A DNA stretch of 64,000 nucleotides from an uncultured Methanomassiliicoccales archaeon (GTDB taxonomy: Archaea; Thermoplasmatota; Thermoplasmata; Methanomassiliicoccales; UBA472): positions 704,001-768,000 of the forward strand of contig OY968769.1 in assembly GCA_963695345.1 (NCBI GenBank). Reading direction: 5' to 3'. Position numbers and translations under genes: made by a program. Below the pieces are notes generated by a model that was given only the letters and a program-made list of their open reading frames with translations, was not told the DNA's origin and searched no databases. This document shows positions 1-64,000 of this stretch, in pieces; within the stretch, counting starts at the first letter, position 1, and the number at the start of each line of letters is the position of its first letter.

Positions 1-722
1 ATGCTTCATCAATAGTGACGGCAATCGGGTTGCTCTTTGCTGCCTTAGAAATTCGGTCGTCGTCACGAACCGCCTCGACGATCTTGACGGTGGTGCGGGC
101 CTTATATTAGATCTGGGTAGAAGCGACCGGCGCTCATGGATCATTGTTGTGAGGAAATCTGTTGGAGATTCGCGAGACCGGCCGCCATAACTAAAAGGTG
201 ACTGATAAGATATCATTTGTCCGGTCTGATTATCATACCGTCACACTCAGCTGCTCCCTTCTAATTCACCTTGAGAACGATCGGAATGGTCCTGAAAATG
301 ATGACGAAGACGGGAGGTAAAGGGACGTGTGGAATATCCGATTGTTGAGTGAGAATGGAACGATGCCCCTTTCCAGAGATGGTTCTCTCTAGCATGATGC
401 GAGCCGAGATGCTGCACAGGAGGAGATTACGAAGCTGGACCATCGATTGTGGGTGATGCTATTGATGTCTGTGACAAGAGAACAAAGATACCGCGTTCCG
501 GGTGTGAATCGGATCAGCCAGGAAAGAATAAGTGGAAGCAAGGGATCACCTCGGTCGATGATTCTACTGCACTTTCCCTGATGCGCCCATCCAGTCGAAA
601 CGCACACCAATAATCATATAATGGTGTCCGGTATTGAAGCGTCTCGCGCAGAGAAGGAACATGTTCATTTCCGAAGTTTCACTAGTATCCTATCTGAAAA
701 ACCGACCCAGGGGTGAGTGCTA

Positions 723-1835
723 ATGCCGACCATCGAGGATTCCATCAAAGAGGTGGAGGCAGAGATTGCCAAGACCCAGGTCAACAAGCACACCGAGTAT
801 CACATCGGAAAGCTGAAGGCGAAGATCGCCAGGCTCAAGGACGAGCAGGAGAAGAGGCGCTCCACCGGCGGAGGCGGCGGCAAAGGATACTCGGTCAAGA
901 AATCAGGGAACGCCACGGTGGCATTGGTAGGTTTCCCGTCGGTCGGTAAGTCCACCCTCCTGAACCGGCTTACCGGCGCGGAGAGCGAGGTCGGCGCATA
1001 CGATTTCACCACCATCGATGTCGTACCTGGCATCATGGAGTACAATAGCGCCAAGATCCAGATACTGGACCTTCCGGGACTGATCAGGGACGCTTCCAAG
1101 GGAAAGGGCAGGGGGCGGGAGGTGCTGTCCGTCGTCCGTTCGGCGGACCTTATCCTCTTTGTCCTGGACACCTTCGACACCAACCTTCACGTGCTGATAA
1201 GGGAGCTGGAAACGGCAGGCATACGCATCAACACCCATCCCGCCGATGTCGTCATCACCCGTACCGAATTCGGGGGCATCGAGATCAAGCCGACGGTCAC
1301 CCTGACCAAGATAGACGTGGAACTGGCTTCCGCCGTGGTCTCGGAATACGGGTTCGTGAACGCGGAAGTGGTCATCCGGGAGGACGTGAACGTAGACCAG
1401 CTGATCGATGTCCTGACCGGCAACCGGGTCTACTCCAAAGGCATCCTGGCCATCAACAAGATAGACCTGACCGACAAGACCCACGTGGACGCGGTCATGG
1501 ATCAGTTCAAGAGCTGGAGGCCGGTGCCGATATCCGCCCAGGGCAAGATCGGCATAGAAGAGCTGAAGGCACGCATCTTCGAATCGATCGACCTGATACG
1601 GATCTACCTGAAGAAGCAGGGCCAGGAAGCGGACATGAAAGAGCCGCTCATCATCCGCCGGGGCGCCTCCATTGGTGAGGTCTGCGATTCGTTGCACCGG
1701 ATATTCCGACAGAACTTCCGCTATGCCCTGGTGTGGGGGAAGAGCGCCAAGTTCCCCGGGCAGATGGTCGGGCTCGACCACATATTGCAGGACCAGGACA
1801 TCCTCTACATCGTGATCAAGAGGACCGGCGAGTAG
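723..1835 (+). CDS. DRG/Rbg1-family (OBG superfamily) GTPase with C-terminal TGS domain
   Basis: N-terminal TQVNKHTEYHIGKLKAKIARL helix typical of DRG; G1 GFPSVGKS, G2 YDFTT, G3 DLPG, G4 NKID; TGS motif YALVWGKSAKFPGQMVGLDHILQDQD; ATG at 723 preceded by GGGGTGA. Confidence 0.95.
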   Translation: MPTIEDSIKEVEAEIAKTQVNKHTEYHIGKLKAKIARLKDEQEKRRSTGGGGGKGYSVKKSGNATVALVGFPSVGKSTLLNRLTGAESEVGAYDFTTIDVVPGIMEYNSAKIQILDLPGLIRDASKGKGRGREVLSVVRSADLILFVLDTFDTNLHVLIRELETAGIRINTHPADVVITRTEFGGIEIKPTVTLTKIDVELASAVVSEYGFVNAEVVIREDVNVDQLIDVLTGNRVYSKGILAINKIDLTDKTHVDAVMDQFKSWRPVPISAQGKIGIEELKARIFESIDLIRIYLKKQGQEADMKEPLIIRRGASIGEVCDSLHRIFRQNFRYALVWGKSAKFPGQMVGLDHILQDQDILYIVIKRTGE

Positions 1836-1875
1836 TGGACACCAAAATAATATCTGCAAGTCCATTCCCTTCGTC

Positions 1876-2880
1876 GTGAACATGGATGGACCTGATGAAG
1901 CCGAGATAGCATACTGGAAATGGATGCTTCTCAAATTGGAGAAGGAAAGGAGGAAAGTGTCGACACCGGCCTTCACCATCACCCTATTACTGCTCCTGAA
2001 CCTGCTAGCTGTTGTCATGACCGACCAGTACGCGATCCTCTGGATATTGTCAAGTCTTCTGTTCTGCGTATTCTCCATCCTGTTCCTGGTCATGCCCACG
2101 ACAAAACGCTCTGCGATCCAAGAACCGAAAGAAGGCAAATTGAATCTTGACCGGGCGAACGTGATGGAGAACAAGGAACTGCTAGGCCTGGCGCTGTGGA
2201 ATGGCTTCTTCATCAACTCGCAACCGATGGCCAGGGGCATCATCGCCATATTCTCGTTCGACATCCTGCTGATAATATCGCTCGGGGTCGTCGGCCAGGT
2301 CCTCACCTTGGAGGTGACCGGCCTGCTTCTGCTGCAGTCGATGGGGATGATCGTGTTCTACGTCGGCATCATAAAGATAAGACCCTACGACAAGCAATTC
2401 CTGGAGGAGGTACAGTCGATCGGAAGATCGGTCAGAGATTTCCTTAAGGGCAGGCCGGTCAGGAGGTTCAAGGGCGTCTTCTTCACCCTGCTGGTCCTGT
2501 CCGTTTTCGTCCTTTCGCTGATAACGGCCATGCTCTTGCCCGGATCTTCCATAAAGTTGCTTAGAGGGGATTCGAACGTCGACCTGGTGAAAGGGGCGAT
2601 CCCGCTGGCCCTAATATTCATATCCCAATTCCTCCTGGTGAGGCAGACCCAGGGAATATCGAGCCGAAGGATGGCGGATGATCTGCTAAGAAGGAAACTG
2701 GCTTTGCTGGAAACCCGGACCGCCCCCGAGGGGACGGGTGTGAATGGGCTCGAAGGGCAGATGCCGAGGTACTTCAAGGTCATAAGGCACGATATCTTCG
2801 GACACCTGCCGGTCTATCTGATGAACCCCGATCTTGCGGCAATACTCGGAGAACAGGTCGGTCCGGAAAATGTGTTTTAG
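1876..2880 (+). CDS. Multi-pass membrane protein of unknown function
   Basis: 334-aa ORF with about 6 hydrophobic segments and host-like codon usage; start may be ATG 1882. Confidence 0.75.
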   Translation: MNMDGPDEAEIAYWKWMLLKLEKERRKVSTPAFTITLLLLLNLLAVVMTDQYAILWILSSLLFCVFSILFLVMPTTKRSAIQEPKEGKLNLDRANVMENKELLGLALWNGFFINSQPMARGIIAIFSFDILLIISLGVVGQVLTLEVTGLLLLQSMGMIVFYVGIIKIRPYDKQFLEEVQSIGRSVRDFLKGRPVRRFKGVFFTLLVLSVFVLSLITAMLLPGSSIKLLRGDSNVDLVKGAIPLALIFISQFLLVRQTQGISSRRMADDLLRRKLALLETRTAPEGTGVNGLEGQMPRYFKVIRHDIFGHLPVYLMNPDLAAILGEQVGPENVF

Positions 2881-3038
2881 ACCCTTACCGAGGATGACGG
2901 AACCTCGAACGCTCCCGTGGTGGACGATGGATAGGAACGGTCATTTTTCAGTGGAGAACCTACTAATATCGAATGCTGGGAAGTTATTCTCGGGAACTGT
3001 GCTGCCAGTGGAAGCAGTGTATTCCCGAGGTGGAGCAT

Positions 3039-3497
3039 ATGTCAATCGCGGATTCGATCAAGTCCGATCATGATGAGTTCAGAGGCGAGATCGCGACATT
3101 GCAGAAGACCTCGACCGCTGATTTCGAGGAAAGGAGGAGTACGTTCTCCGACCTGAAACGAAAGGTGTCAGCCCATTTCTTGGCGGAGGAGGACACCGTG
3201 ATAAAGGAGATGGGCAAATTGACGGAACTGAGACCTTTGGCGCTGGAACTGTTGGAGGAGCACCAGGCTATCCGCGACCTCCTCGATATCCTTTGGGCGA
3301 CAAATTGCGATGATGAGGTCTGGCTTCCGAGATTGACCCCCATAGCGGAGCTGTTGGCGATCCATATGGGAAAGGAGGAGAACGTGGTTATACCGGCCGC
3401 TCCGAAATATTTCACCGATGCCCAGCTCGAGGCATTGGGGAAGGTGTTTGAAAAGGTGGAGGCGAAAGAGATGGGACAGATTTGGATCCAGGCTTAG
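3039..3497 (+). CDS. Hemerythrin (HHE) domain protein
   Basis: DH...HFLAEE...EEH...HMGKEE ligand pattern; ATG 3039 follows GAGGTGG. Confidence 0.85.
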   Translation: MSIADSIKSDHDEFRGEIATLQKTSTADFEERRSTFSDLKRKVSAHFLAEEDTVIKEMGKLTELRPLALELLEEHQAIRDLLDILWATNCDDEVWLPRLTPIAELLAIHMGKEENVVIPAAPKYFTDAQLEALGKVFEKVEAKEMGQIWIQA

Positions 3498-3597
3498 AGG
3501 GAGGGCAATGAGGAAGAAGCGGTCAGGCCCTGAAATGGAAGGTCACGGAACTGGACATCCACTTTTCATCTGCCAGGATCGGCAATGCTATGGTCCG

Positions 3598-3720
3598 ATG
3601 ATGACCCGGGTCTATGAGGATGTTCCACAGCCGCCGGATGACCGGCGGGAGTTCGAGGACCTGAGGGAGGACATACCGGTCAAGAAGAAGGTCCCAGCGG
3701 ACGGTATCGAGCGCTATTAG
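3598..3720 (+). CDS. Possible 40-aa small protein
   Basis: MMTRVYEDVPQPPDDRREFEDLREDIPVKKKVPADGIERY, GC3-rich codons, fills the intergenic gap; no recognisable family. Confidence 0.3.
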   Translation: MMTRVYEDVPQPPDDRREFEDLREDIPVKKKVPADGIERY

Positions 3721-3825
3721 ATCGGGTTGGCATCGAGTCCGTGCCGCTGATACGACCGTGCCTTTTCCGGGACAGTAATTATTTGGTCTTGACCATCCCT
3801 TTCGGGAGCACAAGGAGTTACGTTC

Positions 3826-5605
3826 ATGAACGACGTCAAATGGGACCTGTCTCAGCTGGTCAAGAGCACAGACCGATCGGAGATCGTCAAGGAACTTGAT
3901 GCATTGGTCGAGGAAGCGGGAAAGAGGGCCACGGAGTACCGGGGGAAGATCAGGACCTTGGACGCAGAGGGCCTCAAGGCCCTTTTCGAGGAGAGGGAGG
4001 AGATGCAGCTGCGGTACGAGGGGGCCATCATGTACAGCCGCCTCCGGTATTCGGCGGACACCACCGACGCCGTCTCCAAACAGCTGAACGACGCCGTCAG
4101 CAAGGCCGGCACCAAGGTGGGCCAGCAGCTGGCATTCGTGGACATAGAGCTGAGCTACCTCCTGAAGGATAGGCCGGAACTGGTGAAGGACCCGGTCCTG
4201 GCTGAGTTCAGGCATGCGCTGGAACGGACCCTGAGGGCGGCCCCGCACCTCCTTTCCGAGGAGGAGGAGAAGATAATCATGTCCAAGGACCAGAACGGGG
4301 CCCACTCCTGGTCCCAACTGCAGAGGGAATGGCTCAGCACCAGGACGTTCCCGATCGAGGTGGAAGGGAAGAGGAAGAAGCTTCCCTATGGACAGGTCAT
4401 CGGGCTTTACGGGTCGCCGGACCGGAAGCTGAGAAGGGATGCCAACCGGATAGTTTACGGAAAGCTCGGCAAGGACGAGATCGTCTGGTCCACCGCCCTG
4501 CGCTCGATCTGCGATGACCACCTGCAGAACTGCGACATGAGGAAGTATCCCACGCCGGAGACGTCCAGCCTGATCTACAACGACGTGGAGCAAGGGGCCA
4601 TAGATGCCCTGATGGCCACCATGAAGGACAACGTCGGGGTTTACCGGAAGTACCTGAAGCTCAAGGCCGAGATGATGGACCTGGACCGTCTGGGCAACTG
4701 GGACATCATGGCCCCGTTGCCCAAGGCGCCCAAGATGACCTTCACCTGGGACCAGGCGCACGAGACGGTGGTAAAGGCATACGGCGGGTTCGACCCCCAG
4801 CTGGGAGAATGGTCGGAGGAGATGTACCAGAGGCAGCACATCGATGCCGCGATACGCCCAGGCAAGGTCAGCGGCGCGTTCTGTTCGGACTGGTACGGCG
4901 GGAGGTCGGCCTATGTCCTGCAGAGCTTCAACGGCCGATTGGACGACGTATACACGCAGGCGCATGAGATGGGGCATTCCATGCATGCCTACCTCACCTC
5001 GAGGTCGCAGCGCGCCACCAACACCGCCATCAGTTATTGCATAGCGGAGTGCGGATCGATCTTCGGCGAGCTGTTGCTGACCGATCACCTGATCGGCAAC
5101 GCCAAGGACATCGAAAGAAAAGCAGGCCGTGCTCACCCAGGTCATGGACGGGTTCGGACAGGCGGCGTTCCAGGTGAGCGCCCGTTACTTCTTCGAGAAG
5201 AGCCTGTACCAGGCGATCCGGGACGGCAGGTATCTGGACGGGGAGACGATCTCGTCACTATGGGTCAAGGCGCGGGACGATGTGTACGGAGATTCGGTGG
5301 AATGGCTCCCGGAGATGAAATGGGAGTGGACGATGAAGATGCACTACTACATCCCGGAGCTCCGCTTCTACAACTATCCCTACGTGTTCGCTCAGCTGTT
5401 CGTGTTCTCCATGTACCGCCTGTACCAGGAACAGGGAAAAGCGTTCGTTCCCAAGTTCAAGGGACTGCTAGCGGCCGGATCCAGCCGCTCCGCGGCGGAA
5501 CTGGCATCGGGGCTCGGTTTCGATATCGGGAGGGAAGGGTCGTGGCAGAAGGGGATAACCCAGGCTGAGACATTCATCGAAGAGTTGGAAGGAACCTTGA
5601 AATAG
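3826..5605 (+). CDS. pepF: Oligoendopeptidase F (M3B), split by one extra base near 5115
   Basis: N-terminal WDLS, GKVSGAFC, HEMGH zinc motif, AECGSIFGE, C-terminal HYY...FYNYPYVFAQL in the second frame; removing one A from ATCGAAAGAAAAGCAG gives IEEKQAVL and joins both ORFs. Confidence 0.9.
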
Positions 5606-5670
5606 GTCGGACCGGTGATGAAAGAAATACCGCCGGAGCGATCCGGCAATGAAACCATTTATCGAGGAAT

Positions 5671-5727
5671 AAGGGGCGGTTCTCGGCAATTGCCGAAAAG
5701 CCAGTGAACCTTCCCCTTTTCTTTTCG
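5671..5727 (+). terminator. Hairpin plus pyrimidine tract after pepF
   Basis: Outer arms AAGGGG..GGTTC / GAACC..CCCCTT enclose the perfect palindrome TCGGCAATTGCCGA (5683-5696); followed by TTTCTTTTC. Confidence 0.5.
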
Positions 5728-5736
5728 CCCTTCATT

Positions 5737-5752
5737 AAAATCAATTTAAATA
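5737..5752 (+). promoter_or_regulatory. Candidate BRE/TATA box for the CxxC-x17-CxxC gene
   Basis: TTTAAATA at 5745-5752 preceded by an A-rich element, about 75 bp upstream of ATG 5828. Confidence 0.45.
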
Positions 5753-5827
5753 GTAGTACATTATTGGTGTAATTATCCCAAGAGTCGTTTCACGGTTTTT
5801 GAGATATAAACAAACAAGGTAGTAAAA

Positions 5828-6010
5828 ATGTACGGTGGTAACAGAGGCAACAGCTATGGACGCCCAAGGAATGACGGACCGCGCGAGATGCACAACGTGA
5901 AGTGCAGCGACTGCGGAGCCGAGACCCAAGTCCCGTTCAAACCGACCGAGGGAAGGCCGGTTTACTGCAGGGACTGCTTCCAGAAGCACAAGCCAAAGGA
6001 CAGGTTCTAA
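5828..6010 (+). CDS. Small CxxC-x17-CxxC zinc-ribbon protein
   Basis: PREMHNVKCSDCGAETQVPFKPTEGRPVYCRDCF with a Gly/Arg-rich N-tail. Confidence 0.9.
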   Translation: MYGGNRGNSYGRPRNDGPREMHNVKCSDCGAETQVPFKPTEGRPVYCRDCFQKHKPKDRF

Positions 6011-6060
6011 ACCTGTTCTAAAAATATTTCAAAAACCATTATCAAAAAAGGCAAATCAGT

Positions 6061-6098
6061 CTGCCCAGTCCTCGCAAGGGGGCAGGGTTCTTTTTCTT
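6061..6098 (+). terminator. Stem-loop plus U-tract terminator
   Basis: CTGCCC...CCT-CGCA-AGG-GGGCAG followed by TTCTTTTTCTT. Confidence 0.6.
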
Positions 6099-6209
6099 AT
6101 TAAATTCTCATATCACTGGTAAGTCCTTCGACTTTCAGTTTGCATCTTCGTTCTTGAAGGTTAATCTCTAATAGCCGCCGTTGCCAATCGAGACGCAGGA
6201 GTGTGCATT

Positions 6210-6928
6210 ATGGCAGATTACAAGGTGGCGGTGGTGACCGGCGCCACGGGCTCTCTCGGTTCTTCCGTCACCAAGGAGCTGCTCGGTCATGGGTATCCAT
6301 GTCATCGTAACGTACCGGACCAAGGAGTCTTTGGCCTCCCTCCGCGGTGATCTCGGGACCCATGGCGGCCCAACTGGAGTCCCGGAAGGCGGATGTGACG
6401 GACGAGAAGGACGTGGCCGACCTCTTCGATGGCATCAGACAAGACCATGGCCGGGTGGATATCCTGGTGAACATCGTGGGAACGTACCGGGGCGGGAAAG
6501 AGATATGGGAGACCTCGGTGAAGGAATGGGACATCATGATGAATGTCAATCTTCTGTCGGCGTTCCTCTGCTGCCGTGCCGCCCTGCCGATGATGATCGA
6601 GCACAATTACGGGAAGATAATAAACATCGCCGCCCGCCCGGCCCTGGAGAGGCGGAACCGCGTCAAATCGGGGGCCTACGCTGTCGCGAAGGCTGGAGTA
6701 TTGGTATTGACCGAGACCATCGCTGAGGAGGTCAAGAAATTAGACATCAACGTGAACGCGGTCCTGCCCAGCACCATGGATACTCCAGACAACCGCCGGG
6801 ACATGCCACAGGCGGATTTCTCCAAATGGGTCCCGCCGGCCGAGGTCGCCGCGGTCATCATGGGACTGGTCTCTGATTACATGAGGCCGGTCAGCGGTTC
6901 GGCGGTCACCGTGTACGGAAAGGCATAG
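6210..6928 (+). CDS. Short-chain dehydrogenase/reductase (SDR), two single-base insertions near 6297 and 6356
   Basis: ATG 6210 MADYKVAVVTGATGSLG (TGxxGxxG); then VDILVN, NVN, catalytic YAVAK, NAVLPS; removing one C and one G gives a continuous frame. Confidence 0.85.
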
Positions 6929-6977
6929 GCAGGATGGCGCACACCATCATGGCCTATGCCTTGGCCGGCGAGCTTCC

Positions 6978-8147
6978 TCACTTCCTCCATTCCTGGCCGG
7001 CCGCCTGCTTTTCCATGGCTCTCCGCTGACGGCGCTGCTGTCTCAGGAGGGCGTCGTCCACCGGCCTGAACCCGTTCTGCTTCCAGTCCTTCCGATAGAT
7101 GAAAGCCTCCACCGCCCAGTAGATGCCCCACAGCGCCGCCGCGATGATGAACAGCCAGAGCAGAGGCTCGAAGTTGAGGTTGAGATGTATGTCGGTGTTC
7201 ATGACGTCCATGGAAACGGAGATGTGACCGCCGAGCGCGGCGATGAATATCCATGCGCAGATCAATCCCACGACGACCAGGGCAAAGGCGAGCCGGGAGA
7301 CAGAACCCTTGGGATAGAAGCCTTTGAAGAAGGACAGCGCGGCGATGGGCAAACCGATGAACAGCAGCAGGTTGGCGAGCCGGTCCAAGGTGGCCGAGCC
7401 CAGCCCCAGCAAGCCATCGGTATTGCCGCCCCCCATGCCGTTGGCGAGCCCCTGCAGCATGCCCTGGGAAGATTGGATCACGGCGCCCAGCACTATTATG
7501 AAGAGGAGCGGGATGATCACAAACTTCAGCAAGGCCTTGTTCGCCTCGGCCATTCCGGGCAAGAATCTCCCATAGCGGGGCCGGAAGTCCTGCCAGAGCC
7601 GGTGGTTCTGGGGATCCTCGACCAGGGCGGGCTTGGGCCAGGTTACACCCGGGTAGGCACGTGCCAGCCACTCCAGGAACGGTCTGCGGAAATCAATGAA
7701 CTCCGCCAGCTTGTAGAGCGATTTGAAGACGATGAACAGGGTGAGCAGCCAAAGCACCAGATCGAGCTTGAACGGGAAACCGGCAGCGTTGAAGGCCGGA
7801 CCCATCCTTCCGCCCAGGTCGAAGGCCCACACCATCAGCGCATAGAATGGGATCATCGCCAGATCGAAGGTGAGGCGGGAGACCGAACCCCGGGGATAGA
7901 ATCCTTTCAGACCGGCCAACACGGTCAGCGCCGCGCCGAAGAGCAGGATGAAGGTCCGATAGTCGGCAATGAGCTGGGCCAGATACTTCACCGATGCGGA
8001 ATTGAAGGCGTTGAGCATCGACCCGAGGACCAGGAAGATGAGGAATGGCACGATGATGTACTGGACCAATCCCAGCACCGCCCCCCAGATGGCCCTGGAC
8101 AGGGATCCCAGTTCCAGCTTGAACTCGTTCATAGGATCGGGCTCCAT
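6978..8147 (-). CDS. Polytopic membrane protein with internal duplication
   Basis: About 8 TM segments; motif KGFYP[RK]GSVSRL occurs twice. Confidence 0.8.
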   Translation of the reverse strand: MEPDPMNEFKLELGSLSRAIWGAVLGLVQYIIVPFLIFLVLGSMLNAFNSASVKYLAQLIADYRTFILLFGAALTVLAGLKGFYPRGSVSRLTFDLAMIPFYALMVWAFDLGGRMGPAFNAAGFPFKLDLVLWLLTLFIVFKSLYKLAEFIDFRRPFLEWLARAYPGVTWPKPALVEDPQNHRLWQDFRPRYGRFLPGMAEANKALLKFVIIPLLFIIVLGAVIQSSQGMLQGLANGMGGGNTDGLLGLGSATLDRLANLLLFIGLPIAALSFFKGFYPKGSVSRLAFALVVVGLICAWIFIAALGGHISVSMDVMNTDIHLNLNFEPLLWLFIIAAALWGIYWAVEAFIYRKDWKQNGFRPVDDALLRQQRRQRRAMEKQAAGQEWRK

Positions 8148-8983
8148 TGATGGTCTATCGTTTTATTCGCCGAGACCGACATGAAACCGGCCTGGACCTG
8201 GAAACGCAGCGGTTCAGAATGGGTCGCCAGGTATTGGCCGGCCTGATCATCGAGGTTGAGGACCATCACTCCATTGGTCTGAGGCTGCAGGGCTATCATC
8301 TGATCGGTCGTGGCCATTATGCCTGAGCTGTTGCTCATGGTCACCTTGAGCTCCATCGGTGCACCGGATATCTTGTTCGATACGCTCACATGGTAGGGGA
8401 TGGTGAGGGCGTAATGACCACCGGACGTCCCCAACCTGGCGTTGTTCAGGTCAACGCCATAGTCACTGACCAGCGGCTCCCACTCGGTGTTGGAGCTGCC
8501 TCCCAGGTTGAGGGAGACCCAGCCAAGGGGGTAGGTGGCGCCTACGTCCAGCGCCATAGTGACCCGCGTGGTATTGAAGACGAAGGACTGGAGCGCGGAC
8601 GCATTCATCTGGTTGAGGTCGATGGTCATTCCCAGGGGTAGGTCGCTCCATTGACCGGAACGTATGTCCCTGTGCACCGTGGTGAAATTGCCCAGGTTGG
8701 TGGAGTTCACGTCCGAAAGGCCGAAAACGACATAGAAATCGTTGACATCAAAAATGCCGCCGTTGTATACGCCGATCGAAGACCCGAGCTTCAATGTTCC
8801 GTTCTCGAAGCTCCATACCCCGTTGGCTAGCTCCGGCGCGTTGACCTTCAACCCCCCGGTCACCGGAGTTACCGCCGCCAAAATCAGAATGACGATTATG
8901 GCAATCTTGAATGCCAGAATTCCGAGTCTGGTTAGTACGAGCTGCCATCTCGTGTCGGAAAAGGACCCCATCGGCCCGAACAA
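8129..8983 (-). CDS. Membrane-anchored extracellular beta-rich protein
   Basis: N-terminal hydrophobic helix then beta-strand-rich sequence with N-x-S/T sequons; overlaps the downstream gene (operon). Confidence 0.7.
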   Translation of the reverse strand: MFGPMGSFSDTRWQLVLTRLGILAFKIAIIVILILAAVTPVTGGLKVNAPELANGVWSFENGTLKLGSSIGVYNGGIFDVNDFYVVFGLSDVNSTNLGNFTTVHRDIRSGQWSDLPLGMTIDLNQMNASALQSFVFNTTRVTMALDVGATYPLGWVSLNLGGSSNTEWEPLVSDYGVDLNNARLGTSGGHYALTIPYHVSVSNKISGAPMELKVTMSNSSGIMATTDQMIALQPQTNGVMVLNLDDQAGQYLATHSEPLRFQVQAGFMSVSANKTIDHQWSPIL

Positions 8984-9175
8984 CGTCTTGCGCCGTAATA
9001 ATGGATTCTATGCATTCATGGCGGCAACGGAAGGGCACTCCCGTACTTCCTTACAACCGCCATCAACCCTTCGTCGGTCGAGCTTCTCTCTGACCCACAA
9101 GATGATTCAGGAGGCCCCCGATGCCTGAGGCGTTCGGTCGGTTCGAGGAAGCCTTTAGTTGGGTCGCCCAAGGAA

Positions 9176-9748
9176 CTACAGGCCAAGGTCAGAGGCCCGA
9201 GCCTTCATTCCTTCGAGGCACAGCGATAGGAACTCATCCCTTCCGATCCCTATCTGTTCGCAAACCATAATCCGGTCGCGGCTCACCCCTTTGGCAAAAT
9301 CCTTCGAACCGAACTTCTTGACCAATGATTCCGGACGTACTCCCTCCAGCTTCTTCGCCGGTGTCACGAGGGCACAGGCGATCACCAGTCCTGAGGCCGC
9401 GTCGCAGGCGATCAGGCCTTTCTTCAAAGGCGTGTCCGGTGCCACACCGGTATGTTCGTGATTATGGGCCAATATGGCATCGATCAGCTCCTGGTCCACC
9501 GTCTCTTTCAACAGTTCCTGCGCCTTGAGGGTGTGGTCCTCGATACCAGTGCATATCTCGAAATCGATATCGTGGAGTATGCCTACCAGTTCCCACCTTT
9601 CCGCATCATGTTCTAGTCTGGTGGCGACCGCCCTCATTGCCGCTCCGACAGCGATCATGTGTTTCACATTGTTGTCCTTGGACACATGTTGACGGACAAG
9701 AAGAAGGGCCTCATCCCGGGAGATGCTTTGGATCATGCTAGTACTCAT
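9176..9748 (-). CDS. HD-domain (HDIG-type) metal-dependent hydrolase
   Basis: KHM...GILHDIDFE...H...LAHN...ACD; C-terminal KKFGSKDFAKGVSRD. Confidence 0.85.
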   Translation of the reverse strand: MSTSMIQSISRDEALLLVRQHVSKDNNVKHMIAVGAAMRAVATRLEHDAERWELVGILHDIDFEICTGIEDHTLKAQELLKETVDQELIDAILAHNHEHTGVAPDTPLKKGLIACDAASGLVIACALVTPAKKLEGVRPESLVKKFGSKDFAKGVSRDRIMVCEQIGIGRDEFLSLCLEGMKARASDLGL

Positions 9749-9997
9749 GCAAAGACCAGGATTTTATAATGATTTGAACCGGATAGGTAAAACCTCCACG
9801 ATATATCGAAATCCGATAGAAAAAAGGGCGATGGGGGATATCCATCTTGAATGGTGATAATACTTCCGTCCTTTTTACAGAATCTTATCAAGAGGCGTGA
9901 CAAACCCCCTCTTCGTGAATGATATACACTCGAATTTTAACATTGTATGAGAAGTATAATATTCAATTAAACTGAATCATTAACGGGGATAAACCTT

Positions 9998-12802
9998 ATG
10001 ACCATAGAAAGGCACATCCTGGTTCTATACGTCGATGATGAAGAGGATATGCTGGAACTATGCCGGATATATCTTGAGCTTTCAGAGGACATCCGAGTGG
10101 AAACCGAGATCTCCGTGGTAGAGGCGGAAAGGAAGATGGAGAGCGGACGATACGACGCGGTGATATCGGACTACCAGATGCGTGAGATGACCGGCATCGA
10201 TTTCTTGAAGAGGCTCCGAAAGAAGGGAAATGACGTTCCATTCGTGCTGTTCACTGGAAAAGGGAGAGAGGAGGTGGTCATTGAGGCGATCAACTCGGGT
10301 GCCGATTCCTACGTCCAAAAAGGAGGAGAGGCAAAATCCCAGTTCGTGGAACTTGCTCACAGGGTAAGGAAAACCGTGGCCAAAAGGCGGGCGGAAAGAT
10401 CGCTGAAGGAGAGCGAAGAGAGCTACAGAATGCTGTTCGAAGGCATCTTGGAAGGAATGGCATATTGCCAGATGCTGTATGACCACAATGGAGTTCCAGT
10501 CGACTGGCGTTATATCAAGGTCAATGAGCAGTTCACATTACTGACCGGTCTAAAGGAGATAGAGGGAAAGAAGGTAACTGAGGCCATTCCCGGAATCATG
10601 GAGCTCGACCCCGGTCTGCTGGCCACCTACGATCGGGTCGCCTCGACGGGGGTCTCTGAGAAGTTCGAGACCTACGTCAGATCATTAGGCCAATGGATGG
10701 ACGTTTCTGTGATCAGCCCAAGCAAAGGGTTTTTCATTGCCATCTTCGAAAACGTCACAGTCCGGAAACGCTATGAACAGGAAATGGAGACGACCATTGA
10801 GTTCCTGAGAATCGTCAACCTCAGCAAGAGCGTGGAGGAACTGATCGCATCCGCCATCACCTTCTTCCAGAAACAATCGGGCTGCGAGGCTGTGGGCATC
10901 AGGCTGAAGGAAGGGGTCGACTATCCTTATTACGAGACCAAGGGATTCCCTGACGGGTTCGTGTTACTGGAGAAACGACTTTGCTCCTACGATGAGCTTG
11001 GGGCTGTGATCATAGGCCAGGATGGATATCCCATCTTGGAGTGCATGTGCGGTAACGTGATTCGTGGAAGGTTCGATTCCACGAAGGAATTCTTCACGGC
11101 CAACGGCAGCTTCTGGACGAACTGCACGACCAGACTATTGGCGACATCGACCGATGAGGACAGGCAGGCGAGGACCAGGAACCGTTGTAACGGCGAAGGG
11201 TACGAATCAGTGGCCCTGATCCCTCTGACCATGGGACAGGAGCGATATGGCCTACTCCAGATGAACGACCGTAGGACCGGTAGGTACTCCACGCAAATGA
11301 TCGCCCTTTGGGAGCGCCTGGCCGGATATCTTTCGGTCGCATTGTCCAAGTTCCTGGCCGATGAGGCGCTGAACAGGAGCGAAGAGAGGTATCTGAGCCT
11401 GTTCGAGTCGATCGAGGAGTCCGCGGCATTCTTCGAGTATGTACTGGATGGAGGAGGAGAGGTAGCGGACTTCATTTGCCGGGATGTCAACCGGGCCGGC
11501 CTGGCCGCCATGGGATACGACTCCAAGGAGGATGTGCTGGGAAGGAGGATGGGGGGATTGGGTCCGGAAAGGACCTTGGCGCCCCCGGTAGCAGCGATCG
11601 CCGAGATGAGGAGGAGCGGGAAGACATTGGTCAGTGACATCCATCTGGCCACAGGAAATCGGGACTTCATAACGGCCATCATCCCTATCGATGAAGACCA
11701 CTTCATCCTGACCAGCAGGGATGAGACCGATATCGCGAACATAAAAAGGGCGGCTGACAATGACGCATCCCGTCTTAAGACCATCATGGACGTCCTGCCG
11801 ATCGGCCTTATCATGACCGATGAGAAGGGAGCGATCTTGGCGGTGAACGATATCACAAAAGAAATTTGGGGAGGGAGCTTCCCAATGGCGGAGAACGTCG
11901 AAGACTATCGCATATACAAGGCCTGGGAGTATGAGACGGGAAAGGAGATCGAGCCCGAGGAATGGGCGGGGGCTATCGCCCTAAGGGAAGGAAGGACCGT
12001 CCTCGGCCAGGCTGTGACGGTCCAGGGATTTGATGGGGTCCGGAGATCGATCATCAACAATGCTGCTCCCATCAGGACGAATGAAGGGAAGGCCGTCGGG
12101 GTGGTGGTTGCGATGCAGGACATCACCGAGAGCAGGCTCCAGGAGGAGTCCCTGCGCATCGCCAACGGAAAGCTGATGCTGCTTGACAAGATCAACCGGC
12201 ACGACATAAAGAACCAGTTGACCCTATTGAGGGGCAACTTGGAATTGGCCAGGATGACATTCACCGACCCGGAGGGTCAAAAGCACCTGAAATTGGTCGA
12301 ACGGGCGGCAGAGATGATAGAGAAGCACGTCAATTTCGCCAAACAGTACCAGGAGCTTGGTCGGACGTTGCCATGCTGGCATTCGTTGAGGGAGGAGATC
12401 TCCAAGGTGATCGAGGGATATGACCTGATCGACCTCCAAATGAATTGGGAACCGACCTGCGGCTCGGAGATATTGGCCGATCCAATGCTCCCCAGGGTGT
12501 TCCAGAACTTGGTCGAGAACACCATGCGCTACGGCGATAAACCCGCCGTGGTAAACATCCACTGTGAGCCGGATGGTTCGGACCTTTTGATAATATTTGA
12601 GGATCGGGGCAAAGGAATACCTTTCGCGGAAAAGGAGAAGATCTTCGAGAAAGGATACGGAAAGGGTTCTGGCATGGGACTGTTCCTGATCAAGGATATC
12701 CTAGGCATCTCTGGCATCACCATCATAGAGAACGGAGTCCCAGGCAAAGGGGTCAGGTTCGAGATCAGGGTACCGCCAGGACGATTCCGGATGTGCGGAT
12801 GA
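9998..12802 (+). CDS. Archaeal hybrid sensor kinase REC-PAS-GAF-PAS-PAS-HisKA-HATPase
   Basis: VLYVDDE/SDYQM/FTGKGRE/YVQK receiver; H-box RHDIKNQL; N-box NLVENT; EDRGKG; IFEKGYGKGSGMGL. Confidence 0.92.
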   Translation: MTIERHILVLYVDDEEDMLELCRIYLELSEDIRVETEISVVEAERKMESGRYDAVISDYQMREMTGIDFLKRLRKKGNDVPFVLFTGKGREEVVIEAINSGADSYVQKGGEAKSQFVELAHRVRKTVAKRRAERSLKESEESYRMLFEGILEGMAYCQMLYDHNGVPVDWRYIKVNEQFTLLTGLKEIEGKKVTEAIPGIMELDPGLLATYDRVASTGVSEKFETYVRSLGQWMDVSVISPSKGFFIAIFENVTVRKRYEQEMETTIEFLRIVNLSKSVEELIASAITFFQKQSGCEAVGIRLKEGVDYPYYETKGFPDGFVLLEKRLCSYDELGAVIIGQDGYPILECMCGNVIRGRFDSTKEFFTANGSFWTNCTTRLLATSTDEDRQARTRNRCNGEGYESVALIPLTMGQERYGLLQMNDRRTGRYSTQMIALWERLAGYLSVALSKFLADEALNRSEERYLSLFESIEESAAFFEYVLDGGGEVADFICRDVNRAGLAAMGYDSKEDVLGRRMGGLGPERTLAPPVAAIAEMRRSGKTLVSDIHLATGNRDFITAIIPIDEDHFILTSRDETDIANIKRAADNDASRLKTIMDVLPIGLIMTDEKGAILAVNDITKEIWGGSFPMAENVEDYRIYKAWEYETGKEIEPEEWAGAIALREGRTVLGQAVTVQGFDGVRRSIINNAAPIRTNEGKAVGVVVAMQDITESRLQEESLRIANGKLMLLDKINRHDIKNQLTLLRGNLELARMTFTDPEGQKHLKLVERAAEMIEKHVNFAKQYQELGRTLPCWHSLREEISKVIEGYDLIDLQMNWEPTCGSEILADPMLPRVFQNLVENTMRYGDKPAVVNIHCEPDGSDLLIIFEDRGKGIPFAEKEKIFEKGYGKGSGMGLFLIKDILGISGITIIENGVPGKGVRFEIRVPPGRFRMCG

Positions 12803-12938
12803 CGTTCATCGTCGATGATCCAGCAACCAAAATCCGATCTGCCTAGCAGAACAGTCTCCCTTTGCCTTTTAAGCGGAAGTGGAGGCCCGGTCCTTTGCAG
12901 AACCAAGGCCATTTGTATCTTGGGAACGGAAAGGTCGT

Positions 12939-13130
12939 TCAGCGGTAGGCGATAACCGTGGCCCCGATATCCTTCTCGACCTTCTGAAGTTCTTTCACCT
13001 GGCCGTTGGACAGTTCCGCAAACTCCAGGGGCTTGTAGGCCATGAGCACGACTCCGAGCTCCTTCTCGAGGGCGTTTATCTTCTTGATATCTGCGGCGGA
13101 AATGTCGGCAAGCTTGTTCAGACAGACCAT
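12939..13130 (-). CDS. 63-aa protein made of two tandem ~30-aa repeats
   Basis: LADISAADIKKINALEKELGVVLMAY / FAELSNGQVKELQKVEKDIGATVIAY. Confidence 0.7.
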   Translation of the reverse strand: MVCLNKLADISAADIKKINALEKELGVVLMAYKPLEFAELSNGQVKELQKVEKDIGATVIAYR

Positions 13131-13287
13131 TATTACACCGACGGGTTCAACGCCAATGGCAATATTTTAACCTTGTTTGTCTGGCTCATACATCCAACTG
13201 GCTAGCATGAAAACCGATCCGAACGGAGGCGTGACACAGTGACACAAGGTTTAACAGAGCCGCTCGCCTTGACTCCGGGCGGGTACA

Positions 13288-14703
13288 ATGGCTGGTACGC
13301 CTGAGGATGATGAGGGGGGAAAGGACCGGTATCTAATTCTGGTGGTGGTATTAGCCGGGGTCTTCATGTCGGTACTCGATGGAGTGGTGGTTACCATAGC
13401 GCTCCCTAACATCACCTCCTATTTCCGGGTCGGGGTGGCCGAGTCCCAGTGGGTGGTGACGACCTACCCGGTCATCGAGACGGCCTTCATCATCATCTTC
13501 GGCAAGGTGGCGGAGCGGACCGGCAAGGCCAGAATGTTCGCAGGAGGACTGGTCGTTTTCACGGCGTCATCGCTGATCTGCGGAATATCAAGCTCCCTGG
13601 AATTGCTGATAGTCTTCCGGGTGGTCCAAGGGATAGGTGCGGCGATGCTGTTCTGCATTGCCGCGGCGATACTGTTCCAAGTATTCCGTCACGAGGATCG
13701 GGGGAAGGTCATGGGGCTGCTCGGATCGGCCGTGGCAGTGGCCATGCTGGCGGGACCGGCCATCGGCGGTTTCATCGTCGCCGGGCTGGGCTGGCAGTAC
13801 ATTTTCTGGATCAATGTTCCGGTGGGCATCTTCGCGGTGCTCCTGGCCCTGAAGACCCTGCGGCTGAACGAATCGATCGTCAAACACCTGAAGATGGACT
13901 ATGTAGGTTCGGCCCTATGGATCCTGGCTATCGTTACGTTGATGCTCACCCTGGGAGAGATCGCGTCCTCCGGTGGGATTACTGGATTGGCCATTGTATT
14001 CGCCGCTACCTTCGCCTTGTCGCTGACCGGTTTCACGATATGGGAAAAACGGGCACCATTCCCGCTTCTGGACGTCTCGGTCTTCCGGGTGAGGGCCTTC
14101 ACCTGCGCAGGATTGAGCATGGCCATGTTCTTCATCAGTTCCAATATCGTCTCGGTGGTCGGTCCGTTCTACTACGAGGGAGTCCTGGGATTTGGACCGG
14201 AAACCGTGGGCCTGATCTTCATGATACTGCCGGCGGTCATGATCTTCGGTTCGCCCATCGCCGGCAGGATTTATGACCGGACGCACTCCCGACACTACAG
14301 TCCGTTGGGGCAACTGGTCCGGGCGGGTTCACTGTTCCTGCTCGCCATTGGCTTCTTCTGGCAGGACATGGCGACAATGATCATGGCCTTCGTGGTCATG
14401 GGATTGGGGAGCGCCCTGTTCAAGAGCGTGAACGACACCGAGGTCATGATCACCCTGCCGAAGGAGCAGTCGGCGGTCGCCTCGAGCGTCTCGGCGACCT
14501 TCCGAAATCTAAGCATACCCATCGGAACCTCGCTGGGCACCATGCTGCTGGTGTTCCAGATGGGCAATGTGGAGCTGACGGGAGCGGTCGGAAACGCGGT
14601 CGCCTCGGATCTGGCGGTGGCGACGACCATATCTGTCCTGGTGGCGGGTTCGCTCTCAATGGCGGGAGCGGCGATCTCCTATCTGGGAAACAGAACTGGA
14701 TAG
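13288..14703 (+). CDS. MFS transporter, DHA2 (EmrB/QacA-like) type
   Basis: LDGVVVTIALP, GKVAERTGKARMF (motif A), FRVVQGIG, GPAIGG..GWQYIFWINVPVG; about 14 TM. Confidence 0.92.
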   Translation: MAGTPEDDEGGKDRYLILVVVLAGVFMSVLDGVVVTIALPNITSYFRVGVAESQWVVTTYPVIETAFIIIFGKVAERTGKARMFAGGLVVFTASSLICGISSSLELLIVFRVVQGIGAAMLFCIAAAILFQVFRHEDRGKVMGLLGSAVAVAMLAGPAIGGFIVAGLGWQYIFWINVPVGIFAVLLALKTLRLNESIVKHLKMDYVGSALWILAIVTLMLTLGEIASSGGITGLAIVFAATFALSLTGFTIWEKRAPFPLLDVSVFRVRAFTCAGLSMAMFFISSNIVSVVGPFYYEGVLGFGPETVGLIFMILPAVMIFGSPIAGRIYDRTHSRHYSPLGQLVRAGSLFLLAIGFFWQDMATMIMAFVVMGLGSALFKSVNDTEVMITLPKEQSAVASSVSATFRNLSIPIGTSLGTMLLVFQMGNVELTGAVGNAVASDLAVATTISVLVAGSLSMAGAAISYLGNRTG

Positions 14704-14719
14704 CTGGATGAGAACAATC

Positions 14720-14741
14720 AGAAAATAAAAAAAAGAAATTT
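14720..14741 (-). terminator. T-rich terminator for the minus-strand zinc-ribbon gene
   Basis: Long A-run on the + strand between convergent genes. Confidence 0.45.
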
Positions 14742-14785
14742 TCGGCGGACAAGCCACCTTGTCGCGCCCGATCGCCATTGGGCCT

Positions 14786-15367
14786 TTACTTGATGAAGCC
14801 CATCCTGAGCGCGGCTCCGGCGAGTCCGGCCAGGCTTCCGGCGACGATCTCGGCCCCGTACCACCCGACACCGCTCGCGAACAGCGCCGCCATTCCCCAG
14901 AAGAAGAACAGGGCGGATATGCCGAGCAGGATGAATCCCATCATCTTGCTGTCGAGGCTCTTCAGCAGGCTCGGCATGATGACCGATCCCAGAATGAACA
15001 GGCCCGCCAGGAGGGCGAGCAGTCCGAGAAGAACTACTGCCGCGCTAGTGCCGTAGTATCTGAGGTCCGAGAGACCGCCAAATCCGGCCAGCACGAGCAT
15101 GAACCCGGAGAACAGGAACAGAACCTCGGTCATGCCGACGCTCTTCACCGTGGGAACATACTCCTGCTTTACCGGTTGGGGCGGGTAGTATTGCTGCGGC
15201 GGTGGTTGCTGATACTGCTGTTGCGGGGCAGGCTGTTGGTACTGCGGCTGGGGAGCGGCCTGTTGGGAGCTATCCCAGTTACCTGGTGTTAGCAACGAAG
15301 CACCGCAATTCGGACAGTGCACGGCGTCGTTGACGATATTGTCCATTCCACAATTACTGCATTTCAT
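14786..15367 (-). CDS. Zinc-ribbon, Q/P-rich linker, 4-TM membrane protein
   Basis: CSNCG...CPNCGA, PQPQYQQPAPQQQYQQPPP repeats, four hydrophobic helices. Confidence 0.85.
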   Translation of the reverse strand: MKCSNCGMDNIVNDAVHCPNCGASLLTPGNWDSSQQAAPQPQYQQPAPQQQYQQPPPQQYYPPQPVKQEYVPTVKSVGMTEVLFLFSGFMLVLAGFGGLSDLRYYGTSAAVVLLGLLALLAGLFILGSVIMPSLLKSLDSKMMGFILLGISALFFFWGMAALFASGVGWYGAEIVAGSLAGLAGAALRMGFIK

Positions 15368-15458
15368 AGGGAAACCTCATTCCTCCATCGTTGGATTGGC
15401 GGAGGGGGGTTAATAGTTATCGGATATGCCCAAACGATACCATCGATGTGGAACAGGC

Positions 15459-17312
15459 TCACTTTTCGAACATCTGAGAAGGGATGGATATCTCGAACCG
15501 GACCCCTTTCCCGTACGTTCCAGTCTCCCTGATGGTTATTCCAGTGATGGCCAAGATCTCCCTGGAAAGGAACAGGCCGAGCCCGGTTCCCCTGCCGAAC
15601 CCCTTCTCGAATATCCTTTCCTTTTCATGGTCGGGTATTCCCGGGCCGATATCCTCATAGACCAGGTTCATCACGTCCTCCGCTGGTTCGCTTCCGATCC
15701 GGATCGATACCGGTTTTGCCGAGTATCGGACCGTGTTCTCGATTAGGTTGTTGAAGACCTTCGGCAACATCGGATCGGCATAGATGGAAAGGCTGGCGGC
15801 TTCTTCACTTATCTGAACATCCTTGGCATATTGATTCTGGCGGACCACCTCCGCCACCGATTGCCATTGAGGGGCCGTGCTCCCCATGTCCTGGTACTCC
15901 TTCGTGAAACGGATCTGCTCCAGGATGACCCGGCTGCAACTCGCCACCTTCTCAAGACTGGCCAATGATTCCGGATCGACAGCGGACAGTTTGACCAGGT
16001 CCAGATGACCCCGTAAAACGGAGAGCTGGTTGACGATGTCGTGCCGGGTGATGCTGTTAAGTAGACTGAGCTTCCTATTGGCCCTTTCAAGGGCCACCTC
16101 CGCCTTCTTCCGGTCGGTGATGTCCTGATTAGCCCCATAGATATGGAATGGCCGGCCCTGGGCGTCCCTCTCCACTTCGACGCAGACCACTATGTCCCTT
16201 ACCTGACCGTCGCGGCGGACCATCCGATGTTCCAGCCGGTTGATGCCGATCGGCGAGGAAAGGTTCAGATCTATTACCTTATCCACCCATGACCGGTCGT
16301 CAGGATAGACGAAACCTTTGGTGTAGTCGTCTATCTTCATGAGGTACCCGCCCTCCCGCTCCGCCGTGGTACCGTAGAGCGCATAGAACGCGTCGTTGAA
16401 TATGAACCGACCCTTCACCAGGTCCATATCCCAATAAACCAGCTTGGCGAGGTCCATGGCCACCGCCAGCTGGTGCTTGGCGGCCCTCAGGTCCATCTCC
16501 GCGGCGGATATCTGGGAGTATGATGCCCGGAGCTCGTCGTTCTTCTGCTGGACCTCCATTTCCGCCTTCTTCCTTTCCGTGATGTCTTGGAGGACGCCGA
16601 AGACTATCCGGTGGACCGGGTCGTATTCCGCCCTGGAATGAATGTGCAGGATATTGCCGTCATTCTTTCGTTTTATCTTGAACTCGATATCATAGGGAGT
16701 GCCTTTTTGGAGAAGATCTGTGAGCGCGGCATCGAGCTGGGTACGATATTCGGGCAGCGGGACGTCCTTCACCAGTTCATAAGGTAACCGCCCCGGTTCG
16801 ATTCCATAGATGATCCGGGCGCCGGCGGAGGCGGACATCTCCTTGCTGTCGAGGTGAAGTTCCCAGTGCCCGAACCCGGCGATCTCCTCGGCCCGGGTCA
16901 GCCGGGCTTCGCTGTTCAGTAACGCCATGCAGGCCCTGTGCCTTTCCACCGCCCGATTTATCCGATGCGTAAGTTCGGTGAACTGGGGCCGGGGAAGTCC
17001 GCCCTTCTGCAGATAGGAATCGGCGCCTTCGTTAAGTGCCTCTATGACCACCTCCTCCCTGCCCTTCCCGGTGAAAAGGATGAATGGAATGTCGTTCTTG
17101 GACTTCCTGAGCGCCCTTAGGAAGGCCAACCCATCCATCTCTGGCATCATGTAATCAGATACCACGACATCGAACTTGCCTTCCTGAAGCAACTTGATGC
17201 CGGTCTTGACGCTGATGGCCGTTTCCAGGATCATCTCGTTCGATGCCTCCAGGAATTCCTTGGCCAACTCCAGCAATGGTTCTTCATCATCAACGTAGAG
17301 GACCTTGATCAT
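15459..17312 (-). CDS. Archaeal hybrid sensor kinase REC-PAS-PAS-HisKA-HATPase
   Basis: VLYVDDE, SDYMMP, RHDIVNQL, NLIENT, EDIGPG, FEKGFGRGTGLGL. Confidence 0.92.
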   Translation of the reverse strand: MIKVLYVDDEEPLLELAKEFLEASNEMILETAISVKTGIKLLQEGKFDVVVSDYMMPEMDGLAFLRALRKSKNDIPFILFTGKGREEVVIEALNEGADSYLQKGGLPRPQFTELTHRINRAVERHRACMALLNSEARLTRAEEIAGFGHWELHLDSKEMSASAGARIIYGIEPGRLPYELVKDVPLPEYRTQLDAALTDLLQKGTPYDIEFKIKRKNDGNILHIHSRAEYDPVHRIVFGVLQDITERKKAEMEVQQKNDELRASYSQISAAEMDLRAAKHQLAVAMDLAKLVYWDMDLVKGRFIFNDAFYALYGTTAEREGGYLMKIDDYTKGFVYPDDRSWVDKVIDLNLSSPIGINRLEHRMVRRDGQVRDIVVCVEVERDAQGRPFHIYGANQDITDRKKAEVALERANRKLSLLNSITRHDIVNQLSVLRGHLDLVKLSAVDPESLASLEKVASCSRVILEQIRFTKEYQDMGSTAPQWQSVAEVVRQNQYAKDVQISEEAASLSIYADPMLPKVFNNLIENTVRYSAKPVSIRIGSEPAEDVMNLVYEDIGPGIPDHEKERIFEKGFGRGTGLGLFLSREILAITGITIRETGTYGKGVRFEISIPSQMFEK

Positions 17313-17507
17313 CGAGCGTCCATACTTTATAACCCGTTAAGGTTCATAAACCCTTATTTCCAATAATCAATTCTCAACACTCTCCCCCAGTCCGGAATAG
17401 CCGGAAAACATGGCTCAACCGACTGGGTTCTTTTCACGTGTCCAGATGGATCAGAGCACTGAATGGGATGGACCTCCCCCACCAGGGCCTATTTCCATGC
17501 GTTATGG

Positions 17508-18209
17508 CTAATGGAATAGTTCGAAGGGCTTTCCCGGTTCTGCAATGATCACATTGATGTCGGAGCTGTTGAGCAGACGGGCCTTGAGCTCACTGGTCGG
17601 CGTCCTGAGGTTGTGCATGGGGACCGCGTACCCCGCACCTATCACCCGAGCGGCCTCGGCCGCGGAGTCGGCGTCCATGGTGAATGTCCCGCCCATCGGA
17701 AGCAGCGCGAGGTCGACATTGCCCAGTTGCCTCATCTCCGGTATGAGGTCGGTGTCTCCCGCGTGGTATATCGTTCTTCCCTCGATCGTGAGGAGATAGC
17801 CCACGCCCACCCCTTTCTTATGAAAGATATGCCCCCTGAGACCGAGATTATAGGCGTCGACTGCCCTCACCTTCACCCAGCCAATGTCGTGTTCCTTTCC
17901 CGGGCCGGTGACGACGGTTTGTTGTGATGGACCAAGTTTCGTTACGACCTTCTTTGGGGCGATGATCAGGGTGGATCTGCCGACAAGTGCCTCCACAGTC
18001 TCTTTCTGGAAATGGTCCCCGTGAGAGTGGGTGATAAGCACCAGGTCTGCCTTTTCGTTCATCTCCGGCCCCTGGTGATGGCCTTTGGGAGTGTAAGAGG
18101 GATCGATATGGATGACCTTGCCGCCGGACCTGATTCGGATCCACGATGTGCTGCTATCGACCCAAGTGATCTCCATAATAATGCCGTGCCGTGATTGGCT
18201 TTCCATCAT
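17508..18209 (-). CDS. Metallo-beta-lactamase-fold hydrolase
   Basis: IDP, THSHGDH, YHAGDT, LPMGGTFTMD, PMH. Confidence 0.9.
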   Translation of the reverse strand: MMESQSRHGIIMEITWVDSSTSWIRIRSGGKVIHIDPSYTPKGHHQGPEMNEKADLVLITHSHGDHFQKETVEALVGRSTLIIAPKKVVTKLGPSQQTVVTGPGKEHDIGWVKVRAVDAYNLGLRGHIFHKKGVGVGYLLTIEGRTIYHAGDTDLIPEMRQLGNVDLALLPMGGTFTMDADSAAEAARVIGAGYAVPMHNLRTPTSELKARLLNSSDINVIIAEPGKPFELFH

Positions 18210-18285
18210 TTTAAGCTAAGTTTTCAGCCCTTTCCACTTTCCAATGAGTATTTATTGACCAGGATTCTCTTGACCCCGATAAGGG

Positions 18286-19035
18286 ATGCCCTCCATGGAC
18301 GAAGAGACGCTGTACCAGACCATATTCAAACGGAAATCCATCAGAAAATTCGAACCGATCCCGCTGGAACAGAGCACAATGGATCTGGTTGTTTCCCAGA
18401 TGGCTTCGTTGTTACCATTGAGCGCCGGAATCGGGACCGAGACAAGGATCCTCAGGAACGAGGATGTGAAAGGGATGTTCAGGGCGGATGCCCCTCACTA
18501 TTTGGCCATCTATTCGGAGGACAAGGAAGGATCCGCGGCAAACGCGGGCTTCATGTTGCAGCAGTTGGACCTCTTCTTCAGCGCCAGCGGTATTGGTTGC
18601 TGCTGGCTCGGGGGAAGCAAACCGACAAAGAAAACCGAACCGGTGGCAGGCATGCAGTTCGTCACCATGCTGGCATTTGGAAAACCTGCCGAAACGCTGC
18701 AGAGGAAGAGCGTGTCCGAGTTCAAGAGGAGGACTCTTTCTGAGATATCCGACATGAATGGATCGGACGAACTAATGGAACCGGTGCGCCTGGCACCTTC
18801 GGGAATGAACAACCAATCCTGGTTCTATCACGGCGACGGAAATCGGACCGACGCCTACTACGCCAAATCGATGATGCTCGACCAGATGAACCAGATCAAT
18901 GTGGGCATAGGCCTGTGCCATCTTTGGCTGTCGGCCGTCCATTTCAAGAAAGATATCCGTTTCGTCAACGAAAGGCCGAGCGAGGAACGAGCTCCTAAAG
19001 GATACCGGTATGTCGCCTCTGCGCTGATGGATTGA
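18286..19035 (+). CDS. Nitroreductase family protein
   Basis: RKSIRKF, GIGCCWLG, second domain RLAPSGMNNQSWF. Confidence 0.88.
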   Translation: MPSMDEETLYQTIFKRKSIRKFEPIPLEQSTMDLVVSQMASLLPLSAGIGTETRILRNEDVKGMFRADAPHYLAIYSEDKEGSAANAGFMLQQLDLFFSASGIGCCWLGGSKPTKKTEPVAGMQFVTMLAFGKPAETLQRKSVSEFKRRTLSEISDMNGSDELMEPVRLAPSGMNNQSWFYHGDGNRTDAYYAKSMMLDQMNQINVGIGLCHLWLSAVHFKKDIRFVNERPSEERAPKGYRYVASALMD

Positions 19036-19140
19036 CCTTGCTTTCCGGAACCGCCTCGGACCGATCGTCAATGCCCTCTGTCACCATCATTAAGAGGAAT
19101 GTTCGAGCTTCTCTTTCATGATACTCTCCGAGGGTGTGAA

Positions 19141-19561
19141 ATGAACGATAGCGGTCGGAAGCCACGGCTCCTCTTGGTGGAGGGCAACCGCGAGGATACC
19201 TTCCTCATCAAGAAGATGCTCCGGGACACCGGGATCGAGCTCGATGTCACCGTCGCCGAGGACGGAGAAAAGGCTATGGATATCCTGGACCGGGCCAATG
19301 GCGACCATAAGAGACCGATCGTATTTGTCATCCTGGGCATCGACCTGCCCAAGATCGATGGTTTCGAAGTACTATCCTACATGAAGAAGATGCACGGTAT
19401 GAAGGACCTCCCGGTCGTGGTATTGACCCGATCTATCAACAATGCGGAAAGGGACCGTGTCCTCTTGATGGGAGCGACCCACTATCTTGTGAAGCCGTCT
19501 TCTTATCGTGAATTCAGCAGCCATGGTCGAATGGATGAGGGGAGCGCTAGAGAATCGCTAG
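19141..19561 (+). CDS. Single-domain response regulator with atypical receiver; one extra base near 19521
   Basis: LLVEGN...DGEKA...VILGIDLPKIDGFEVL...VVVLT...YLVKP; removing one C gives ...SMVEWMRGALENR* ending at 19561 without overlapping the next gene. Confidence 0.75.
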
Positions 19562-19595
19562 GATTCGCCGTTCGGAAATGCTGCCTCGCCCGCGA

Positions 19596-20234
19596 TCAAA
19601 TGGGAGCGGACCTAGCCGCAGCCAGCTCTTTCGTCATCGCCAGGCTCTGCTGCAGTATCTCGGGAGTGCCCAACCGGCATTCATGCCGGAGGTTAAGCTC
19701 AACGGCGAACTGTTTCGACAGCGCGATGTACTTCTCGATGTCCCCCAGCCCATCATCGATGAACAGGACCCTGGAGTAGCCGTCGAACATCTTCCGCATA
19801 TACCAGTCAAGAGAGATCCCCAGCTCCTCGAAGTTGGGCATCTGGACGCGCATCTTCTTCTCGAACCATTCCCGGTTCATCAGGGCGAAGTAGGGAGTGT
19901 GATACATCGTGCCTGCGCACTTCTTCCGCTCTGCCGCATACTCCTCCGGCGTGATCAGCACGCCGATGCAGTCGTCTCCCCTCAGCTGGATGGTGGGGAC
20001 GTTCAGCTGTTCGGTTATGTCTTTCAGCGAATTGCATATCCCGTAGCCGAGCAGGACCGCGTCCACCTTGCCCTCCAATGCGTTGACCTTCTCGATCACC
20101 GCCTTCTTCAGCATCTCCGGGAATTCATGGAGGCCGAACTCCAGATACTCCTTGTGGACTATGTCCGGGTCGTCCTTGATGAGCGGTTCGAGGTTCCTCT
20201 CGAACGTTTCGCATGAGATGATGCCTATCTTCAT
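19596..20234 (-). CDS. DUF1638-family protein
   Basis: IISCE, FGLHEFP, LLGYGIC, DDCIGVL, YSRVLFID motifs. Confidence 0.8.
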   Translation of the reverse strand: MKIGIISCETFERNLEPLIKDDPDIVHKEYLEFGLHEFPEMLKKAVIEKVNALEGKVDAVLLGYGICNSLKDITEQLNVPTIQLRGDDCIGVLITPEEYAAERKKCAGTMYHTPYFALMNREWFEKKMRVQMPNFEELGISLDWYMRKMFDGYSRVLFIDDGLGDIEKYIALSKQFAVELNLRHECRLGTPEILQQSLAMTKELAAARSAPI

Positions 20235-20327
20235 TGTTTCAACTCCTTTCCTTTGGACTACAGTAGATGATACGTCCCCGAAATATTAAAGTATTATCAT
20301 GTCATATTTTTCTATTACTGTGGTCTG

Positions 20328-21053
20328 ATGCAGGGTGACGATATAAGGGAACAGATCGAGGCGCTCCGCCAAGAGGTCCGCGGATTGAGCACGTCCATCC
20401 TCAACCTCCGTCAGGATGACATGCGCAAGGTCTTCGGAGACCAGATAAGACCGGTGCTTATGGAGCGGATCGAACGGCATTATCGGACCGATGATGGCGT
20501 TTCGACCGACGATGGCGGGACCAGCAAGGAAACGCTGTCCGACCTGGTGGACCGGACCATCTCCATCTTCCAGGGCGAGGGAAGGCGGAAGGCACTATCG
20601 TTCCTATCCGACCATGAAAGCGCCAACGATCTGTCCGGAGAAGATCCGGGAAAGGTATTCGAGGGACAATTGGTCACCCAGCTGAAGGAGTACTTGCTAA
20701 TGTCCGACCACGTCTTCAACCAGCAGGTGCCGGAAGTTCCCAGCCATTCCTCCAATAATGCTTTCGACCAGCGCCTGTCGCCGGAAGACGCGGAAAGGCT
20801 GATGGCACCACTGTCTAACTCCAGGAGGGTTCGGGTAATGCTGATCCTTTCCCGGGAGGCGAACAGCCTGGCAGAGCTCAGCAAGGAGCTGGACCTGAAA
20901 AAGGGACACCTGCAGTTCCATCTCAAGGCACTGATGGACGTGGACTATATCCGTTTCGACCGGAAGAGCCGGCTCTATTCCATCTCTTCCCGGGGGACCC
21001 GTGTGCTGGACGGAGTTACGAAGCTCATCGAGGACCTGTCCGGCGACCAGTGA
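20328..21053 (+). CDS. Transcription regulator with C-terminal ArsR-like winged HTH
   Basis: PLSNSRRVRVMLIL...SLAELSKELDLKKGHLQFHLKAL...YSISSRG; N-terminal coiled coil. Confidence 0.85.
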   Translation: MQGDDIREQIEALRQEVRGLSTSILNLRQDDMRKVFGDQIRPVLMERIERHYRTDDGVSTDDGGTSKETLSDLVDRTISIFQGEGRRKALSFLSDHESANDLSGEDPGKVFEGQLVTQLKEYLLMSDHVFNQQVPEVPSHSSNNAFDQRLSPEDAERLMAPLSNSRRVRVMLILSREANSLAELSKELDLKKGHLQFHLKALMDVDYIRFDRKSRLYSISSRGTRVLDGVTKLIEDLSGDQ

Positions 21054-21183
21054 CAGCCAACATGATCCCAATTTTGGAAATCTTGGTGGGTACTGGTCGG
21101 TGAAGGTTAAAGGAAAAACCTCGCTAGGCGACCGGGGCCGATTAGGAGGGATGAAGAATATTGGAAAGGGTTTTGGGCATTAG

Positions 21184-21408
21184 TCACTTCAGGGCGAGCA
21201 GGCTTCTCTTGACCCTGTCGGCGGTCGCCTCGTCGATCATCAGCTTGACGCCGGTGTAAGACCACTTGGCTAATTCGTCCAGATCGTTCTTAGACAGGTC
21301 CGCCACCTCCTTCTTGAGGTGGGCGCTGACCTGACGCTTGAGGAACGACGGAGCTGCCGGACCCAGGTCCCTGGACAGGATCGAAAGCACATCGTCATTG
21401 ATGCTCAT
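21184..21408 (-). CDS. 74-aa soluble helical protein
   Basis: ATGA overlap with the upstream HAMP gene; LGPAAPSFLKRQ motif; host-like codon usage. Confidence 0.75.
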   Translation of the reverse strand: MSINDDVLSILSRDLGPAAPSFLKRQVSAHLKKEVADLSKNDLDELAKWSYTGVKLMIDEATADRVKRSLLALK

Positions 21409-22223
21409 TTCGACCCCTCCATCGGCTCTTCCGCGCTCTCCTCCAGCGCTCTCATCACCTTGAAAGCGTTGATCATCCTCTGGAAGGAGGTGGCCAGATC
21501 CTGAATCTCGTCCTTGGTGTTGACCGTTACCTTGTGGTCCAGGTTGCCCAGGCTGACATCGTCGGCCGCGCCGGTCAGGGAGACCAGCGGTCTGGTGATC
21601 CTTACCGAGGTCCAGATGGCCAGTGCTAGGGATACGGTTATGGCCAAACCTACCAGCATCAATACCGAGTTGGTGGTCGCGGTGGATACCTTCCCGGCGT
21701 TGTCGAGGGCGATCTGAACGTTCTGGTTGGAGGTGGCGACGAGGCTGGATATCCTGAGGTTAAGCGCTTCCATCTGGGCGTTCAGCTTCGAGGTTGCCTG
21801 GGTCAGCAGGGTCGCCTTGTTGTCTGCCTGACCGTTGTAGATGGCCAAGATGTCGGCCTTGTCCTGGAGGATGGTGGCCCCGATGACCTCGATCTCCTCG
21901 AGGTCCGAGACCAGAGCCGCATCGGTCGAGTTCGCAAGCAGGCCTGCCAGCGAGGTGGACATGCCATGAGTTCCGGCGTTCATCATCTGGTTGCCGATCT
22001 CAGTGCTTCCCTGTACGTACAGGGCGATGCCGTTCTGGAGCCCCCTGGCGGAGCTGAGATAGGTGTTGACGTCGACGCTTGTGGCAACCTGTGTCTTGAC
22101 GTTCTTGTCCTGTTCGTTCATCACTCCCAGCTGAGCGTTGATCATCAATGCCGAGCACAGGAATATGACGATTATCAGGGAGAACGATCCCATTAGCTTG
22201 TATAGTATTTTCATTGATTTCAC
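21405..22223 (-). CDS. 2-TM receptor with extracellular helical bundle and terminal HAMP domain, no output domain
   Basis: MKILYKLMGSF TM1, helical ectodomain, TM2, ITRPLVSLTGAADDVSLGNLDHKVTVNTKDEIQDLATSFQRM, then stop about 20 aa later. Confidence 0.85.
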   Translation of the reverse strand: MKSMKILYKLMGSFSLIIVIFLCSALMINAQLGVMNEQDKNVKTQVATSVDVNTYLSSARGLQNGIALYVQGSTEIGNQMMNAGTHGMSTSLAGLLANSTDAALVSDLEEIEVIGATILQDKADILAIYNGQADNKATLLTQATSKLNAQMEALNLRISSLVATSNQNVQIALDNAGKVSTATTNSVLMLVGLAITVSLALAIWTSVRITRPLVSLTGAADDVSLGNLDHKVTVNTKDEIQDLATSFQRMINAFKVMRALEESAEEPMEGSK

Positions 22224-22224
22224 C

Positions 22225-23127
22225 TCAGATGAGCCTTACCAGACCGGTCGATTCCACGATATCCTGACCCTCCTGGCTCAGCATGAAGTTCATGAAGACC
22301 AGTGCCGCACCCACGGGGGCGTTGTCGGTGATCAGATAGAGCTTCCTGCCGAAAGCGTAGGAACCGTCCAGCACCGACGTCTGGGTGGGGGCGATGCCGT
22401 TGACGACCAAAGACTTGGCGACCGAGCCAACGTAACCGGAGGCGCTGTAGGCGATGCCCTCGGTGTCGTTGATGACCGTTCCGGTTATCAGTGCGGCGTT
22501 GTCGATCAGAACGGTGCCGTTCACGTTGTTGGAAGCACCGTCGTTGACGACCTTATTGAAGAAGGAACCGGTCCCGGTCTTGGCTTCCAGCGCGTAGACA
22601 TGGATCGCACCGGTCTTGCTTCCATTGGTTATCTGTGACCAGTCGGTGATCGTGCCGTCGAAGAATATGCCCTTAATCTGGGCCAGGGTCAGTTGTGCGA
22701 TCGGGTTGCTCGGATTGACGATGATGCATATCGAATCATAAGCTACGACCGTCAGGAATAGTGTCTTTCCATTCTGCGCCGCGCTCGCATACTGGTCGCC
22801 CGTTGGAACGGAGCTGGCCATGGCAACGTTAGCCCTTCCGGCGATCAGGTCGCTGATCCCATCCCGGGTGTTGCTGGTGGTCTCGGTCCCGTTCAGGGAA
22901 GTCGTGATGGTGGGATAATCTGCGTTGAACGGGCCCAACAGTTCTTTGACGGTCGGGAAGACCACGGCAGCTCCGGAGAACTTCAGGTCACCGCTGGTGG
23001 AAGCCTTGGTGGTGAGTTTCGCCTGAGAGACTACGACTCCAACCACCAACACGGCCGATAGCATTGCTAGGACGATTAGGATCGCAAGGATCGTCTTGCC
23101 ATTTTTCTTCGGATTATCAACCGACAT
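22225..23127 (-). CDS. PstS-like (PBP2) substrate-binding protein with altered phosphate-binding motifs
   Basis: N-terminal TM anchor; VAYDSICIIVNPSNPIAQLTLAQIKGIF..ITDWSQI, GSYAFGRKLYL, FMLSQEGQDIV match the PstS scaffold. Confidence 0.85.
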   Translation of the reverse strand: MSVDNPKKNGKTILAILIVLAMLSAVLVVGVVVSQAKLTTKASTSGDLKFSGAAVVFPTVKELLGPFNADYPTITTSLNGTETTSNTRDGISDLIAGRANVAMASSVPTGDQYASAAQNGKTLFLTVVAYDSICIIVNPSNPIAQLTLAQIKGIFFDGTITDWSQITNGSKTGAIHVYALEAKTGTGSFFNKVVNDGASNNVNGTVLIDNAALITGTVINDTEGIAYSASGYVGSVAKSLVVNGIAPTQTSVLDGSYAFGRKLYLITDNAPVGAALVFMNFMLSQEGQDIVESTGLVRLI

Positions 23128-23129
23128 AA

Positions 23130-23520
23130 TGTATCGAAAGCCGATACTAAGGTTAACGATATAAAACGAGATAATCCCAAAATCAATAATGTTAATAATT
23201 TTGGATAATAACATTAATGTATGATTATATTAATATCCGATTATCAGAATGTCATGATTGGCGAAACAAGATGCTGGCAACGAGATATTTGTCTAATCAT
23301 GTAACATTCATTGACATCCAAGACATCCGCAATCATCCAAGATTTTCCGTTCAAAAGTAATATTTTTGGCATACGATGCTTCGAAGAAAATCAGAAAAAT
23401 GAAATTAATATTGAGCGATTTTCAGACATTTCTCCGACCTTTTGTACTATTATTCATCGAAATATAATTCGTCATGTCAATCCGCCCTAGCCGAAAATAT
23501 TCATTTGTTCAATGCCGTTC
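23130..23520 (-). promoter_or_regulatory. AT-rich promoter region of the PstS-like operon
   Basis: Abrupt AT-rich tract with several TAAT/TAACATT/TGTCA-like repeats; exact sites not resolvable by eye. Confidence 0.35.
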
Positions 23521-23782
23521 ATAAAGCCCGATACTCTTAGGGGATCGTCCCGCGAACGCTCGCCCCTTCGCCGATGAGGGAGGGGGCGTGTCGACGGCAG
23601 GGAATATCAGGAACGTAGACTTGGTCATCGACCAAGAAGTGAAGATGGCTCACAGAAATTGGAGCCATGGTTGAGCAGGTTGCCGGCCCCTATAGTCGCC
23701 TCGGGCAATCAAGAGGGACCGGCGGTGCATCAATATCAGACGGCCGATGCCGAAAGAAGTGAGCATTGTGTCCGTTATCCTC

Positions 23783-26700
23783 TCACTTCCTCCTCATCCG
23801 GTCCACCTCGGTCTTGAAGGTCTGATCCTTCGCGGCGGTCACCGGGAATGTCCGGCTCTTCCGGCCTTTCTTCTCGACCGTCATCTGATGAACGTCCTCC
23901 GATACAAGGAACTCGAACTTACCCTCAACATCGGAGACCGTGCTCATGCCGTCCGCCAAGGTCACGGTGACCTCCTTGATCGGGTGGTCGTCCGGATCCA
24001 GGACCTGTCCGGTCATGGTGCCCTTCACTACGACGTAGAACATCCTCCTCCGGGCGATGGCCAGGAGCACAACCAGCAACGACGCTGCGACAGCACCGAG
24101 GATCCATCCCCAGATGGCCCAGCTGCTCTGACCGGAACCGGCTATCTCGATGGCGCCGAGGTCCATCTCTTCACCCGCGATGGCGGTGGCGTTGACATTG
24201 GCCAGCAGCTTGCCCTCCTTGGTGATGGTCAGGTTGTAGTCCCCGTCGTTAAGGTTGATGACGAAGTTCCCTTCCGCGTCACTGGTCACGTTCTTGCCCC
24301 CGGCGGATATGGTGGCGTTGGCGATCGGCTTTCCGTTGGCGTCCAGGATCTTGCCGTACACGGTACCGTTGGCGATGACCGTGAACGTCCACTGGGCACT
24401 GACCGGGTTCCCGGCCAGATCGTTGCCGCGCACCGAGACGGTGTAGGTATGGGAGTGGGCCAATGGCCGGGACGGCGTAAGCGTCAGGTTGGGACCGTCC
24501 CATGACATGGTCGCAAATATCCCGGGAGTATCCACAGTGACCGAGCTTTCGTTCATCTCCTCGCTGAAGAGCACACTGATGAGTGCATTGACCGGCACGT
24601 TCGTTCCCGTTGGCGAGGTGATCACCGCGGGAGCCACCGTGTCCACCAGGAACTCCAACGATGTGATCTCGGTGTTGCCCGCCTCATCGACCACCCTGAG
24701 CCCTATGACATGAGTTCCATCGGCCAAGGTGATCGTAAGGTTCGTCGTGGACACTTCGCTTTCGATCCAGGCCCCTCCATCCAGGCTTGTCCAGATTTGC
24801 TTGACCGGCGATCCGGTCCCGTTGATGTCCCATCCGATCTCCACGATGCTCTGGTTCAGCCTTTCCCCGCTGACCGGTGCCAGGATGGCCGCTATCGGCC
24901 GGACCGTGTCCAGGGTGAACCGGACGGATGCGGTGGCGCTGTTGTTGGCGCGATCGAACGCCTTCACCTCGAAGACGTGCTCGCCGTCGACCAGGCCGGC
25001 GAAGATGTTCCGGGCGGTGATGGCCGGAGGCGACCATATGCCGCCATCCATACGATACCGATAGCCCGCGATCCCGGAGGTCAGGTCGGTTCCGTTCCAG
25101 ACCATCTCCGATGCGTTGACGAACGCCAGATCCGAAGGTATGACAATGTGCACCGCCGGAGCGACCGTGTCCACCATGATGCTGATCGTGGCTATCATGG
25201 CGTTACCGGAGTTATCCCAGGCCCTGACATCTATCATGTGCGTACCTTCCGAAAGCTCTCCGAAGGTGCATCCGGTGTCACCGCAGGTCGACGACCACAT
25301 GCCCCCGTCGATGCGATACTGGAAGCCCAGCACTCCTGTGGTGGCATCGATGGCGTTCCATCTGACCGCCACGGTGGAGTGCTTGGTGATCCATCCGTCA
25401 TCCGGTGATGATATGACCAGGACCGGCGGGACCGTGTCCACGGTGAACGTGACGGATACCGTGGCCGTATTGTTGGCGTTGTCCATGGCCTTGACCTGGA
25501 CGGTATGGATCCCGTCATCAAGTCCGCTGAAGGTGCCGAGCACCGCCATCGACATCGGGGACCAGTCCCCGCCATCGATACAGTAGAGATATCCGGCGAT
25601 CCCGGTGGTTCCGTCGCTGCCCGTCCAATGGACGGTCATGGTGGTGGAGTTGGTGTTGACTTCGTTGTCCGGGGAGAGTATCTCGACGTGTGGTGAGACA
25701 GTGTCGACGGTCACGTTGACCGAGACCATTGCCGAGTTGCCGGCCCGGTCAGTCGCCATGACGTCCATCCTGTGCCTGCCGTCCGCCAATTCGCTGACCG
25801 TTATCCCGTTCGCCATCTCCATCGGTGCCCAAGCGCCTCCGTCCAGACGGAACGAGTAGTTGTGCACACCTGACGTAATATCGGTGGCTGTCCACGAGAT
25901 GCTGATCGACGTGATGTTGGTGTTGATGTCCCGGGACGGAGAGACGAACACCGGGATCGGCGCGACCGTGTCGACGGTGAAGGCGATCGAGGTGGTGGCG
26001 TTGTTCCCCGCCATATCGTACGCCCGAACCTCCACGGTGTAATTGCCATCCTCCAGATCAAGCATGACGTTCGTCTCGGAGGACAGGGAGGACCATTGGC
26101 CTCCGTTCACCCGGTATTGGTATCCCTGTATGCTGGTCGTGGCATCGGAACCGGTCCAGTTGACGTTGACGGTGGACGAGTTGCTGAATAGCCCGTTGAC
26201 CGGGGCGGTGATCTCCACCTCGGGAACGGTAGTGTCGACGGTGAATCCGACGCTGACGTTGGCGGTGTTGTTCGCCCAGTCGTAGATGCGGACCTCGACC
26301 GTGTTGACCCCCTCCGGAAGATCGAAGGTGTGACCGGTCTCCGTCGTCATCGACGACCACGTCCCTCCGTTCACCCGATACTGGTATGCCTGGACCCCGA
26401 CACCGATGTCATCGCCGGACCAGGTCACCGAGACCGATGGACTTTGAGAGTAGTGGCCTTCCGATGGCGCGATGATCTCGACCGTCGGTGCGGTGGTGTC
26501 CACGATGAAGCTGACGGAGACGACGATCTCGTTGCCGGCGAGGTCGATGGCCTTCACCTGGGCAGTGTGCGGACCGTCCGCCAGGCCGGTGATGTTCCGG
26601 AAGCTGGCCGACTGCATTTCCGACCAATCCCCGCCGTCGATGAGCACCTGGTACGAACCGATGGCGGATATCGCGTCGGTCCCCGACCAGGTCAGATTGA

Positions 26701-29700
26701 CCCAGCTGACGTTGAGGAAATAGCCTTCGACCGGGTTGATGATCGAGAGCATCGGCGCCTCCGTATCTATGGTGAAGTACACGACCGCCTGCTGCACGTT
26801 GCCGGCGAGGTCCCTCGCCTGGAGGACCACCGTCTGGTTGCCGGTGAACGTTACGTTGGCGAACAGGTCCGTTATGCCGGATACCCAGCTGCCCGAGCCC
26901 ACCCGGATCCGGTAATCGAACACCGAGGTCGTGGCATCGGAGCTGGTCCAGGTGATGCGCACCGTCGGGGTGTTCCAATAGGTACCGTTCGTTGGCGAGG
27001 TAATGGCCAGGACTGGCGGGACGGTATCGACGGTGAAGTTGACGCTCCTGACCGTGTAGTGCCCGGCCACATCGGTGGCCCGGACATTGACGGTGTGGGG
27101 TCCGTCGATCATGTTGTCGAAGGTTCCGTTCAGGTCCATGCTGAGCCCGGACCAGTCGCCGCCATCGATGCGGCACTGATACCCGGCGATACCGGATGTG
27201 GCGTCGCCGCCTTCCCATTCGACCTGCAGGGACGAGGAATTGATGATCGCCTCGTCGGCCGGATAGCCGATGGTCAGTTCCGGGGCGACGGTGTCGATGG
27301 TGAAACCTATGCTGGCATTGAACGTGTTGTTCGCCCAGTCATAGGCACGCACGACCAATATGTGATGCCCCTCGGGCAGGCCCGCGAATGTGTGGGTGAC
27401 CGTTCCGGAGAGCGGCGACCATCCTGCCCCATCCAACATGAACTGGGTTCCCTGGATTCCGGACATGACGTCGCCGGCGGTCCAGGATACCGTTGCCGAA
27501 TCGATGCTTATTAGCGATCCGTCGTTCGGAGCATCAATGGTCAGAGTCGGGTCGACCGTGTCCACCGTGAAGGTTACCGTCGATATTGACAACAGGTTCA
27601 CGTTGTCATAGGCACGGACCGTCACGGTGTGGAGACCCTCGACCAGATCCGTGAAGAGATGATCGCTGGTCGGGCTGACCCCGGACCATGCGCCGGAGTC
27701 CAGCCGGTAACTGTAACCGTGGACGCCGGACGTCGCATCTTCCGCATGCCAGTCGACATTGACATCGCTGCTGTTGAGGAGTATCCTGTCCAGTGGCAGA
27801 TCGAAGAATATGGTCGGTGCCACCGTGTCCAGGGTGAAATCCACGTAGGCCAGGGCCGAGTTACCGGCGATATCCCAGGCCAGGACGTCAACGCCATGCG
27901 TTCCGTCATCCAGTCCGATGAAGGTGTGGGCCACGTCCAGGGATGTCACGGACCATGCGCCGCCATCGACGCGGTACTGGTATCCGAGGATGCCGGAGGT
28001 GGCGTCGCTGCCGGACCAGGAGACATCCGTGTCATTGATGACCGCATGGTCGGCCGGGAGGTTGATCGAGACCGATGGTGCGATGGTGTCGACCATTAAC
28101 GATACCGAGGCGTACCTGAACGTTGCCGGCATTGTCCTGGGCGCCGACGGTGACGGTGTGGGATCCCTCACCTAGTCCAGGGAAGGTGTGGCTGGTGTCC
28201 GAGGTGAGATCGGACCATGCTCCGCTGTCCATCCTGTAGTAGTACCCGGCGATCTGGGACGTCACATCGTCCCCGGTCCAGGTTGCCGCGACCGAACTCT
28301 GGTTGAATATCTGGTCGATCGTCGGCGAGGTTATCGAGATAGACGGTTGCACCGTGTCCACCATGAAGGTGACCGACACGGTGGCGTTGTTGAGCACGTT
28401 GTCCATCGCGTACACGTCCAAGGTGTGCAGGCCTTCGCCCAGACCTGCGTAGATGTGCGAATCCGTCATCGACAGGACCGACCATTGGCCGCCGTCGATG
28501 CGGTAACCATAGCCGAGCAGGCCGGAGCTGCCATCGGTGGCGGACCATTCCGCGGTGATCGCTGCGACGGCATAGATGCCGTTGTCGGTCGGGTATGTTA
28601 TCTCCAAGGCGGGGGCGGTCAGATCGACCGTGAAGGTCACGCTGACGATGTGGGAGTTCATTGCCCGGTCGGTCACCATGATCGATACCGTGTGACTGCC
28701 TTCGCTCAATCCGGAGAAGAGCGCGGCTGATGGTCCATGCCGTTCGAAGTCCAACCAGCACCGTCCAGGGAGTAAGCGTATCCCAGGATGCCGGAGGTGG
28801 CGTCGGACCCGTTCCAGAAGACGGTGGCGGACGTACTGCCGGTGAACCATCCATCCGTCGGATGGCTGATGGCCAGAGCCGGTACGACCGTGTCGACGGT
28901 ACAGTGGAACAGTGCGATCTCCGAGTTGTTGGCGTTGTCGTATGCCTTGATGCTCACGGTGTGCGAGCCGTCGGTCAGACCGGCGAACTCGTGGGTCAGG
29001 TCGAGCGACAGCACCGACCACGCGCCGGTATCGATCTTGTACTGGTATCCCATGATGCCGGAGGTGGCGTCGCTGCCGGACCAGAACACCGAGACGGTGG
29101 TGGAGTTGGTGATGAGCCCTTCATTCGGCACAGTGATCGTTACAGTCGGCGAGACGGTATCGACGTTGAACGTCACCGACGTCTCGAAGTCGTTGCCGGC
29201 CAGGTCGATGGCACGGACGTCCACCGTGTGGTTCCCGTTCACTCCCGTGGTGAAGGTATATGTCAATGCACCGGAGGTGGCGGACCAGCTTTGCCCGTCG
29301 ATGCGGTACTGGTAGCCGAGGATGCCAGACCCGGAATCGCTTCCTTCCCAGTCGACACGGACGTCGAACGAGTCGGAATAGAACCCGGGGGCAGGTGCGG
29401 TGATGGTTACGGTCGGATCGATGGTGTCGACCCGGAAGGTGACCGACGCCGAGGCGTGGTTATGGGCGACATCGTACGCTTCCACGGTCACAGTGTGCAA
29501 CCCATCCGACAGCCCAGTGAACGTGTTCGTCCAGATCATGCTGACCGATGACCATTCTCCGGCGTCGATGCGGAACCGGAAGCCCTGCAATCCGGTGGTA
29601 AGGTCATCGCCCGTCCATTCCGTCGGCATCGAATCAGCGTTGGTGATCGCGTTGGCGTTCGGGACGGTGATCGATACCGATGGGGCGGTGACGTCGACCG

Positions 29701-32700
29701 TGAAGTTCAGCCAGGCATAAGCGGAATTGCCTACATTGTCATATGAACGGATGCCGACCAGGTGCACCCCGTCGCTCAGACCGGCGAACTCGTGACTCAG
29801 CGAGCCGGCCCTTACCGACCAGGCGAGGCCGTCGATGCTGTACTGGTAATCGAGAACACCGGACGCGCTGTCGGTGGCGGACCATGTCACGGTCATCGAT
29901 GATACGTTGGTGATCGCGTCATCCGCCGGGGATGATATCGTGATCGCTGGGGCGGTCAGGTCGACGGTGAAGGTCACGCTGACGGTATTGTAGTTCAGCG
30001 CGTAGTCCGTCACCAGGACGGTGACGGTGTGACTGCCTTCGCCCAACCCGGTGAAGGTGTGGCTCAGGCCCATCCCGGTGCCTGTCCAGGAGGCCCCGTC
30101 CAAGGAGTAAGCGTATCCCATTATGCCTGATGTCGCATCGCTTCCGTTCCAGAAGGCGGTGACCGCGGTGCTGCCGGTGAACCATCCTTCCGTCGGGTGG
30201 CTTATTGCCAGCGCCGGCACGACCGTGTCGACGATGCAATGGAACACGGCGGTCTCAGAGTTGTCAGTGTTGTCGAAGGCCTTGATGTAGACCGTATGCG
30301 GACCGTCGGCCAGACCGGTGAAGTCGTGGGTCAGGCCCAGGGACAGAGCGGAATAGGAACCGGTGTCTATCTTGTACTGGTATCCCTTGATGCCGGAGGT
30401 GGCGTCGCTGCCGGTCCAGAACACCGAGACGGTGGTGGAGTTGGTGTTGAGGCCTTCCATCGGTCCGGTGATCGTTAGGATCGGTGGGACAGTGTCGACG
30501 TTGAACGTCACCGACGTCTCGAAGTCGTTACCGGCCAGGTCGATGGCACGGACGTCCACCGTGTGGTTCCCGTTCACGACCGTGGTGAAGATGTACGTCA
30601 ATGCATCGGAGATCGAAGACCAGCCCTGCCCGTCGATACGATATTGGTATCCGAGGATGCCGGAGCCGGAATCGCTGCCTTCCCAGTCGACGCGGACGTC
30701 GAACGAGTCGGAATAGAACCCGGGGGCAGGTGCGGTGATGGTTACGGTCGGATCGATGGTGTCGACCCGGAACGTCACCGATGTCGTGGCGGTGTTGTCC
30801 ACCAGGTCGAACGCCTTCAGGTAGACGGTGTGGATGCCGTCGGCCAATGAGGCGAAGTCGTGGGTGACCGCACCGGTCATCGCAGACCAATCCTCGCCGT
30901 CCACATGATACTCGTATCCCTTGATGGCGGTGATGACGTCGTTTCCGTTCCAGCTGACCGTAACCGTCGAGGAGCTCGAGTTGTAATTGGCCTCGGGCGT
31001 GGTAATGGCGACGATCGGGTCGGACGTATCCAGGGTGAGGTTGACGGACGCGATGGCGAAGTTGTTGGACCGGTCGGTGGCCTTCACCTCGATGATGTGT
31101 CCGCCGTCGGTCTGGCCATTGAAGATGTGCGTCAGGCCCATCGCCGATGTCGACCATGAACCGCCGTCGATGCGGTACTGGTAGCCGGCGATGCCGGAGG
31201 TGGCGTCGGAACCGTTCCAGGTGACATCGATGGATGTGACCAGTGCGTCCTCCGACGGTATATTTATCGTTACTATGGGCGCAGTGACATCGACCACGAA
31301 TGTGACCGAGGCAACCCTCAGGTTATCCGCCAGGTCGAACGCCCGGACAAGGATCGTGTGCGACCCGTCGGCGACACCGTTGAACACGTGGGTGAGGTCC
31401 GTGGACCTGACCGACCACTCGCCGCCGTCGATGCTGCACTGGTAGCCTGAAACGGCGGTCGTCGCATCGGAGGCGGACCATGACGCGGTGACCGACGAGG
31501 AACCCAGGTAAGCCGCGCTTGCTGGCGCTGTGATGTCTAGCACAGGCGCTACATCGTCAATGGTGACGTTCACGCTCCGGAAAGCGGTCCTTCCGGCCAT
31601 ATCGATGGCCTTGACGTCGACGCGATGGGCGCCGTTGGACAGTCCGCTGAACGTGTGGCTCAAGCCACCTGCGGTGGCCGTGTACCCGCCGTTGTCGATC
31701 TGGTACTGGTAGCCGGCGATTCCGGAGGTGGCGTCGGATCCGTTCCAGTAGACGGTGACGGAGGTGGAGTTCGTCAGGTAGAGGTTCGCCGGGTTATCGA
31801 TGGACCAGCGTCGGGTTGACCGTATCCACCATGAACGAGACGGACCGGGTCTGGACGTTGTTCGCGTTATCGAAGCAGCGCACCTCCACGGTGTGTGTCC
31901 CTTCCGCCAGTCCGACGAAGGTGTTGCTGACGGTTTCATATGTTATCGAGGACCAAGCCTGACCGTCGATGCTGTAGGAGCAGCCCTGGATGCCGGAGTT
32001 GGCATCGCTGCGGGTCCAGGCGACGGTCATCGAATCGACGATCGAATACGTGCCGTTATCCGGGGCGGTGATCGACAGGGTCGGGGCGATCGTGTCCACG
32101 CGGAAAGTGACCGATGCCATGACATGGTTGTTCGCCACGTCGTAGGCTTCGACATAGACCGTGTGGGTCAGCTCCGCCAGCGAGGAGAAGGTGTTCTCTG
32201 TGATCATTTCGATCGACGACCAAGACCCGGAGTCTATCCTGTACCGGTAGCCCTGCAGGCCGGTGCCCAGGTCGCTGCCTGCCCAGCTGGTCAGGACCGC
32301 GCTGACGTTGAAGTTCTGGTCCGCGTTCGGTGCGGTGATCGTCAAGGACGGCGCGGTGACATCGACGGTGAAGTTGACCGACCGGACCTCCGAGTTGCCG
32401 ACGTTGTCGGTCGCTCTGACGTCCACCCTGTGGTTTCCGTCAGATAGGCCGCCGAAGGCATGGCTCAGTGATCCAGACAGCGCGGACCATCCCAGTCCGT
32501 CGACGCGGTACTCGTAGCCATTCACGCCGGAGCTCAGGTCCGTCGCAGGACCAGCTGACCGTGACCGTGGAGCTGTTGAAGATCGCGCCTTCGGTCGGCG
32601 AGCCGATGACCAGCGCCGGAGCGGTCAGGTCGACATGGACGGTGACGCTGACCACGCGGTGGTTCTGGGCGTTGTCGGTGGCCCTGACGCTGAAGATGTG

Positions 32701-35700
32701 GTCGCCCTCGCTCAGTCCGGCGAAGACCTGGGTGAGGCCCAGTCCGGTTGATGACCATTCAGCGCCATCCAGGGCATACTGGTAGCCGAGGATGCCGGAG
32801 GTGGCATCGCTTCCGTTCCAGAATACCGTCACGGACGTGCTTCCGGTGTAAGAACCGGTCACTGGGGCGCTGATCGCCAAGGCCGGGACGACCGTATCCA
32901 CGATGAAGTGGACGGTGGCGGTCGCCTCGTTGTCGGCGTTGTCGATCGCCTTGACGTAGACCGTATGCGTACCGTCGAGCAGTCCAGCGAAGTCGTGGGT
33001 GAGGCCTAGTGACGTACCGGACCACGACCCAGTGTCAATCTTGTACTGGTAGCCCTTGATCAGCGACGTGGCATCCTCGCCTGTCCAGAACACCGAGACG
33101 GTGGTGGAGTTGGTGTTGAGGCCTTCCATCGGTCCGGTGATCCCTACGGTCGGAGCGACGGTGTCGACGTTGAAGGTGACGGACGTCTCTTCCTGGTTGC
33201 CTGCCCTGTCGATGGCACGGACCTGGACGGTGTGATCTCCCTCGCTCAATCCAGTGAAGGTGTTGGTGACCGAGGACGAGACCGAGCTCCAGGCCAGTCC
33301 GTCGATGCAGTACTGATATCCCTGGATCCCGGAGCCGGAATCGGTACCGGTCCAGTCGACCTTGACCGAGCTGGATGGTGAGTAGTACCCACCGGCTGGC
33401 GATGTTATCGTTATGCCCGGTTTGACGGTATCGACGCGGAACGTGACCGACGCAGTGGCGGTGTTGCCGACCAGGTCGAAGGCCTTGACATAGACCGTGT
33501 GCAGTCCGTCGGCCAGTCCGGACAGATCGGTGGTGACCGCGCTATCCATTTCGGACCAGGCGACCGCATCGACGTGGTATTCATACCCGGCGATGGCGGT
33601 GATGACGTCGTTTCCGTTCCAGTTTACGGTCACCGTCGATGAGCTGGAATTGTATCCGCTGGCCGGAGCGGTGATGGTTACGGTCGGCGCGGAGGTGTCC
33701 AGCTTGACGTGGACGGAGGTAACGGCAAAGTTCCCGGAGCGGTCCGTGACCTTGACCTCGACGAAGTGTCCACCGTCAATTAGCCCGGTGAAGGTGCGGG
33801 TCAGGGTCATCGCGGAAACGGACCAGGACCCGTTGTCGATGCGGGACTGGTAGCCCTGGACGCCGGATGTGGCGTCCGTTCCGTTCCAATTGACGATGAC
33901 GGATGTGACCAGTGCGCCCTCCGTTGGGGAGGAGATGGTGACGGTCGGGACGGTGACATCGACGGTGAACGTTACCGACGATGTCCTCAGGTTGTTGATC
34001 TGATCGTATGCCCGGATGTCCACTGTGTGCGAGCCGTCGGCCACTCCGTTGAACACCGTGGTGGCGGTCATGGACTTTTCTGACCATGCGCCTCCGTCAA
34101 TGCGGCACTGGTATCCTGAGACACTAGTAGTGGCATCTATCGCGGACCAGGTGGCGGTGACCGACGACGAATCTAGATATGCCGATGCGGACGGGGCGGT
34201 GATGGTGATGACCGGCGCTACGGTGTCGACGGTGAAGTTGACCCGCTTGATTGTGGTCCTTCCGGCCAGGTCGACGGCCTTGACGTCGACGTAGTGGCTG
34301 CCGTCAGAGAGCCCGCTGAACAGGTGGAAGATCGGAGCCGTCGTTCCGGAGAAGCTGGCACCGTCGAGCGAGTACTGGTAGCCCTGGATTCCGGCAGTGG
34401 CGTCTGATCCGTTCCAGAACACCGTCACCGATGTCGAGTTCGTGAGGTAGAGGTTGGCCGGATTATCGATGACCAGCGTCGGGTTGACCGTGTCGATGGT
34501 GAACGACACCGACCTGGTCTGGTAGTTGTTGGCGTTGTCCCAGGTGCGTATCTCGACGGTATGCACTCCGTCCGTGAGGCCGCCGAAGGCATGGCTCACG
34601 GTGGCGAGGACGATGGACGACCATCCGCCCTCATCGATCCTGTACTGGCTTCCCTGCACATTGGAACCGGCGTCGCTGCGCGTCCAGGTCACGGTCTGCG
34701 AGGTGCTGGTCTGGTAGGCGTTGTTGGCCGGGGCGGTGATCGACAGCGTAGGCGCGGTCAGGTCGACCCGGACCGAGACCGATGCGGAAACGTGGTTGCT
34801 GGCGTTGTCCCAGACCTCGACGTAGAGGATGTGGGTCGTCTCGGTGAGCACGAAGGTGTAGCTCAGGTCGGTGACGATGCCTGACCAGGCGAGGGCGTCG
34901 GCATGGTAACGGTAGCCCTGCACGCCAGTACCGACGTCGGCGCCGGTCCAGCTGGCCAATACTGATGTTATGTTGAAGTTCTCACCGGCGGTCGGCGCGG
35001 TGATCGAGATCGTCGGTGAGGTCACATCGACGATGAAGGTGACCGATGCCTCGGATGGATTGCCCACGTTATCGAGGGACCGGACGTCCACTGTGTGGCT
35101 GGTGGTGCCCAGGCCGGTGAAGGCATGGCTCACGGTGCCGGAGACGGCCGTCCATCCCAGTCCATCGATCTGGTACTGGTATCCCTGCACTCCGGAGCTG
35201 GCATCGGTGGCGGACCAGGTCACGGTGACGGTCGAGCTGTTGAATATCGCCCCGCCCGACGGCGAGCTGATGGTAAGGACCGGCGCGGTCAGGTCGACAT
35301 GGATGGTGACGCTGACCGTGTAGGCGTTCTGCGCGTTGTCGGTGACCTTGACCCGGACGGTGTGGTCTCCCTCGCTCAACCCGACAAATCCCTGGCTGGT
35401 GCTCATCGAGGACGAGGACCATTCAGCACCGTCCAGCGAATACTGGTATCCCTGCACGCCGGAGAGGGCGTCACTGCCGCTCCACACCACTGTGGTGGAG
35501 GTTAGTGCGGTGTACGAACCGGTCACCGGGGAGCTGATCGCCACGGATGGCAGGACGTTATCCATTGTGAACTGGACCGACGTCTCCGCCATGTTATTGG
35601 CATGGTCATAGATCTGGACATAGACGGTATGGACCAGGTTCGAGAGCCCGGCGAAGTTGTTGGTCGCCGTCATCGAGATGCTCGACCAGGACCCGGTATC

Positions 35701-38700
35701 GAGCTTATACCGATATCCCAGGATGCCGGATGTGGCGTCGGACCCGCTCCATTCGACACCAACTGTGGTTACGTTGGTTATGTAGTTGCTCGCCGGCGAA
35801 TCGATCTGCACCGATGGTGCGACCGTGTCCACGTTGAACGTGACCGAAGTTTCTGACGGCAGGCTGGCGTTGTCCATGGCACGTATGTGCACCGTGTGGT
35901 CGCCCTCGCCCAGTCCAGAGAACGCGTGGGTCTTGGTCCAGGCCAGGACGGACCAGTCCTCGGCGTCGATGCGGTACTGGAATCCGGAGACGCCGGAACC
36001 GCCGTCGGTGGCGGTCCATACGACCGTGACCGTCGCCGAACTGGAATAGTAGCCGGCGGACGGGGACGATATCGAAACGGCCGGCGCGGTGGTGTCGACC
36101 CGGAACGTAACGGACGTGGTGGCCGAGTTACCGGCGTTGTCGACCGCCTTTACGTATACGGTGTGCAGGCCATCGGACAGACCGGAGAAATCATTGGTGA
36201 CCGCTCCGGACAGCGTGTTCCATCCTTCGGCATCGATGCGGTACTGGTAGCCGTTGATGCCGGCCGGGGAATCGGTGGCCGTCCAATCCACCGTGACCGT
36301 GGTGGAGTTGGTGATATAGCCGCCGGCGGGGGAGGTAATGGCGACCGCCGGTGGCGTCATGTCCAGAGTGAAGTTTACGGAAACGGTGTAGGTGTTGCCG
36401 GACCTATCGACCGCCCTCACCTCGACGAAGTGTCCTCCGTCGGCGAGACCGACGAAGGTGCGGGTGAAGGTCACGGCGACGGCCGACCAGGATCCGTTAT
36501 CGACCCGGGATTGGTAGCCCTGGATGCCGGAGGTGGCGTCGTTCCCGGTCCAATCGACGGTGGCGATGCCGACCAGAGCGCGGTCCGCCGGCGAGGTGAT
36601 CGATACCGCCGGGTCGGTGATGTCCACGACGAACGTCACCGAGGCGGTCCGGATGTTATTGGCCACATCATAGGCCCTGATGTCCACGGTGTGGGACGCG
36701 TCCGACAGACCGGTGAAGGTGTTGGTAAGGACCATGGCCTTGTCCGACCATTCTCCGCTGTCTATCCTATACTGATATCCGGAGACGCCGGAGACGGCGT
36801 CGGTGGAGGACCAGGTGACCGCTACCGAGGTGGAGTCAAGATAGGCTCCGGCCGACGGAGCCGAGATGGTCAGCACCGGAGCGACGTTGTCGACCGTGAA
36901 GTTGACCCTCTTGGTGGTGGTCCTGGTGGCCTTGTCGACGGCCTTGACGTCGACGTAGTGGTTACCGTTGGAGAGCCCGCTGAACAGGTGGAAGATCGGA
37001 GCCGTCGTTCCGGAGAAGCTGGCACCGTCGAGCGAATACTGGTAGCCGTTGATGCCGGCGGTGGCGTCTGATCCGTTCCAATAGACGGTCACGGACGTGG
37101 AGTTGGTAAGGTAGAGGTTCGCCGGGTTGTCGATGACCAACGTCGGGTTGACCGTATCGACGGTGAAAGAGACGGACTTGGTGGTCACCAGGTTGGCGTT
37201 GTCGAAGCAGCGTACCTCGACCACATGGACGCCGTCGGTAAGGCCGGTGAATGTGTTGCTGGTGGTTGCCAGAACGATCCCCGACCAGGCGCCGCCGTCG
37301 ATATGGTAGGAGCTTCCCTGTAGGCCGGAGCCGGCGTCACTGCGCGTCCAGGTCACGGTCTGCGAGGTGCTGGTCTGGTAGGCGTTGTTCGACGGTACGG
37401 TGATCGTCAATGTCGGGGCGGTGGTGTCGACCCGGAACTGTACGGTCGCCACGTAGATGTTGCTGGCGTTGTCGGTGGCCTTGATGTGCACATGTGCACG
37501 GCCTGCGACAGGCTGGTGAAGGTATGGGTCAGAGCTTCCGGCGATGGTGGAGTAACCTCCGCTGTCGATCTCCCACTGGTACCCGGCGATCCCGGCCAGG
37601 TTGTCGGTCCCGTTCCAGTTGACGATGACGGTGGTGACGTTGAAGATGGCGTTGTTCGCCGGGTAGGAGATCACGACGGACGGAGCCGTGGCGTCCAGAG
37701 TGAAGTTGCGGAACGTGTCGGCATAGTTGCCGGCCCGGTCGAACGCTTTCACCTGGACCATGTGGTTGCCGTCCGCCAGGCCGGTGAAGGTGCGGCTCGC
37801 GGTGGCGGAGAGAGAGGACCATGATCCCCCGTCGATCCGCGACTGGTAGTTCAGTATCCCGGAGGTGGCGTCATTGCCGGACCAGACGACTGCCTGGGAG
37901 TTGACAAGCTGGCCCTCGGTGGGCGAGGTGACGCTGACGGTAGGTGCGACGGTGTCGACGACGAACGTCACCGTGAGGGTGGCGATGTTGTTGACGTTAT
38001 CGTGCGCCCTGACCGATACCGTGTGCGAGCCCTCCCCCAGTCCGGTGAACGCGTGGCTGATGTCCATGGAGAGCGTCGAATAGGCCTCGGAGTCGACCTT
38101 GTAGGTGTATCCCTGGAGCCCGGTGACGGCGTCGCTTCCGGTCCAGACCACTTCCACCGTGTTCACGTTGAAGTACGATCCGCCGGCCGGAGAGGTGATC
38201 AGAAGGCTCGGCGCCACCAGGTCCACGGTGAAGCTGACCGTGGCCGAACCGGTGTTGCCGGCGTTGTCCTGCACCTCAACGTACACGGTGTGCACGCCGG
38301 TGGTCAGCGAGGTGAACGTGCGGGTCAGCGAACCGGAATAGGCAGACCAGGCCACCGAGTCTATGTGGGAGCGGTAATGCCATACGCCGGAGTTCTCGTC
38401 GGAGCCGGCCCAGTCGACCTGGACCGAGGATGAGGCGGTGATCAGCCCGTTCGCTGGGGACGAGATCGACACCGTCGGCTGGATCGTGTCGACGTTGAAG
38501 GTGACGCTCACCGAGTTCTTGTTGCCGGCGTTGTCCTCGGCCTCGATGACCACGGTATGCACTCCCTGGTCCAGCCCGGAGAAGGTGTGGGTGGCGGTCA
38601 TGCTCAGCGAGGAGAACTCATCGGAACCGATCTTGTAGCGGTAGCCGGCCAGCCCGGTGCCGAGGTCGATCCCGGTCCAGGTCACGGTGACCGACGTGGA

Positions 38701-41700
38701 CGAAGAGATGTAGTTATCGGCGGGAGAGCTGATGGAGACGCCCGGTGCCGCCGTGTCGACGATGATTCTGATGGTGTCCACGGCGTTGTTGCCGGCCAGA
38801 TCCCAGACCTGTATGTCGACAGTGTGGGTGTCATCGCCCAGGCCAGAGAACTCGTGGGATAGGTCGTTGGACAGCACCGACCAAGCGCTTCCGTCGAGAC
38901 TGTACTGGTAGCCAGTCACTCCGGACAGCGCGTCGCTGCCCTCCCAGATGACCGTGACCGTCGAGGAGGCAGAGATGGAATAGTCAGCCGGCGATGTTAT
39001 GTCGATCGTCGGCGCGGTGGCGTCGAGCGTGAAGTTGACGAACGCATAGGAGCACGAGCCGGTAATGTCGAACGCCCGGACCGTCACGGTGTGATTGCCA
39101 TCGGCCAGTCCGGAGAACGTATTGCTGGTGGTCAGGTCCATGGTCGACCAGGCGCCGCCATCGGCACGGTACTGGTAGCCAGCGACACCGGAGGTGGCGT
39201 CGGAGGCCGCCCAGGTGATGTACCGGTCGTTGACAAGCTCCCCCTCGGATGGTGAGGTGATCTCCAGAACCGGAGGCACCGTGTCGACCATGAAGGTTAT
39301 CGACCGGAGCGTGACCAGGTTGGCGTTGTCGAATATCTGGACCCGGACGGTGCGGTTGCCGTCCCCCAGGCCGGTGAACGTGTGGCTGGTGTCCGAGGAG
39401 ATCGAGGACCAGGCACCGCCGTCGATGCTGTAGCGGTATCCCTGGACATCGGATGTCAGGTCGGATCCGGACCAAGAGACGGTGACCGAGGTGAGGTTGG
39501 TCAGATGGTCGACGGACGGGGCGGTGATGGATAGGCTCGGAGCGACCGTGTCGACCACGAACGTGACCGAGTCGGTCTCGCTGTTGCCGGCGTTGTCGGT
39601 GACCTTGACGTAGACCGTGTGGGTCCCGTCCGTCAATGAACCGAACAGATGGCTGGTCGACATGGACGAGGAGGACCATGAACCGCCGTCCAGCTTGTAC
39701 TGGTAGCCGGCGATGCCGGAGGTGGCGTCCTCTCCGGTCCACCCGACGGTGACCGAGGAGACGTTGAATATGTCGTCGTTCGGAGGGCGAGTCGATCGCT
39801 ATCGTCGGGTTCACGGTATCGACCTTGAAGGTGACCGAGGCGGTCGCCATGTTGTTGGCGTTGTCCCAGATGCGCACGTTCACCGTGTGCGATCCATCCT
39901 CCAATGCATCGAACGCCTGGCTCAGCGAACTGGATATCGCGGACCAGGCACCGCTATCGATGCGGTACTGGTAGCCCTGAACGCCGGTACCGACGTCGGC
40001 GCCGGTCCATACGACGGTGACGGAGCTGAGCTTGGAGTTGTAGTTGTTCGCCGGGGAGGAGATCGTTATCGTCGGCAGGGTCAGGTCCACGGTGAAGCTG
40101 ACGCTTCCCTGGGCGGTGTTGCCGGCGTTGTCGATGACCTTGACGTCGACCTTGTGCAGGCCCTTGATCAGACCGCTGTAGGTGTGGCCCAGGGCGGTGA
40201 CCACCGATGACCATGAACTGCCATCGATGCGGTACTGGAAGCCGGCGATGCCGGAATTGGCGTCGGTCGCCGTCCAGTTGACCGTGACGGTGGAGGAGTT
40301 CGAGTTGAACACCGTTCGCCGGGGAGACGATGGTCAGCACCGGCGAAATCGTGTCCACGGTGAAGGCGACGGTGGCTGTTGCGAAGTTTGTGGAACGGTC
40401 GACCGCCATGACGTCGGCGGTGTGCGGTCCCTGGGCGAGCCCGGAGAACCCGTTGCTGACCCGCGAGACCAGTGACGACCATTCGCCGCCGTCGATGCGG
40501 TACTTGTAGCCCGCCAGGCCGGATGTCGCGTCGCTGCCGGTCCATATGACCGTGACCAGCGAGTTGCCGGAGATGAAGCCGTTCGGCGGCGAGGTGATGG
40601 AGACCGACGGATCGACCGTATCGACCACGAAGGTCACGCTGGCAATGTAGGAGTTGCCGGCGTTGTCGATCGCCTTGACGTAGGCGGTGTGCGATCCCTG
40701 GGCAAGACCCGTGAATACGTTGTCGGTAGATCCTGACTTCAACGACCAGGAGTCCCCGTCGATCCTGTACTGGTAGCCGTCCATTCCGGTGGTGGCGTCG
40801 GTCGCGGACCAGAAGACGTGCGGGTCAGCGGTGTTCAGGAACGCCCCGGTGGACGGCGAGGATATCGCCAGTACTGGTGCGGTGGTATCGACGGTGAAGC
40901 TGACCGCCGCGGTGGCGGTGTTGTCGGCCCGGTCATAGATCATGATGTCGACGGTATGCGAACCGTCGGAGAGGCCGGAGAACCCGTGGATCAGCATGAC
41001 CGTGAGCGAGGACCATTCGCCGCCGTCGATGCGGTACTTGTAGCCCTTGACGCCGGACGGGACGTCGCTGCCGGTCCAGGTAACCACGACGTTGCTGGCG
41101 GCGGAGATGGACCCGTTCGACGGCGAGGTGATGCTGACCTCCGGCGGGCTGTGGTCGCCGGTGTCGATGATGAACGTGACCGAGGACGTGGCAACGTTGC
41201 CGACGTTGTCGACGGCCCGGACGCTGACGGTATGCGATCCGTCATCTAGGGCGGAGAACAGGTGGCTCAGTACCACGTCTATTTCGGACCAGTCGCCGGA
41301 GTCGATCTTGAACTGGTACCCCTGGACGCCGGTCGTGGCGTCGGTGGCGTGCCACACCACGTTCATGAACGTGTCCGATGTGGCGGCGCCGCCGCTGGGA
41401 GAGGATATCGTAAGACTGGGAGCGACCGTGTCGACGGTGAAGTCGACGGAAGCGGTGCGGTTGTTGCCCGCCCGGTCGAACGCGCATACCTCGACGGTGT
41501 GCGTGCCGTCCAGCAGGTTGGTGAACGTGAAGGTCGTCGCCGACACCAGGCCGGACCAGGCGCTGCCGTCCAGGTTGTAGCGGTAGCCGAGGATGCCGGA
41601 GGTCGGGTCGACCCCGAGCCAGGTGACGGTCATCGACGTCGAACCGGTGTTGACGCCGTCGGCCGGGGAGCTGAACGATATGTCCGGCCGGACCGTGTCC

Positions 41701-44700
41701 ACGGTGAAGCTGACGTTGGCGGTCTCGAAGTTGTCGGCGTTGTCATACGCCCGGACGTATACCGTGTGGGATCCTTCGGACAGTTCCGCGAACAGATGGG
41801 TGACGTCGTCGGTCAGGGAGGACCATGCCTCCGAATCCACCTGGTACCGGTAGCCCTTGATGCCCGATGTCGGGTCGCTGCCGTTCCAGTTGACCTGCAT
41901 GGACGAGGAGTTGGTGTATACCGAGCCATCCGGCGAGGATATCGCGATGAGCGGCTTGACCGTGTCGACCGTGAAGTTCACGCAGGCCTTGTCGAAGTTA
42001 CCGGACATGTCGAAGACCCTGACCTCGACTATGTGCATTCCTTCGGAGAGCGGCCCGAACACGTGGAACAGGTCGTCGCTCATCTCGGTCCATTCCTGCC
42101 CGTCGATGCGGTAGATGTAACCGTCCACGCCGGACATCTCGTCGTCGCCGGTCCAGCTGACGTTCACCGACGAGGAGGGCGAGTAGTATTCGTTGACCGG
42201 TCCATTTATGGAGATGGTCGGATCGATGGTGTCGACCATGACCGTGACGGTCCTGATCCGGTCGTTGTCGGCGTTGTCCGTGGCCCGGATGTCCAGTACG
42301 TGCGTGCCTTCGGAGAGCGAAGTGAAGGTGAAGGTTATTTCATCGGTCAGATCGGACCACGCGCCCCCGTCCAGCCGGTGGCTGAAGCCCTTGAGCCCGG
42401 AATGAACGTCCCCGCCCAGCCAGATGACCCTTACCGATGATTGGTCGGAGTAGAACCCGTCCGCGGGCGAGGTGATCGACAGCGTCGGCAGGACGTTGTC
42501 GAGGTAGAACGTGACCGAGGCGGTGGCGGTGTTGCCGGCGTGGTCGGTGTCCCTGACCCAAACGGTGTGCTGGCCTACCGAGAGGCCGCTGAACACGTGG
42601 TCGCCGGAGACGCCGATGTCCGTCCAGCCCTGCCCGTCCACCATGAACTGGTAGCCCTGGATGCCGTAGCTCCCGTCCGCGCCCAGCGCGGAGACGCTCA
42701 CCGATGATGAGTTGACGTAGCTGCCGCTCGTCGGCGAAAGAATGCTTATCGTCGGCGCGGTGCAGTCGACGGTGAAGTTGACCGAGGCGGTCACGATGTG
42801 GCCGGCGTTGTCCCAGGCGCGCACGTCGACCCGGTGGTCCCCTTCCGGCAGGTAGTACGAGAAGGAGTAAGACAGCGTCGGTGAGGACCATCCGCCGTCA
42901 TCCAGCTCGTACTGGATCCGGTTGATGCCGGAGGTGACGTCGTGCAGGTCGCAGCTCACCGTGACCAGCACCGAGCTGGTCGACGAACCGTTGGCGGGCG
43001 ACGTGATGGACAGCGTCGGGGCGACGGTGTCGATCATGAACTGCACCGAGTCGGTGAGGACCGTGTCGTTCACGTCGACGGCGCGCACGTAGACGGTGTG
43101 CCATCCCTCGGACAGTCCGGAGAAGAACTGGTCCTCGGACAGTCCGCATGGGACCCATGCCCCGCTATCCAGCTGGGTCTCGTAATGGTCGATCTCGAAG
43201 GTCTTGAACAGACCCCAGGTGACGGTGACGTCGTTCGTCGTGAACGCAGTGTACCATCCAGGCGAGGTTATGGCGAAGGTCGGGCCGGTCCCGCCGATGT
43301 AGAAGCCGACGGCGTCGCTGCCCATGTTGCCGGCGTGATCGTATGCGCGTACGTAAACCGCGTGGTAGCCCTCGGACAGCCCGTTGAACGTGGCCGTCAG
43401 GTCTATCGAGAGCGGCGACCACTCGCCGCTGTCCATGCGACACTGGTAGCCGACGACGCCGGAGTTGAGGTCGCTCCCGGTCCAGCCGACGACGGCGGTC
43501 CGGTTGTCTACAGGCCCGGTGACCGATAGATAGTTGATGTCGACGATCGGCGGGTACGAGTCGGTGGTGAAGTTGACCGTCGCCGTGGCGAAGTTGCCTG
43601 CGCGGTCGTAGGCCCGGACCGTGAGCACGTGGCGCCCGTCCTGGATGGAGGTCAGAACCGTCCCGGTGGCAGAGGTCAGACCGGACCATCCGCTGCCATC
43701 CAGCCGGTACTGGTATCCGAGAAGGCCGCTGGTAAGGTCGCTGGCGGTCCAGTTGCAGTAGACGGAGGGGCTGGTGGTGTTGAACTCCGCGGCCGGGTCC
43801 AGGATGCTCAGGACCGGCGCGACGGTGTCGACGGTGATGGTAATGGATGCGCTGTCGTTGTTGCCGGCCCGGTCCAGGACCCTCACATCGATGGTGTGTT
43901 CGCCGTCGATCAGATCAGCGAAGGCGTGGCTTGTGCCGGTGGCGACGATAGACCATTCGCCGGAATCGATGCGGTACTGATATCCTTGCACCCCGGAGAC
44001 CGAATCGCTGCCCAGCCAGGAGACCGTGACCGACGGCGTCGCGAATATGGATCCGCTGCCCGGGGAGACGATCAGGACCGTCGGTTCGCCCGAGTCCACG
44101 GTGAACGTGGAGGTGATCCGGGCCCAGTTCATGGCGCCGTCGTACGCCTTCACGTCGAAGGTGTGCATGCCGTCCGGGAGACCGGCGAACGTCGCGTTCG
44201 GTGAATCGGAAAGCTCGGTCCAGGCCTGTCCGTCAATGCGGAACTGGTAGCCGGAAATGCCAGAAGTAGGGTCGGAAGAGGACACCCGGACAGTCACTGA
44301 TGAGGTGACGTAGGCCCCTTCCGACGGACTGATGATACCGAGGATGGGGATATAGGTATCTACGATGAAGGTGACCGAGGCGGTGGCTTCGTTGCCCGCC
44401 TTGTCGATGCACTTCGCCTCCGCGCTGTGCGGACCTTCTGCTAGTCCGGTAAAGTCGTGGCTGATCGCCTGGGTGGTGGCGGACCAGGCCCCGCCATCGA
44501 TGCGGTATTGGTATCCGCTCAGCCCGGCGGTGGCGTCGTAGGCGAACCAGATGAGCTTGACGGTGGCACTGTCGGAGTTGAATCCCATCGCCGGGGAGGT
44601 GATGGACATCTCCGGGGCGGTGGTGTCGACGACGAACGTCACGCTCTTGGTGATCGAGTTGTTGGCATTGTCGTAGGCGACGATCTCGACGGTGTGCGTT

Positions 44701-47700
44701 CCGTCCCAGGTGGAGGTGAACGTGAGCTCGGTGTCGACGGTCATATCGCTCCAGTCGCCGCCGTCGATGCTGTACAGATAGCCCTGGACGCCGGACGTGA
44801 GGTCGGTGGCGTTCCAAACGACGTGGACGAGGGCGTTGCCCAGGAACGCGTTCTGCGCCGGGGACAGTATCGTCAGTACCGGCGGGACGGTGTCGACGAC
44901 GGTGAAGTTCAGCGTGTCGATGGCCAGGTTGTTCGCGTGGTCGATGACCTTGACGACGAACGAGTGGTCGCCATCGCGCAGACCGAGGAAGGTGTGGCTG
45001 GTGGAACCGGTGATCGAGGACCAGGCGCCGCTGTCAAGCTTGTAGTAGTAACCGGCGATGCCTCCGGTGGCGTCGCTGCCCTCCCAGACGACGGTGAGGG
45101 CGGTCTCGTTCGTGATCAGGTCCGGCTCGGGCGAGGTGATCTGGACGGTCGGGACGGAGGTATCGACGTAGAACGTGACGGTCCGGGTCACGGTGTTGCC
45201 GATGTTATCGTAGGCCTTGACGCTGACCGTGTGCGAGCCGTCCGCCAGACCTTCGAAGACATGGCTGTAGACCAGCGATGTCGCCGGGTAGCTTTCCGAA
45301 TCGATCTTGAACTGGAAGCCGAGGAGACCGGATGTCGGATCGCTGCCGGCCCAGGTCACGTTGACCGTTGACGACGGTGAGTAATATCCACCCGACGGGG
45401 AGGTGATGGACAGTGACGGCGCCGTCGAATCGACGATGAAATTGACCGAGATGGTGGCGGTGTTGCCGGAGCGGTCGATGCCCAGGACGTCCACCTTGTG
45501 GCTGCCGTCCGACAGCCCCACGAAATTGTATGTCTTGGTCATGCCCAGTGCGGACCATCCGCCGTTGTCGATGCGGAAGCGGAATCCCTGCAGGCCGGAG
45601 GTGTTGTCGCCGCCGTCCCAGGTGACGGTCATGCTCTGGAGCAGGGTCATCGTACCCTCGGCAGGCGTGGATATCGACAGGTATGGTGCGGTGGTGTCGA
45701 CGGTGAAGCTGACCGAGGCCACAGCAATGTTGTTCGAGTTATCCAGCGAACGGACGTATACCATGTGCACGCCGTCGGCCATGTCGGTGAACAGGTTGGT
45801 GGTGGCGTTGTCGATCGGCGACCATTCGCCGTCATCGAGGCGGAACTGGAATCCCTGCAGGCCGGAGTTCAGGTCGCCGCCGGTCCAGTCCACCCTCATG
45901 GAGGTGACGCTGGAATAGATCGTTCCGGTCGGGTAGGTGATGGAAATGGATGCCGGGACGGTGTCCACGGTGAAGTTCCGGCTGACCAGCCGGACGTTGT
46001 CGGCACTGTCGAAGACCTGTACCTCGACTATGTGCATGCCTTCCGCTAACGACGTGTACTGACGGGAGGCGGTGAGGCTTGATGCCGACCAGGCCTGTCC
46101 GTCGACGCGGAACTGGTAGCCCTTGATCGGGGAGGAAGCGTCGGTAGCGGTCACGTTCACCGTGACCGTCGAGGCGTTGAGGAATGCGCCTTCTGACGGG
46201 ACGGTTATCGTTACCATCGGCGCGGTGGTATCGATGACGAACGAGACGGTCGCGTTCTCCACCAGGCCGGCCAGGTCGAACGCCTGGACGGTGAAGATGT
46301 GGGCCCCGTCCTCCAGGTCGCTGAGGGTGATGTCGTTGAAAATGGAGATCGATGACCATTCGCCGTCATCGAGGCGGCAGCGGAACCCGGTCAGGCCGGA
46401 CCCGTTGTCGCTGCCGGACCAGATGAACGTGACCTGGTCGGTGTCGGACAGGAAGTCCTGCGCCGGCGAGGATATCGTGACCACCGGGGCGTAGGGATCG
46501 ACGCGGAACGTGACGGTGGCGGTGACGTAGTTGAGCGCCTTGTCCAGGACCTTCACCTCGACGGTGTGTGTGCCCTGGGAGAGGGCCGGATAGTTGAACG
46601 AGGAAGAGACGTTGATACCGCTCCATTCGCCCCCGTCAAGACGATACTGGTAGCCGAGCACGCCGCAGCCGGCGTCACCACCGGTGGTTACGACGGTCAC
46701 GGACGAGGTGTTAACCCAGTCGTTCTCGGCCGGGAAGTCGATGGCCAGCGTCGGAAGCGTCAGGTCGATGGTGAATGTGACCGAGGAGTTCTGGGAATTG
46801 TTGGCGATGTCGAAGACCTTCACATATAGCGTGTGCGAGCCTTCGCCCAGTCCGGTCAGGTTGATCGAGGGGGAATTGTTCAGTTCCGACCAGTCCCCGC
46901 TGTCCAGTTTGTACTGGTACCCGGCCAGCCCGGTGCCGGCGTCGCTGCCGGTGCAGGAAACGGTCACGGAAGATGTGTTCAGGTAGCTGTCTTCGGCGGG
47001 CGTATCGATGGCCAGGCTCGGAGCTGTCGTGTCGACGATGTACCAGACGGACGCTGTGGCGTTGTTGCCAGCCCGGTCGAGGACCTTCACATCGACGGTG
47101 TGATTGCCGTCGAACGCGCCCATCATTATGGTGGTCTGGGTCCCGGCGCTGTCCCATTCTCCGCTATCGATCCGGAACAGGTAATGATCGATGCCGGAAC
47201 CGCTATCGCCAGCGGTCCAGATTATCTCCACCCAGTTATCGCGCGATATGGTCCCGTTGGACGGGGTAAGGATAGATATCGTCGGATAAACGGCATCATT
47301 GGTGTAGACCGATACCGATGCGCTATCGGGGCTGGCAGTATCGGCATGGGCCACCAGGTAGTAGGTGTAGTTGGAAAGGTAGTGAAGGCCATTGTCCGTG
47401 TACGAAACGTCGTCCGGGCCGAGCGGGATCGAGGCGTTGTCGCCGGTGTCCGAGATGCGGTAGAGGGTAAGTCCGGTAACCGGTGAGCCGATGGTGTAGT
47501 TGAGGCCGGTCCAGGTGAGATGGACCGAGCCCTGTCCGACCACGGCGCTGAGACCGTAGGGCGAGGCGACCAGGGCGACCAACGGATACCCGTCGATGGC
47601 AGCGCCCGGTCCCGCCAGGAGATAGTCGGAATCTATTATGCTGTCGTGATCGAGATCCACCGATGGCAGGTCGCTCCAGTAGTTGCCGATGGAAGCTGAG

Positions 47701-48356
47701 GACCAGAGGTCGCTGGTGCCGTCCTCGTATGCCTGGGCATGTTCGATGTCGTAAACGGAGCTCGCGCCGTTGTTTCCGGTGAGGGCGTTGCCGTAGAAGG
47801 TGTTTCCCGACGAGCCGTTGGAGACCAGTCCGAAAGAACTGCACTGGGTGACTGTGTTGTTGTATACAGTGGTCGAGGTGGAGTTGCGGATCAGAACGCC
47901 GTAGCGGCACTCGCCGATGGTGTTGTTGACAATCAGGACGTGACTGGTGTTGAACAGGAATATGCCGGCACCTTCACCGAAGCCAATGGACAGGAGGGAG
48001 GCGTTGGTAAGGTGGGAGTTGGTTATGATCAGGTAAGAAGAGGTGTTGCCGATGGAGATGGCGTTCGAAGCGCCGGTGGCGTTTATTTCGAGGTTCTGGA
48101 AAATGTAAGGGTTGGCGGATGAACCATCACCCGGCCAATCGTTCAATGCCATCAGGTCGGCCAGGTCGGTGTTGTTGTGGACGACGATGGGGCCGTGTTC
48201 GAGCATCGGGGATGAGAGGCCCTGGGCAGACACCTGTCCGGCCGGCCCGATGAACAATGCTCCGGCGAGCGAGACCATCATCACCACTGCAAGCAGTGCG
48301 GGGATGATGCTCCTCTTTTTGTCATTGAACGAACGCTTGGTAATCCTGTCGATCAT
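23783..48356 (-). CDS. Giant (~8,190 aa) cell-surface protein: signal peptide, NosD/CASH-like beta-helix, FN3-like domain, 85 Ig-like repeats, SbsA-type Ig, carboxypeptidase-regulatory-like domain, TM, cytoplasmic domain; interrupted by small indels
   Basis: Seven long overlapping ORFs carry the same repeat (DTxAPxxxIxxP..W.GSD..SG..GYQY.IDGG.WS..F.GL.DG.HTV.V.A.D.AGN) and join mid-repeat near 40312, 39785, 32545, 31802, 28730 and 28120, plus a compensating pair near 37500. Net +7 bases: 24,574-7=24,567, divisible by 3. Confidence 0.9.
28780..30780 (-). repeat. Recent 5-domain-offset (~1.34 kb) duplication within the giant gene
   Basis: Near-identical DNA at ~29160-29440 and ~30495-30775 encoding VDTIDPTVTITAPAPGFYSDSFDVRVDWEGSDSGSGILGYQY. 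Confidence 0.85.
29400..37430 (-). repeat. 10-domain (~2.66 kb) higher-order repeat, about 3 copies, within the giant gene
   Basis: DTVNPTLVIDNPANLYLTNSTSVTV recurs with the GTAGAGGTT anchor at 37111, 34447 and 31778; exactly 10 Ig domains lie between recurrences. Confidence 0.85.
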
Positions 48357-48403
48357 AGGCAACCCTTCTAAATGTTAAAAATGAGGTCGGAATATTAGAA
48401 GGG

Positions 48404-48419
48404 GGTAAGTCCGGTTACC
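48404..48419. promoter_or_regulatory. Candidate operator GGTAA-N6-TTACC upstream of the giant gene
   Basis: Inverted repeat about 48 bp upstream of the start codon, conserved in the decayed copy at 57032-57047. Confidence 0.5.
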
Positions 48420-48979
48420 ATTCCTGATAACGATTTTTTCGTCGTTGATAACACCATCCATACGTTCGAATCTATCGAACTAGGAGGTTGACGATATGCG
48501 GAAAATGGAAGGAGAAGACCTCCAAGAAATCGCCGATATTCGCAATTCATTGGTTGATTGGGTAGGGTGTGCATCGAGCAGTTCAAAACCATGAAAACTC
48601 TTCTTTAATGGTCGTAAATTTTCGGGAGAATCATTCTCAACTTGCCGTACCTGAGATTGGACTTCGTTCAACGACCGAAGGGTGAACCACCCAAATCGTT
48701 CAATATTCAATGGTGTGCCTTCTGAGCGGTCCCCTTCCAGTTATTGCTTTGCGAAAATATTGGCTAGTAACTATCGGTCCTGTGAAAGATATTTGCTGGA
48801 CCATTCCAATGTATGAGTGGGAGTAGCTAATCTCATGAAGGTGATTGCTGATGTCCTATCGAAGTAGCGGATGACAATTGTAGCCCTTCCCATCTCTAGA
48901 GTCATCATTTTGATTTCATCCAATGGTCACATCTCTCTTAGCCAATCGTTTCCGGATATCTGGCATCCATCGGAGATGG

Positions 48980-49291
48980 TCACCTCGTTCTTTTCACCCC
49001 GAAGTCCCTATTGTATTTGTCCAGCATGCTCGCCACTTTCATCGAGGCGGATTGGCCGCCGGCACCCAGTGGAGAACTGCTGATCGGGAATTCAAAATCG
49101 CAACGTGGACATCTAACGTTGGCGCACCCTTTGATCGCATGAGGACACCCTGCACAGGCAAATGTGCGAGCATAGAGGAGACTGAACTTGTTGTTGCATT
49201 TGGGGCAGGATAGTACCTCTGCCGTCGCCCTTCTAAGTCTCGGGTCAATGCCTAATTCGTTCTGCTGACCGATCATATCGTTCGCCTTCAT
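48980..49291 (-). CDS. Small Cys-rich (Zn or Fe-S binding) protein
   Basis: CPKC...CAGCP....C....CPRCDFEF (7 Cys); start at ATG 49291 or 49276. Confidence 0.75.
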   Translation of the reverse strand: MKANDMIGQQNELGIDPRLRRATAEVLSCPKCNNKFSLLYARTFACAGCPHAIKGCANVRCPRCDFEFPISSSPLGAGGQSASMKVASMLDKYNRDFGVKRTR

Positions 49292-49307
49292 TTCACTATA
49301 ACAACGA

Positions 49308-49360
49308 ATGTAAAGAAAGAATTGCCGGGGGACGGGGGGAGAGGCGTGCACCCCGGGGGG
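49308..49360 (-). terminator. GC-rich inverted repeat plus T-tract after the second methyltransferase
   Basis: CCGGGG (49325-49330) / CCCCGG (49351-49356), followed on the minus strand by TTTCTTTCTTT. Confidence 0.35.
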
Positions 49361-49382
49361 ATGTCGTTTTAACGGCGCAGGC

Positions 49383-50480
49383 CTAGCGCGGCTTTCTCTC
49401 CTGCCATTCCTTAGTCTCGGCATAATCGCGGGTCGCCTTGACCATGGCAAACAGGTTCGCCGCTGGCGTGGAGACAGGCAGTTCGCATCCCGGGCCGACA
49501 ATGTACCCGTGCTCGCATTTCGTAGCCGCAACGTCCAGATGGTCCCTGGTCGTCTTATACACCTCATCATAGGTGTTGATCATGAACTTAGCTGGCTCGA
49601 TGTTGCCCACGATCATTGTGGACTTCCCGAAGATGTCGATGACCTTCGGTAACGGCGTCCGGTAGTCGAAGTTGATGGCGAACGAACCTGGCACTTTGGC
49701 CCACAATTTCGCATTGTCGGTCTGGTTCCCGCAGGGGTGGCAGAGGAAACCGGCAGGAGCTCCTGCCTTCAAGGCACCCTCCCTAACCTTGATCAGCGAC
49801 GGCAACGCGAACTGCTCGAATTGCTTGTCGCTGATCAGATCGTTCGAGTCCGTCGGACCTCCATCAAAGAACATTATCGGGCCGACCGTGGACAGTATGT
49901 ACTTGACCTCATTGATGAGGAACTCTGACACGCTGTTTAGAACCTTATGCACCAGATCCGGTTTCTTCAGCATCCAGATGAGCATCGTCTCCACGCCGAT
50001 GATGTTCCCGGCGTTCGAGAAGGCGTCACCGGCCTGGACGGTGGGGTTCTTGTAGCCCTCGGGATAAGTTTCGAGAACATACCTGGCTCCACGACACCAA
50101 TCTTCGATCTCTCCCGCCGTGGCGGGGTCTGGGGTCTGCATCTTGTCGACTGCGTCCGGCGTTTCGATCGGGTGCCGCACGATGAGCGGGCTCTGAGCCC
50201 TCGAATCAGCTCCAGGGTAAGAGAGTTCTCCCCCGTATTCGGCAGCTCCGGCGCAAGCGTGGCCGAACAACGGCCCGGTGTCGAATCCGTAAAGCTCCTG
50301 GACCGGAAGGAACGCTTTGGCGAACTTAACCGGATCCTTGTAGCATTCACCGATGGTCAATCCCTTGTGCTGCTTGGATACGAAACCCATGGCGAATGCC
50401 CCGGCCCCCGGACGGTCTGCCCATCCGGTCTGGAAGAGCGACATCATCCTCTCGATGGGGGTCATAGTTTCCTTGAACAT
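49383..50480 (-). CDS. MtaA/MtbA/MtsA-like methyltransferase (URO-D fold), paralog 2
   Basis: MTPIER start, Zn motif HPCG...PGCE, IVGNIEP, ANLFAMV; ATG 50480 lies 2 bp after the corrinoid gene stop. Confidence 0.9.
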   Translation of the reverse strand: MFKETMTPIERMMSLFQTGWADRPGAGAFAMGFVSKQHKGLTIGECYKDPVKFAKAFLPVQELYGFDTGPLFGHACAGAAEYGGELSYPGADSRAQSPLIVRHPIETPDAVDKMQTPDPATAGEIEDWCRGARYVLETYPEGYKNPTVQAGDAFSNAGNIIGVETMLIWMLKKPDLVHKVLNSVSEFLINEVKYILSTVGPIMFFDGGPTDSNDLISDKQFEQFALPSLIKVREGALKAGAPAGFLCHPCGNQTDNAKLWAKVPGSFAINFDYRTPLPKVIDIFGKSTMIVGNIEPAKFMINTYDEVYKTTRDHLDVAATKCEHGYIVGPGCELPVSTPAANLFAMVKATRDYAETKEWQERKPR

Positions 50481-50481
50481 T

Positions 50482-51138
50482 TCAAGCACCTCCGAACAGC
50501 TTGTTGATCTCGGTGACAGCGACCTCGCCATTGTCAGCGGTGGTATCAGCACCGATCTGTTTGGCGAATTCCTTGTTAATCGGTGCACCTCCGATCGCCA
50601 CCTTGAACTGGTCACGGACTCCGCGGGACTTCATCAGGTTGATCGCGTCCGTCATGCCGGCCATCGTTGCCGTCATTAGAGTGCTCATTCCGATCAGGTC
50701 CGCCTTCTCCGCCTGTGCGGTGTCTACGATCTTCGAGATCAACACGTCCGCACCCAGGTCATGAACATCGTATCCGCCGACACCCAATAGGGTGGCCACT
50801 ATGCCCTTTCCTATCGAATGGACGTCGCCTTCGACGGTGCATATGACCACCTTGCGGGCCTTTGCGCCCGATGTCTCTTTCTTGAGGTGCGGTTTCAATA
50901 TGGCCAAGGCAGCGTTCATGGCGGCCGAGGCGGCCATCACCTGTGGTAGATAGTACACCTTCTGCTCGTACAGGACGCCTACCTCCTTCATCCCTTCGCT
51001 CAACCCGTGCAGAATCGCCGTCTTAGGGTCGTAACCGTCATCCAAGACCTTTTGGGCGGTCTTTGCGGCCACAACTTCATCGAAGTCGATGACGCTCTGC
51101 TTAAGCTCTTTCAATAGCTCAGATTCTTGTGTCTTCAT
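50482..51138 (-). CDS. Corrinoid (B12-binding) methyl-carrier protein, MtaC/MtbC/MtsB-like
   Basis: Cap domain GLSEGMKEVGVLYE..YYLPQV; DxHxxG motif EGDVHSIGK; DLG, MSTLMT, IGGAP. Confidence 0.93.
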   Translation of the reverse strand: MKTQESELLKELKQSVIDFDEVVAAKTAQKVLDDGYDPKTAILHGLSEGMKEVGVLYEQKVYYLPQVMAASAAMNAALAILKPHLKKETSGAKARKVVICTVEGDVHSIGKGIVATLLGVGGYDVHDLGADVLISKIVDTAQAEKADLIGMSTLMTATMAGMTDAINLMKSRGVRDQFKVAIGGAPINKEFAKQIGADTTADNGEVAVTEINKLFGGA

Positions 51139-51154
51139 TTTTTCACCTATCCAT

Positions 51155-51766
51155 TCAGCTCTTTTTTAACAAGATTGGACACACTTGTTTCCTTGCGCAT
51201 CCGTTGATCACCGAAGCAACGCTAAGGTAGAATGCCAGAACTCCCACGATCACCGCGAGCACGCCAATGGCGGACAGTAGAGTCGCATCGGTGGTCAGCG
51301 CATGAATGCCGACCATCATGAACATCACCGACGCCAGCCCGATTATGATGGTCAGCAGGCGGACCGGGAAGAACGTGGTAATTATGGCCAGCATGGCCAC
51401 GAACAATGCGAAAGATATCATGAAGGTTGCGAACTCCGCTGATGTCGGCGGACTGACCAAGCCTGTGGCGGGCAGGATGTTGAGCGCCACGAACGACCAG
51501 GCGAAAACCATTATCATTCCGAACGCAAAAAGCCCGAACTCGTTCCCCTTCTTCCAGGAGGTCAGGGCCACGATCAGAAACCCGAACCCGCAGAAGAACA
51601 CCACAGACAGGACCATGCCGCTGACCGGGTAGTAGTTCAATGAGGCGAAGGCGAACACTATGGTCAGCCACCCCAACAATGCCGATCCCAACGACAGCGA
51701 ATCCGCTGACGTATCAGTTATTTCGAATTTCCGTTCATCCGCTACGCTAATGCTTGCATTTTCCAT
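51155..51766 (-). CDS. GPR1/FUN34/YaaH (SatP/AceTr) family small-carboxylate channel-like protein
   Basis: 6 TM, ADSLSLG (variant of the NPAPLGL signature), WKKGNEFG, AFYLSVASVIN....V.P. Confidence 0.72.
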   Translation of the reverse strand: MENASISVADERKFEITDTSADSLSLGSALLGWLTIVFAFASLNYYPVSGMVLSVVFFCGFGFLIVALTSWKKGNEFGLFAFGMIMVFAWSFVALNILPATGLVSPPTSAEFATFMISFALFVAMLAIITTFFPVRLLTIIIGLASVMFMMVGIHALTTDATLLSAIGVLAVIVGVLAFYLSVASVINGCARKQVCPILLKKS

Positions 51767-51801
51767 TTTCCTTTCCTCCTAGTTCTACGACTTACCACTA
51801 A

Positions 51802-52899
51802 TTATTTTCTGCAGTGGTCTTTCCATTCTGGCGATTCGGCATAGTCCCTTGTCGCCTGGACCATCGCGAAGAGATTGGCTGGCGGGACCGAGGATGGCAT
51901 TTCGCATCCCGGTCCGACCGCGTATCCTCGATTGCATTTGGTTGCAGCCAAATGTAGGAATTCCTTTGTTGTGGAATAGATTGAGTCGAAATTCTGAGAG
52001 ACAAACGAGCACGGTTCGATGCTGCCCATGACGGTCGAATCATTGTGGAACTCCTCCACCACCCTATTGATAGGCGTCCGATAGTCGAAATTGATATACC
52101 TGATGTCCTTCAGCTCTTTCCATAATTTGATGTTCCGGGTCTGATCGCCACACGGGTGGGAATTGATCCCGATCGCTCCGTGCTTCATCGCGCCAGTGTG
52201 GTATTCCCTGAGATATGGCAGTACAAAATACTCGAACTGTTTCGCACTTATGAAATCATTCGACTCGGCAAGGCCTCCTTCGAACAGGACCATTGGTTCA
52301 AGCGTCTCCACCAAATACTTCGCGTAGTCGATTTGGAATTCGACCACCTTGTTCAGCAATTTGTATACGAGATCGGGGCTCTTGATCATCCAGGTGAGAA
52401 CGGTCTCCATTCCCACGATGTTGACCACCCAGGTGAACGGCGTCCCCACAACGACGGACGGGCTCCGGTACCCATCTGGATATTCCTTGAATACATGGCG
52501 GCAGGCCTCGACGATCTTCGGGACCTCACCGACGGTGCTCGGGTCCGGGACGGCCACTCGGTCCACATCCTCGGGAAGATTGATGGCGTGGTTGACGATG
52601 AAAGGAGAACAGGCCTTGGACCTTTTACCGGGATAGGCCAAGGTTCCCCCGAACTCGGCGTTACCAGCGCATGCATGTCCAAATAGCGGACCTGAGTCGA
52701 ATCCGAAGAGCTGCCAGATGGGCAGGTATGCCTTGGCGAAGGAGAGCGGGTTGGCATAACCCTCCCCCACGGTCAGTCCATGGGTCATTCTAGGGACCAT
52801 CCCCATCGCGAACGCAGATATGCCGGGCCTGTCCGCACACCCCGTTTCATAGAGCGAGTTCATCCTCTCCATGGGGGTCATGGTCTCTAGGAAGGACAT
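51802..52899 (-). CDS. MtaA/MtbA/MtsA-like methyltransferase (URO-D fold), paralog 1
   Basis: MTPMER, HPCG...PGCE Zn motif; colinear with the paralog at 49383-50480 (shared LFGHACAG, NFDYRTP, ATRDYAE). Confidence 0.9.
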   Translation of the reverse strand: MSFLETMTPMERMNSLYETGCADRPGISAFAMGMVPRMTHGLTVGEGYANPLSFAKAYLPIWQLFGFDSGPLFGHACAGNAEFGGTLAYPGKRSKACSPFIVNHAINLPEDVDRVAVPDPSTVGEVPKIVEACRHVFKEYPDGYRSPSVVVGTPFTWVVNIVGMETVLTWMIKSPDLVYKLLNKVVEFQIDYAKYLVETLEPMVLFEGGLAESNDFISAKQFEYFVLPYLREYHTGAMKHGAIGINSHPCGDQTRNIKLWKELKDIRYINFDYRTPINRVVEEFHNDSTVMGSIEPCSFVSQNFDSIYSTTKEFLHLAATKCNRGYAVGPGCEMPSSVPPANLFAMVQATRDYAESPEWKDHCRK

Positions 52900-52927
52900 C
52901 GCGTCACCTCTTCTCTCTTCATAGTCA

Positions 52928-52945
52928 CAAATACCTCCGTATTTG
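52928..52945. promoter_or_regulatory. Inverted repeat CAAATAC-N4-GTATTTG, candidate operator
   Basis: Perfect 7-bp arms 29 bp upstream of the methyltransferase start. Confidence 0.55.
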
Positions 52946-53049
52946 CGATATAATGATTATGACCCAGAATGGGGCTTAAGGGCTCTTTCGTCGAAACTTG
53001 AGAGCACGGCCTCATAGCGTTGTCATTGATCATTCGGACGGAGGTCTGA

Positions 53050-53080
53050 TATTTCATTTGAAATACAAACGTAATACAAA
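53050..53080. promoter_or_regulatory. Inverted repeat TATTTCA-TT-TGAAATA plus AATACAAA direct repeats upstream of the RHH gene
   Basis: Palindrome at 53050-53065; AATACAAA at 53062 and 53073 (11-bp spacing). Confidence 0.5.
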
Positions 53081-53115
53081 TGATATATATCTTTCTCCTA
53101 CCTTTGGGGGAGCAG

Positions 53116-53403
53116 ATGACAATAAACGAGAAGAAACGAAGGGGTGAAACCCAGATCGTTAATCTCCGGATGCCCTATGGACTCGTGGCCGAGATTGAGA
53201 ACATCGTGGATCGGAGAATGTTCAAATCACGATCGGATTTCATCATAGCCGCGGTTCGTCACTACATCGATTATATGTCCTACGATGAGATCACTGGCAA
53301 CAAGGGTCGTGAAGAGATATTGAAGAGGATGTATCTCCAAGGCCAGCTGAAGGGATCGAGCATACCTATTCCTGAGGATAACGGGCAAGATGAAAAAGAG
53401 TAG
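53116..53403 (+). CDS. Ribbon-helix-helix (CopG/Arc/MetJ-like) regulator
   Basis: QIVNLRMP..LVAEIENIVDRRMFKSRSDFIIAAVRHY; GGGGGAG precedes ATG 53116; divergent from the methyltransferase operon. Confidence 0.88.
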   Translation: MTINEKKRRGETQIVNLRMPYGLVAEIENIVDRRMFKSRSDFIIAAVRHYIDYMSYDEITGNKGREEILKRMYLQGQLKGSSIPIPEDNGQDEKE

Positions 53404-53631
53404 GGTTAAGACCTGTATGCGCCCACATGGATGTTCGTTCTGAACTCCTGGCTCGCCGATTTGTCATACGGCATTAAAACAGAAAAAAGTCCCAATATAT
53501 ATAGAAATCGGGCACTGACTTTGACAGGACAGCATCTGCCTAAATCATTATTATTCTCTAATCATTCATTGCCCGATTTAAACCCGGTCAGATCGTTGAG
53601 CTTGGTTTTGCCTATCAAATAAGAGGATAAA

Positions 53632-53882
53632 GGCCAAGTCCGATCGTAGGGTTCCTGTTCGCCCTGTACTTCGCCGATAGCGCTAAGAAGATCGCAGGGT
53701 TGACCTTGGGCTCCCTGCCGGTCCTTTCATTCAATTGGACGGCCATATTGAACACGATCGTCCTGATACTCGCCGTAGTGTTCTTCTTGGTACAGACCAA
53801 GCGCTGGATAGTCAGGAGAAGGCACCTGATAAGATTGAGGAAGATGGAAATGACGGTCCTGGAGGAACTTCGTATCCGATGA
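53632..53882 (+). pseudogene. Start-less remnant of a membrane-protein C-terminus
   Basis: Open frame SPIVGFLFALYF...TIVLILAVVFFLVQTKRWIVRRR with an in-frame stop immediately upstream. Confidence 0.3.
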
Positions 53883-53910
53883 TCGCCCGGTAAAGTACCT
53901 CTCGTGTCTC

Positions 53911-56569
53911 TCAAAGATCGACAAGCGCCTTCTGTATCGCCTCTTCCAGCTGTTTCATTGTGTACGGTTTCGGCAGAACGCCCTTGAAACCGTAGCTGAT
54001 GTAGTTCGCCGTTATCGGGTCGTTGGAATAGCCGCTGGAGACGATGGCGTTGATGTTGTCGTACTTTTCCTGGAGCCGCCTTATCGTCTCCCTGCCGCCG
54101 AGCCCGCCCGGTATGTTGAGGTCCATGATGACCACGTCGAACGGGTCGCCGGACGCCTCCGCCTTGGCGTAGAGGTCGATCGCCTCCCCTCCTTCCCTGG
54201 CCGCCACCACATAATGTCCCAACGCCTCCACCATCTTGGACAGGACGTCCAGGATGCCCTCGTCGTCGTCCATTATCAGCACTTTGGCCGGCCGGTCCGG
54301 ACCGTGCTTCGGCCTGGCCGCCGGGGCGTTGACGCATTCCGACCAGGCCAGCAGATAGACGTCGTAGTTCGAGCCCTTGGACGATGTGCCGATGACCATG
54401 AACCCGTCGTGCCTACGGATGATGGAGTTGGCGATGGCCAGGTCGAGACCCTGCTTCTCGTCGAACTCGGAACCGTGGGACCGGGGCTTGTCCCTCTCCG
54501 ACCTCGGCGATATCCAGGTTGGCGCCTCCAGCTTGACGACCACATATCTGGCGGGGGCGAGCGATGTCGCTTTCGCAATGGCAACTTCCTGATATGATAA
54601 TGTGATTTCGAGGACGATCCCGGAGGGTGCGCTGGCCAGCGCATTGGAAACCAGGTTCGAGAACGCCTGGCCGATCTGGACCTCGTCAGCGTTAACATAG
54701 TACTGCTCATTCTCGGACGAGACCCGGACCTCCACCCGGGACCCGTCTGAATATCTTACGCCAATATCCTCCAGCAGGTCCAGCACGGAAACGCAGCTCC
54801 TTACCGGTTCCCCGCCCCGGGCGAATGTCAGCAGCTGGTTCGACAGGTCCTTGGCCTTCATGGCCGCCTGCCTAACATCGTTGAGGCTGGCCTTCCTGCG
54901 TTCCTCGTCCAGCGGCATGTAGCTGAGCATCTCGACGTTGCCCAGAATCGTTGTCAGGACGTTGTTGAAGCTGTGAGCCATGCCCCCGGCGAGCTGCCCT
55001 ATCGAATCCAGGCGCTGCGCCTCGGAGACGGCCTTCTGCAATCGGACATCGTCAGTTATGTCCCGGAAGACGATCACATAACCGATCACCTGGCCGGCCC
55101 GGTCCCTGACTGAAGCGGAGTTGTAGGAGAGGTCGCGGCGGCCGCTAAGGTCGACCAGGATGCCTTTCCGTTCGGATGTGGAATCGTCATCACGGGAAAC
55201 CCAGTAGGATAAGACGGGCTTCTCCATGATCGGGTCAAGGATGGGAAGGACGTCGTTTATCTTCTGACCGGTTATCGTTCCCGTAAAGGAGCATTTATCC
55301 TCGGCGATCTGATTCGCCAGCCGGATGGTCCCATCTATCTCGGTGACGATGACGCCTTCCCCGATGCTGCAGATGGTGACGTCCAACCGTTCCTTTTCCT
55401 GGAACAGCCTCTCTTGCGCATCTTTGGTCCGTTTCACTTCTTCGGCAAGACGTTCCGTTACCTCGGTGAGGTCCTTGGTCCTCCCCCTGACCTTTCCCTC
55501 AAGGTCGTTGGCGTATGATCTTAGTGCCTCGATCATTCGGACCTTCTGGATAGAAAGAAGGGAAAGGTTGGCGAGCGAGTGGAACGGCCCCTTCCGGTCC
55601 TTTGTGAACCACTCTGGGTCGGGATGTCCGAAGATCATAGCCCCGATGATCTTTTCGTCCTCTATCAGGGGGACGACCACCCATGCCATGTCGCCATGCA
55701 CCAATGTCTGAGGTCCTGGTTCCATTTTGTCGATGAGCGTTTCGATCTCGATATCCGGCGGTGTCCCTTTTTGAGCGATCCTCACCATCTTGCCTGATGG
55801 GTCAAGATCGTAAACCAGAGCGGAAGATGCCCTGCAACCGGTCCACGGCGACCCCACATATGCTCTCCAGCGAATCTGCGGCCAGTTCGGAACCGATGAT
55901 CTTCCGGGAAACGTCGTAGAGGGCTTCCAGCTCCTCCGCCCTTCTGGCCAGCTGGATCGTGCTCTCCTTCTGTTCCGTCACGTCCGAGATCATCTCCAGG
56001 ACGTATCTTTCCGAGCCGGTCTCATCCGCTATCGGAGTGGAGACCCGTTGGACCCAGATCGGTTTGCCGTTCTTGCGGGAGAATCGGGCGACACCCTCGT
56101 GGAAAGCGGGGGTCGACCTCGGCTCGGGGATGATGTCCGTCGAGTGCACCACGAAATCCTTCAGGTTGGAACCGATGAGCTCGACCGAGCTGGTGCCGAG
56201 GATCTCGTTCGCCTTGAGGTTGGCGCGGATAATGAACCCGTTCTCATCGCTCTCGATGATGCCGTAGGGAGCACGCTCGATCATGACACGGATACGCCGC
56301 TCGCTCTTGCGGAACGAGGTTTGGGAGGACCTCAGGTTGTCAAAACCCTTCTTGACCAGGTAATAGAGAAGAAGTGATGTCAGAATGATGAAGGCCAGGC
56401 CCTTGACGACCGAGATGTTGTACCTCGTGGATGGGTCCTGGACCATGATCCAGACTAGGTTGTCCGATAGGAATATCCAGATGGCTGAAACGATGAAATA
56501 GACCAGCACTATCTCCAACGGCCGTTCGAACAATCTGCGTCTCGCCGGATCTGCGTTCTTCTTCTCCAT
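53911..56569 (-). CDS. Membrane hybrid kinase-like protein (2TM-PAS-GAF-PAS-HisKA-degenerate HATPase-REC); one extra G near 55830
   Basis: IGQLAGGMAHSFNNVL H-box, QLLTFARGG, intact receiver (MDDD, MDLNIPGG, SSGYS, PKP); removing one G joins the two ORFs. Confidence 0.85.
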
Positions 56570-56679
56570 TTCCCTTCTCCTGGTCTTTACCGATTGTTAC
56601 ACTATGGGAGGTCATGGCATAAAAAGACGATAGCAGAGTAATTGGAAGGGATAGTTGTAAGTGATTGATAAGGAATATT

Positions 56680-57170
56680 TTGCCGATGGAGATGGCGTTC
56701 GAGGCGCCGTAGGCATTTATTCCAAGTTTCTGATTAGAAAAGGATTGGCAGATGAGCTATCACCCGGCCAATTGTTCATGGATATCAGGTCAGTCAGTAG
56801 TGTCGTTGTGGACGACGATGGGGCCGTGTTCGAGCATCGGGGATGAGAGGCACATGGCAGACACCTGTCGGGCCGGCCCGATGAACAATGCTCCGGCGAG
56901 CGAGACCATCATCACCACTGCAAGCAGTGCGGGGATGATGCTTCCCTACTGTTACTGAAAGAACACTTAGTTACCTGTCGATCATTAGCAACCCCCTGAA
57001 CGTTAAAATTGGTGCTTGCGCATTAGAGGGGGGTAAGTCCGATTACCCTTTCTGATGATACCTATTATATCGTTTGACGATACCGACCATACAACCGTTA
57101 TTATCGAACTGGGATGTTTAGAATAACGAAAAATGGAAGGAGATGGTTCCATGAAAATTGCCGATATATT
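56680..57170 (-). pseudogene. Decayed direct-repeat copy of the promoter and 5' end of the giant surface-protein gene (48046-48540)
   Basis: 56805-56942 matches 48174-48311 at 134/138 nt; flanks are alignable but diverged, with indels. Confidence 0.88.
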
Positions 57171-57477
57171 GTATTCACTAGGGATTATCCTGAATGGAGA
57201 TTTCTCTCAATTTGGGGTTGCTTCAAGATTATTCTGAATCATTTTAATAAATTGAAATACGTCTCTACCTGGATGGGTGGAAAATATCCCACAAACATTG
57301 TAATAAAAAAGAGGATACCTCGATACTGTATTTGATGAAATAATTTCTTCCATTGTCTTATGCACTCTTTCCTGATACCTATTATTGATTCGGCGCAGAG
57401 AATATCTCCCAACTGGATTTCAGATCACAATATTGATCTGCTAATATTACAGTTAGTCCTCAACTCGAGGGGAAGTT

Positions 57478-59103
57478 ATGAGTGTCGTAGAGGAAATTAG
57501 AAGTGAGGTTCGAACAATAGCATCAGATAGGAATCTGAATGACGATCGAGCTTTCGGTTATTGGTTCCTTGAGGGGTTTGAGGATTTTAGTCCAGAAGAG
57601 GCGGAGTCTTGCATTGTTGATGGTCCCTGGGATGGGGGAAGAGATGCAGTATTTTTCGATGAAGATGAGTCTATTTTGAAAATATACCAGTTTAAATTCT
57701 CCAATTCTATTGATTATGTAAAAAAAGCATTTGCCGATATTCAAAAGGCTCTAATAAATGAAAAAGACAACGCGTCTCGTGCAAAGCAGGTACAGTTGAT
57801 CGTAGTATCATTGGTTGATTCAAATCAGGATATTCTAAGAATCGAGAGATCAGCAAGAACTCGAGCGAGAAAATGGATCAAGAAGCAAAATCTTGCTACT
57901 GAAATCGATCTGAAACACTATGATTTGAATGAATTCAAAAAAATGCTAGATAGAATTCAAGGAGTGAACCTTTCTATCAGTTTTAAATCCAAACCAGTTA
58001 TCGACGGAAGAGATCTGATCGGACTAATTAATGCAAATGAGCTTAGAGAACACATAAATGATGATAATATTCTTGCTTTTAACATAAGAAAATTCCTTGG
58101 ACTCAGAAAGGGATCAGTAAATTATCAGATTAGGCAGACTCTCGAGAATGAAGATCTCAGACCAAAATTTTGGAATCTGAATAATGGAATCGTTACACTG
58201 TGCACAAATGGTAGAGAAGAGAGTTCATCAGAAAATAAATGGAAATTTGAAAACTTTACAATAGTAAATGGGGCTCAAACAATCAACACTATTTCAAGAT
58301 TCCTCGATGATTCACCAACATTAAGAGACGATCCAATTTGGGTAGTGGCCAAAGTCATTGTAGTCGACGATACTAATATTGAAGAAGCTCTCATATTAAC
58401 CAAAACATCTAACAGTCAAACAGCGACAAACGATAAGGATCTAAGAGCAGTAGATCCGACACATAAAACACTGAAGAGATGGTTTGATCAATACTATTCT
58501 TTCAAATACTTAACAAGAAGAGGAGAAAAAGTAAAAAGAGACACTCCATCGATAACAATGAAGGATTTGGCACAGTCATATGTTGCGTTCTCTATGGATA
58601 TGCCAAATGTTTCATTTTCACAACCAGGAAAGATATTCGAACATGCGAATTTTTATTCCGTTGTGTTCCCTGACTCTGTCATATCTATTCTCGACAAAAC
58701 AGGAGGAGAGGACAAGCAGAGAAATTTCATTCTCCAGAGATTAGTACCAACATTATTACTATGGAAGATACGCCCCTATGTTAAACAAAAAGCACAAGAT
58801 TCTAATGATCTTAAGTGGAAATCTGTTTCTTATCATATCTTGTGGTTATATGGATGTATGTTCAAAGAAATGAAGATTGAAGATTGGAAGAAGATACATT
58901 CTAATCTGGATTTTATCTTTGCTTCTACTATTGAATTATTCTATGAATATCTTCATAACATGACAGAATTCAACCCATCTATTGAAATTCCTAGAGATCT
59001 TAAAAACACCAAGATTATGGAAGAGATAAAAAGGAGCAAGATCTTTGAGAAACCTGGATTCAAATCGATAATTATAAAAATTGATTCAATAAATAAGGAA
59101 TGA
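57478..59103 (+). CDS. AIPR (abortive infection phage resistance) family protein
   Basis: N-terminal DGPWDGGRDAV...YQFK; NIRKFLG, FWNLNNGI, IVNGAQT, SNSQT...DL; markedly AT-rich relative to the host genes. Confidence 0.88.
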   Translation: MSVVEEIRSEVRTIASDRNLNDDRAFGYWFLEGFEDFSPEEAESCIVDGPWDGGRDAVFFDEDESILKIYQFKFSNSIDYVKKAFADIQKALINEKDNASRAKQVQLIVVSLVDSNQDILRIERSARTRARKWIKKQNLATEIDLKHYDLNEFKKMLDRIQGVNLSISFKSKPVIDGRDLIGLINANELREHINDDNILAFNIRKFLGLRKGSVNYQIRQTLENEDLRPKFWNLNNGIVTLCTNGREESSSENKWKFENFTIVNGAQTINTISRFLDDSPTLRDDPIWVVAKVIVVDDTNIEEALILTKTSNSQTATNDKDLRAVDPTHKTLKRWFDQYYSFKYLTRRGEKVKRDTPSITMKDLAQSYVAFSMDMPNVSFSQPGKIFEHANFYSVVFPDSVISILDKTGGEDKQRNFILQRLVPTLLLWKIRPYVKQKAQDSNDLKWKSVSYHILWLYGCMFKEMKIEDWKKIHSNLDFIFASTIELFYEYLHNMTEFNPSIEIPRDLKNTKIMEEIKRSKIFEKPGFKSIIIKIDSINKE

Positions 59104-59169
59104 TTTGTTCATAGCACTGGTCCAGGCATCGAATTGCTTCGGGGCTTACAGGATCTGTGAATCTAAACC

Positions 59170-59823
59170 TCACCAAATATGAGGGAAGAGCCTGTAATTG
59201 ACCTTCTTCAATACTCAGTATATCCTTCCAGTTCCTTGTTGAGCATCTTCTCCTCACCGATTATCCTCCCCATCAGGAGAACAGTGACCGCTAAACCGAC
59301 AAACACCCCAAATACCGAGCCGAGCAGCAACGGTGCACCGATCAGCATCAGGATCGCCCCTAGGTACATCAGGTGCCTGACGAAACGGTATACGTCGGTG
59401 GAAACAACCGTCTACTACTTTGCTCCTGGATCCGGACCAACGGTGACAGGAACGTATTTTCCGCGTATGACCAGAAGAAGAGATAGTACGATCCGACCAG
59501 CCAGGAGCGGAAAGACCGAAGACCATCCATACCGTCTGGCATCCAACGGCATATCAATTATCAAGGAGGTGAACCAGACGACAGTCCAACGACGACGCAC
59601 CTGTCCAGCCTTTCTCGTTACCCGTGCCGGGCTTCTTGTATCGTTCCTCCAGAAGCACCGGGTCCTTCCGATAAAAGTAATAGATCGCGGAATAGCAGAG
59701 CAGTATGAGCCAGATGCTGAACGCCCACCCCTCCGACCAGGCCAGGTCCCAGGAGAGTAGGATGATCAGTACCGGGAACAGCAGAATGGACAGCGATGAG
59801 CCGATGACCTTGGTGACCATCAC
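59170..59823 (-). pseudogene. Isoprenylcysteine carboxyl methyltransferase-family remnant
   Basis: Fragments in different frames: DPVLLEER, LDARRYGWS, ENTFLSPLVRIQE, VYRFVRHLMYLG, EEKML..ELEGY, YRLFPHIW*; several frameshifts in 650 bp. Confidence 0.65.
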
Positions 59824-60088
59824 TCTACCGAAGCGGTAACGGCATTGGGTTGCTAGTCATTGTTGCCAGAACGTTCAGATTGCACAAGGATTACGACAAA
59901 ATTGACATACTATTGATCCCCGAGGGATCCTTCATCGGGTCGGAACTGCTTCCTCTTAGACGGCTCCAGTTCGAACCCCTGCGACTAGGAAATTACAGCC
60001 ATCCCCATTCGGTTAATCCTAACGAAATGATGAGATCTCTCGGGCTTTCTCCCCTCCTCCTCGGTTGGGTATCTCCGTAACGCTGAGA

Positions 60089-62826
60089 TCATACCGCCGG
60101 ACCAGGTGCCGGAGGGCCGTCGACCTCCAAGATGGGAGGTTCCGCCTTCTCGATGAAACGGAACTGCCCCGGAGGTATCAGCATCTCGAATCGCGCCCCC
60201 TCGCCCGGCTTCCCCGTCTCCTTGATGGTGATACTGGTTATGGACAGTACCTCTCGGGAAAGGAACAGGCCCAGACCCGTCCCATGGCCGCGGCCCTTCT
60301 CGAATATCCTTTCCTTCTCCCGAGCTGGCACCCCCGGTCCGTTGTCCTGATACGCCGCCCGGCTTCCCTGTCTCCCTGATCGTGATCCCGGTTATCGACA
60401 GGACCTCCCGGGAAAGGAACAGACCCAGACCCGTCCCATGGCCGCGGCCCTTCTCGAATATCCTCTCCTTCTCCCTGACGGGTACACCCGGCCCGTTGTC
60501 CTGGTACGAGATCGTCAGTCCCTGCTCGGCCACTTCGCAGTCGATGTTCACGCACACGAACTTGCCGGCGTACTTGACGCTGTCCTCCAGCAGGTTGTGG
60601 AACACCTTCTTCAGCATCGGGTCGGCGCTCACCTCCAGCGCCCTGGCCCGTCCCGGATATCTCCAGCGACTCCAGCCACTTGACGATGTCCAGCCCCTCC
60701 ACCGTTTGGGCCACGTTCTGCCAGCACGGGGCGGTCGTCCCCAGCCCCTGGTAGTCCCGGGCGAACTCGATGTGCGAGCCGATGATGGTCGCCGCCCGCT
60801 CTATCCGCCTCAGCCGGTCGGCGGGATCGGAGTTCGGCAGCTTGGCCCGCTCGACGTTGCCCATGATCACCGTGACCTGGTTCTGGATATCGTGGTGCGT
60901 TATGTCCCCCAGCAGCTCGAGCTTGTGCCGCACCTTGCGCATCTCCATCTCCGCCTCCTTGCGCTCGGTGATGTCCCTCAGCGTGATGATCGTGCCCTCG
61001 TACACCCCGTCGGTGAACACCGGGTTCGGCGAAACGGTGGCCCAGAACTTGGAGCCGTCGCTCCTGCGCAAGCGGTGGTCCATCTGTCCCCGACGACGTT
61101 TCACCGAGTTGGGGATCAGGGCGTCCTTCGAGCCTTCGCACAGCAGCGCGCTGGAATCCATCCCGATCATCTTCTCCATGGGGAGCGCCACGATCTCCGA
61201 CGCCCTTTCGTTGGCGAAGACAATCCGGTTGTCGGTGTCGATGGCGATTATTCCCTCGGACAGGCAGTCCAGGATGCGGTTCTGCTTGAGCTTGGTCTCC
61301 TTGATCATCCGGCGCGTGCTCTTGGCGTTGGAGATGTCCTGCACGATGCCGAACAGAAGGGTCCGTCCCTTGTAGTTGATCGGAGCCAGGAAGATCTCCA
61401 CGTCCCGGGTCTCCCCGTTCTCCAGCCGGTGCGGGGCGAAGAAGTAGTTGTTCTCGTTGTTCCGGGCCGACCGCAGCCGGTTCCAGTAGTCCTCGAACGG
61501 AAGGATGCTGATGTCCGACAGCTTCATCTTGGAGATGGCGAGTTCAGTATATCCGTAGAACTTGCAGGCCGCCTTGTTGGCGTGCACGATCTGGCCGGTC
61601 TCCGGCTCGATGAGGAGCATGTTGGCCGGGTTGTTGACGAACAGGCTGCGGCTGTTCTCCTTCTGCTGCATCAGGCGGGTCTCGAACTCCTTCTGCTCGG
61701 TGATGTCCTTGAAGCTGAAGAACCGCCCCAATATCTCGCTGCCGATGCGTTCCGGCGTGGAATAGACCTCGGCGAAGCGTCCGTCCTGGAACTCCAGGAG
61801 CAGATTGCTGTCCTCGGGGCGGGTCCAGCATTCCTCGACGTACTTCGCGAACCGGGCGGGGTCCTTCAGCTGGTTCTTGGCGTAGTCGATGACCCTCTTC
61901 CCGGAACCGGCCTCCATGATGGACGGAGGGATCCTCCACATATCCTGGAACCGCAGGTTGTGCTCCGATATGACCCCCTCGTTGGTTATCACCAAAATGC
62001 CTTCGTCGCTGGAGTCGAGCGTGGCGCGAAGTACCGCCGTGGAGTGCTGGAGCTTCATCTCCGCACTCTTCAGCGCGGTGACGTCGTTGCCGATGGCCAG
62101 CAACTCCGTCAGCCGTTCCTCGGCGTCACGTACTTCGCGCAGGGTCCAGGAGACCCATGCCTCCTTGCCTTCCGACCGGGCCGGGAAGGTGTAGCTGTCG
62201 CCGTGCCGGTCGGATGAGATGAATGCCTGGAACTGCTCGGCCAGGGGTAGTTCGGGATAGTCCCCGGGAATGATCAGGGTGCCGATGACCGGCCTTCCGA
62301 TGGTCTCCGGCCCGAGGCCGAAGAACTGTTTGCCGAAGGTGTTCAGGAAGATGATGTTGCCCACCGGGTCCAGTTTGAGTATGATGCTGTTGGCGCCCTC
62401 CACCAGGTCCCGGTACTTCCTCTCGCCCTGGGCCACCAGGCCTTCCGCCTTGCTCCTCTGCGCCAGCTGGATGATGGCGTTCTTCAGCTCCCGGAACTGG
62501 ACGTTCGGGTCGCCCCCCTTCTGCAGGTAGAAATCGGCCCCGTTGTTGAGCGCCTCGATGGCGACCTCCTCCCGCCCCCTGCCGGTGAACAGGATGAACG
62601 GGGTGCGGTCACCGATACCCCGTAACGCCTTGAGAAGTTCTATGCCGTTCATCTCCGGCATCTGGTAGTCGCACACGACCACGTCGTAGTGGTCGGTTGA
62701 GATGCTGTCAAGCGCCCGCCGAGGGTATCCCTCGATGTCCACCTGTATCTCGTCGTCCTCCTCGAGAAACAGCTTGGTTATCTCAAGCAGTCTCGGTTCA
62801 TCATCGACGTAGACGACACGGGGCAT
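60089..62826 (-). CDS. Archaeal hybrid sensor kinase REC-(PAS)4-HisKA-HATPase; extra G near 60653 and out-of-frame duplication in the HATPase
   Basis: VVYVDDE, CDYQMP, HHDIQNQ, ADPMLKKVFHNL, QDNGPG, GHGTGLGL, GARFEMLIP. Confidence 0.85.
60203..60508 (-). repeat. Diverged tandem repeat (154-bp period) of the HATPase G1-F-G2 segment
   Basis: GCCCGGCTTCCC at 60203 and 60357; the copies encode PVREKERIFEKGRGHGTGLGLFLSREVLSITGITIRETGKPG and PAREKE...ITSITIKETGKPG. Confidence 0.85.
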
Positions 62827-63012
62827 TGCCAGGCAGCATCGGCTAAAGGGAACTAATAGATTGCCATGGGACAGGCCTGACGGTGTTCTGTTGATATCTG
62901 TGAGGACATCGCTTCCCAGGCCTATGGAGACCGATCCTTTGGCGAACGGATCGCCTCACCTCATCCATAAAAGAGATCCGGGGTCTTATCGACCCCTTCG
63001 GCATGAAACGGA

Positions 63013-63183
63013 TCACGGCTTGATGGCGGCCTTGATCTTCACCATCATGTCCGGCGGGACTTCCTTCAGATCATGTGCCGTTGCGGCGTGAGTGGCGATC
63101 GCCTTCATCATTTCTTCATCGGTCTTGGTCTTGATCTCGAACGGGCATTGCATCCCGGTGTCTGCGCATTTGAACGACGGCAT
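63013..63183 (-). CDS. DUF1059-family small metal-binding protein (56 aa, absent from the ORF track)
   Basis: MPSFKCADTGMQCPFEIKTKTDEEMMKAIATHAATAHDLKEVPPDMMVKIKAAIKP: C-x6-C ... H-x4-H pattern. Confidence 0.85.
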   Translation of the reverse strand: MPSFKCADTGMQCPFEIKTKTDEEMMKAIATHAATAHDLKEVPPDMMVKIKAAIKP

Positions 63184-63301
63184 CTTCCAACCTTCGGGAC
63201 CGACTTCGTAACGACGTTAATAAAAAGCTATCTAGTCGATCCGGCGGATTTCTGAGAGTCAAGGGTCATGGCCCTGGGGGCCAGGTGACGGAAGAAATGG
63301 A

Positions 63302-64000
63302 TCAGGCCCTCCTCCGCCGGATCAGTATGATGGCGCCGACCATGGCGGCGCAGGTCCCGCCGACCACCAGGATCAGCAAGAGCCCGTTGCCCGGGTCCGG
63401 GTGCAGCGCCCCCGGCTCCACCGTCAGGCCTCCGCTCGTTACCGCATCGGCGGTCATCGTCACGCCCATGCTCTTTGCCAGGTATCCGACCTCCGTGAAC
63501 TCCAGGGCGTAGCTGCCGATGGCCACATCGTAGAACGTGAAGGCCCCCTTCGCGTCCGATGTCGTCTCCCGCACGGTGTCGATCGCGGTCGACGCGGCCA
63601 GGCCGATCTGCCCCAGGCCCGTCCGGGCGGCGGTCGGTCCGCCGATCAGCCTCACGACGGTGTTGGGCAGCGGTTTCCCGTCATGTCCGTACAGGATGCC
63701 CGATATCTTGCCCACCATGGCGGTCTGGAACATCCAGCTCTCCTCGACGGTGTTCCCGGCCAGGTCGAAGCCCCTGACAAAAACGGTGTAGGTGGTTATC
63801 CCCGTCAGTGCCTGCGACGGCGTGAAGATGAGGTTGTCCCCGGCCCATTGAAGATTTCCCTGGACGCCGGTGATGGAGACGGTCGACAGGGACCGGTCCA
63901 TCGCCTCATCGAAGGTGACCGTCACCGATATCAGGGTGGACTCGCCGGCGCCGGTCGGTGACCGGGTCATCAGGACCGGCGCCAAGGTATCGACGGTGAA
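63302..64000 (-). CDS. 3' end of a second Ig-type surface protein (SbsA-type Ig, carboxypeptidase-regulatory-like domain, TM, basic tail); 5' part outside the window
   Basis: Frame open to the window edge: FTVDTLAPV...VTFDEAMD...GFDLAGN...WMFQT; GKISGIL; TM followed by RRRRA. Confidence 0.85.
   Translation of the reverse strand, partial: FTVDTLAPVLMTRSPTGAGESTLISVTVTFDEAMDRSLSTVSITGVQGNLQWAGDNLIFTPSQALTGITTYTVFVRGFDLAGNTVEESWMFQTAMVGKISGILYGHDGKPLPNTVVRLIGGPTAARTGLGQIGLAASTAIDTVRETTSDAKGAFTFYDVAIGSYALEFTEVGYLAKSMGVTMTADAVTSGGLTVEPGALHPDPGNGLLLILVVGGTCAAMVGAIILIRRRRA

Follow-up and report, generated by a model that had tools for sequence, protein, structure and literature searches.

Results

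Layout of the locus

In the 64,000-nucleotide stretch analysed here (the window), the minus strand from 48356 to 23783 (24.6 kb) carries seven open pieces in three frames that encode one continuous architecture. From the N to the C terminus, this consists of a predicted signal peptide, a beta-helix head, 85 modules, a Big_5 domain, a CarboxypepD_reg domain, a transmembrane (TM) helix and a CarboxypepD_reg tail. The features are as follows:

23783..48356 (-): the entire gene in the assembly, from the ATG at 48354-48356 to the stop at 23783-23785, with six frame breaks
48225..48356 (-): predicted signal peptide at aa 1-44, with a basic n-region, a hydrophobic stretch at aa 16-40 and VSA/QG; identified in the translation and by the hydropathy scan
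47562..48221 (-): head formed by a right-handed parallel beta-helix, aa 46-265, with a NosD-type C-terminal cap motif (Pfam, NCBIfam, AF2)
47295..47561 (-): beta-rich linker domain of ~85 aa; seven strands at pLDDT 50-67, family not established
24641..47294 (-): 85 tandem 89-aa OmpL47-type / Big_13 / Glucodextran_B-like beta-sandwich modules (custom HMM, NCBIfam, Pfam, AF2, Foldseek)
24380..24643 (-): Big_5 Ig-like domain (Pfam PF13205, 46.5 bits against a cut-off of 23.6)
24170..24364 (-): CarboxypepD_reg domain, predicted outside the membrane (Pfam PF13620, 81.1 bits, two stretches)
24053..24121 (-): single TM helix of 23 aa, followed by RRR (hydropathy scan and sequence)
23816..24019 (-): second CarboxypepD_reg domain, located behind the TM helix in the 89-aa tail (Pfam PF13620: 42.5 bits, cut-off 32.3)

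From stop to stop, the minus-strand segments measure 2806, 449, 2452, 276, 1078, 362 and 1462 aa, and each overlaps the next between 48374 and 23786. Reading through them with an X at each break gave 8,185 residues plus six X. If the six breaks are errors, the gene would be about 8,188 codons long. The sequence-only reading of this locus had proposed a single repairable frame of 24.6 kb, and one gene is still the best reading of seven overlapping pieces that share one architecture. Its proposed layout, with a signal peptide, a beta-helix tip, a long Ig-like stalk and a C-terminal membrane anchor, is also supported.

The hydropathy scan of the read-through product found two hydrophobic stretches only, aa 16-40 and aa 8080-8104. 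By the positive-inside rule, the CarboxypepD_reg tail after the TM helix is predicted to be cytoplasmic. A similar tail is carried by two smaller paralogous surface proteins. The product contains 139 N-x-S/T sequons compared to 99.5 +/- 8.5 in 200 shuffles (z about 4.7), in line with the earlier remark that such sequons are many.

Head and linker

The head scored above the cut-offs of the Pfam families Beta_helix (PF13229, 43.2 bits, cut-off 25.9) and NosD (39.6 bits, cut-off 23.6), which confirms the parallel beta-helix proposed from the sequence. It also exceeded the cut-off of the NCBIfam family para_beta_helix (TIGR03804, 27.8 bits, cut-off 19.45). With the NosD copper-maturation family TIGR04247 it reached 55.6 bits, below the curated cut-off of 300, and only the beta-helix part was covered. 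Residues 1-220 of the AF2 head model are mostly at pLDDT >90. Foldseek matches to this model were limited to tailspikes, lyases and glycosidases and were weak (TM <=0.34); they do not point to any particular enzyme or lectin family for the head.

The linker had been called an FN3-like domain, and this label was not borne out. Residues 261-355 matched no Pfam family, fn3 included, even at E<=10. AF2 folds the same residues into a beta-sandwich at pLDDT 50-67, and the sole support for FN3 is one match to an FN3 domain (Tencon) at rank 46 of the Foldseek search.

The module array

A custom HMM of the 89-aa unit gave 87 rows running head to tail from 47291 to 24641, with whole units scoring 45-123 bits. 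Since two modules are split by frame changes, the 87 rows correspond to 85 modules, which reproduces the count of the sequence-only reading. One 500-aa piece of the array matched NCBIfam NF047446, an OmpL47-type beta-barrel domain, in five stretches at 134.9 bits (cut-off 40). On one 500-aa piece, Pfam Big_13, Big_3_3 and Glucodextran_B scored 65.7, 44.6 and 80.9 bits, each against a cut-off of 27; the modules match the Big_13 and Big_3_3 profiles over part of their length. Leptospira OmpL47 itself (NF047441) was matched at 84 bits compared to a cut-off of 250, and the protein is therefore not an OmpL47 equivalog. The Ca2+-stabilized repeat adhesin family NF033510 (Ca_tandemer) was matched at 22 bits, below its curated cut-off of 50.

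The AF2 model of two modules has a pLDDT of 97.9. Its best Foldseek match was the FN3-like tandem of CbhA (3pdd; E 1.7e-10, TMq 0.64). The BIg50-52 domains of SiiE (2yn3, 2yn5) were matched at E 1.8e-9 to 5e-8 and TMq 0.65-0.74. A profile built from 69 two-module rows reached 14 PDB sequences at E<=0.01; CbhA 3pdd was among them (E 7.3e-4) and SiiE was not. Conserved Asp motifs, noted earlier from the sequence, are present in these 69 rows: D74 and D89 occur in all of them, D30 and D43 in >=90%.

Identity between modules has a median of 41% at the amino acid level, and two pairs reach 92-93%. In the DNA of the array, the longest exact repeat is 80 nt and one block of 980 nt is 81% identical.

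Frame breaks and a related strain

The six frame changes lie near 40313, 39782, 32546, 31800-31811, 28722-28735 and 28117. Five sites appear to have one extra base and one appears to lack a base. No break falls within a run of more than three bases, and every stop is caused by a shift. The breaks were compared with sediment metagenome contigs from a related strain (X1), which are 95-99% identical to the window (2-5% substitutions):

40306..40331 (-): frame break 1, one extra base; base 40313 absent in the related strain
39782..39797 (-): frame break 2, one extra base in a CCC context; base 39782 absent in the related strain
37492..37532 (-): 14 residues read out of frame, bounded by two compensating indels, from comparison with the related strain
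32546..32548 (-): frame break 3, one extra base; base 32546 absent in the related strain
31800..31811 (-): frame break 4, one extra base in a GTCCATC context; no cover among the independent contigs listed
28722..28735 (-): frame break 5, one base short; two more bases, 28722 and 28735, are absent in the related strain, and the frame is thereby restored
28106..28117 (-): frame break 6, one extra base; base 28117 absent in the related strain

At five of the six sites, the contigs of the related strain carry exactly the indels that restore the frame, and these five breaks thus have the character of errors. Deleting the six bases that are absent there gives an open frame of 5,519 aa that reaches site 4, and removing one further base anywhere in 31800-31811 yields a single ORF of 8,188 aa. 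Where the two compensating indels lie, the sequence of the related strain gave the higher score with the repeat HMM (122.6 compared to 109.3 bits). Of the 544 substitutions in the related strain, 40 were listed; 28 of these 40 fall on third codon positions, and 26 leave the amino acid unchanged in the repaired frames.

For site 4, a scan of metagenome contigs for the exact pattern with a variable gap gave no matches. A protein-guided metagenome scan found only three loci, which at 25-28% identity are not orthologues. Pieces from three further runs (X3, X4 and X6) were short (~150 nt), of low depth and uninformative. No run contained half or more of the words sampled from the genome; X1 was the best of them, and there was no RNA run among the matches listed. 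An explanation by programmed frameshifting or phase variation was rejected, as the sites are neither slippery nor homopolymeric and housekeeping genes are broken at an equal rate.

Probable indel errors across the host genome

The host genome assembly (G000) is a single contig, yet it is 85.06% complete by marker genes; its complete congeners G005 and G007 reach 97-99%. To measure its break rate, 199 ORFs of >=200 aa from the congener G007 were queried against it, and 132 had a match at >=50% identity. In the host assembly, 26 of these 132 are split over frames. Over 48,045 aligned aa, adjacent pieces change frame 35 times, in 31 cases of the extra-base type and in four of the missing-base type. 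This rate predicts 6.0 breaks per 24.6 kb; six were observed, five of them extra bases. LeuRS, GluRS and NrdD are in three, four and three frame pieces, respectively, in the host assembly, while the G007 copies are whole by profile (LeuRS 4-946 of 946, GluRS 3-567 of 567, NrdD 1-580 of 581).

A reverse control, in which host ORFs were searched against G007 DNA, gave 22 frame changes in 18 of 131 genes. These are read as a mirror image of the same events because the second pieces fall to 55-66% identity, as is typical of out-of-frame read-through. By itself the reverse control does not say which genome errs; the full-length family matches together with the completeness figures decide that it is the host assembly. 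The six breaks are very probably assembly errors. We read them as indels introduced by a noisy assembly, probably a long-read one, and not as mutations. With about one indel error per 4 kb, "broken genes" in this assembly should be taken as artefacts until checked against reads.

Host, gene neighbourhood and distribution

The host genome encodes McrA and two MtaB proteins, and the nearest named McrA, at 86% identity, belongs to Methanomassiliicoccaceae. The archaeal host proposed from the window's sequence is thus supported, as is its methanogenic nature. MtrA and FTR were not found in the host genome. From these markers, the host appears to be a Methanomassiliicoccaceae-like methyl-reducing methanogen, and it looks H2-dependent. 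Sensor kinases, a phosphate-binding-type protein and methyltransferases are encoded around the gene, and T1SS genes are absent from this neighbourhood.

The gene is conserved in congeners, being carried by three to four of the eight genus genomes searched, the host included. The congener G002 has a syntenic orthologue of ~23 kb with 87 HMM rows. There are 21 frame changes over these rows and a damaged stretch at 136345-134000, which could reflect decay rather than noise. The module type is more widespread and was found in 35 of 41 searched genomes of the order; in the other genomes it occurs in open frames of 1,000-2,900 aa. Within the host genome, module, Big_5, CarboxypepD_reg and TM parts recur in several smaller paralogues. 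A search of a 5.8-billion-protein set with a 1,200-aa query, among proteins of 2,101-5,000 aa, found no intact protein with an orthologous head. Its five matches were the query's own piece and four beta-helix proteins at 27-37% identity.

Discussion

A probable giant membrane-anchored surface protein

We consider it probable that a single gene of a Methanomassiliicoccaceae-like, methyl-reducing methanogen spans the locus and encodes a type-I surface protein of ~8,188 aa that is anchored in the membrane. The protein would be exported by way of an N-terminal Sec-type signal peptide, and its one C-terminal TM helix would keep it in the cytoplasmic membrane. The stalk of 85 FN3/BIg-like modules would carry the small beta-helix domain far from the cell. 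With a module length of ~3.5-4.5 nm, 85 modules would give an extended stalk of some 300 nm. With its enrichment of sequons, the protein may be glycosylated. The beta-helix domain may be of a carbohydrate-binding or carbohydrate-cleaving class, and the likely role of the protein would be attachment to polysaccharide-bearing surfaces, such as particles, biofilm matrix or partner cells, as a giant adhesin-like protein (ALP).

Three of the conserved Asp residues probably form a Ca2+ site at each module junction that stiffens the stalk. In this arrangement D89 of one module would meet D30, placed in the BC loop, and D74, placed in the FG loop, of the next. Ligation was deduced by analogy with SiiE, from strand order and relative position, not from model coordinates.

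A more ambitious version of this reading can be drawn up. Methanomassiliicoccales are not known to have a cell wall. In such a wall-less, H2-dependent methyl-reducer, the protein might be a Ca2+-rigidified, glycosylated single-polypeptide filament of ~0.3 micrometres, anchored by a TM helix and a cytoplasmic beta-sandwich tail, whose beta-helix tip captures the polysaccharide coats of H2-producing partners or particles. It would then be the largest methanogen protein described and a genus-conserved organ of syntrophic contact. Taken as a whole, we regard this version as improbable. An H2-dependent, methyl-reducing host makes the tethering of H2 producers plausible and is not evidence for it.

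Comparison with known proteins

In excerpts of PMC7883539 and PMC13658579, the ALPs of methanogens are defined as surface proteins with parallel beta-helix repeats and are reported for Methanobacteriales and Methanomassiliicoccales. The protein described here has such a domain, as PF13229 and TIGR03804 exceed their cut-offs and the AF2 model agrees. It shares with the known ALPs a predicted signal peptide, the PbH1/NosD-type beta-helix, the Ig-like/FN3-like repeats and the host order. It differs by its size, with ~8,188 aa and 85 modules compared to the frames of 1,000-2,900 aa that carry the same module, and by its own anchor, a C-terminal TM helix with a CarboxypepD_reg tail behind it. It is a giant example of the known methanogen ALPs and no new kind of protein. 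The excerpts of PMC7883539 also state that methanogen proteins with a beta-helix and Ig-like repeats are conventionally read as adhesin-like, with a putative function, and that counts of ALP, Ig-like and FN3 proteins tended to be higher in the free-living clade. No experimental demonstration of ALP function in this order is reported in the excerpts of PMC7883539 and PMC13658579.

SiiE of Salmonella enterica is described in excerpts of PMC6272769 as a 595-kDa adhesin with 53 BIg domains and Ca2+ bound on conserved Asp; five Asp bind Ca2+, with one interface site included. Both proteins are long single-chain rods of tandem beta-sandwich modules, and the comparison with SiiE made in the sequence-only reading is apt for fold and tandem geometry, given the Foldseek TMq of 0.65-0.74. 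The relative positions of the Asp residues are also alike: 30/89, 74/89 and 89/89 here compared to 43/117, 97/117 and 117/117 in SiiE (D43, D97 and D117). Lectin-like adhesion has been proposed for SiiE. At the level of module sequence, a relation was undetectable with the two-module profile (PDB, E<=0.01). SiiE, from a diderm bacterium, is exported by type-1 secretion and has its secretion signal at the C terminus, whereas the archaeal giant has a predicted N-terminal signal peptide, a C-terminal TM anchor and a distinct beta-helix tip. The closest structural match, the FN3-like (X1) tandem of Clostridium thermocellum CbhA (3pdd), is 19% identical and consists of two modules inside a cellulase, with no long array.

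The rarity claimed for the protein in the sequence-only reading was overstated. Excerpts of a 2023 preprint report archaeal proteins of >10,000 aa, and the module type is present in most genomes of the order, as described above.

Alternative explanations

The alternative that survives best is an intact protein that is not an adhesin, either an envelope or spacer component or a depolymerase-like beta-helix enzyme presented far from the cell. In structure, the head comes closest to tailspike depolymerases, polysaccharide lyases and glycosidases, and the sharing of module, Big_5, CarboxypepD_reg and TM parts with smaller paralogues suggests a general envelope protein family. However, the head matches are weak, no catalytic residues were identified, and the convention of reading such methanogen proteins as (putatively) adhesin-like (excerpts of PMC7883539) favours attachment. 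We therefore think this alternative unlikely, but it deserves more weight than those that follow.

Another explanation is that the frameshifts are real and that the gene is a recently inactivated pseudogene in the host strain, intact in close strains. Giant repeat genes are frequent targets of inactivation. The six breaks stand in the deposited sequence outside long homopolymers, and the G002 orthologue is heavily broken too. In addition, the intact frame of the metagenome contigs belongs to another strain and so leaves room for a pseudogene in the host strain. Against this, the same break rate and extra-base bias are seen genome-wide and in the essential LeuRS, GluRS and NrdD genes, and there are zero nonsense substitutions in ~8,185 codons. 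The listed differences from the related strain are largely synonymous (26 of 40), and the additional compensating indel pair at 37492..37532 is better explained as two errors. A pseudogene is thus quite improbable.

A further possibility is that the length of the array is an assembly artefact, with repeats expanded or mis-joined and a much shorter real gene. The assembly is error-prone, and no single read or contig was seen to span the array. In favour of an artefact are also the two near-identical module pairs (92-93% in protein) and the 980-nt block (81% in DNA), and alignments of contigs and reads to the window show many "joints". The sides of these joints are only 20-30 nt long, however, which is typical of cross-matches between repeats, and the modules have a median identity of 41%, with no exact repeat beyond 80 nt. 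Contigs of the related strain, 0.5-1.9 kb long, are colinear with the window, and the independent assembly of G002 has a syntenic array of ~23 kb. Taken together, these data make an artefactual array very improbable.

Finally, the seven open segments of 276-2,806 aa, some with possible start codons, might be read as five to seven separate adjacent repeat proteins, but this is scarcely credible since every junction lies within or at the boundary of an 89-aa module with the module phase unbroken, the signal peptide is in the first piece only and the TM helix in the last only, intergenic gaps are absent, and the related strain reads through five of the six junctions.

Significance

The reading we prefer is therefore one gene for a giant ALP whose frame was broken by assembly errors. 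If intact, it would be among the largest archaeal genes and would encode the largest adhesin-like protein so far in the 41 Methanomassiliicoccales genomes searched. With 85 near-regular modules and three conserved Asp at the junctions, the stalk may offer a clean system for Ca2+ stiffening outside bacteria. Free-living methyl-reducing methanogens rely on H2 from outside, and an intact protein would also be a candidate for what keeps them attached to particles or partners.

A repairable reading frame probably encodes a single giant protein

An ORF scan of 48374-23786 on the minus strand found seven overlapping stop-free segments in three frames, each of which contains the ~89-aa unit.

Lengths of the stop-free segments, in codons (minus strand)
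2806, 449, 2452, 276, 1078, 362, 1462

A module HMM was trained on 21 units from the longest segment and used to search the three minus frames. It returned 87 rows, equal to 85 modules since two are cut by frame changes, and this agrees with the 85 repeats counted in the sequence-only reading. The head-to-tail array of modules occupies 47291 to 24641, with scores of 45-123 bits for whole units. The count of 85 is that of the assembly rather than a verified one, as no individual read covers the whole array. The frame changes near 40313, 39782, 32546, 31800-31811, 28722-28735 and 28117 behave as one extra base in five cases and one missing base in the sixth, and none lies in a homopolymer of more than 3 bases. 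The only stops in the gene are those caused by the shifts, leaving no nonsense codon in ~8,185 codons.

With an X inserted for every break, the translated product comprises 8,185 residues and 6 X. It is acidic (D+E 10.2% vs K+R 3.6%), rich in T, S, V and G, and carries 139 N-x-S/T sequons, compared with 99.5 ± 8.5 in 200 shuffles. There are only two hydrophobic stretches. The first, aa 16-40 followed by VSA/QG, was judged by eye to be a Sec-type signal peptide; the second is a 23-aa helix located 89 residues from the C-terminal end, with RRR directly after it. The description made from the sequence alone, a repairable 24.6-kb frame with repeats, a putative signal peptide and a predicted transmembrane (TM) segment, was confirmed.

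The frame breaks are most likely assembly errors

The genome-wide rate of frame changes, a related strain and selection are three independent lines of evidence that the six breaks are most likely sequencing or assembly errors. The source genome (G000) is a single contig of 2.56 Mb, yet its marker-gene completeness is just 85.06%; congeners reach 99% (one contig) and 97% (six contigs). For comparison, 340 kb was taken from the congener at 99% completeness (G007), and its ORFs of 200 aa or more, 199 in all, were searched against G000 with tblastn. A match at ≥50% identity was found for 132 (48,045 aligned residues). In G000, 26 of these are broken across frames; of their 35 frame changes between adjacent pieces, 31 point to an extra base and 4 to a missing one. 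At this rate, one change per 4.1 kb, 6.0 are expected in 24.6 kb and six were observed. The 5 to 1 extra-base bias in the giant gene has the same direction as the genome-wide bias.

The reverse comparison, G000 against G007, gave mirror-image events with second pieces down to 55-66% identity, as would be expected of out-of-frame read-through in G000. LeuRS, GluRS and NrdD show that G000, not G007, is the wrong genome, since they give end-to-end NCBIfam profile matches in G007 (4-946/946, 3-567/567 and 1-580/581) and are split into 3, 4 and 3 frame pieces in G000. A cell with both tRNA ligases broken could not live. Across G000, frame-changing indels occur about once per 4 kb of coding sequence, for example within 90006-92932, 267164-268858 and 68323-70443 of its contig C1, so that every report of a "broken" or "split" gene in it is suspect.

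The window's own strain was found in no public run. A sediment-metagenome run, X1, has contigs of a strain 95-99% identical over the giant gene. These contigs lack the single bases at 40313, 39782, 32546 and 28117 and the two bases at 28722 and 28735, so that at five of the six sites the X1 indels are exactly the frame-restoring ones. With these six bases removed, the frame stays open for 5,519 codons, as far as the break at 31800-31811. This site is not covered by the listed X1 pieces, the nearest of which begins at 31818, and removing one more base anywhere within it gives a single 8,188-codon ORF with its stop at 23783-23785. X1 thus supports the proposed repairable frame at five of six sites. 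X1 and another run, X3, also share a compensating indel pair at 37492 and 37532. As their version scores better on the module HMM (122.6 bits vs 109.3 in the window), the window probably contains two further errors there that cancel each other.

For 40 of the 544 X1 substitutions, the effect on codons was assessed: 28 affect the third position and 26 are silent in the frames as assigned. This pattern, together with the absence of nonsense codons, most likely reflects selection on an intact gene and argues against real breaks. Judged from its sequence, the locus is most likely one intact giant gene of the adhesin-like protein (ALP) type.

The array grew by block duplication

Protein identity between modules has a median of 41% (range 18-93%), with pairs 61/66 and 38/48 reaching 92-93%. 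The largest internal DNA similarity is a 10-module block duplication (period 2,664 nt, ~70% identity). A younger copy is a 980-nt block at a 5-module offset with 81% identity. The longest exact DNA repeat in the array is 80 nt. X1 pieces, the longest of 1.9 kb, run colinear with the window. Together with the array of similar length in the congener G002, these figures make an expansion by misassembly unlikely.

29020-37473, minus: duplicated blocks inside the array, from DNA self-comparison

These similarities indicate that the array expanded through block duplication and that the 10-module copy is old.

Domains and predicted structure

The head (aa 46-265) matches Pfam Beta_helix (43.2 bits, cut-off 25.9) and NosD (39.6 bits, cut-off 23.6), as well as NCBIfam para_beta_helix. 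The linker at aa 261-355 had been described as an FN3-like domain, an assignment that found no Pfam match even at E≤10. The modules match the NCBIfam OmpL47-type beta-barrel domain (134.9 bits vs cut-off 40, for a 500-aa piece) and Pfam Glucodextran_B, Big_13 and Big_3_3. At the C-terminal end, Big_5, CarboxypepD_reg and the TM helix are followed by a second CarboxypepD_reg in the tail (42.5 bits vs cut-off 32.3).

A two-module model built from an alignment of 69 in-frame consecutive module pairs (pLDDT 97.9) consists of two 7-stranded beta-sandwiches. Its best Foldseek match was the CbhA FN3-like tandem (3pdd, E 1.7e-10, TMq 0.64). SiiE BIg50-52 (2yn3, 2yn5) was also matched, with TMq 0.65-0.74 over both modules, and lower matches were further FN3/Ig tandems, for example those of an S-layer protein and of GhpA, a grappling-hook protein. 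When solved chains were compared by sequence profile, the closest were the FN3 domain of chitinase A1 (E 3.2e-6) along with a bacterial Ig domain and PKD domains; SiiE was absent from these matches. The head model (pLDDT 82.7, residues 1-220 mostly >90) gave weak matches with TM ≤0.34, all to right-handed beta-helix proteins, namely phage tailspike depolymerases, polysaccharide lyases and GH87.

The conserved Asp motifs claimed earlier were also found in the 69 module pairs, where D74 and D89 are invariant and D30 and D43 occur in ≥90% of rows. The model's strand order and typical FN3 topology would place D30 in the BC loop and D74 in the FG loop, both at the N-terminal end of a module and adjoining D89 at the C-terminal end of the one before it. 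In SiiE, D43, D97 and D117 form an interface Ca2+ site, according to a review (PMC6272769), and their relative positions are nearly those of D30, D74 and D89. By this analogy, the stalk may contain interface Ca2+ sites and be stiffened by Ca2+.

Relatives in the genus and order

The syntenic orthologue in the congener G002 (L011/L012, G002:C9:118621-141700, minus) is ~23 kb long with 87 module rows. Identity is 68-71% in the head and 61% in the C-terminal 290 aa, and the two loci share their downstream neighbours and an upstream histidine kinase. These 87 rows contain 21 frame changes, and the orthologue is damaged at 136345-134000, which could reflect either another noisy assembly or genuine decay. 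Head fragments (55-76% identity) were found on short contigs of the congeners G001 and G006, and G001 gave 77 module matches.

Across Methanomassiliicoccales, 35 of 41 genomes have module matches at E≤1e-10; the other occurrences are in open frames of ~1,000-2,900 aa. Of the head's 4,932 homologues at E≤0.001, two short fragments reach 96% and 73% identity and the rest lie at 29-39%. Paralogues and a fragment were also seen in G000.

63302-64000, minus, extending past the window: C-terminal part (Big_5 + CarboxypepD_reg) of a paralogue with the 89-aa module type, open frame of 1,111 aa
G000:C1:2541414-2543795, 407956-408768 and 358054-358959: further paralogues
56676-56960, minus: fragment with 66% identity to residues 10-105 of the giant protein and with 5 stops

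The last of these is a partial, decayed copy of the 5' end of the giant gene.

Host and gene neighbourhood

G000 encodes McrA and two MtaB; MtrA and FTR were not found in this 85% complete genome. The nearest named McrA are from Methanomassiliicoccaceae (86%), then Methanomethylophilaceae and Methanoplasma. On these grounds, the host is a methyl-reducing methanogen, which would depend on external H2 as is known for Methanomassiliicoccales.

The giant gene is flanked by sensor kinases, a PBP-like protein and a methyltransferase/corrinoid cluster, and no secretion-system or glycosylation genes adjoin it. The cluster is absent at the syntenic place in G002. A low-GC stretch (56-60 kb, 42-45% GC), with the decayed 5'-end copy at its edge, is probably an acquired defence island.

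49383-52899, minus, methyltransferase cluster immediately upstream of the giant gene: two URO-D/MtaA-type genes plus genes for a B12-binding corrinoid protein and a Gpr1/Fun34/YaaH-type channel
57478-59760, plus, low-GC island: AIPR (abortive-infection-type) protein of 541 aa and a second ORF of 193 aa without a Pfam match

A probable giant version of methanogen adhesin-like proteins

Giant tandem-Ig adhesins such as SiiE are well known, and halomucin has ~9,000 aa. A comparative study of Methanomassiliicoccales defines ALPs as parallel beta-helix-repeat proteins (PMC7883539); those of Methanomassiliicoccales have yet to be described according to a 2026 paper (PMC13658579), and archaeal proteins of >10,000 aa are reported in a 2023 preprint (10.1101/2023.11.21.568195). 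A general rather than protein-specific search of partly available literature found no mention of the giant protein. Because such giants are known and a beta-helix head with an Ig-like stalk, the combination found here, is standard in methanogen ALPs, the protein does not represent a new kind and is most likely a giant version of ALPs. The sequence-only reading was partly supported, in that a single anchored beta-helix/Ig-stalk protein is the likeliest interpretation; its rarity was overstated. Notable features are how large the protein is for a methanogen, the high regularity of the Asp pattern at the junctions, the tail made of a TM helix plus CarboxypepD_reg, and the conservation in several species of the genus.

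The protein is most likely a type-I anchored surface protein, in which the 85-module stalk would hold a putative carbohydrate-recognising beta-helix tip far from the cell. At 3.5-4.5 nm per module, the 85 modules would give a stalk of roughly 300-380 nm. The stalk may be N-glycosylated and the tip may bind a ligand. A role in tethering H2 producers, as the sequence-only reading suggested, would be plausible.

What the first reader, a model, noticed from the sequence alone, without database searches (positions are those of the whole stretch)
49383..53403. Methyl-transfer module for an unknown substrate: two URO-D methyltransferases + corrinoid protein + SatP-type channel, no MT1
Seen: operon MT-A1, channel, corrinoid, MT-A2. 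Both enzymes keep the H-x-C...C Zn motif but are clearly diverged, and no MtaB/MtmB/MtbB/MttB/MtoB gene lies in the window. Known: in Methanosarcina, the MtsA/MtsB and MtpA/MtpC systems use a URO-D enzyme alone for methyl-sulfur substrates, and SatP/AceTr proteins conduct small carboxylates. Inference: a pathway for a small methylated (thio)carboxylate such as methylmercaptopropionate, methylthioacetate or methoxyacetate, with one paralog loading the corrinoid and the other methylating CoM. This could be a new methanogenic substrate.
Basis: partly seen in the sequence, partly recalled or inferred. Interest (0 to 1): 0.78.

Follow-up and report, generated by a model that had tools for sequence, protein, structure and literature searches.

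The report
Uncharted methyl-transfer operon with anion channel
A methane-producing archaeon carries a conserved, unstudied gene set (two zinc methyltransferases, a vitamin-B12 carrier protein, a small anion channel and a regulator) that probably lets it make methane from a methylated sulfur compound not yet tested in this group.

Summary
On the minus strand lie A1 (URO-D, 51802-52899), an AceTr/SatP-type channel (51155-51766), a corrinoid protein (50482-51138) and A2 (URO-D, 49383-50480), 1-35 nt apart, with a divergent RHH regulator (53080-53403). The genome is a Methanomassiliicoccales methanogen. All its classical MT1 genes and two MtaA-type MT2 genes lie outside the window.

A1 and A2 are 54% identical, keep His-x-Cys...Cys, fall far below the MtaA/MtbA cut-offs and sit in a clade apart from MtaA, MtbA and an MtpA-like enzyme. 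The module (regulator, carrier, two paralogs, channel) recurs in 5 of 201 genomes of the order, including one whose proteins equal M. luminyensis records. Those accessions are missing from that organism's published methyltransferase table.

The channel has the SatP fold. It lacks the NPAPLGL motif and has Leu/Ile/Ala where SatP has the Phe/Tyr/Leu constriction.

Best reading (0.45): a dedicated system that takes the methyl group from an anionic methyl-sulfur compound, such as methylmercaptopropionate. The split "one loads, one methylates CoM" is unproven. The two paralogs barely differ, a one-paralog variant exists, two genomes add a third MtaA-like gene, and a symmetric dimer is predicted. 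Methoxy substrates look less likely. This is a new variant of a known kind, testable in culture.

The parts
53080..53403 (+). Ribbon-helix-helix (CopG-type) regulator, transcribed away from the operon. The likely true start is the ATG at 53116.
   Evidence: Pfam RHH_1 E 6.7e-4, 20.0 bits, just under the 20.5 cut-off. tblastn finds it beside the module in all 4 other genomes at 42-49% identity and in contig L113. Similarity begins at residue 23. Sequence read.
51802..52899 (-). A1: URO-D-family corrinoid methyltransferase with a His-x-Cys...Cys zinc site. First gene of the operon.
   Evidence: Pfam URO-D 144 bits. It scores below every MtaA/MtbA/CmuA cut-off. H248/C250/C332 are kept. The model has pLDDT 95.8 and best matches MtaA 4ay7 at TM 0.80/0.86. 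It forms its own subclade with two metagenome proteins.
51155..51766 (-). AceTr/SatP-fold six-helix anion channel with an altered signature motif and constriction.
   Evidence: AceTr_1 69.8 bits (cut-off 50) and PF01184 30.7 bits. Its model matches SatP at TM 0.80-0.91, rmsd 1.7-1.8 A. L31/I85/A145 stand where SatP has F17/Y72/L131. Orthologs lie in the module of all 4 other genomes.
50482..51138 (-). Corrinoid (B12) carrier protein of the methyltransferase-cognate type, with a D-x-H-x-x-G cobalt-ligand motif.
   Evidence: B12-binding 80.8 and B12-binding_2 72.8 bits. TIGR02370 scores 199.5 bits, under its 215.3 cut-off. The translation reads GDVHSIG. Orthologs are 53-59% identical in the 4 other genomes.
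49383..50480 (-). A2: URO-D-family corrinoid methyltransferase of the 'a' type, the paralog that follows the carrier gene in every genome.
   Evidence: Pfam URO-D 139 bits. Below the MtaA/MtbA cut-offs. Groups with the carrier-adjacent paralogs of the other genomes. His-Cys-Cys is kept.
48980..49300 (-). Small zinc-ribbon protein 82 nt downstream of A2. Whether it belongs to the module is doubtful.
   Evidence: Zn_ribbon_4 26.9 bits, under the cut-off. A 37%-identical paralog lies next to another diverged URO-D gene of the genome. It was not found in the 4 other module loci.

Best explanation
The five genes form a self-contained, regulated corrinoid methyl-transfer module of an H2-dependent methyl-reducing methanogen. 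A small anionic methyl-sulfur compound enters through the AceTr-type channel. The leading candidate is 3-methylmercaptopropionate or a similar methylthio-carboxylate. The thiol product can leave by the same channel.

A zinc (His-Cys-Cys) URO-D enzyme binds the thioether sulfur and passes the methyl group to the Co(I) corrinoid protein. The methyl group then goes to coenzyme M and is reduced to methane. The carrier-adjacent 'a' paralog (A2) with the carrier is the conserved core and most likely the substrate-specific MT1.

The second paralog (A1 or 'b' type) is either the CoM-methylating partner or a second substrate-side enzyme. It probably pairs with A2 in a UroD-like dimer. Where a third, MtaA-like gene follows the operon, or through the genome's two MtaA-type enzymes, the CoM step may be done by those instead.

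Shown here: gene content, conservation, family placement, zinc ligands and channel fold. Inferred: substrate, direction of transfer, and the roles of A1 and A2.
For: The organism is a methanogen with a full set of methyl-reducing genes elsewhere: McrA, MtaB x2, MttB, MtmB x2 and MtbB, four RACo/RamA-type activases and two MtaA-type MT2s.

The operon is tight, with gaps of 1-35 nt. The module recurs in 5 of 201 genomes of the order, always with two paralogs about 0.9 kb apart. Carrier, channel and RHH are present in all 4 other genomes.

A1 and A2 are outside the MtaA/MtbA group. His-Cys-Cys is kept in both. The literature links this triad to S/Se-methyl transfer (PMC10418091, Results).

The precedent is MtpA: a URO-D enzyme specific for methylmercaptopropionate that needs a second methyltransferase for CoM (10.1101/548461, abstract).

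The channel has the SatP fold, with Ala at the position where L131A widens SatP's range to larger acids (PMC8379382, passages).

The ESM Atlas's nearest cluster is auto-named 'Methylated-thiol--coenzyme M methyltransferase', score 0.95. This is a lead only.

The A1+A2 complex model scores 0.85 against 0.00 for the best of 3 controls. That mark was reached by 116 of 157 solved complexes and 2 of 215 mismatched pairs. The runs agree in at least 94% of contacts and the partner's pLDDT is 92.
Against: No substrate, expression or activity data exist for any member.

The channel subfamily also occurs alone. The same genome has a 45%-identical copy with no methyltransferase gene nearby. Of 10 metagenome loci, 7 show no URO-D or carrier gene in the DNA held, although 3 of those are under 3.4 kb and 4 are near-identical.

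SatP L131A still takes acetate, so plain acetate uptake is not excluded.

The a and b types differ at only 1-2 fixed positions, so nothing marks one as MT1 and the other as MT2.

The dimer interface is symmetric, and UroD and CdmB homodimers are solved. The complex pass may therefore reflect family likeness and cannot tell heterodimer from homodimers.

The clade is not close to the MtpA-like enzyme (AU p 0.00015). Any methylmercaptopropionate specificity would have arisen independently.

M. alvi has MtsAB homologs yet does not use dimethylsulfide (PMC10673518, passages). URO-D plus carrier pairs in this order therefore need not act on the expected sulfur compounds.
Confidence: 0.45

Rival explanations
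1. The module handles volatile methyl sulfides or selenides (dimethylsulfide, methanethiol, dimethylselenide). The two paralogs remove the two methyl groups in turn, as proposed for SdmB and SdmC of Methanococcus voltae. The channel is either unrelated or lets the HS-/HSe- product out.
For: Two URO-D genes plus one carrier is the Sdm / mlp-cluster layout, and the His-Cys-Cys site fits S or Se (PMC10418091, Results). Both paralogs look alike at the active site. A third, MtaA-like gene that could do the CoM step follows the operon in 2 of the 4 other genomes. A clade joining the module enzymes with the fused carrier-methyltransferases is not rejected (AU p 0.215). I take those fused enzymes to be the MtsD/F/H kind.
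Against: Volatile sulfides cross membranes unaided, so a conserved channel gene has no obvious task. No AceTr member is known to me to carry HS- (recalled). No reductive activase gene lies in the cluster, although type 1 mlp clusters are defined by one. That paper lists only Methanococcales among methanogens with such clusters. M. alvi did not use dimethylsulfide (PMC10673518).
Confidence: 0.17
2. The module does not feed methanogenesis. It may detoxify or scavenge a methylated metalloid or chalcogen, such as dimethylarsinate. Or it may run the other way and methylate a thiol carboxylate for export.
For: The closest relatives at 30-33% identity are bacterial URO-D-carrier-URO-D sets in Dehalococcoidia, Chloroflexia and Syntrophorhabdus. 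These have no coenzyme M and sit beside molybdopterin oxidoreductases. Methanomassiliicoccus-dominated cultures demethylate dimethylarsenate by an unknown enzyme (PMC10579292, passages). Dimethylarsinate is a small anion. The patchy spread, 5 of 201 genomes, suits an accessory function.
Against: No arsenic or selenium gene lies near the module in any of the 5 genomes. The host's energy metabolism is methyl reduction, and the carrier is of the methanogenic cognate type. There is no direct evidence of any kind.
Confidence: 0.13
3. The substrate is an O-methyl compound (methoxyacetate or a methoxylated aromatic acid), as in the Mto/Mtv/Odm O-demethylases.
For: O-demethylase MT1s belong to the same UroD superfamily (PMC13222342, passages). 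The bacterial relatives lie next to pyrogallol-hydroxytransferase-like molybdoenzymes, a CoA ligase and an MFS transporter, which hints at aromatic acid breakdown. The channel family carries carboxylates.
Against: O-methyltransferases of the superfamily replace one or both zinc cysteines (PMC10418091, Results), whereas both paralogs keep His-Cys-Cys. The family profile matches MtaA over its full length (62.6 bits). It matches CdmB, the solved relative of MtoB, only over the C-terminal third (43.4 bits).
Confidence: 0.08
4. Both enzymes are ordinary MT2 isoenzymes serving MT1s encoded elsewhere, and the channel is simply an acetate importer for carbon assimilation that happens to sit in the operon.
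For: The genome has 2 MtaB, 2 MtmB, MtbB and MttB. NCBI names the M. luminyensis channel 'acetate uptake transporter', and an AMP-forming acyl-CoA ligase gene lies 3 kb upstream there.
Against: Two enzymes above the MtaA/CmuA subfamily cut-off already exist. A1 and A2 score 56-89 bits against cut-offs of 235-600 and lie outside the MtaA/MtbA clade. The operon has its own carrier and no MT1 within 200 kb. The linkage of channel, carrier and URO-D survives a gene-order change between families.
Confidence: 0.07

Closest known systems
MtpA/MtpC (methylmercaptopropionate system of Methanosarcina acetivorans)
   Same: A URO-D-family zinc enzyme sits next to its own corrinoid protein. MtpA acts as a substrate-specific MT1 for a methylthio-carboxylate and needs a second methyltransferase for CoM (10.1101/548461, abstract). 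A transporter gene belongs to the cluster (recalled).
   Different: The module enzymes do not group with the MtpA-like enzyme of genome G525 (AU p 0.00015). I labelled that enzyme by its upstream carrier gene only. Here there are two paralogs, and the transporter is an AceTr channel, not the MFS type (recalled).
MtsA/MtsB methylthiol:CoM methyltransferase of Methanosarcina barkeri
   Same: A URO-D enzyme plus carrier acts on methyl sulfides with no MtaB-type MT1. The thioether substrate resembles the product methyl-CoM (10.1101/548461, Introduction passages).
   Different: MtsA alone does both half-reactions, whereas this module has two paralogs, a channel and a regulator. I held no MtsA sequence, so kinship was not tested. 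The split URO-D plus carrier pair at 149.9-151.6 kb of this genome is the likelier MtsAB-type pair.
SdmABC of Methanococcus voltae and type 1 mlp gene clusters
   Same: Several MtaA-like URO-D genes stand with one carrier and no MtaB-type MT1. They have His-Cys-Cys sites and a proposed methyl-S/Se role (PMC10418091, Results).
   Different: Those clusters carry a Ram/RACE activase gene and no channel. Among methanogens the paper reports them in Methanococcales only.
MtaA, methylcobamide:CoM methyltransferase (PDB 4ay7/4ay8)
   Same: Best structural match (TM 0.80/0.86) and best sequence match among solved structures (62.6 bits with the family profile). Same zinc ligands.
   Different: Only 20% identity. 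Far below the NCBIfam cut-offs. Separate clade. Motifs read HPCG(D/N)Q and PGCE(M/L/I)P instead of H(V/I/M)CG..(T/V/A) and PGCG.
SatP / AceTr acetate-succinate channels (PDB 5zug, 5ys3)
   Same: Six-helix fold, TM 0.80-0.91. Passes the AceTr_1 and PF01184 cut-offs.
   Different: 22-25% identity. The NPAPLGL(M/S) signature reads (S/T)A(S/D)(P/S)(D/E/L)(A/S)LG(S/A). The F17/Y72/L131 constriction is L/I/A in all 6 aligned members. The gene is embedded in a methyltransferase operon.
MtoABCD / MtvABC / Odm O-demethylases and CdmBCA
   Same: Three-component corrinoid systems whose MT1 is a UroD-superfamily protein (PMC13222342, passages).
   Different: Their MT1s lack the Cys-Cys zinc site or lack zinc altogether. 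Their second methyltransferase is pterin-dependent. The family profile matches CdmB only partially.

Membership tests
MtaA/MtbA/CmuA methylcobamide:CoM methyltransferases (NF040654, NF041608, TIGR01463, NF004889) | Score above the curated NCBIfam cut-off | tested here: not met
   A1 scores 62-81 bits and A2 56-89 bits against cut-offs of 235-600. As controls, the genome's U1 and U2 reach 261-370 bits and the MtaA and MtbA of G525 reach 420-635 bits.
MtaA/MtbA/CmuA methylcobamide:CoM methyltransferases | Placement inside the clade that holds MtaA and MtbA | tested here: not met
   A1 and A2 lie in a 17-row clade (support 100) on the other side of a split supported 98 in FastTree (102 rows) and 81 in IQ-TREE quick (49 rows).
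UroD-superfamily S-methyltransferases | URO-D TIM-barrel fold with His-x-Cys...Cys zinc ligands | tested here: met
   Pfam URO-D. Model pLDDT 95.8 with MtaA as best match. H248/C250/C332 are invariant in 13 of 13 and present in A1, A2 and all 15 other module-clade rows. Zinc binding itself was not tested.
MtpA/MtpC | One clade with MtpA | tested here: not met
   Forcing the module clade together with the MtpA-like enzyme costs 77.5 lnL, p-AU 0.00015. Caveats: the group was named after the tree was seen, and the MtpA label rests on context.
MtsD/F/H fused corrinoid-methyltransferases | Carrier domain and URO-D domain in one polypeptide | tested here: not met
   The two are separate genes. Kinship of the URO-D part is unresolved: AU p 0.215, and the fused enzymes sit on a long branch.
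MtsA/MtsB (M. barkeri) | Sequence kinship with MtsA, and one enzyme doing both half-reactions | not tested
   No MtsA sequence could be fetched by name, and no NCBIfam model for it answered. Activity cannot be tested with these tools.
UroD-superfamily O-demethylase / haloalkane MT1 (MtoB, MtvB, OdmB, VdmB, CdmB) | Zinc cysteines replaced by carboxylates or lost, and closer to CdmB/MtoB than to MtaA | tested here: not met
   Both cysteines are kept. CdmB 9rui scores 43.4 bits over profile positions 210-348 only, against 62.6 bits over positions 6-352 for MtaA.
Type 1 mlp gene cluster / Sdm | Mlp2 and Mlp3 genes with a carrier and a Ram/RACE activase gene in one cluster | tested here: inconclusive
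   No RACo-family gene lies in the window. The four in the genome are at 507, 850, 1851 and 2360 kb. Membership of the URO-D genes in the Mlp clades could not be tested because no Mlp sequences were held.
AceTr (GPR1/FUN34/YaaH, SatP) | Family profile cut-offs and six-helix SatP fold | tested here: met
   AceTr_1 69.8 bits (cut-off 50) and PF01184 30.7 bits (cut-off 25). Foldseek TM 0.80-0.91 to 5ys3 and 5zug. The channel model has pLDDT 75.3 from a 6-row alignment.
AceTr (GPR1/FUN34/YaaH, SatP) | NPAPLGL(M/S) signature motif and the F-Y-L constriction (PMC8379382) | tested here: not met
   The motif region reads SADSLSLGS here and TASP(D/E)ALG(S/A) in the 5 relatives. My hand count on the HMMER alignment puts L31, I85 and A145 opposite SatP F17, Y72 and L131. 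These three are invariant in 6 of 6. The alignment around Y72 is the least certain.
Methyltransferase-cognate corrinoid proteins (TIGR02370) | B12-binding and cap domains, the D-x-H-x-x-G motif, and the family cut-off | tested here: inconclusive
   Both Pfam domains are over their cut-offs and GDVHSIG is present. TIGR02370 scores 199.5 bits, under its 215.3 cut-off.

The most novel reading that the evidence does not exclude
The module is the entry point for a methanogenic substrate that is on no methanogen's list yet. The substrate would be a small anionic methyl-S, methyl-Se or methyl-As compound, for example methylthioacetate, 4-methylthiobutyrate-type methionine breakdown products or dimethylarsinate. 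It would enter through a naturally wide-pored AceTr channel and be demethylated by a heterodimer of two sister URO-D enzymes working on one corrinoid carrier. In the arsenic variant this would be the missing enzyme behind dimethylarsenate demethylation by Methanomassiliicoccus.
Probability: 0.22. Interest if true: 0.8.

Novelty: new variant of a known kind. Interest (0 to 1): 0.62.

Why it matters
Methanomassiliicoccales make methane in guts, wetlands, rice soils and digesters. They do so by reducing methyl compounds with hydrogen. The compounds they are known to use are methanol, the methylamines and, from gene content only, methyl sulfides.

This is a conserved, regulated methyl-transfer module with its own carrier and its own channel. 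Its enzymes come from a branch of the URO-D family in which I found no studied member. It therefore points to a substrate that current methane budgets and genome annotations miss.

Proteins identical to M. luminyensis records are encoded by the same module. The idea can therefore be tested in a culture that already exists. The module would also be, as far as my searches show, the first case of an AceTr channel dedicated to a methanogenic methyl substrate.

Tried and rejected
- RNA evidence: no RNA holder was listed for the operon.
- Names for relatives: two word-index searches and three cluster look-ups gave only 'uroporphyrinogen decarboxylase family protein' labels. One was called MtbA in Ca. 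Methanohalarchaeum. No characterised member turned up.
- Literature: the five accessions searched for the four M. luminyensis proteins of the module (two of them guessed older numbers) occur in no held paper. The four searched there are also absent from the supplements of Borrel 2014. That paper's Table S10 lists other mtsA/mtsB/mtxC genes.
- I guessed that the Methanosarcina-type orphan was mtaA2. This was wrong: mtaA2 is MA1615, next to mtaB3. Fu & Metcalf 2015 is not held, so the locus tags for MtpA and MtsD/F/H are recalled.
- I looked for residues that tell the a type from the b type. Only positions 338 and 145 qualify, so MT1 and MT2 roles cannot be assigned.
- I asked whether the channel subfamily is always linked to methyltransferases. 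It is not: 3 of 10 metagenome loci are linked, and the genome has its own stand-alone paralog.
- I rejected a recently acquired island. GC of the operon region is 0.50-0.55 against 0.56 for the genome, which is not distinctive. An AIPR gene in a 0.42-0.45 GC patch does lie 4.6 kb away.
- The sigma-70 promoter scan was not run, because archaeal promoters are not covered.

Full report
**What is there**

The region holds four co-directional genes on the minus strand:
- A1, 51802-52899, 365 aa;
- a 203-aa membrane protein, 51155-51766;
- a 218-aa corrinoid protein, 50482-51138;
- A2, whose ORF runs 49383-50615. Its ATG at 50480 gives a 365-aa protein colinear with A1.

The gaps are 35, 16 and 1 nt. 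A 107-aa gene is transcribed the other way at 53080-53403, and a 106-aa zinc-ribbon ORF follows A2 at 48980-49300.

Pfam calls both large proteins URO-D (144 and 139 bits). The membrane protein is GPR1/FUN34/YaaH (30.7 bits, cut-off 25). The carrier has B12-binding and B12-binding_2 domains. The divergent gene is a weak RHH_1 match.

NCBIfam gives AceTr_1 69.8 bits (cut-off 50) for the channel. For A1 and A2 it gives only 56-89 bits against the MtaA, MtbA and MtaA/CmuA models, whose cut-offs are 235-600. A1 and A2 are 54% identical.

**The host**

The window is 704-768 kb of a 2.56-Mb single-contig genome with GC 0.56. The genome encodes:
- McrA;
- two MtaB;
- MttB, two MtmB and MtbB, each read through one TAG;
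- four RACo/RamA-type activases;
- 16 B12-binding matches;
- eight URO-D matches, which make seven genes.

Two of the URO-D genes (U1 at 2358 kb, U2 at 2187 kb) pass the MtaA/CmuA subfamily cut-offs. A1, A2 and three others do not.

Its order contains a genome (G051) whose proteins are letter-for-letter NCBI records of Methanomassiliicoccus luminyensis. The host is therefore a member of the Methanomassiliicoccales, the H2-dependent methyl-reducing methanogens.

No MtaB, MttB, MtmB or MtbB match falls in the window. Pfam scans of 35 of the 40 window ORFs picked found none. The five ORFs left out have 82-243 aa.

**Conservation**

I searched 201 genomes of the order with A1. Matches of 47% identity or more occur in 5 of them: the window's genome and four of the 24 sampled genomes of another family (G051, G029, G037, G078). 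Each has two copies about 0.9 kb apart. None of the 7 other sampled genomes of the window's own genus has one; their best matches are about 27% identical.

In the four other genomes the order is carrier, URO-D 'a', channel, URO-D 'b'. In G037 and G078 a third URO-D gene follows. tblastn finds the following in all four:
- the channel, 43-49% identical;
- the carrier, 53-59%;
- the RHH gene, 42-49%, always divergent from the carrier.

The window has a different order: A1, channel, carrier, A2. The linkage has thus survived a rearrangement.

Ca. Methanohalarchaeum thermophilum has one homolog (44%) directly followed by a carrier (41%) and no channel.

A metagenome scan with the channel gave 10 loci:
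- L112 has channel, carrier and an A2-type gene (86%). No second URO-D lies in the 1.2 kb upstream or 3.2 kb downstream.
- L113 has RHH, carrier, a, channel and the start of another URO-D.
- L121 has channel and URO-D.
- Seven loci show no methyltransferase gene in the DNA held. Four of these are near-identical and three are 1.1-3.4 kb long.

The window's genome also has a stand-alone channel paralog at 338 kb, 45% identical. The conserved core is therefore the 'a' enzyme plus the carrier. Channel, second paralog and regulator usually travel with it.

**Family placement of the enzymes**

A profile of 13 family members searched against 1.84 billion representative proteins found only two further clusters above 450 bits. 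Below that came a continuum from 328 bits downward. Against solved structures the profile matches MtaA 4ay7 over its full length (62.6 bits), CdmB only over its last third (43.4 bits), then true UroD. The AlphaFold model of A1 has pLDDT 95.8 and is closest to MtaA, TM 0.80/0.86 at 20% identity.

For labelled references I took the URO-D genes of a 5.75-Mb genome (G525). I take its genus to be Methanosarcina. NCBIfam marks seven of its URO-D genes as MtaA (420-520 bits) and one as MtbA (635 bits). One gene scores below the cut-offs and has a carrier gene directly upstream; I call it MtpA-like by context. Three are fused to a carrier domain; I take these to be MtsD/F/H-like (locus tags recalled).

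In a FastTree of 102 rows and an IQ-TREE quick tree of 49 rows, the module enzymes plus the Methanohalarchaeum protein form a clade with support 100. It has three subclades:
- A1 with two metagenome proteins;
- the 'b' genes;
- the 'a' genes, including A2.

The order of the three is unresolved.

This clade lies in a large group with no named member in my look-ups. That group includes a stand-alone gene found in 12 of 41 genomes of the G525 genus, which in G525 lies beside a RACo gene. It also includes the bacterial URO-D-carrier-URO-D sets of Dehalococcoidia, Chloroflexia and Syntrophorhabdus, next to molybdopterin oxidoreductases.

A split supported 98 in FastTree and 81 in IQ-TREE separates this group from MtaA, MtbA, the MtpA-like and the fused enzymes, U1 and U2. 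The third 'c' gene of G037 and G078 also falls on that other side.

An AU test rejects the module clade joined with the MtpA-like enzyme (lnL difference 77.5, p 0.00015). It does not reject the clade joined with the fused enzymes (p 0.215). Both groupings were named after the tree was seen, and the fused enzymes sit on a long branch.

I held no MtsA, Sdm, Mlp or Mto sequence, so those comparisons are open.

**Active site**

H248, C250 and C332 are invariant in 13 of 13. They are present in A1, A2 and every other row of the module clade.

Kountz and Balskus (PMC10418091, Results read) state that His-Cys-Cys is the zinc sphere of the S-methyltransferases of this superfamily. O-methyltransferases replace one or both cysteines. 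The solved haloalkane MT1 CdmB has no zinc (PMC13222342, passages).

This favours a sulfur (or selenium) substrate over a methoxy one. It also shows that the superfamily contains MT1 enzymes. The absence of an MtaB-type gene therefore does not mean 'no MT1'.

The motif after the last cysteine (GCE-x-P) is shared with the fused enzymes. MtaA and MtbA have GCG.

The ESM Atlas's nearest cluster is auto-named methylated-thiol--coenzyme M methyltransferase, score 0.95. This is a lead only.

**The channel**

Its model (pLDDT 75.3, six-row alignment) overlays SatP at TM 0.80-0.91 and rmsd 1.7-1.8 A.

The family's NPAPLGL(M/S) signature is not kept. The three residues that form SatP's central constriction (F17, Y72, L131; PMC8379382, passages) align with L31, I85 and A145. 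I counted this by hand on the HMMER alignment. All three are invariant in the six aligned members.

In SatP the single change L131A keeps acetate uptake and raises uptake of lactate and succinate (same paper). A naturally wider pore for a larger anion is therefore plausible. It is not shown, and acetate is not excluded.

**Roles of the two paralogs**

I found nothing that assigns the roles:
- Only positions 338 and 145 separate the a type from the b type.
- L112 manages with the a type alone.
- Methanohalarchaeum has one enzyme.
- In two genomes a third gene follows that sits with MtaA and MtbA in the tree (support 98). It is the more natural MT2.

A complex prediction of A1 with A2 scored 0.85, against 0.00 for the best of three controls. 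That mark was reached by 116 of 157 solved complexes and 2 of 215 mismatched pairs. The runs agree in at least 94% of contacts and the partner's pLDDT is 92.

The interface uses the same residues on both chains (37-41, 56-64, 300-304, 339-348). It is a two-fold dimer of the kind solved for UroD and CdmB. The pass may come from that likeness and cannot tell a heterodimer from two homodimers.

**What is in print**

Borrel et al. 2014 list mta, mtm, mtb, mtt, mts and 'mtx' genes of M. luminyensis in their Table S10. The accessions searched for the module are not in their supplements and occur in no held paper.

The description of M. alvi reports MtsAB homologs but no use of dimethylsulfide. It suggests other methylated thiols (PMC10673518, passages). 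The MXMAG1 paper lists 'MtsAB' for the MAG that I match to G078 (PMC7824343, passages). I did not see which genes were meant.

Chen et al. 2023 show dimethylarsenate demethylation in Methanomassiliicoccus-dominated cultures and name no enzyme (PMC10579292, passages).

My searches found no study of this module. That is a statement about these searches only.

**Verdict**

The module has five genes, is conserved in a patchy set of Methanomassiliicoccales, and is built from a URO-D clade apart from MtaA, MtbA and the MtpA-like enzyme.

The most likely function is entry of an anionic methyl-sulfur compound into methyl-CoM (confidence 0.45). Methylmercaptopropionate-like acids are the leading candidates. 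The rivals are:
- volatile sulfides or selenides (0.17);
- a role outside methanogenesis, including methylated arsenic (0.13);
- methoxy compounds (0.08);
- ordinary MT2 enzymes plus an acetate importer (0.07).

It is a new variant of a known kind of system and can be tested in an existing culture.

Noticed in passing
window 19596-20234 (-) and 20328-21053 (+): A DUF1638 protein (110.7 bits) sits back to back with a 241-aa protein that ends in an ArsR-type HTH. I recall DUF1638 genes near corrinoid methyltransferase genes in Methanosarcina. This pair is 30 kb from the operon.
   Followed up: no
window 23783-48362 (-): Four very large genes in a row (1462, 1077, 2407 and 2802 aa), made of Ig-like, Big_7/Big_13 and beta-helix repeats. 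They are presumably surface proteins. Their GC is 0.61-0.64 against 0.56 for the genome.
   Followed up: partly
window 57478-59103 (+): An AIPR (abortive-infection-type) protein, 131.6 bits, lies in a patch of GC 0.42-0.45, 4.6 kb from the operon. It looks like foreign DNA.
   Followed up: no
G000:C1:149912-151645 (L006): A URO-D gene is split into two overlapping ORFs (194 and 219 aa), directly after a corrinoid protein gene. It is probably a frameshifted MtsAB-type pair.
   Followed up: partly
G000:C1:492592-493981 and 498197-498628: The dimethylamine methyltransferase match comes in pieces: profile positions 1-396 with one TAG, then 392-463 after a TGA. A separate C-terminal fragment lies 4 kb on. 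The gene may be frameshifted.
   Followed up: no
G000:C1:1835299-1835577, next to U7 (1833653-1834771): The small zinc-ribbon protein downstream of A2 has a 37%-identical paralog beside another diverged URO-D gene of the same genome.
   Followed up: no
G201 (genome of locus L027): Ca. Methanohalarchaeum thermophilum has 14 URO-D matches over the Pfam cut-off, four of them clustered at 269-281 kb.
   Followed up: no
L028, L030, L031, L032: Dehalococcoidia, Chloroflexia and Syntrophorhabdus carry URO-D, corrinoid protein and URO-D sets with His-Cys-Cys sites. These sit beside molybdopterin oxidoreductases (one pyrogallol-hydroxytransferase-like), and in Syntrophorhabdus also beside a CoA ligase, an MFS transporter and FmdE. 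Their methyl acceptor is unknown, since these bacteria have no coenzyme M.
   Followed up: partly
L092/L105 (G525:C1:987389-988456) and 11 further genomes of that genus: A stand-alone URO-D gene scoring 171-282 bits to the module's profile occurs in 12 of 41 sampled genomes. It keeps His-Cys-Cys in the three copies aligned. In G525 it lies beside a RACo/RamA-type gene. Its cluster includes Methanimicrococcus proteins. My look-ups found no functional name for it.
   Followed up: partly
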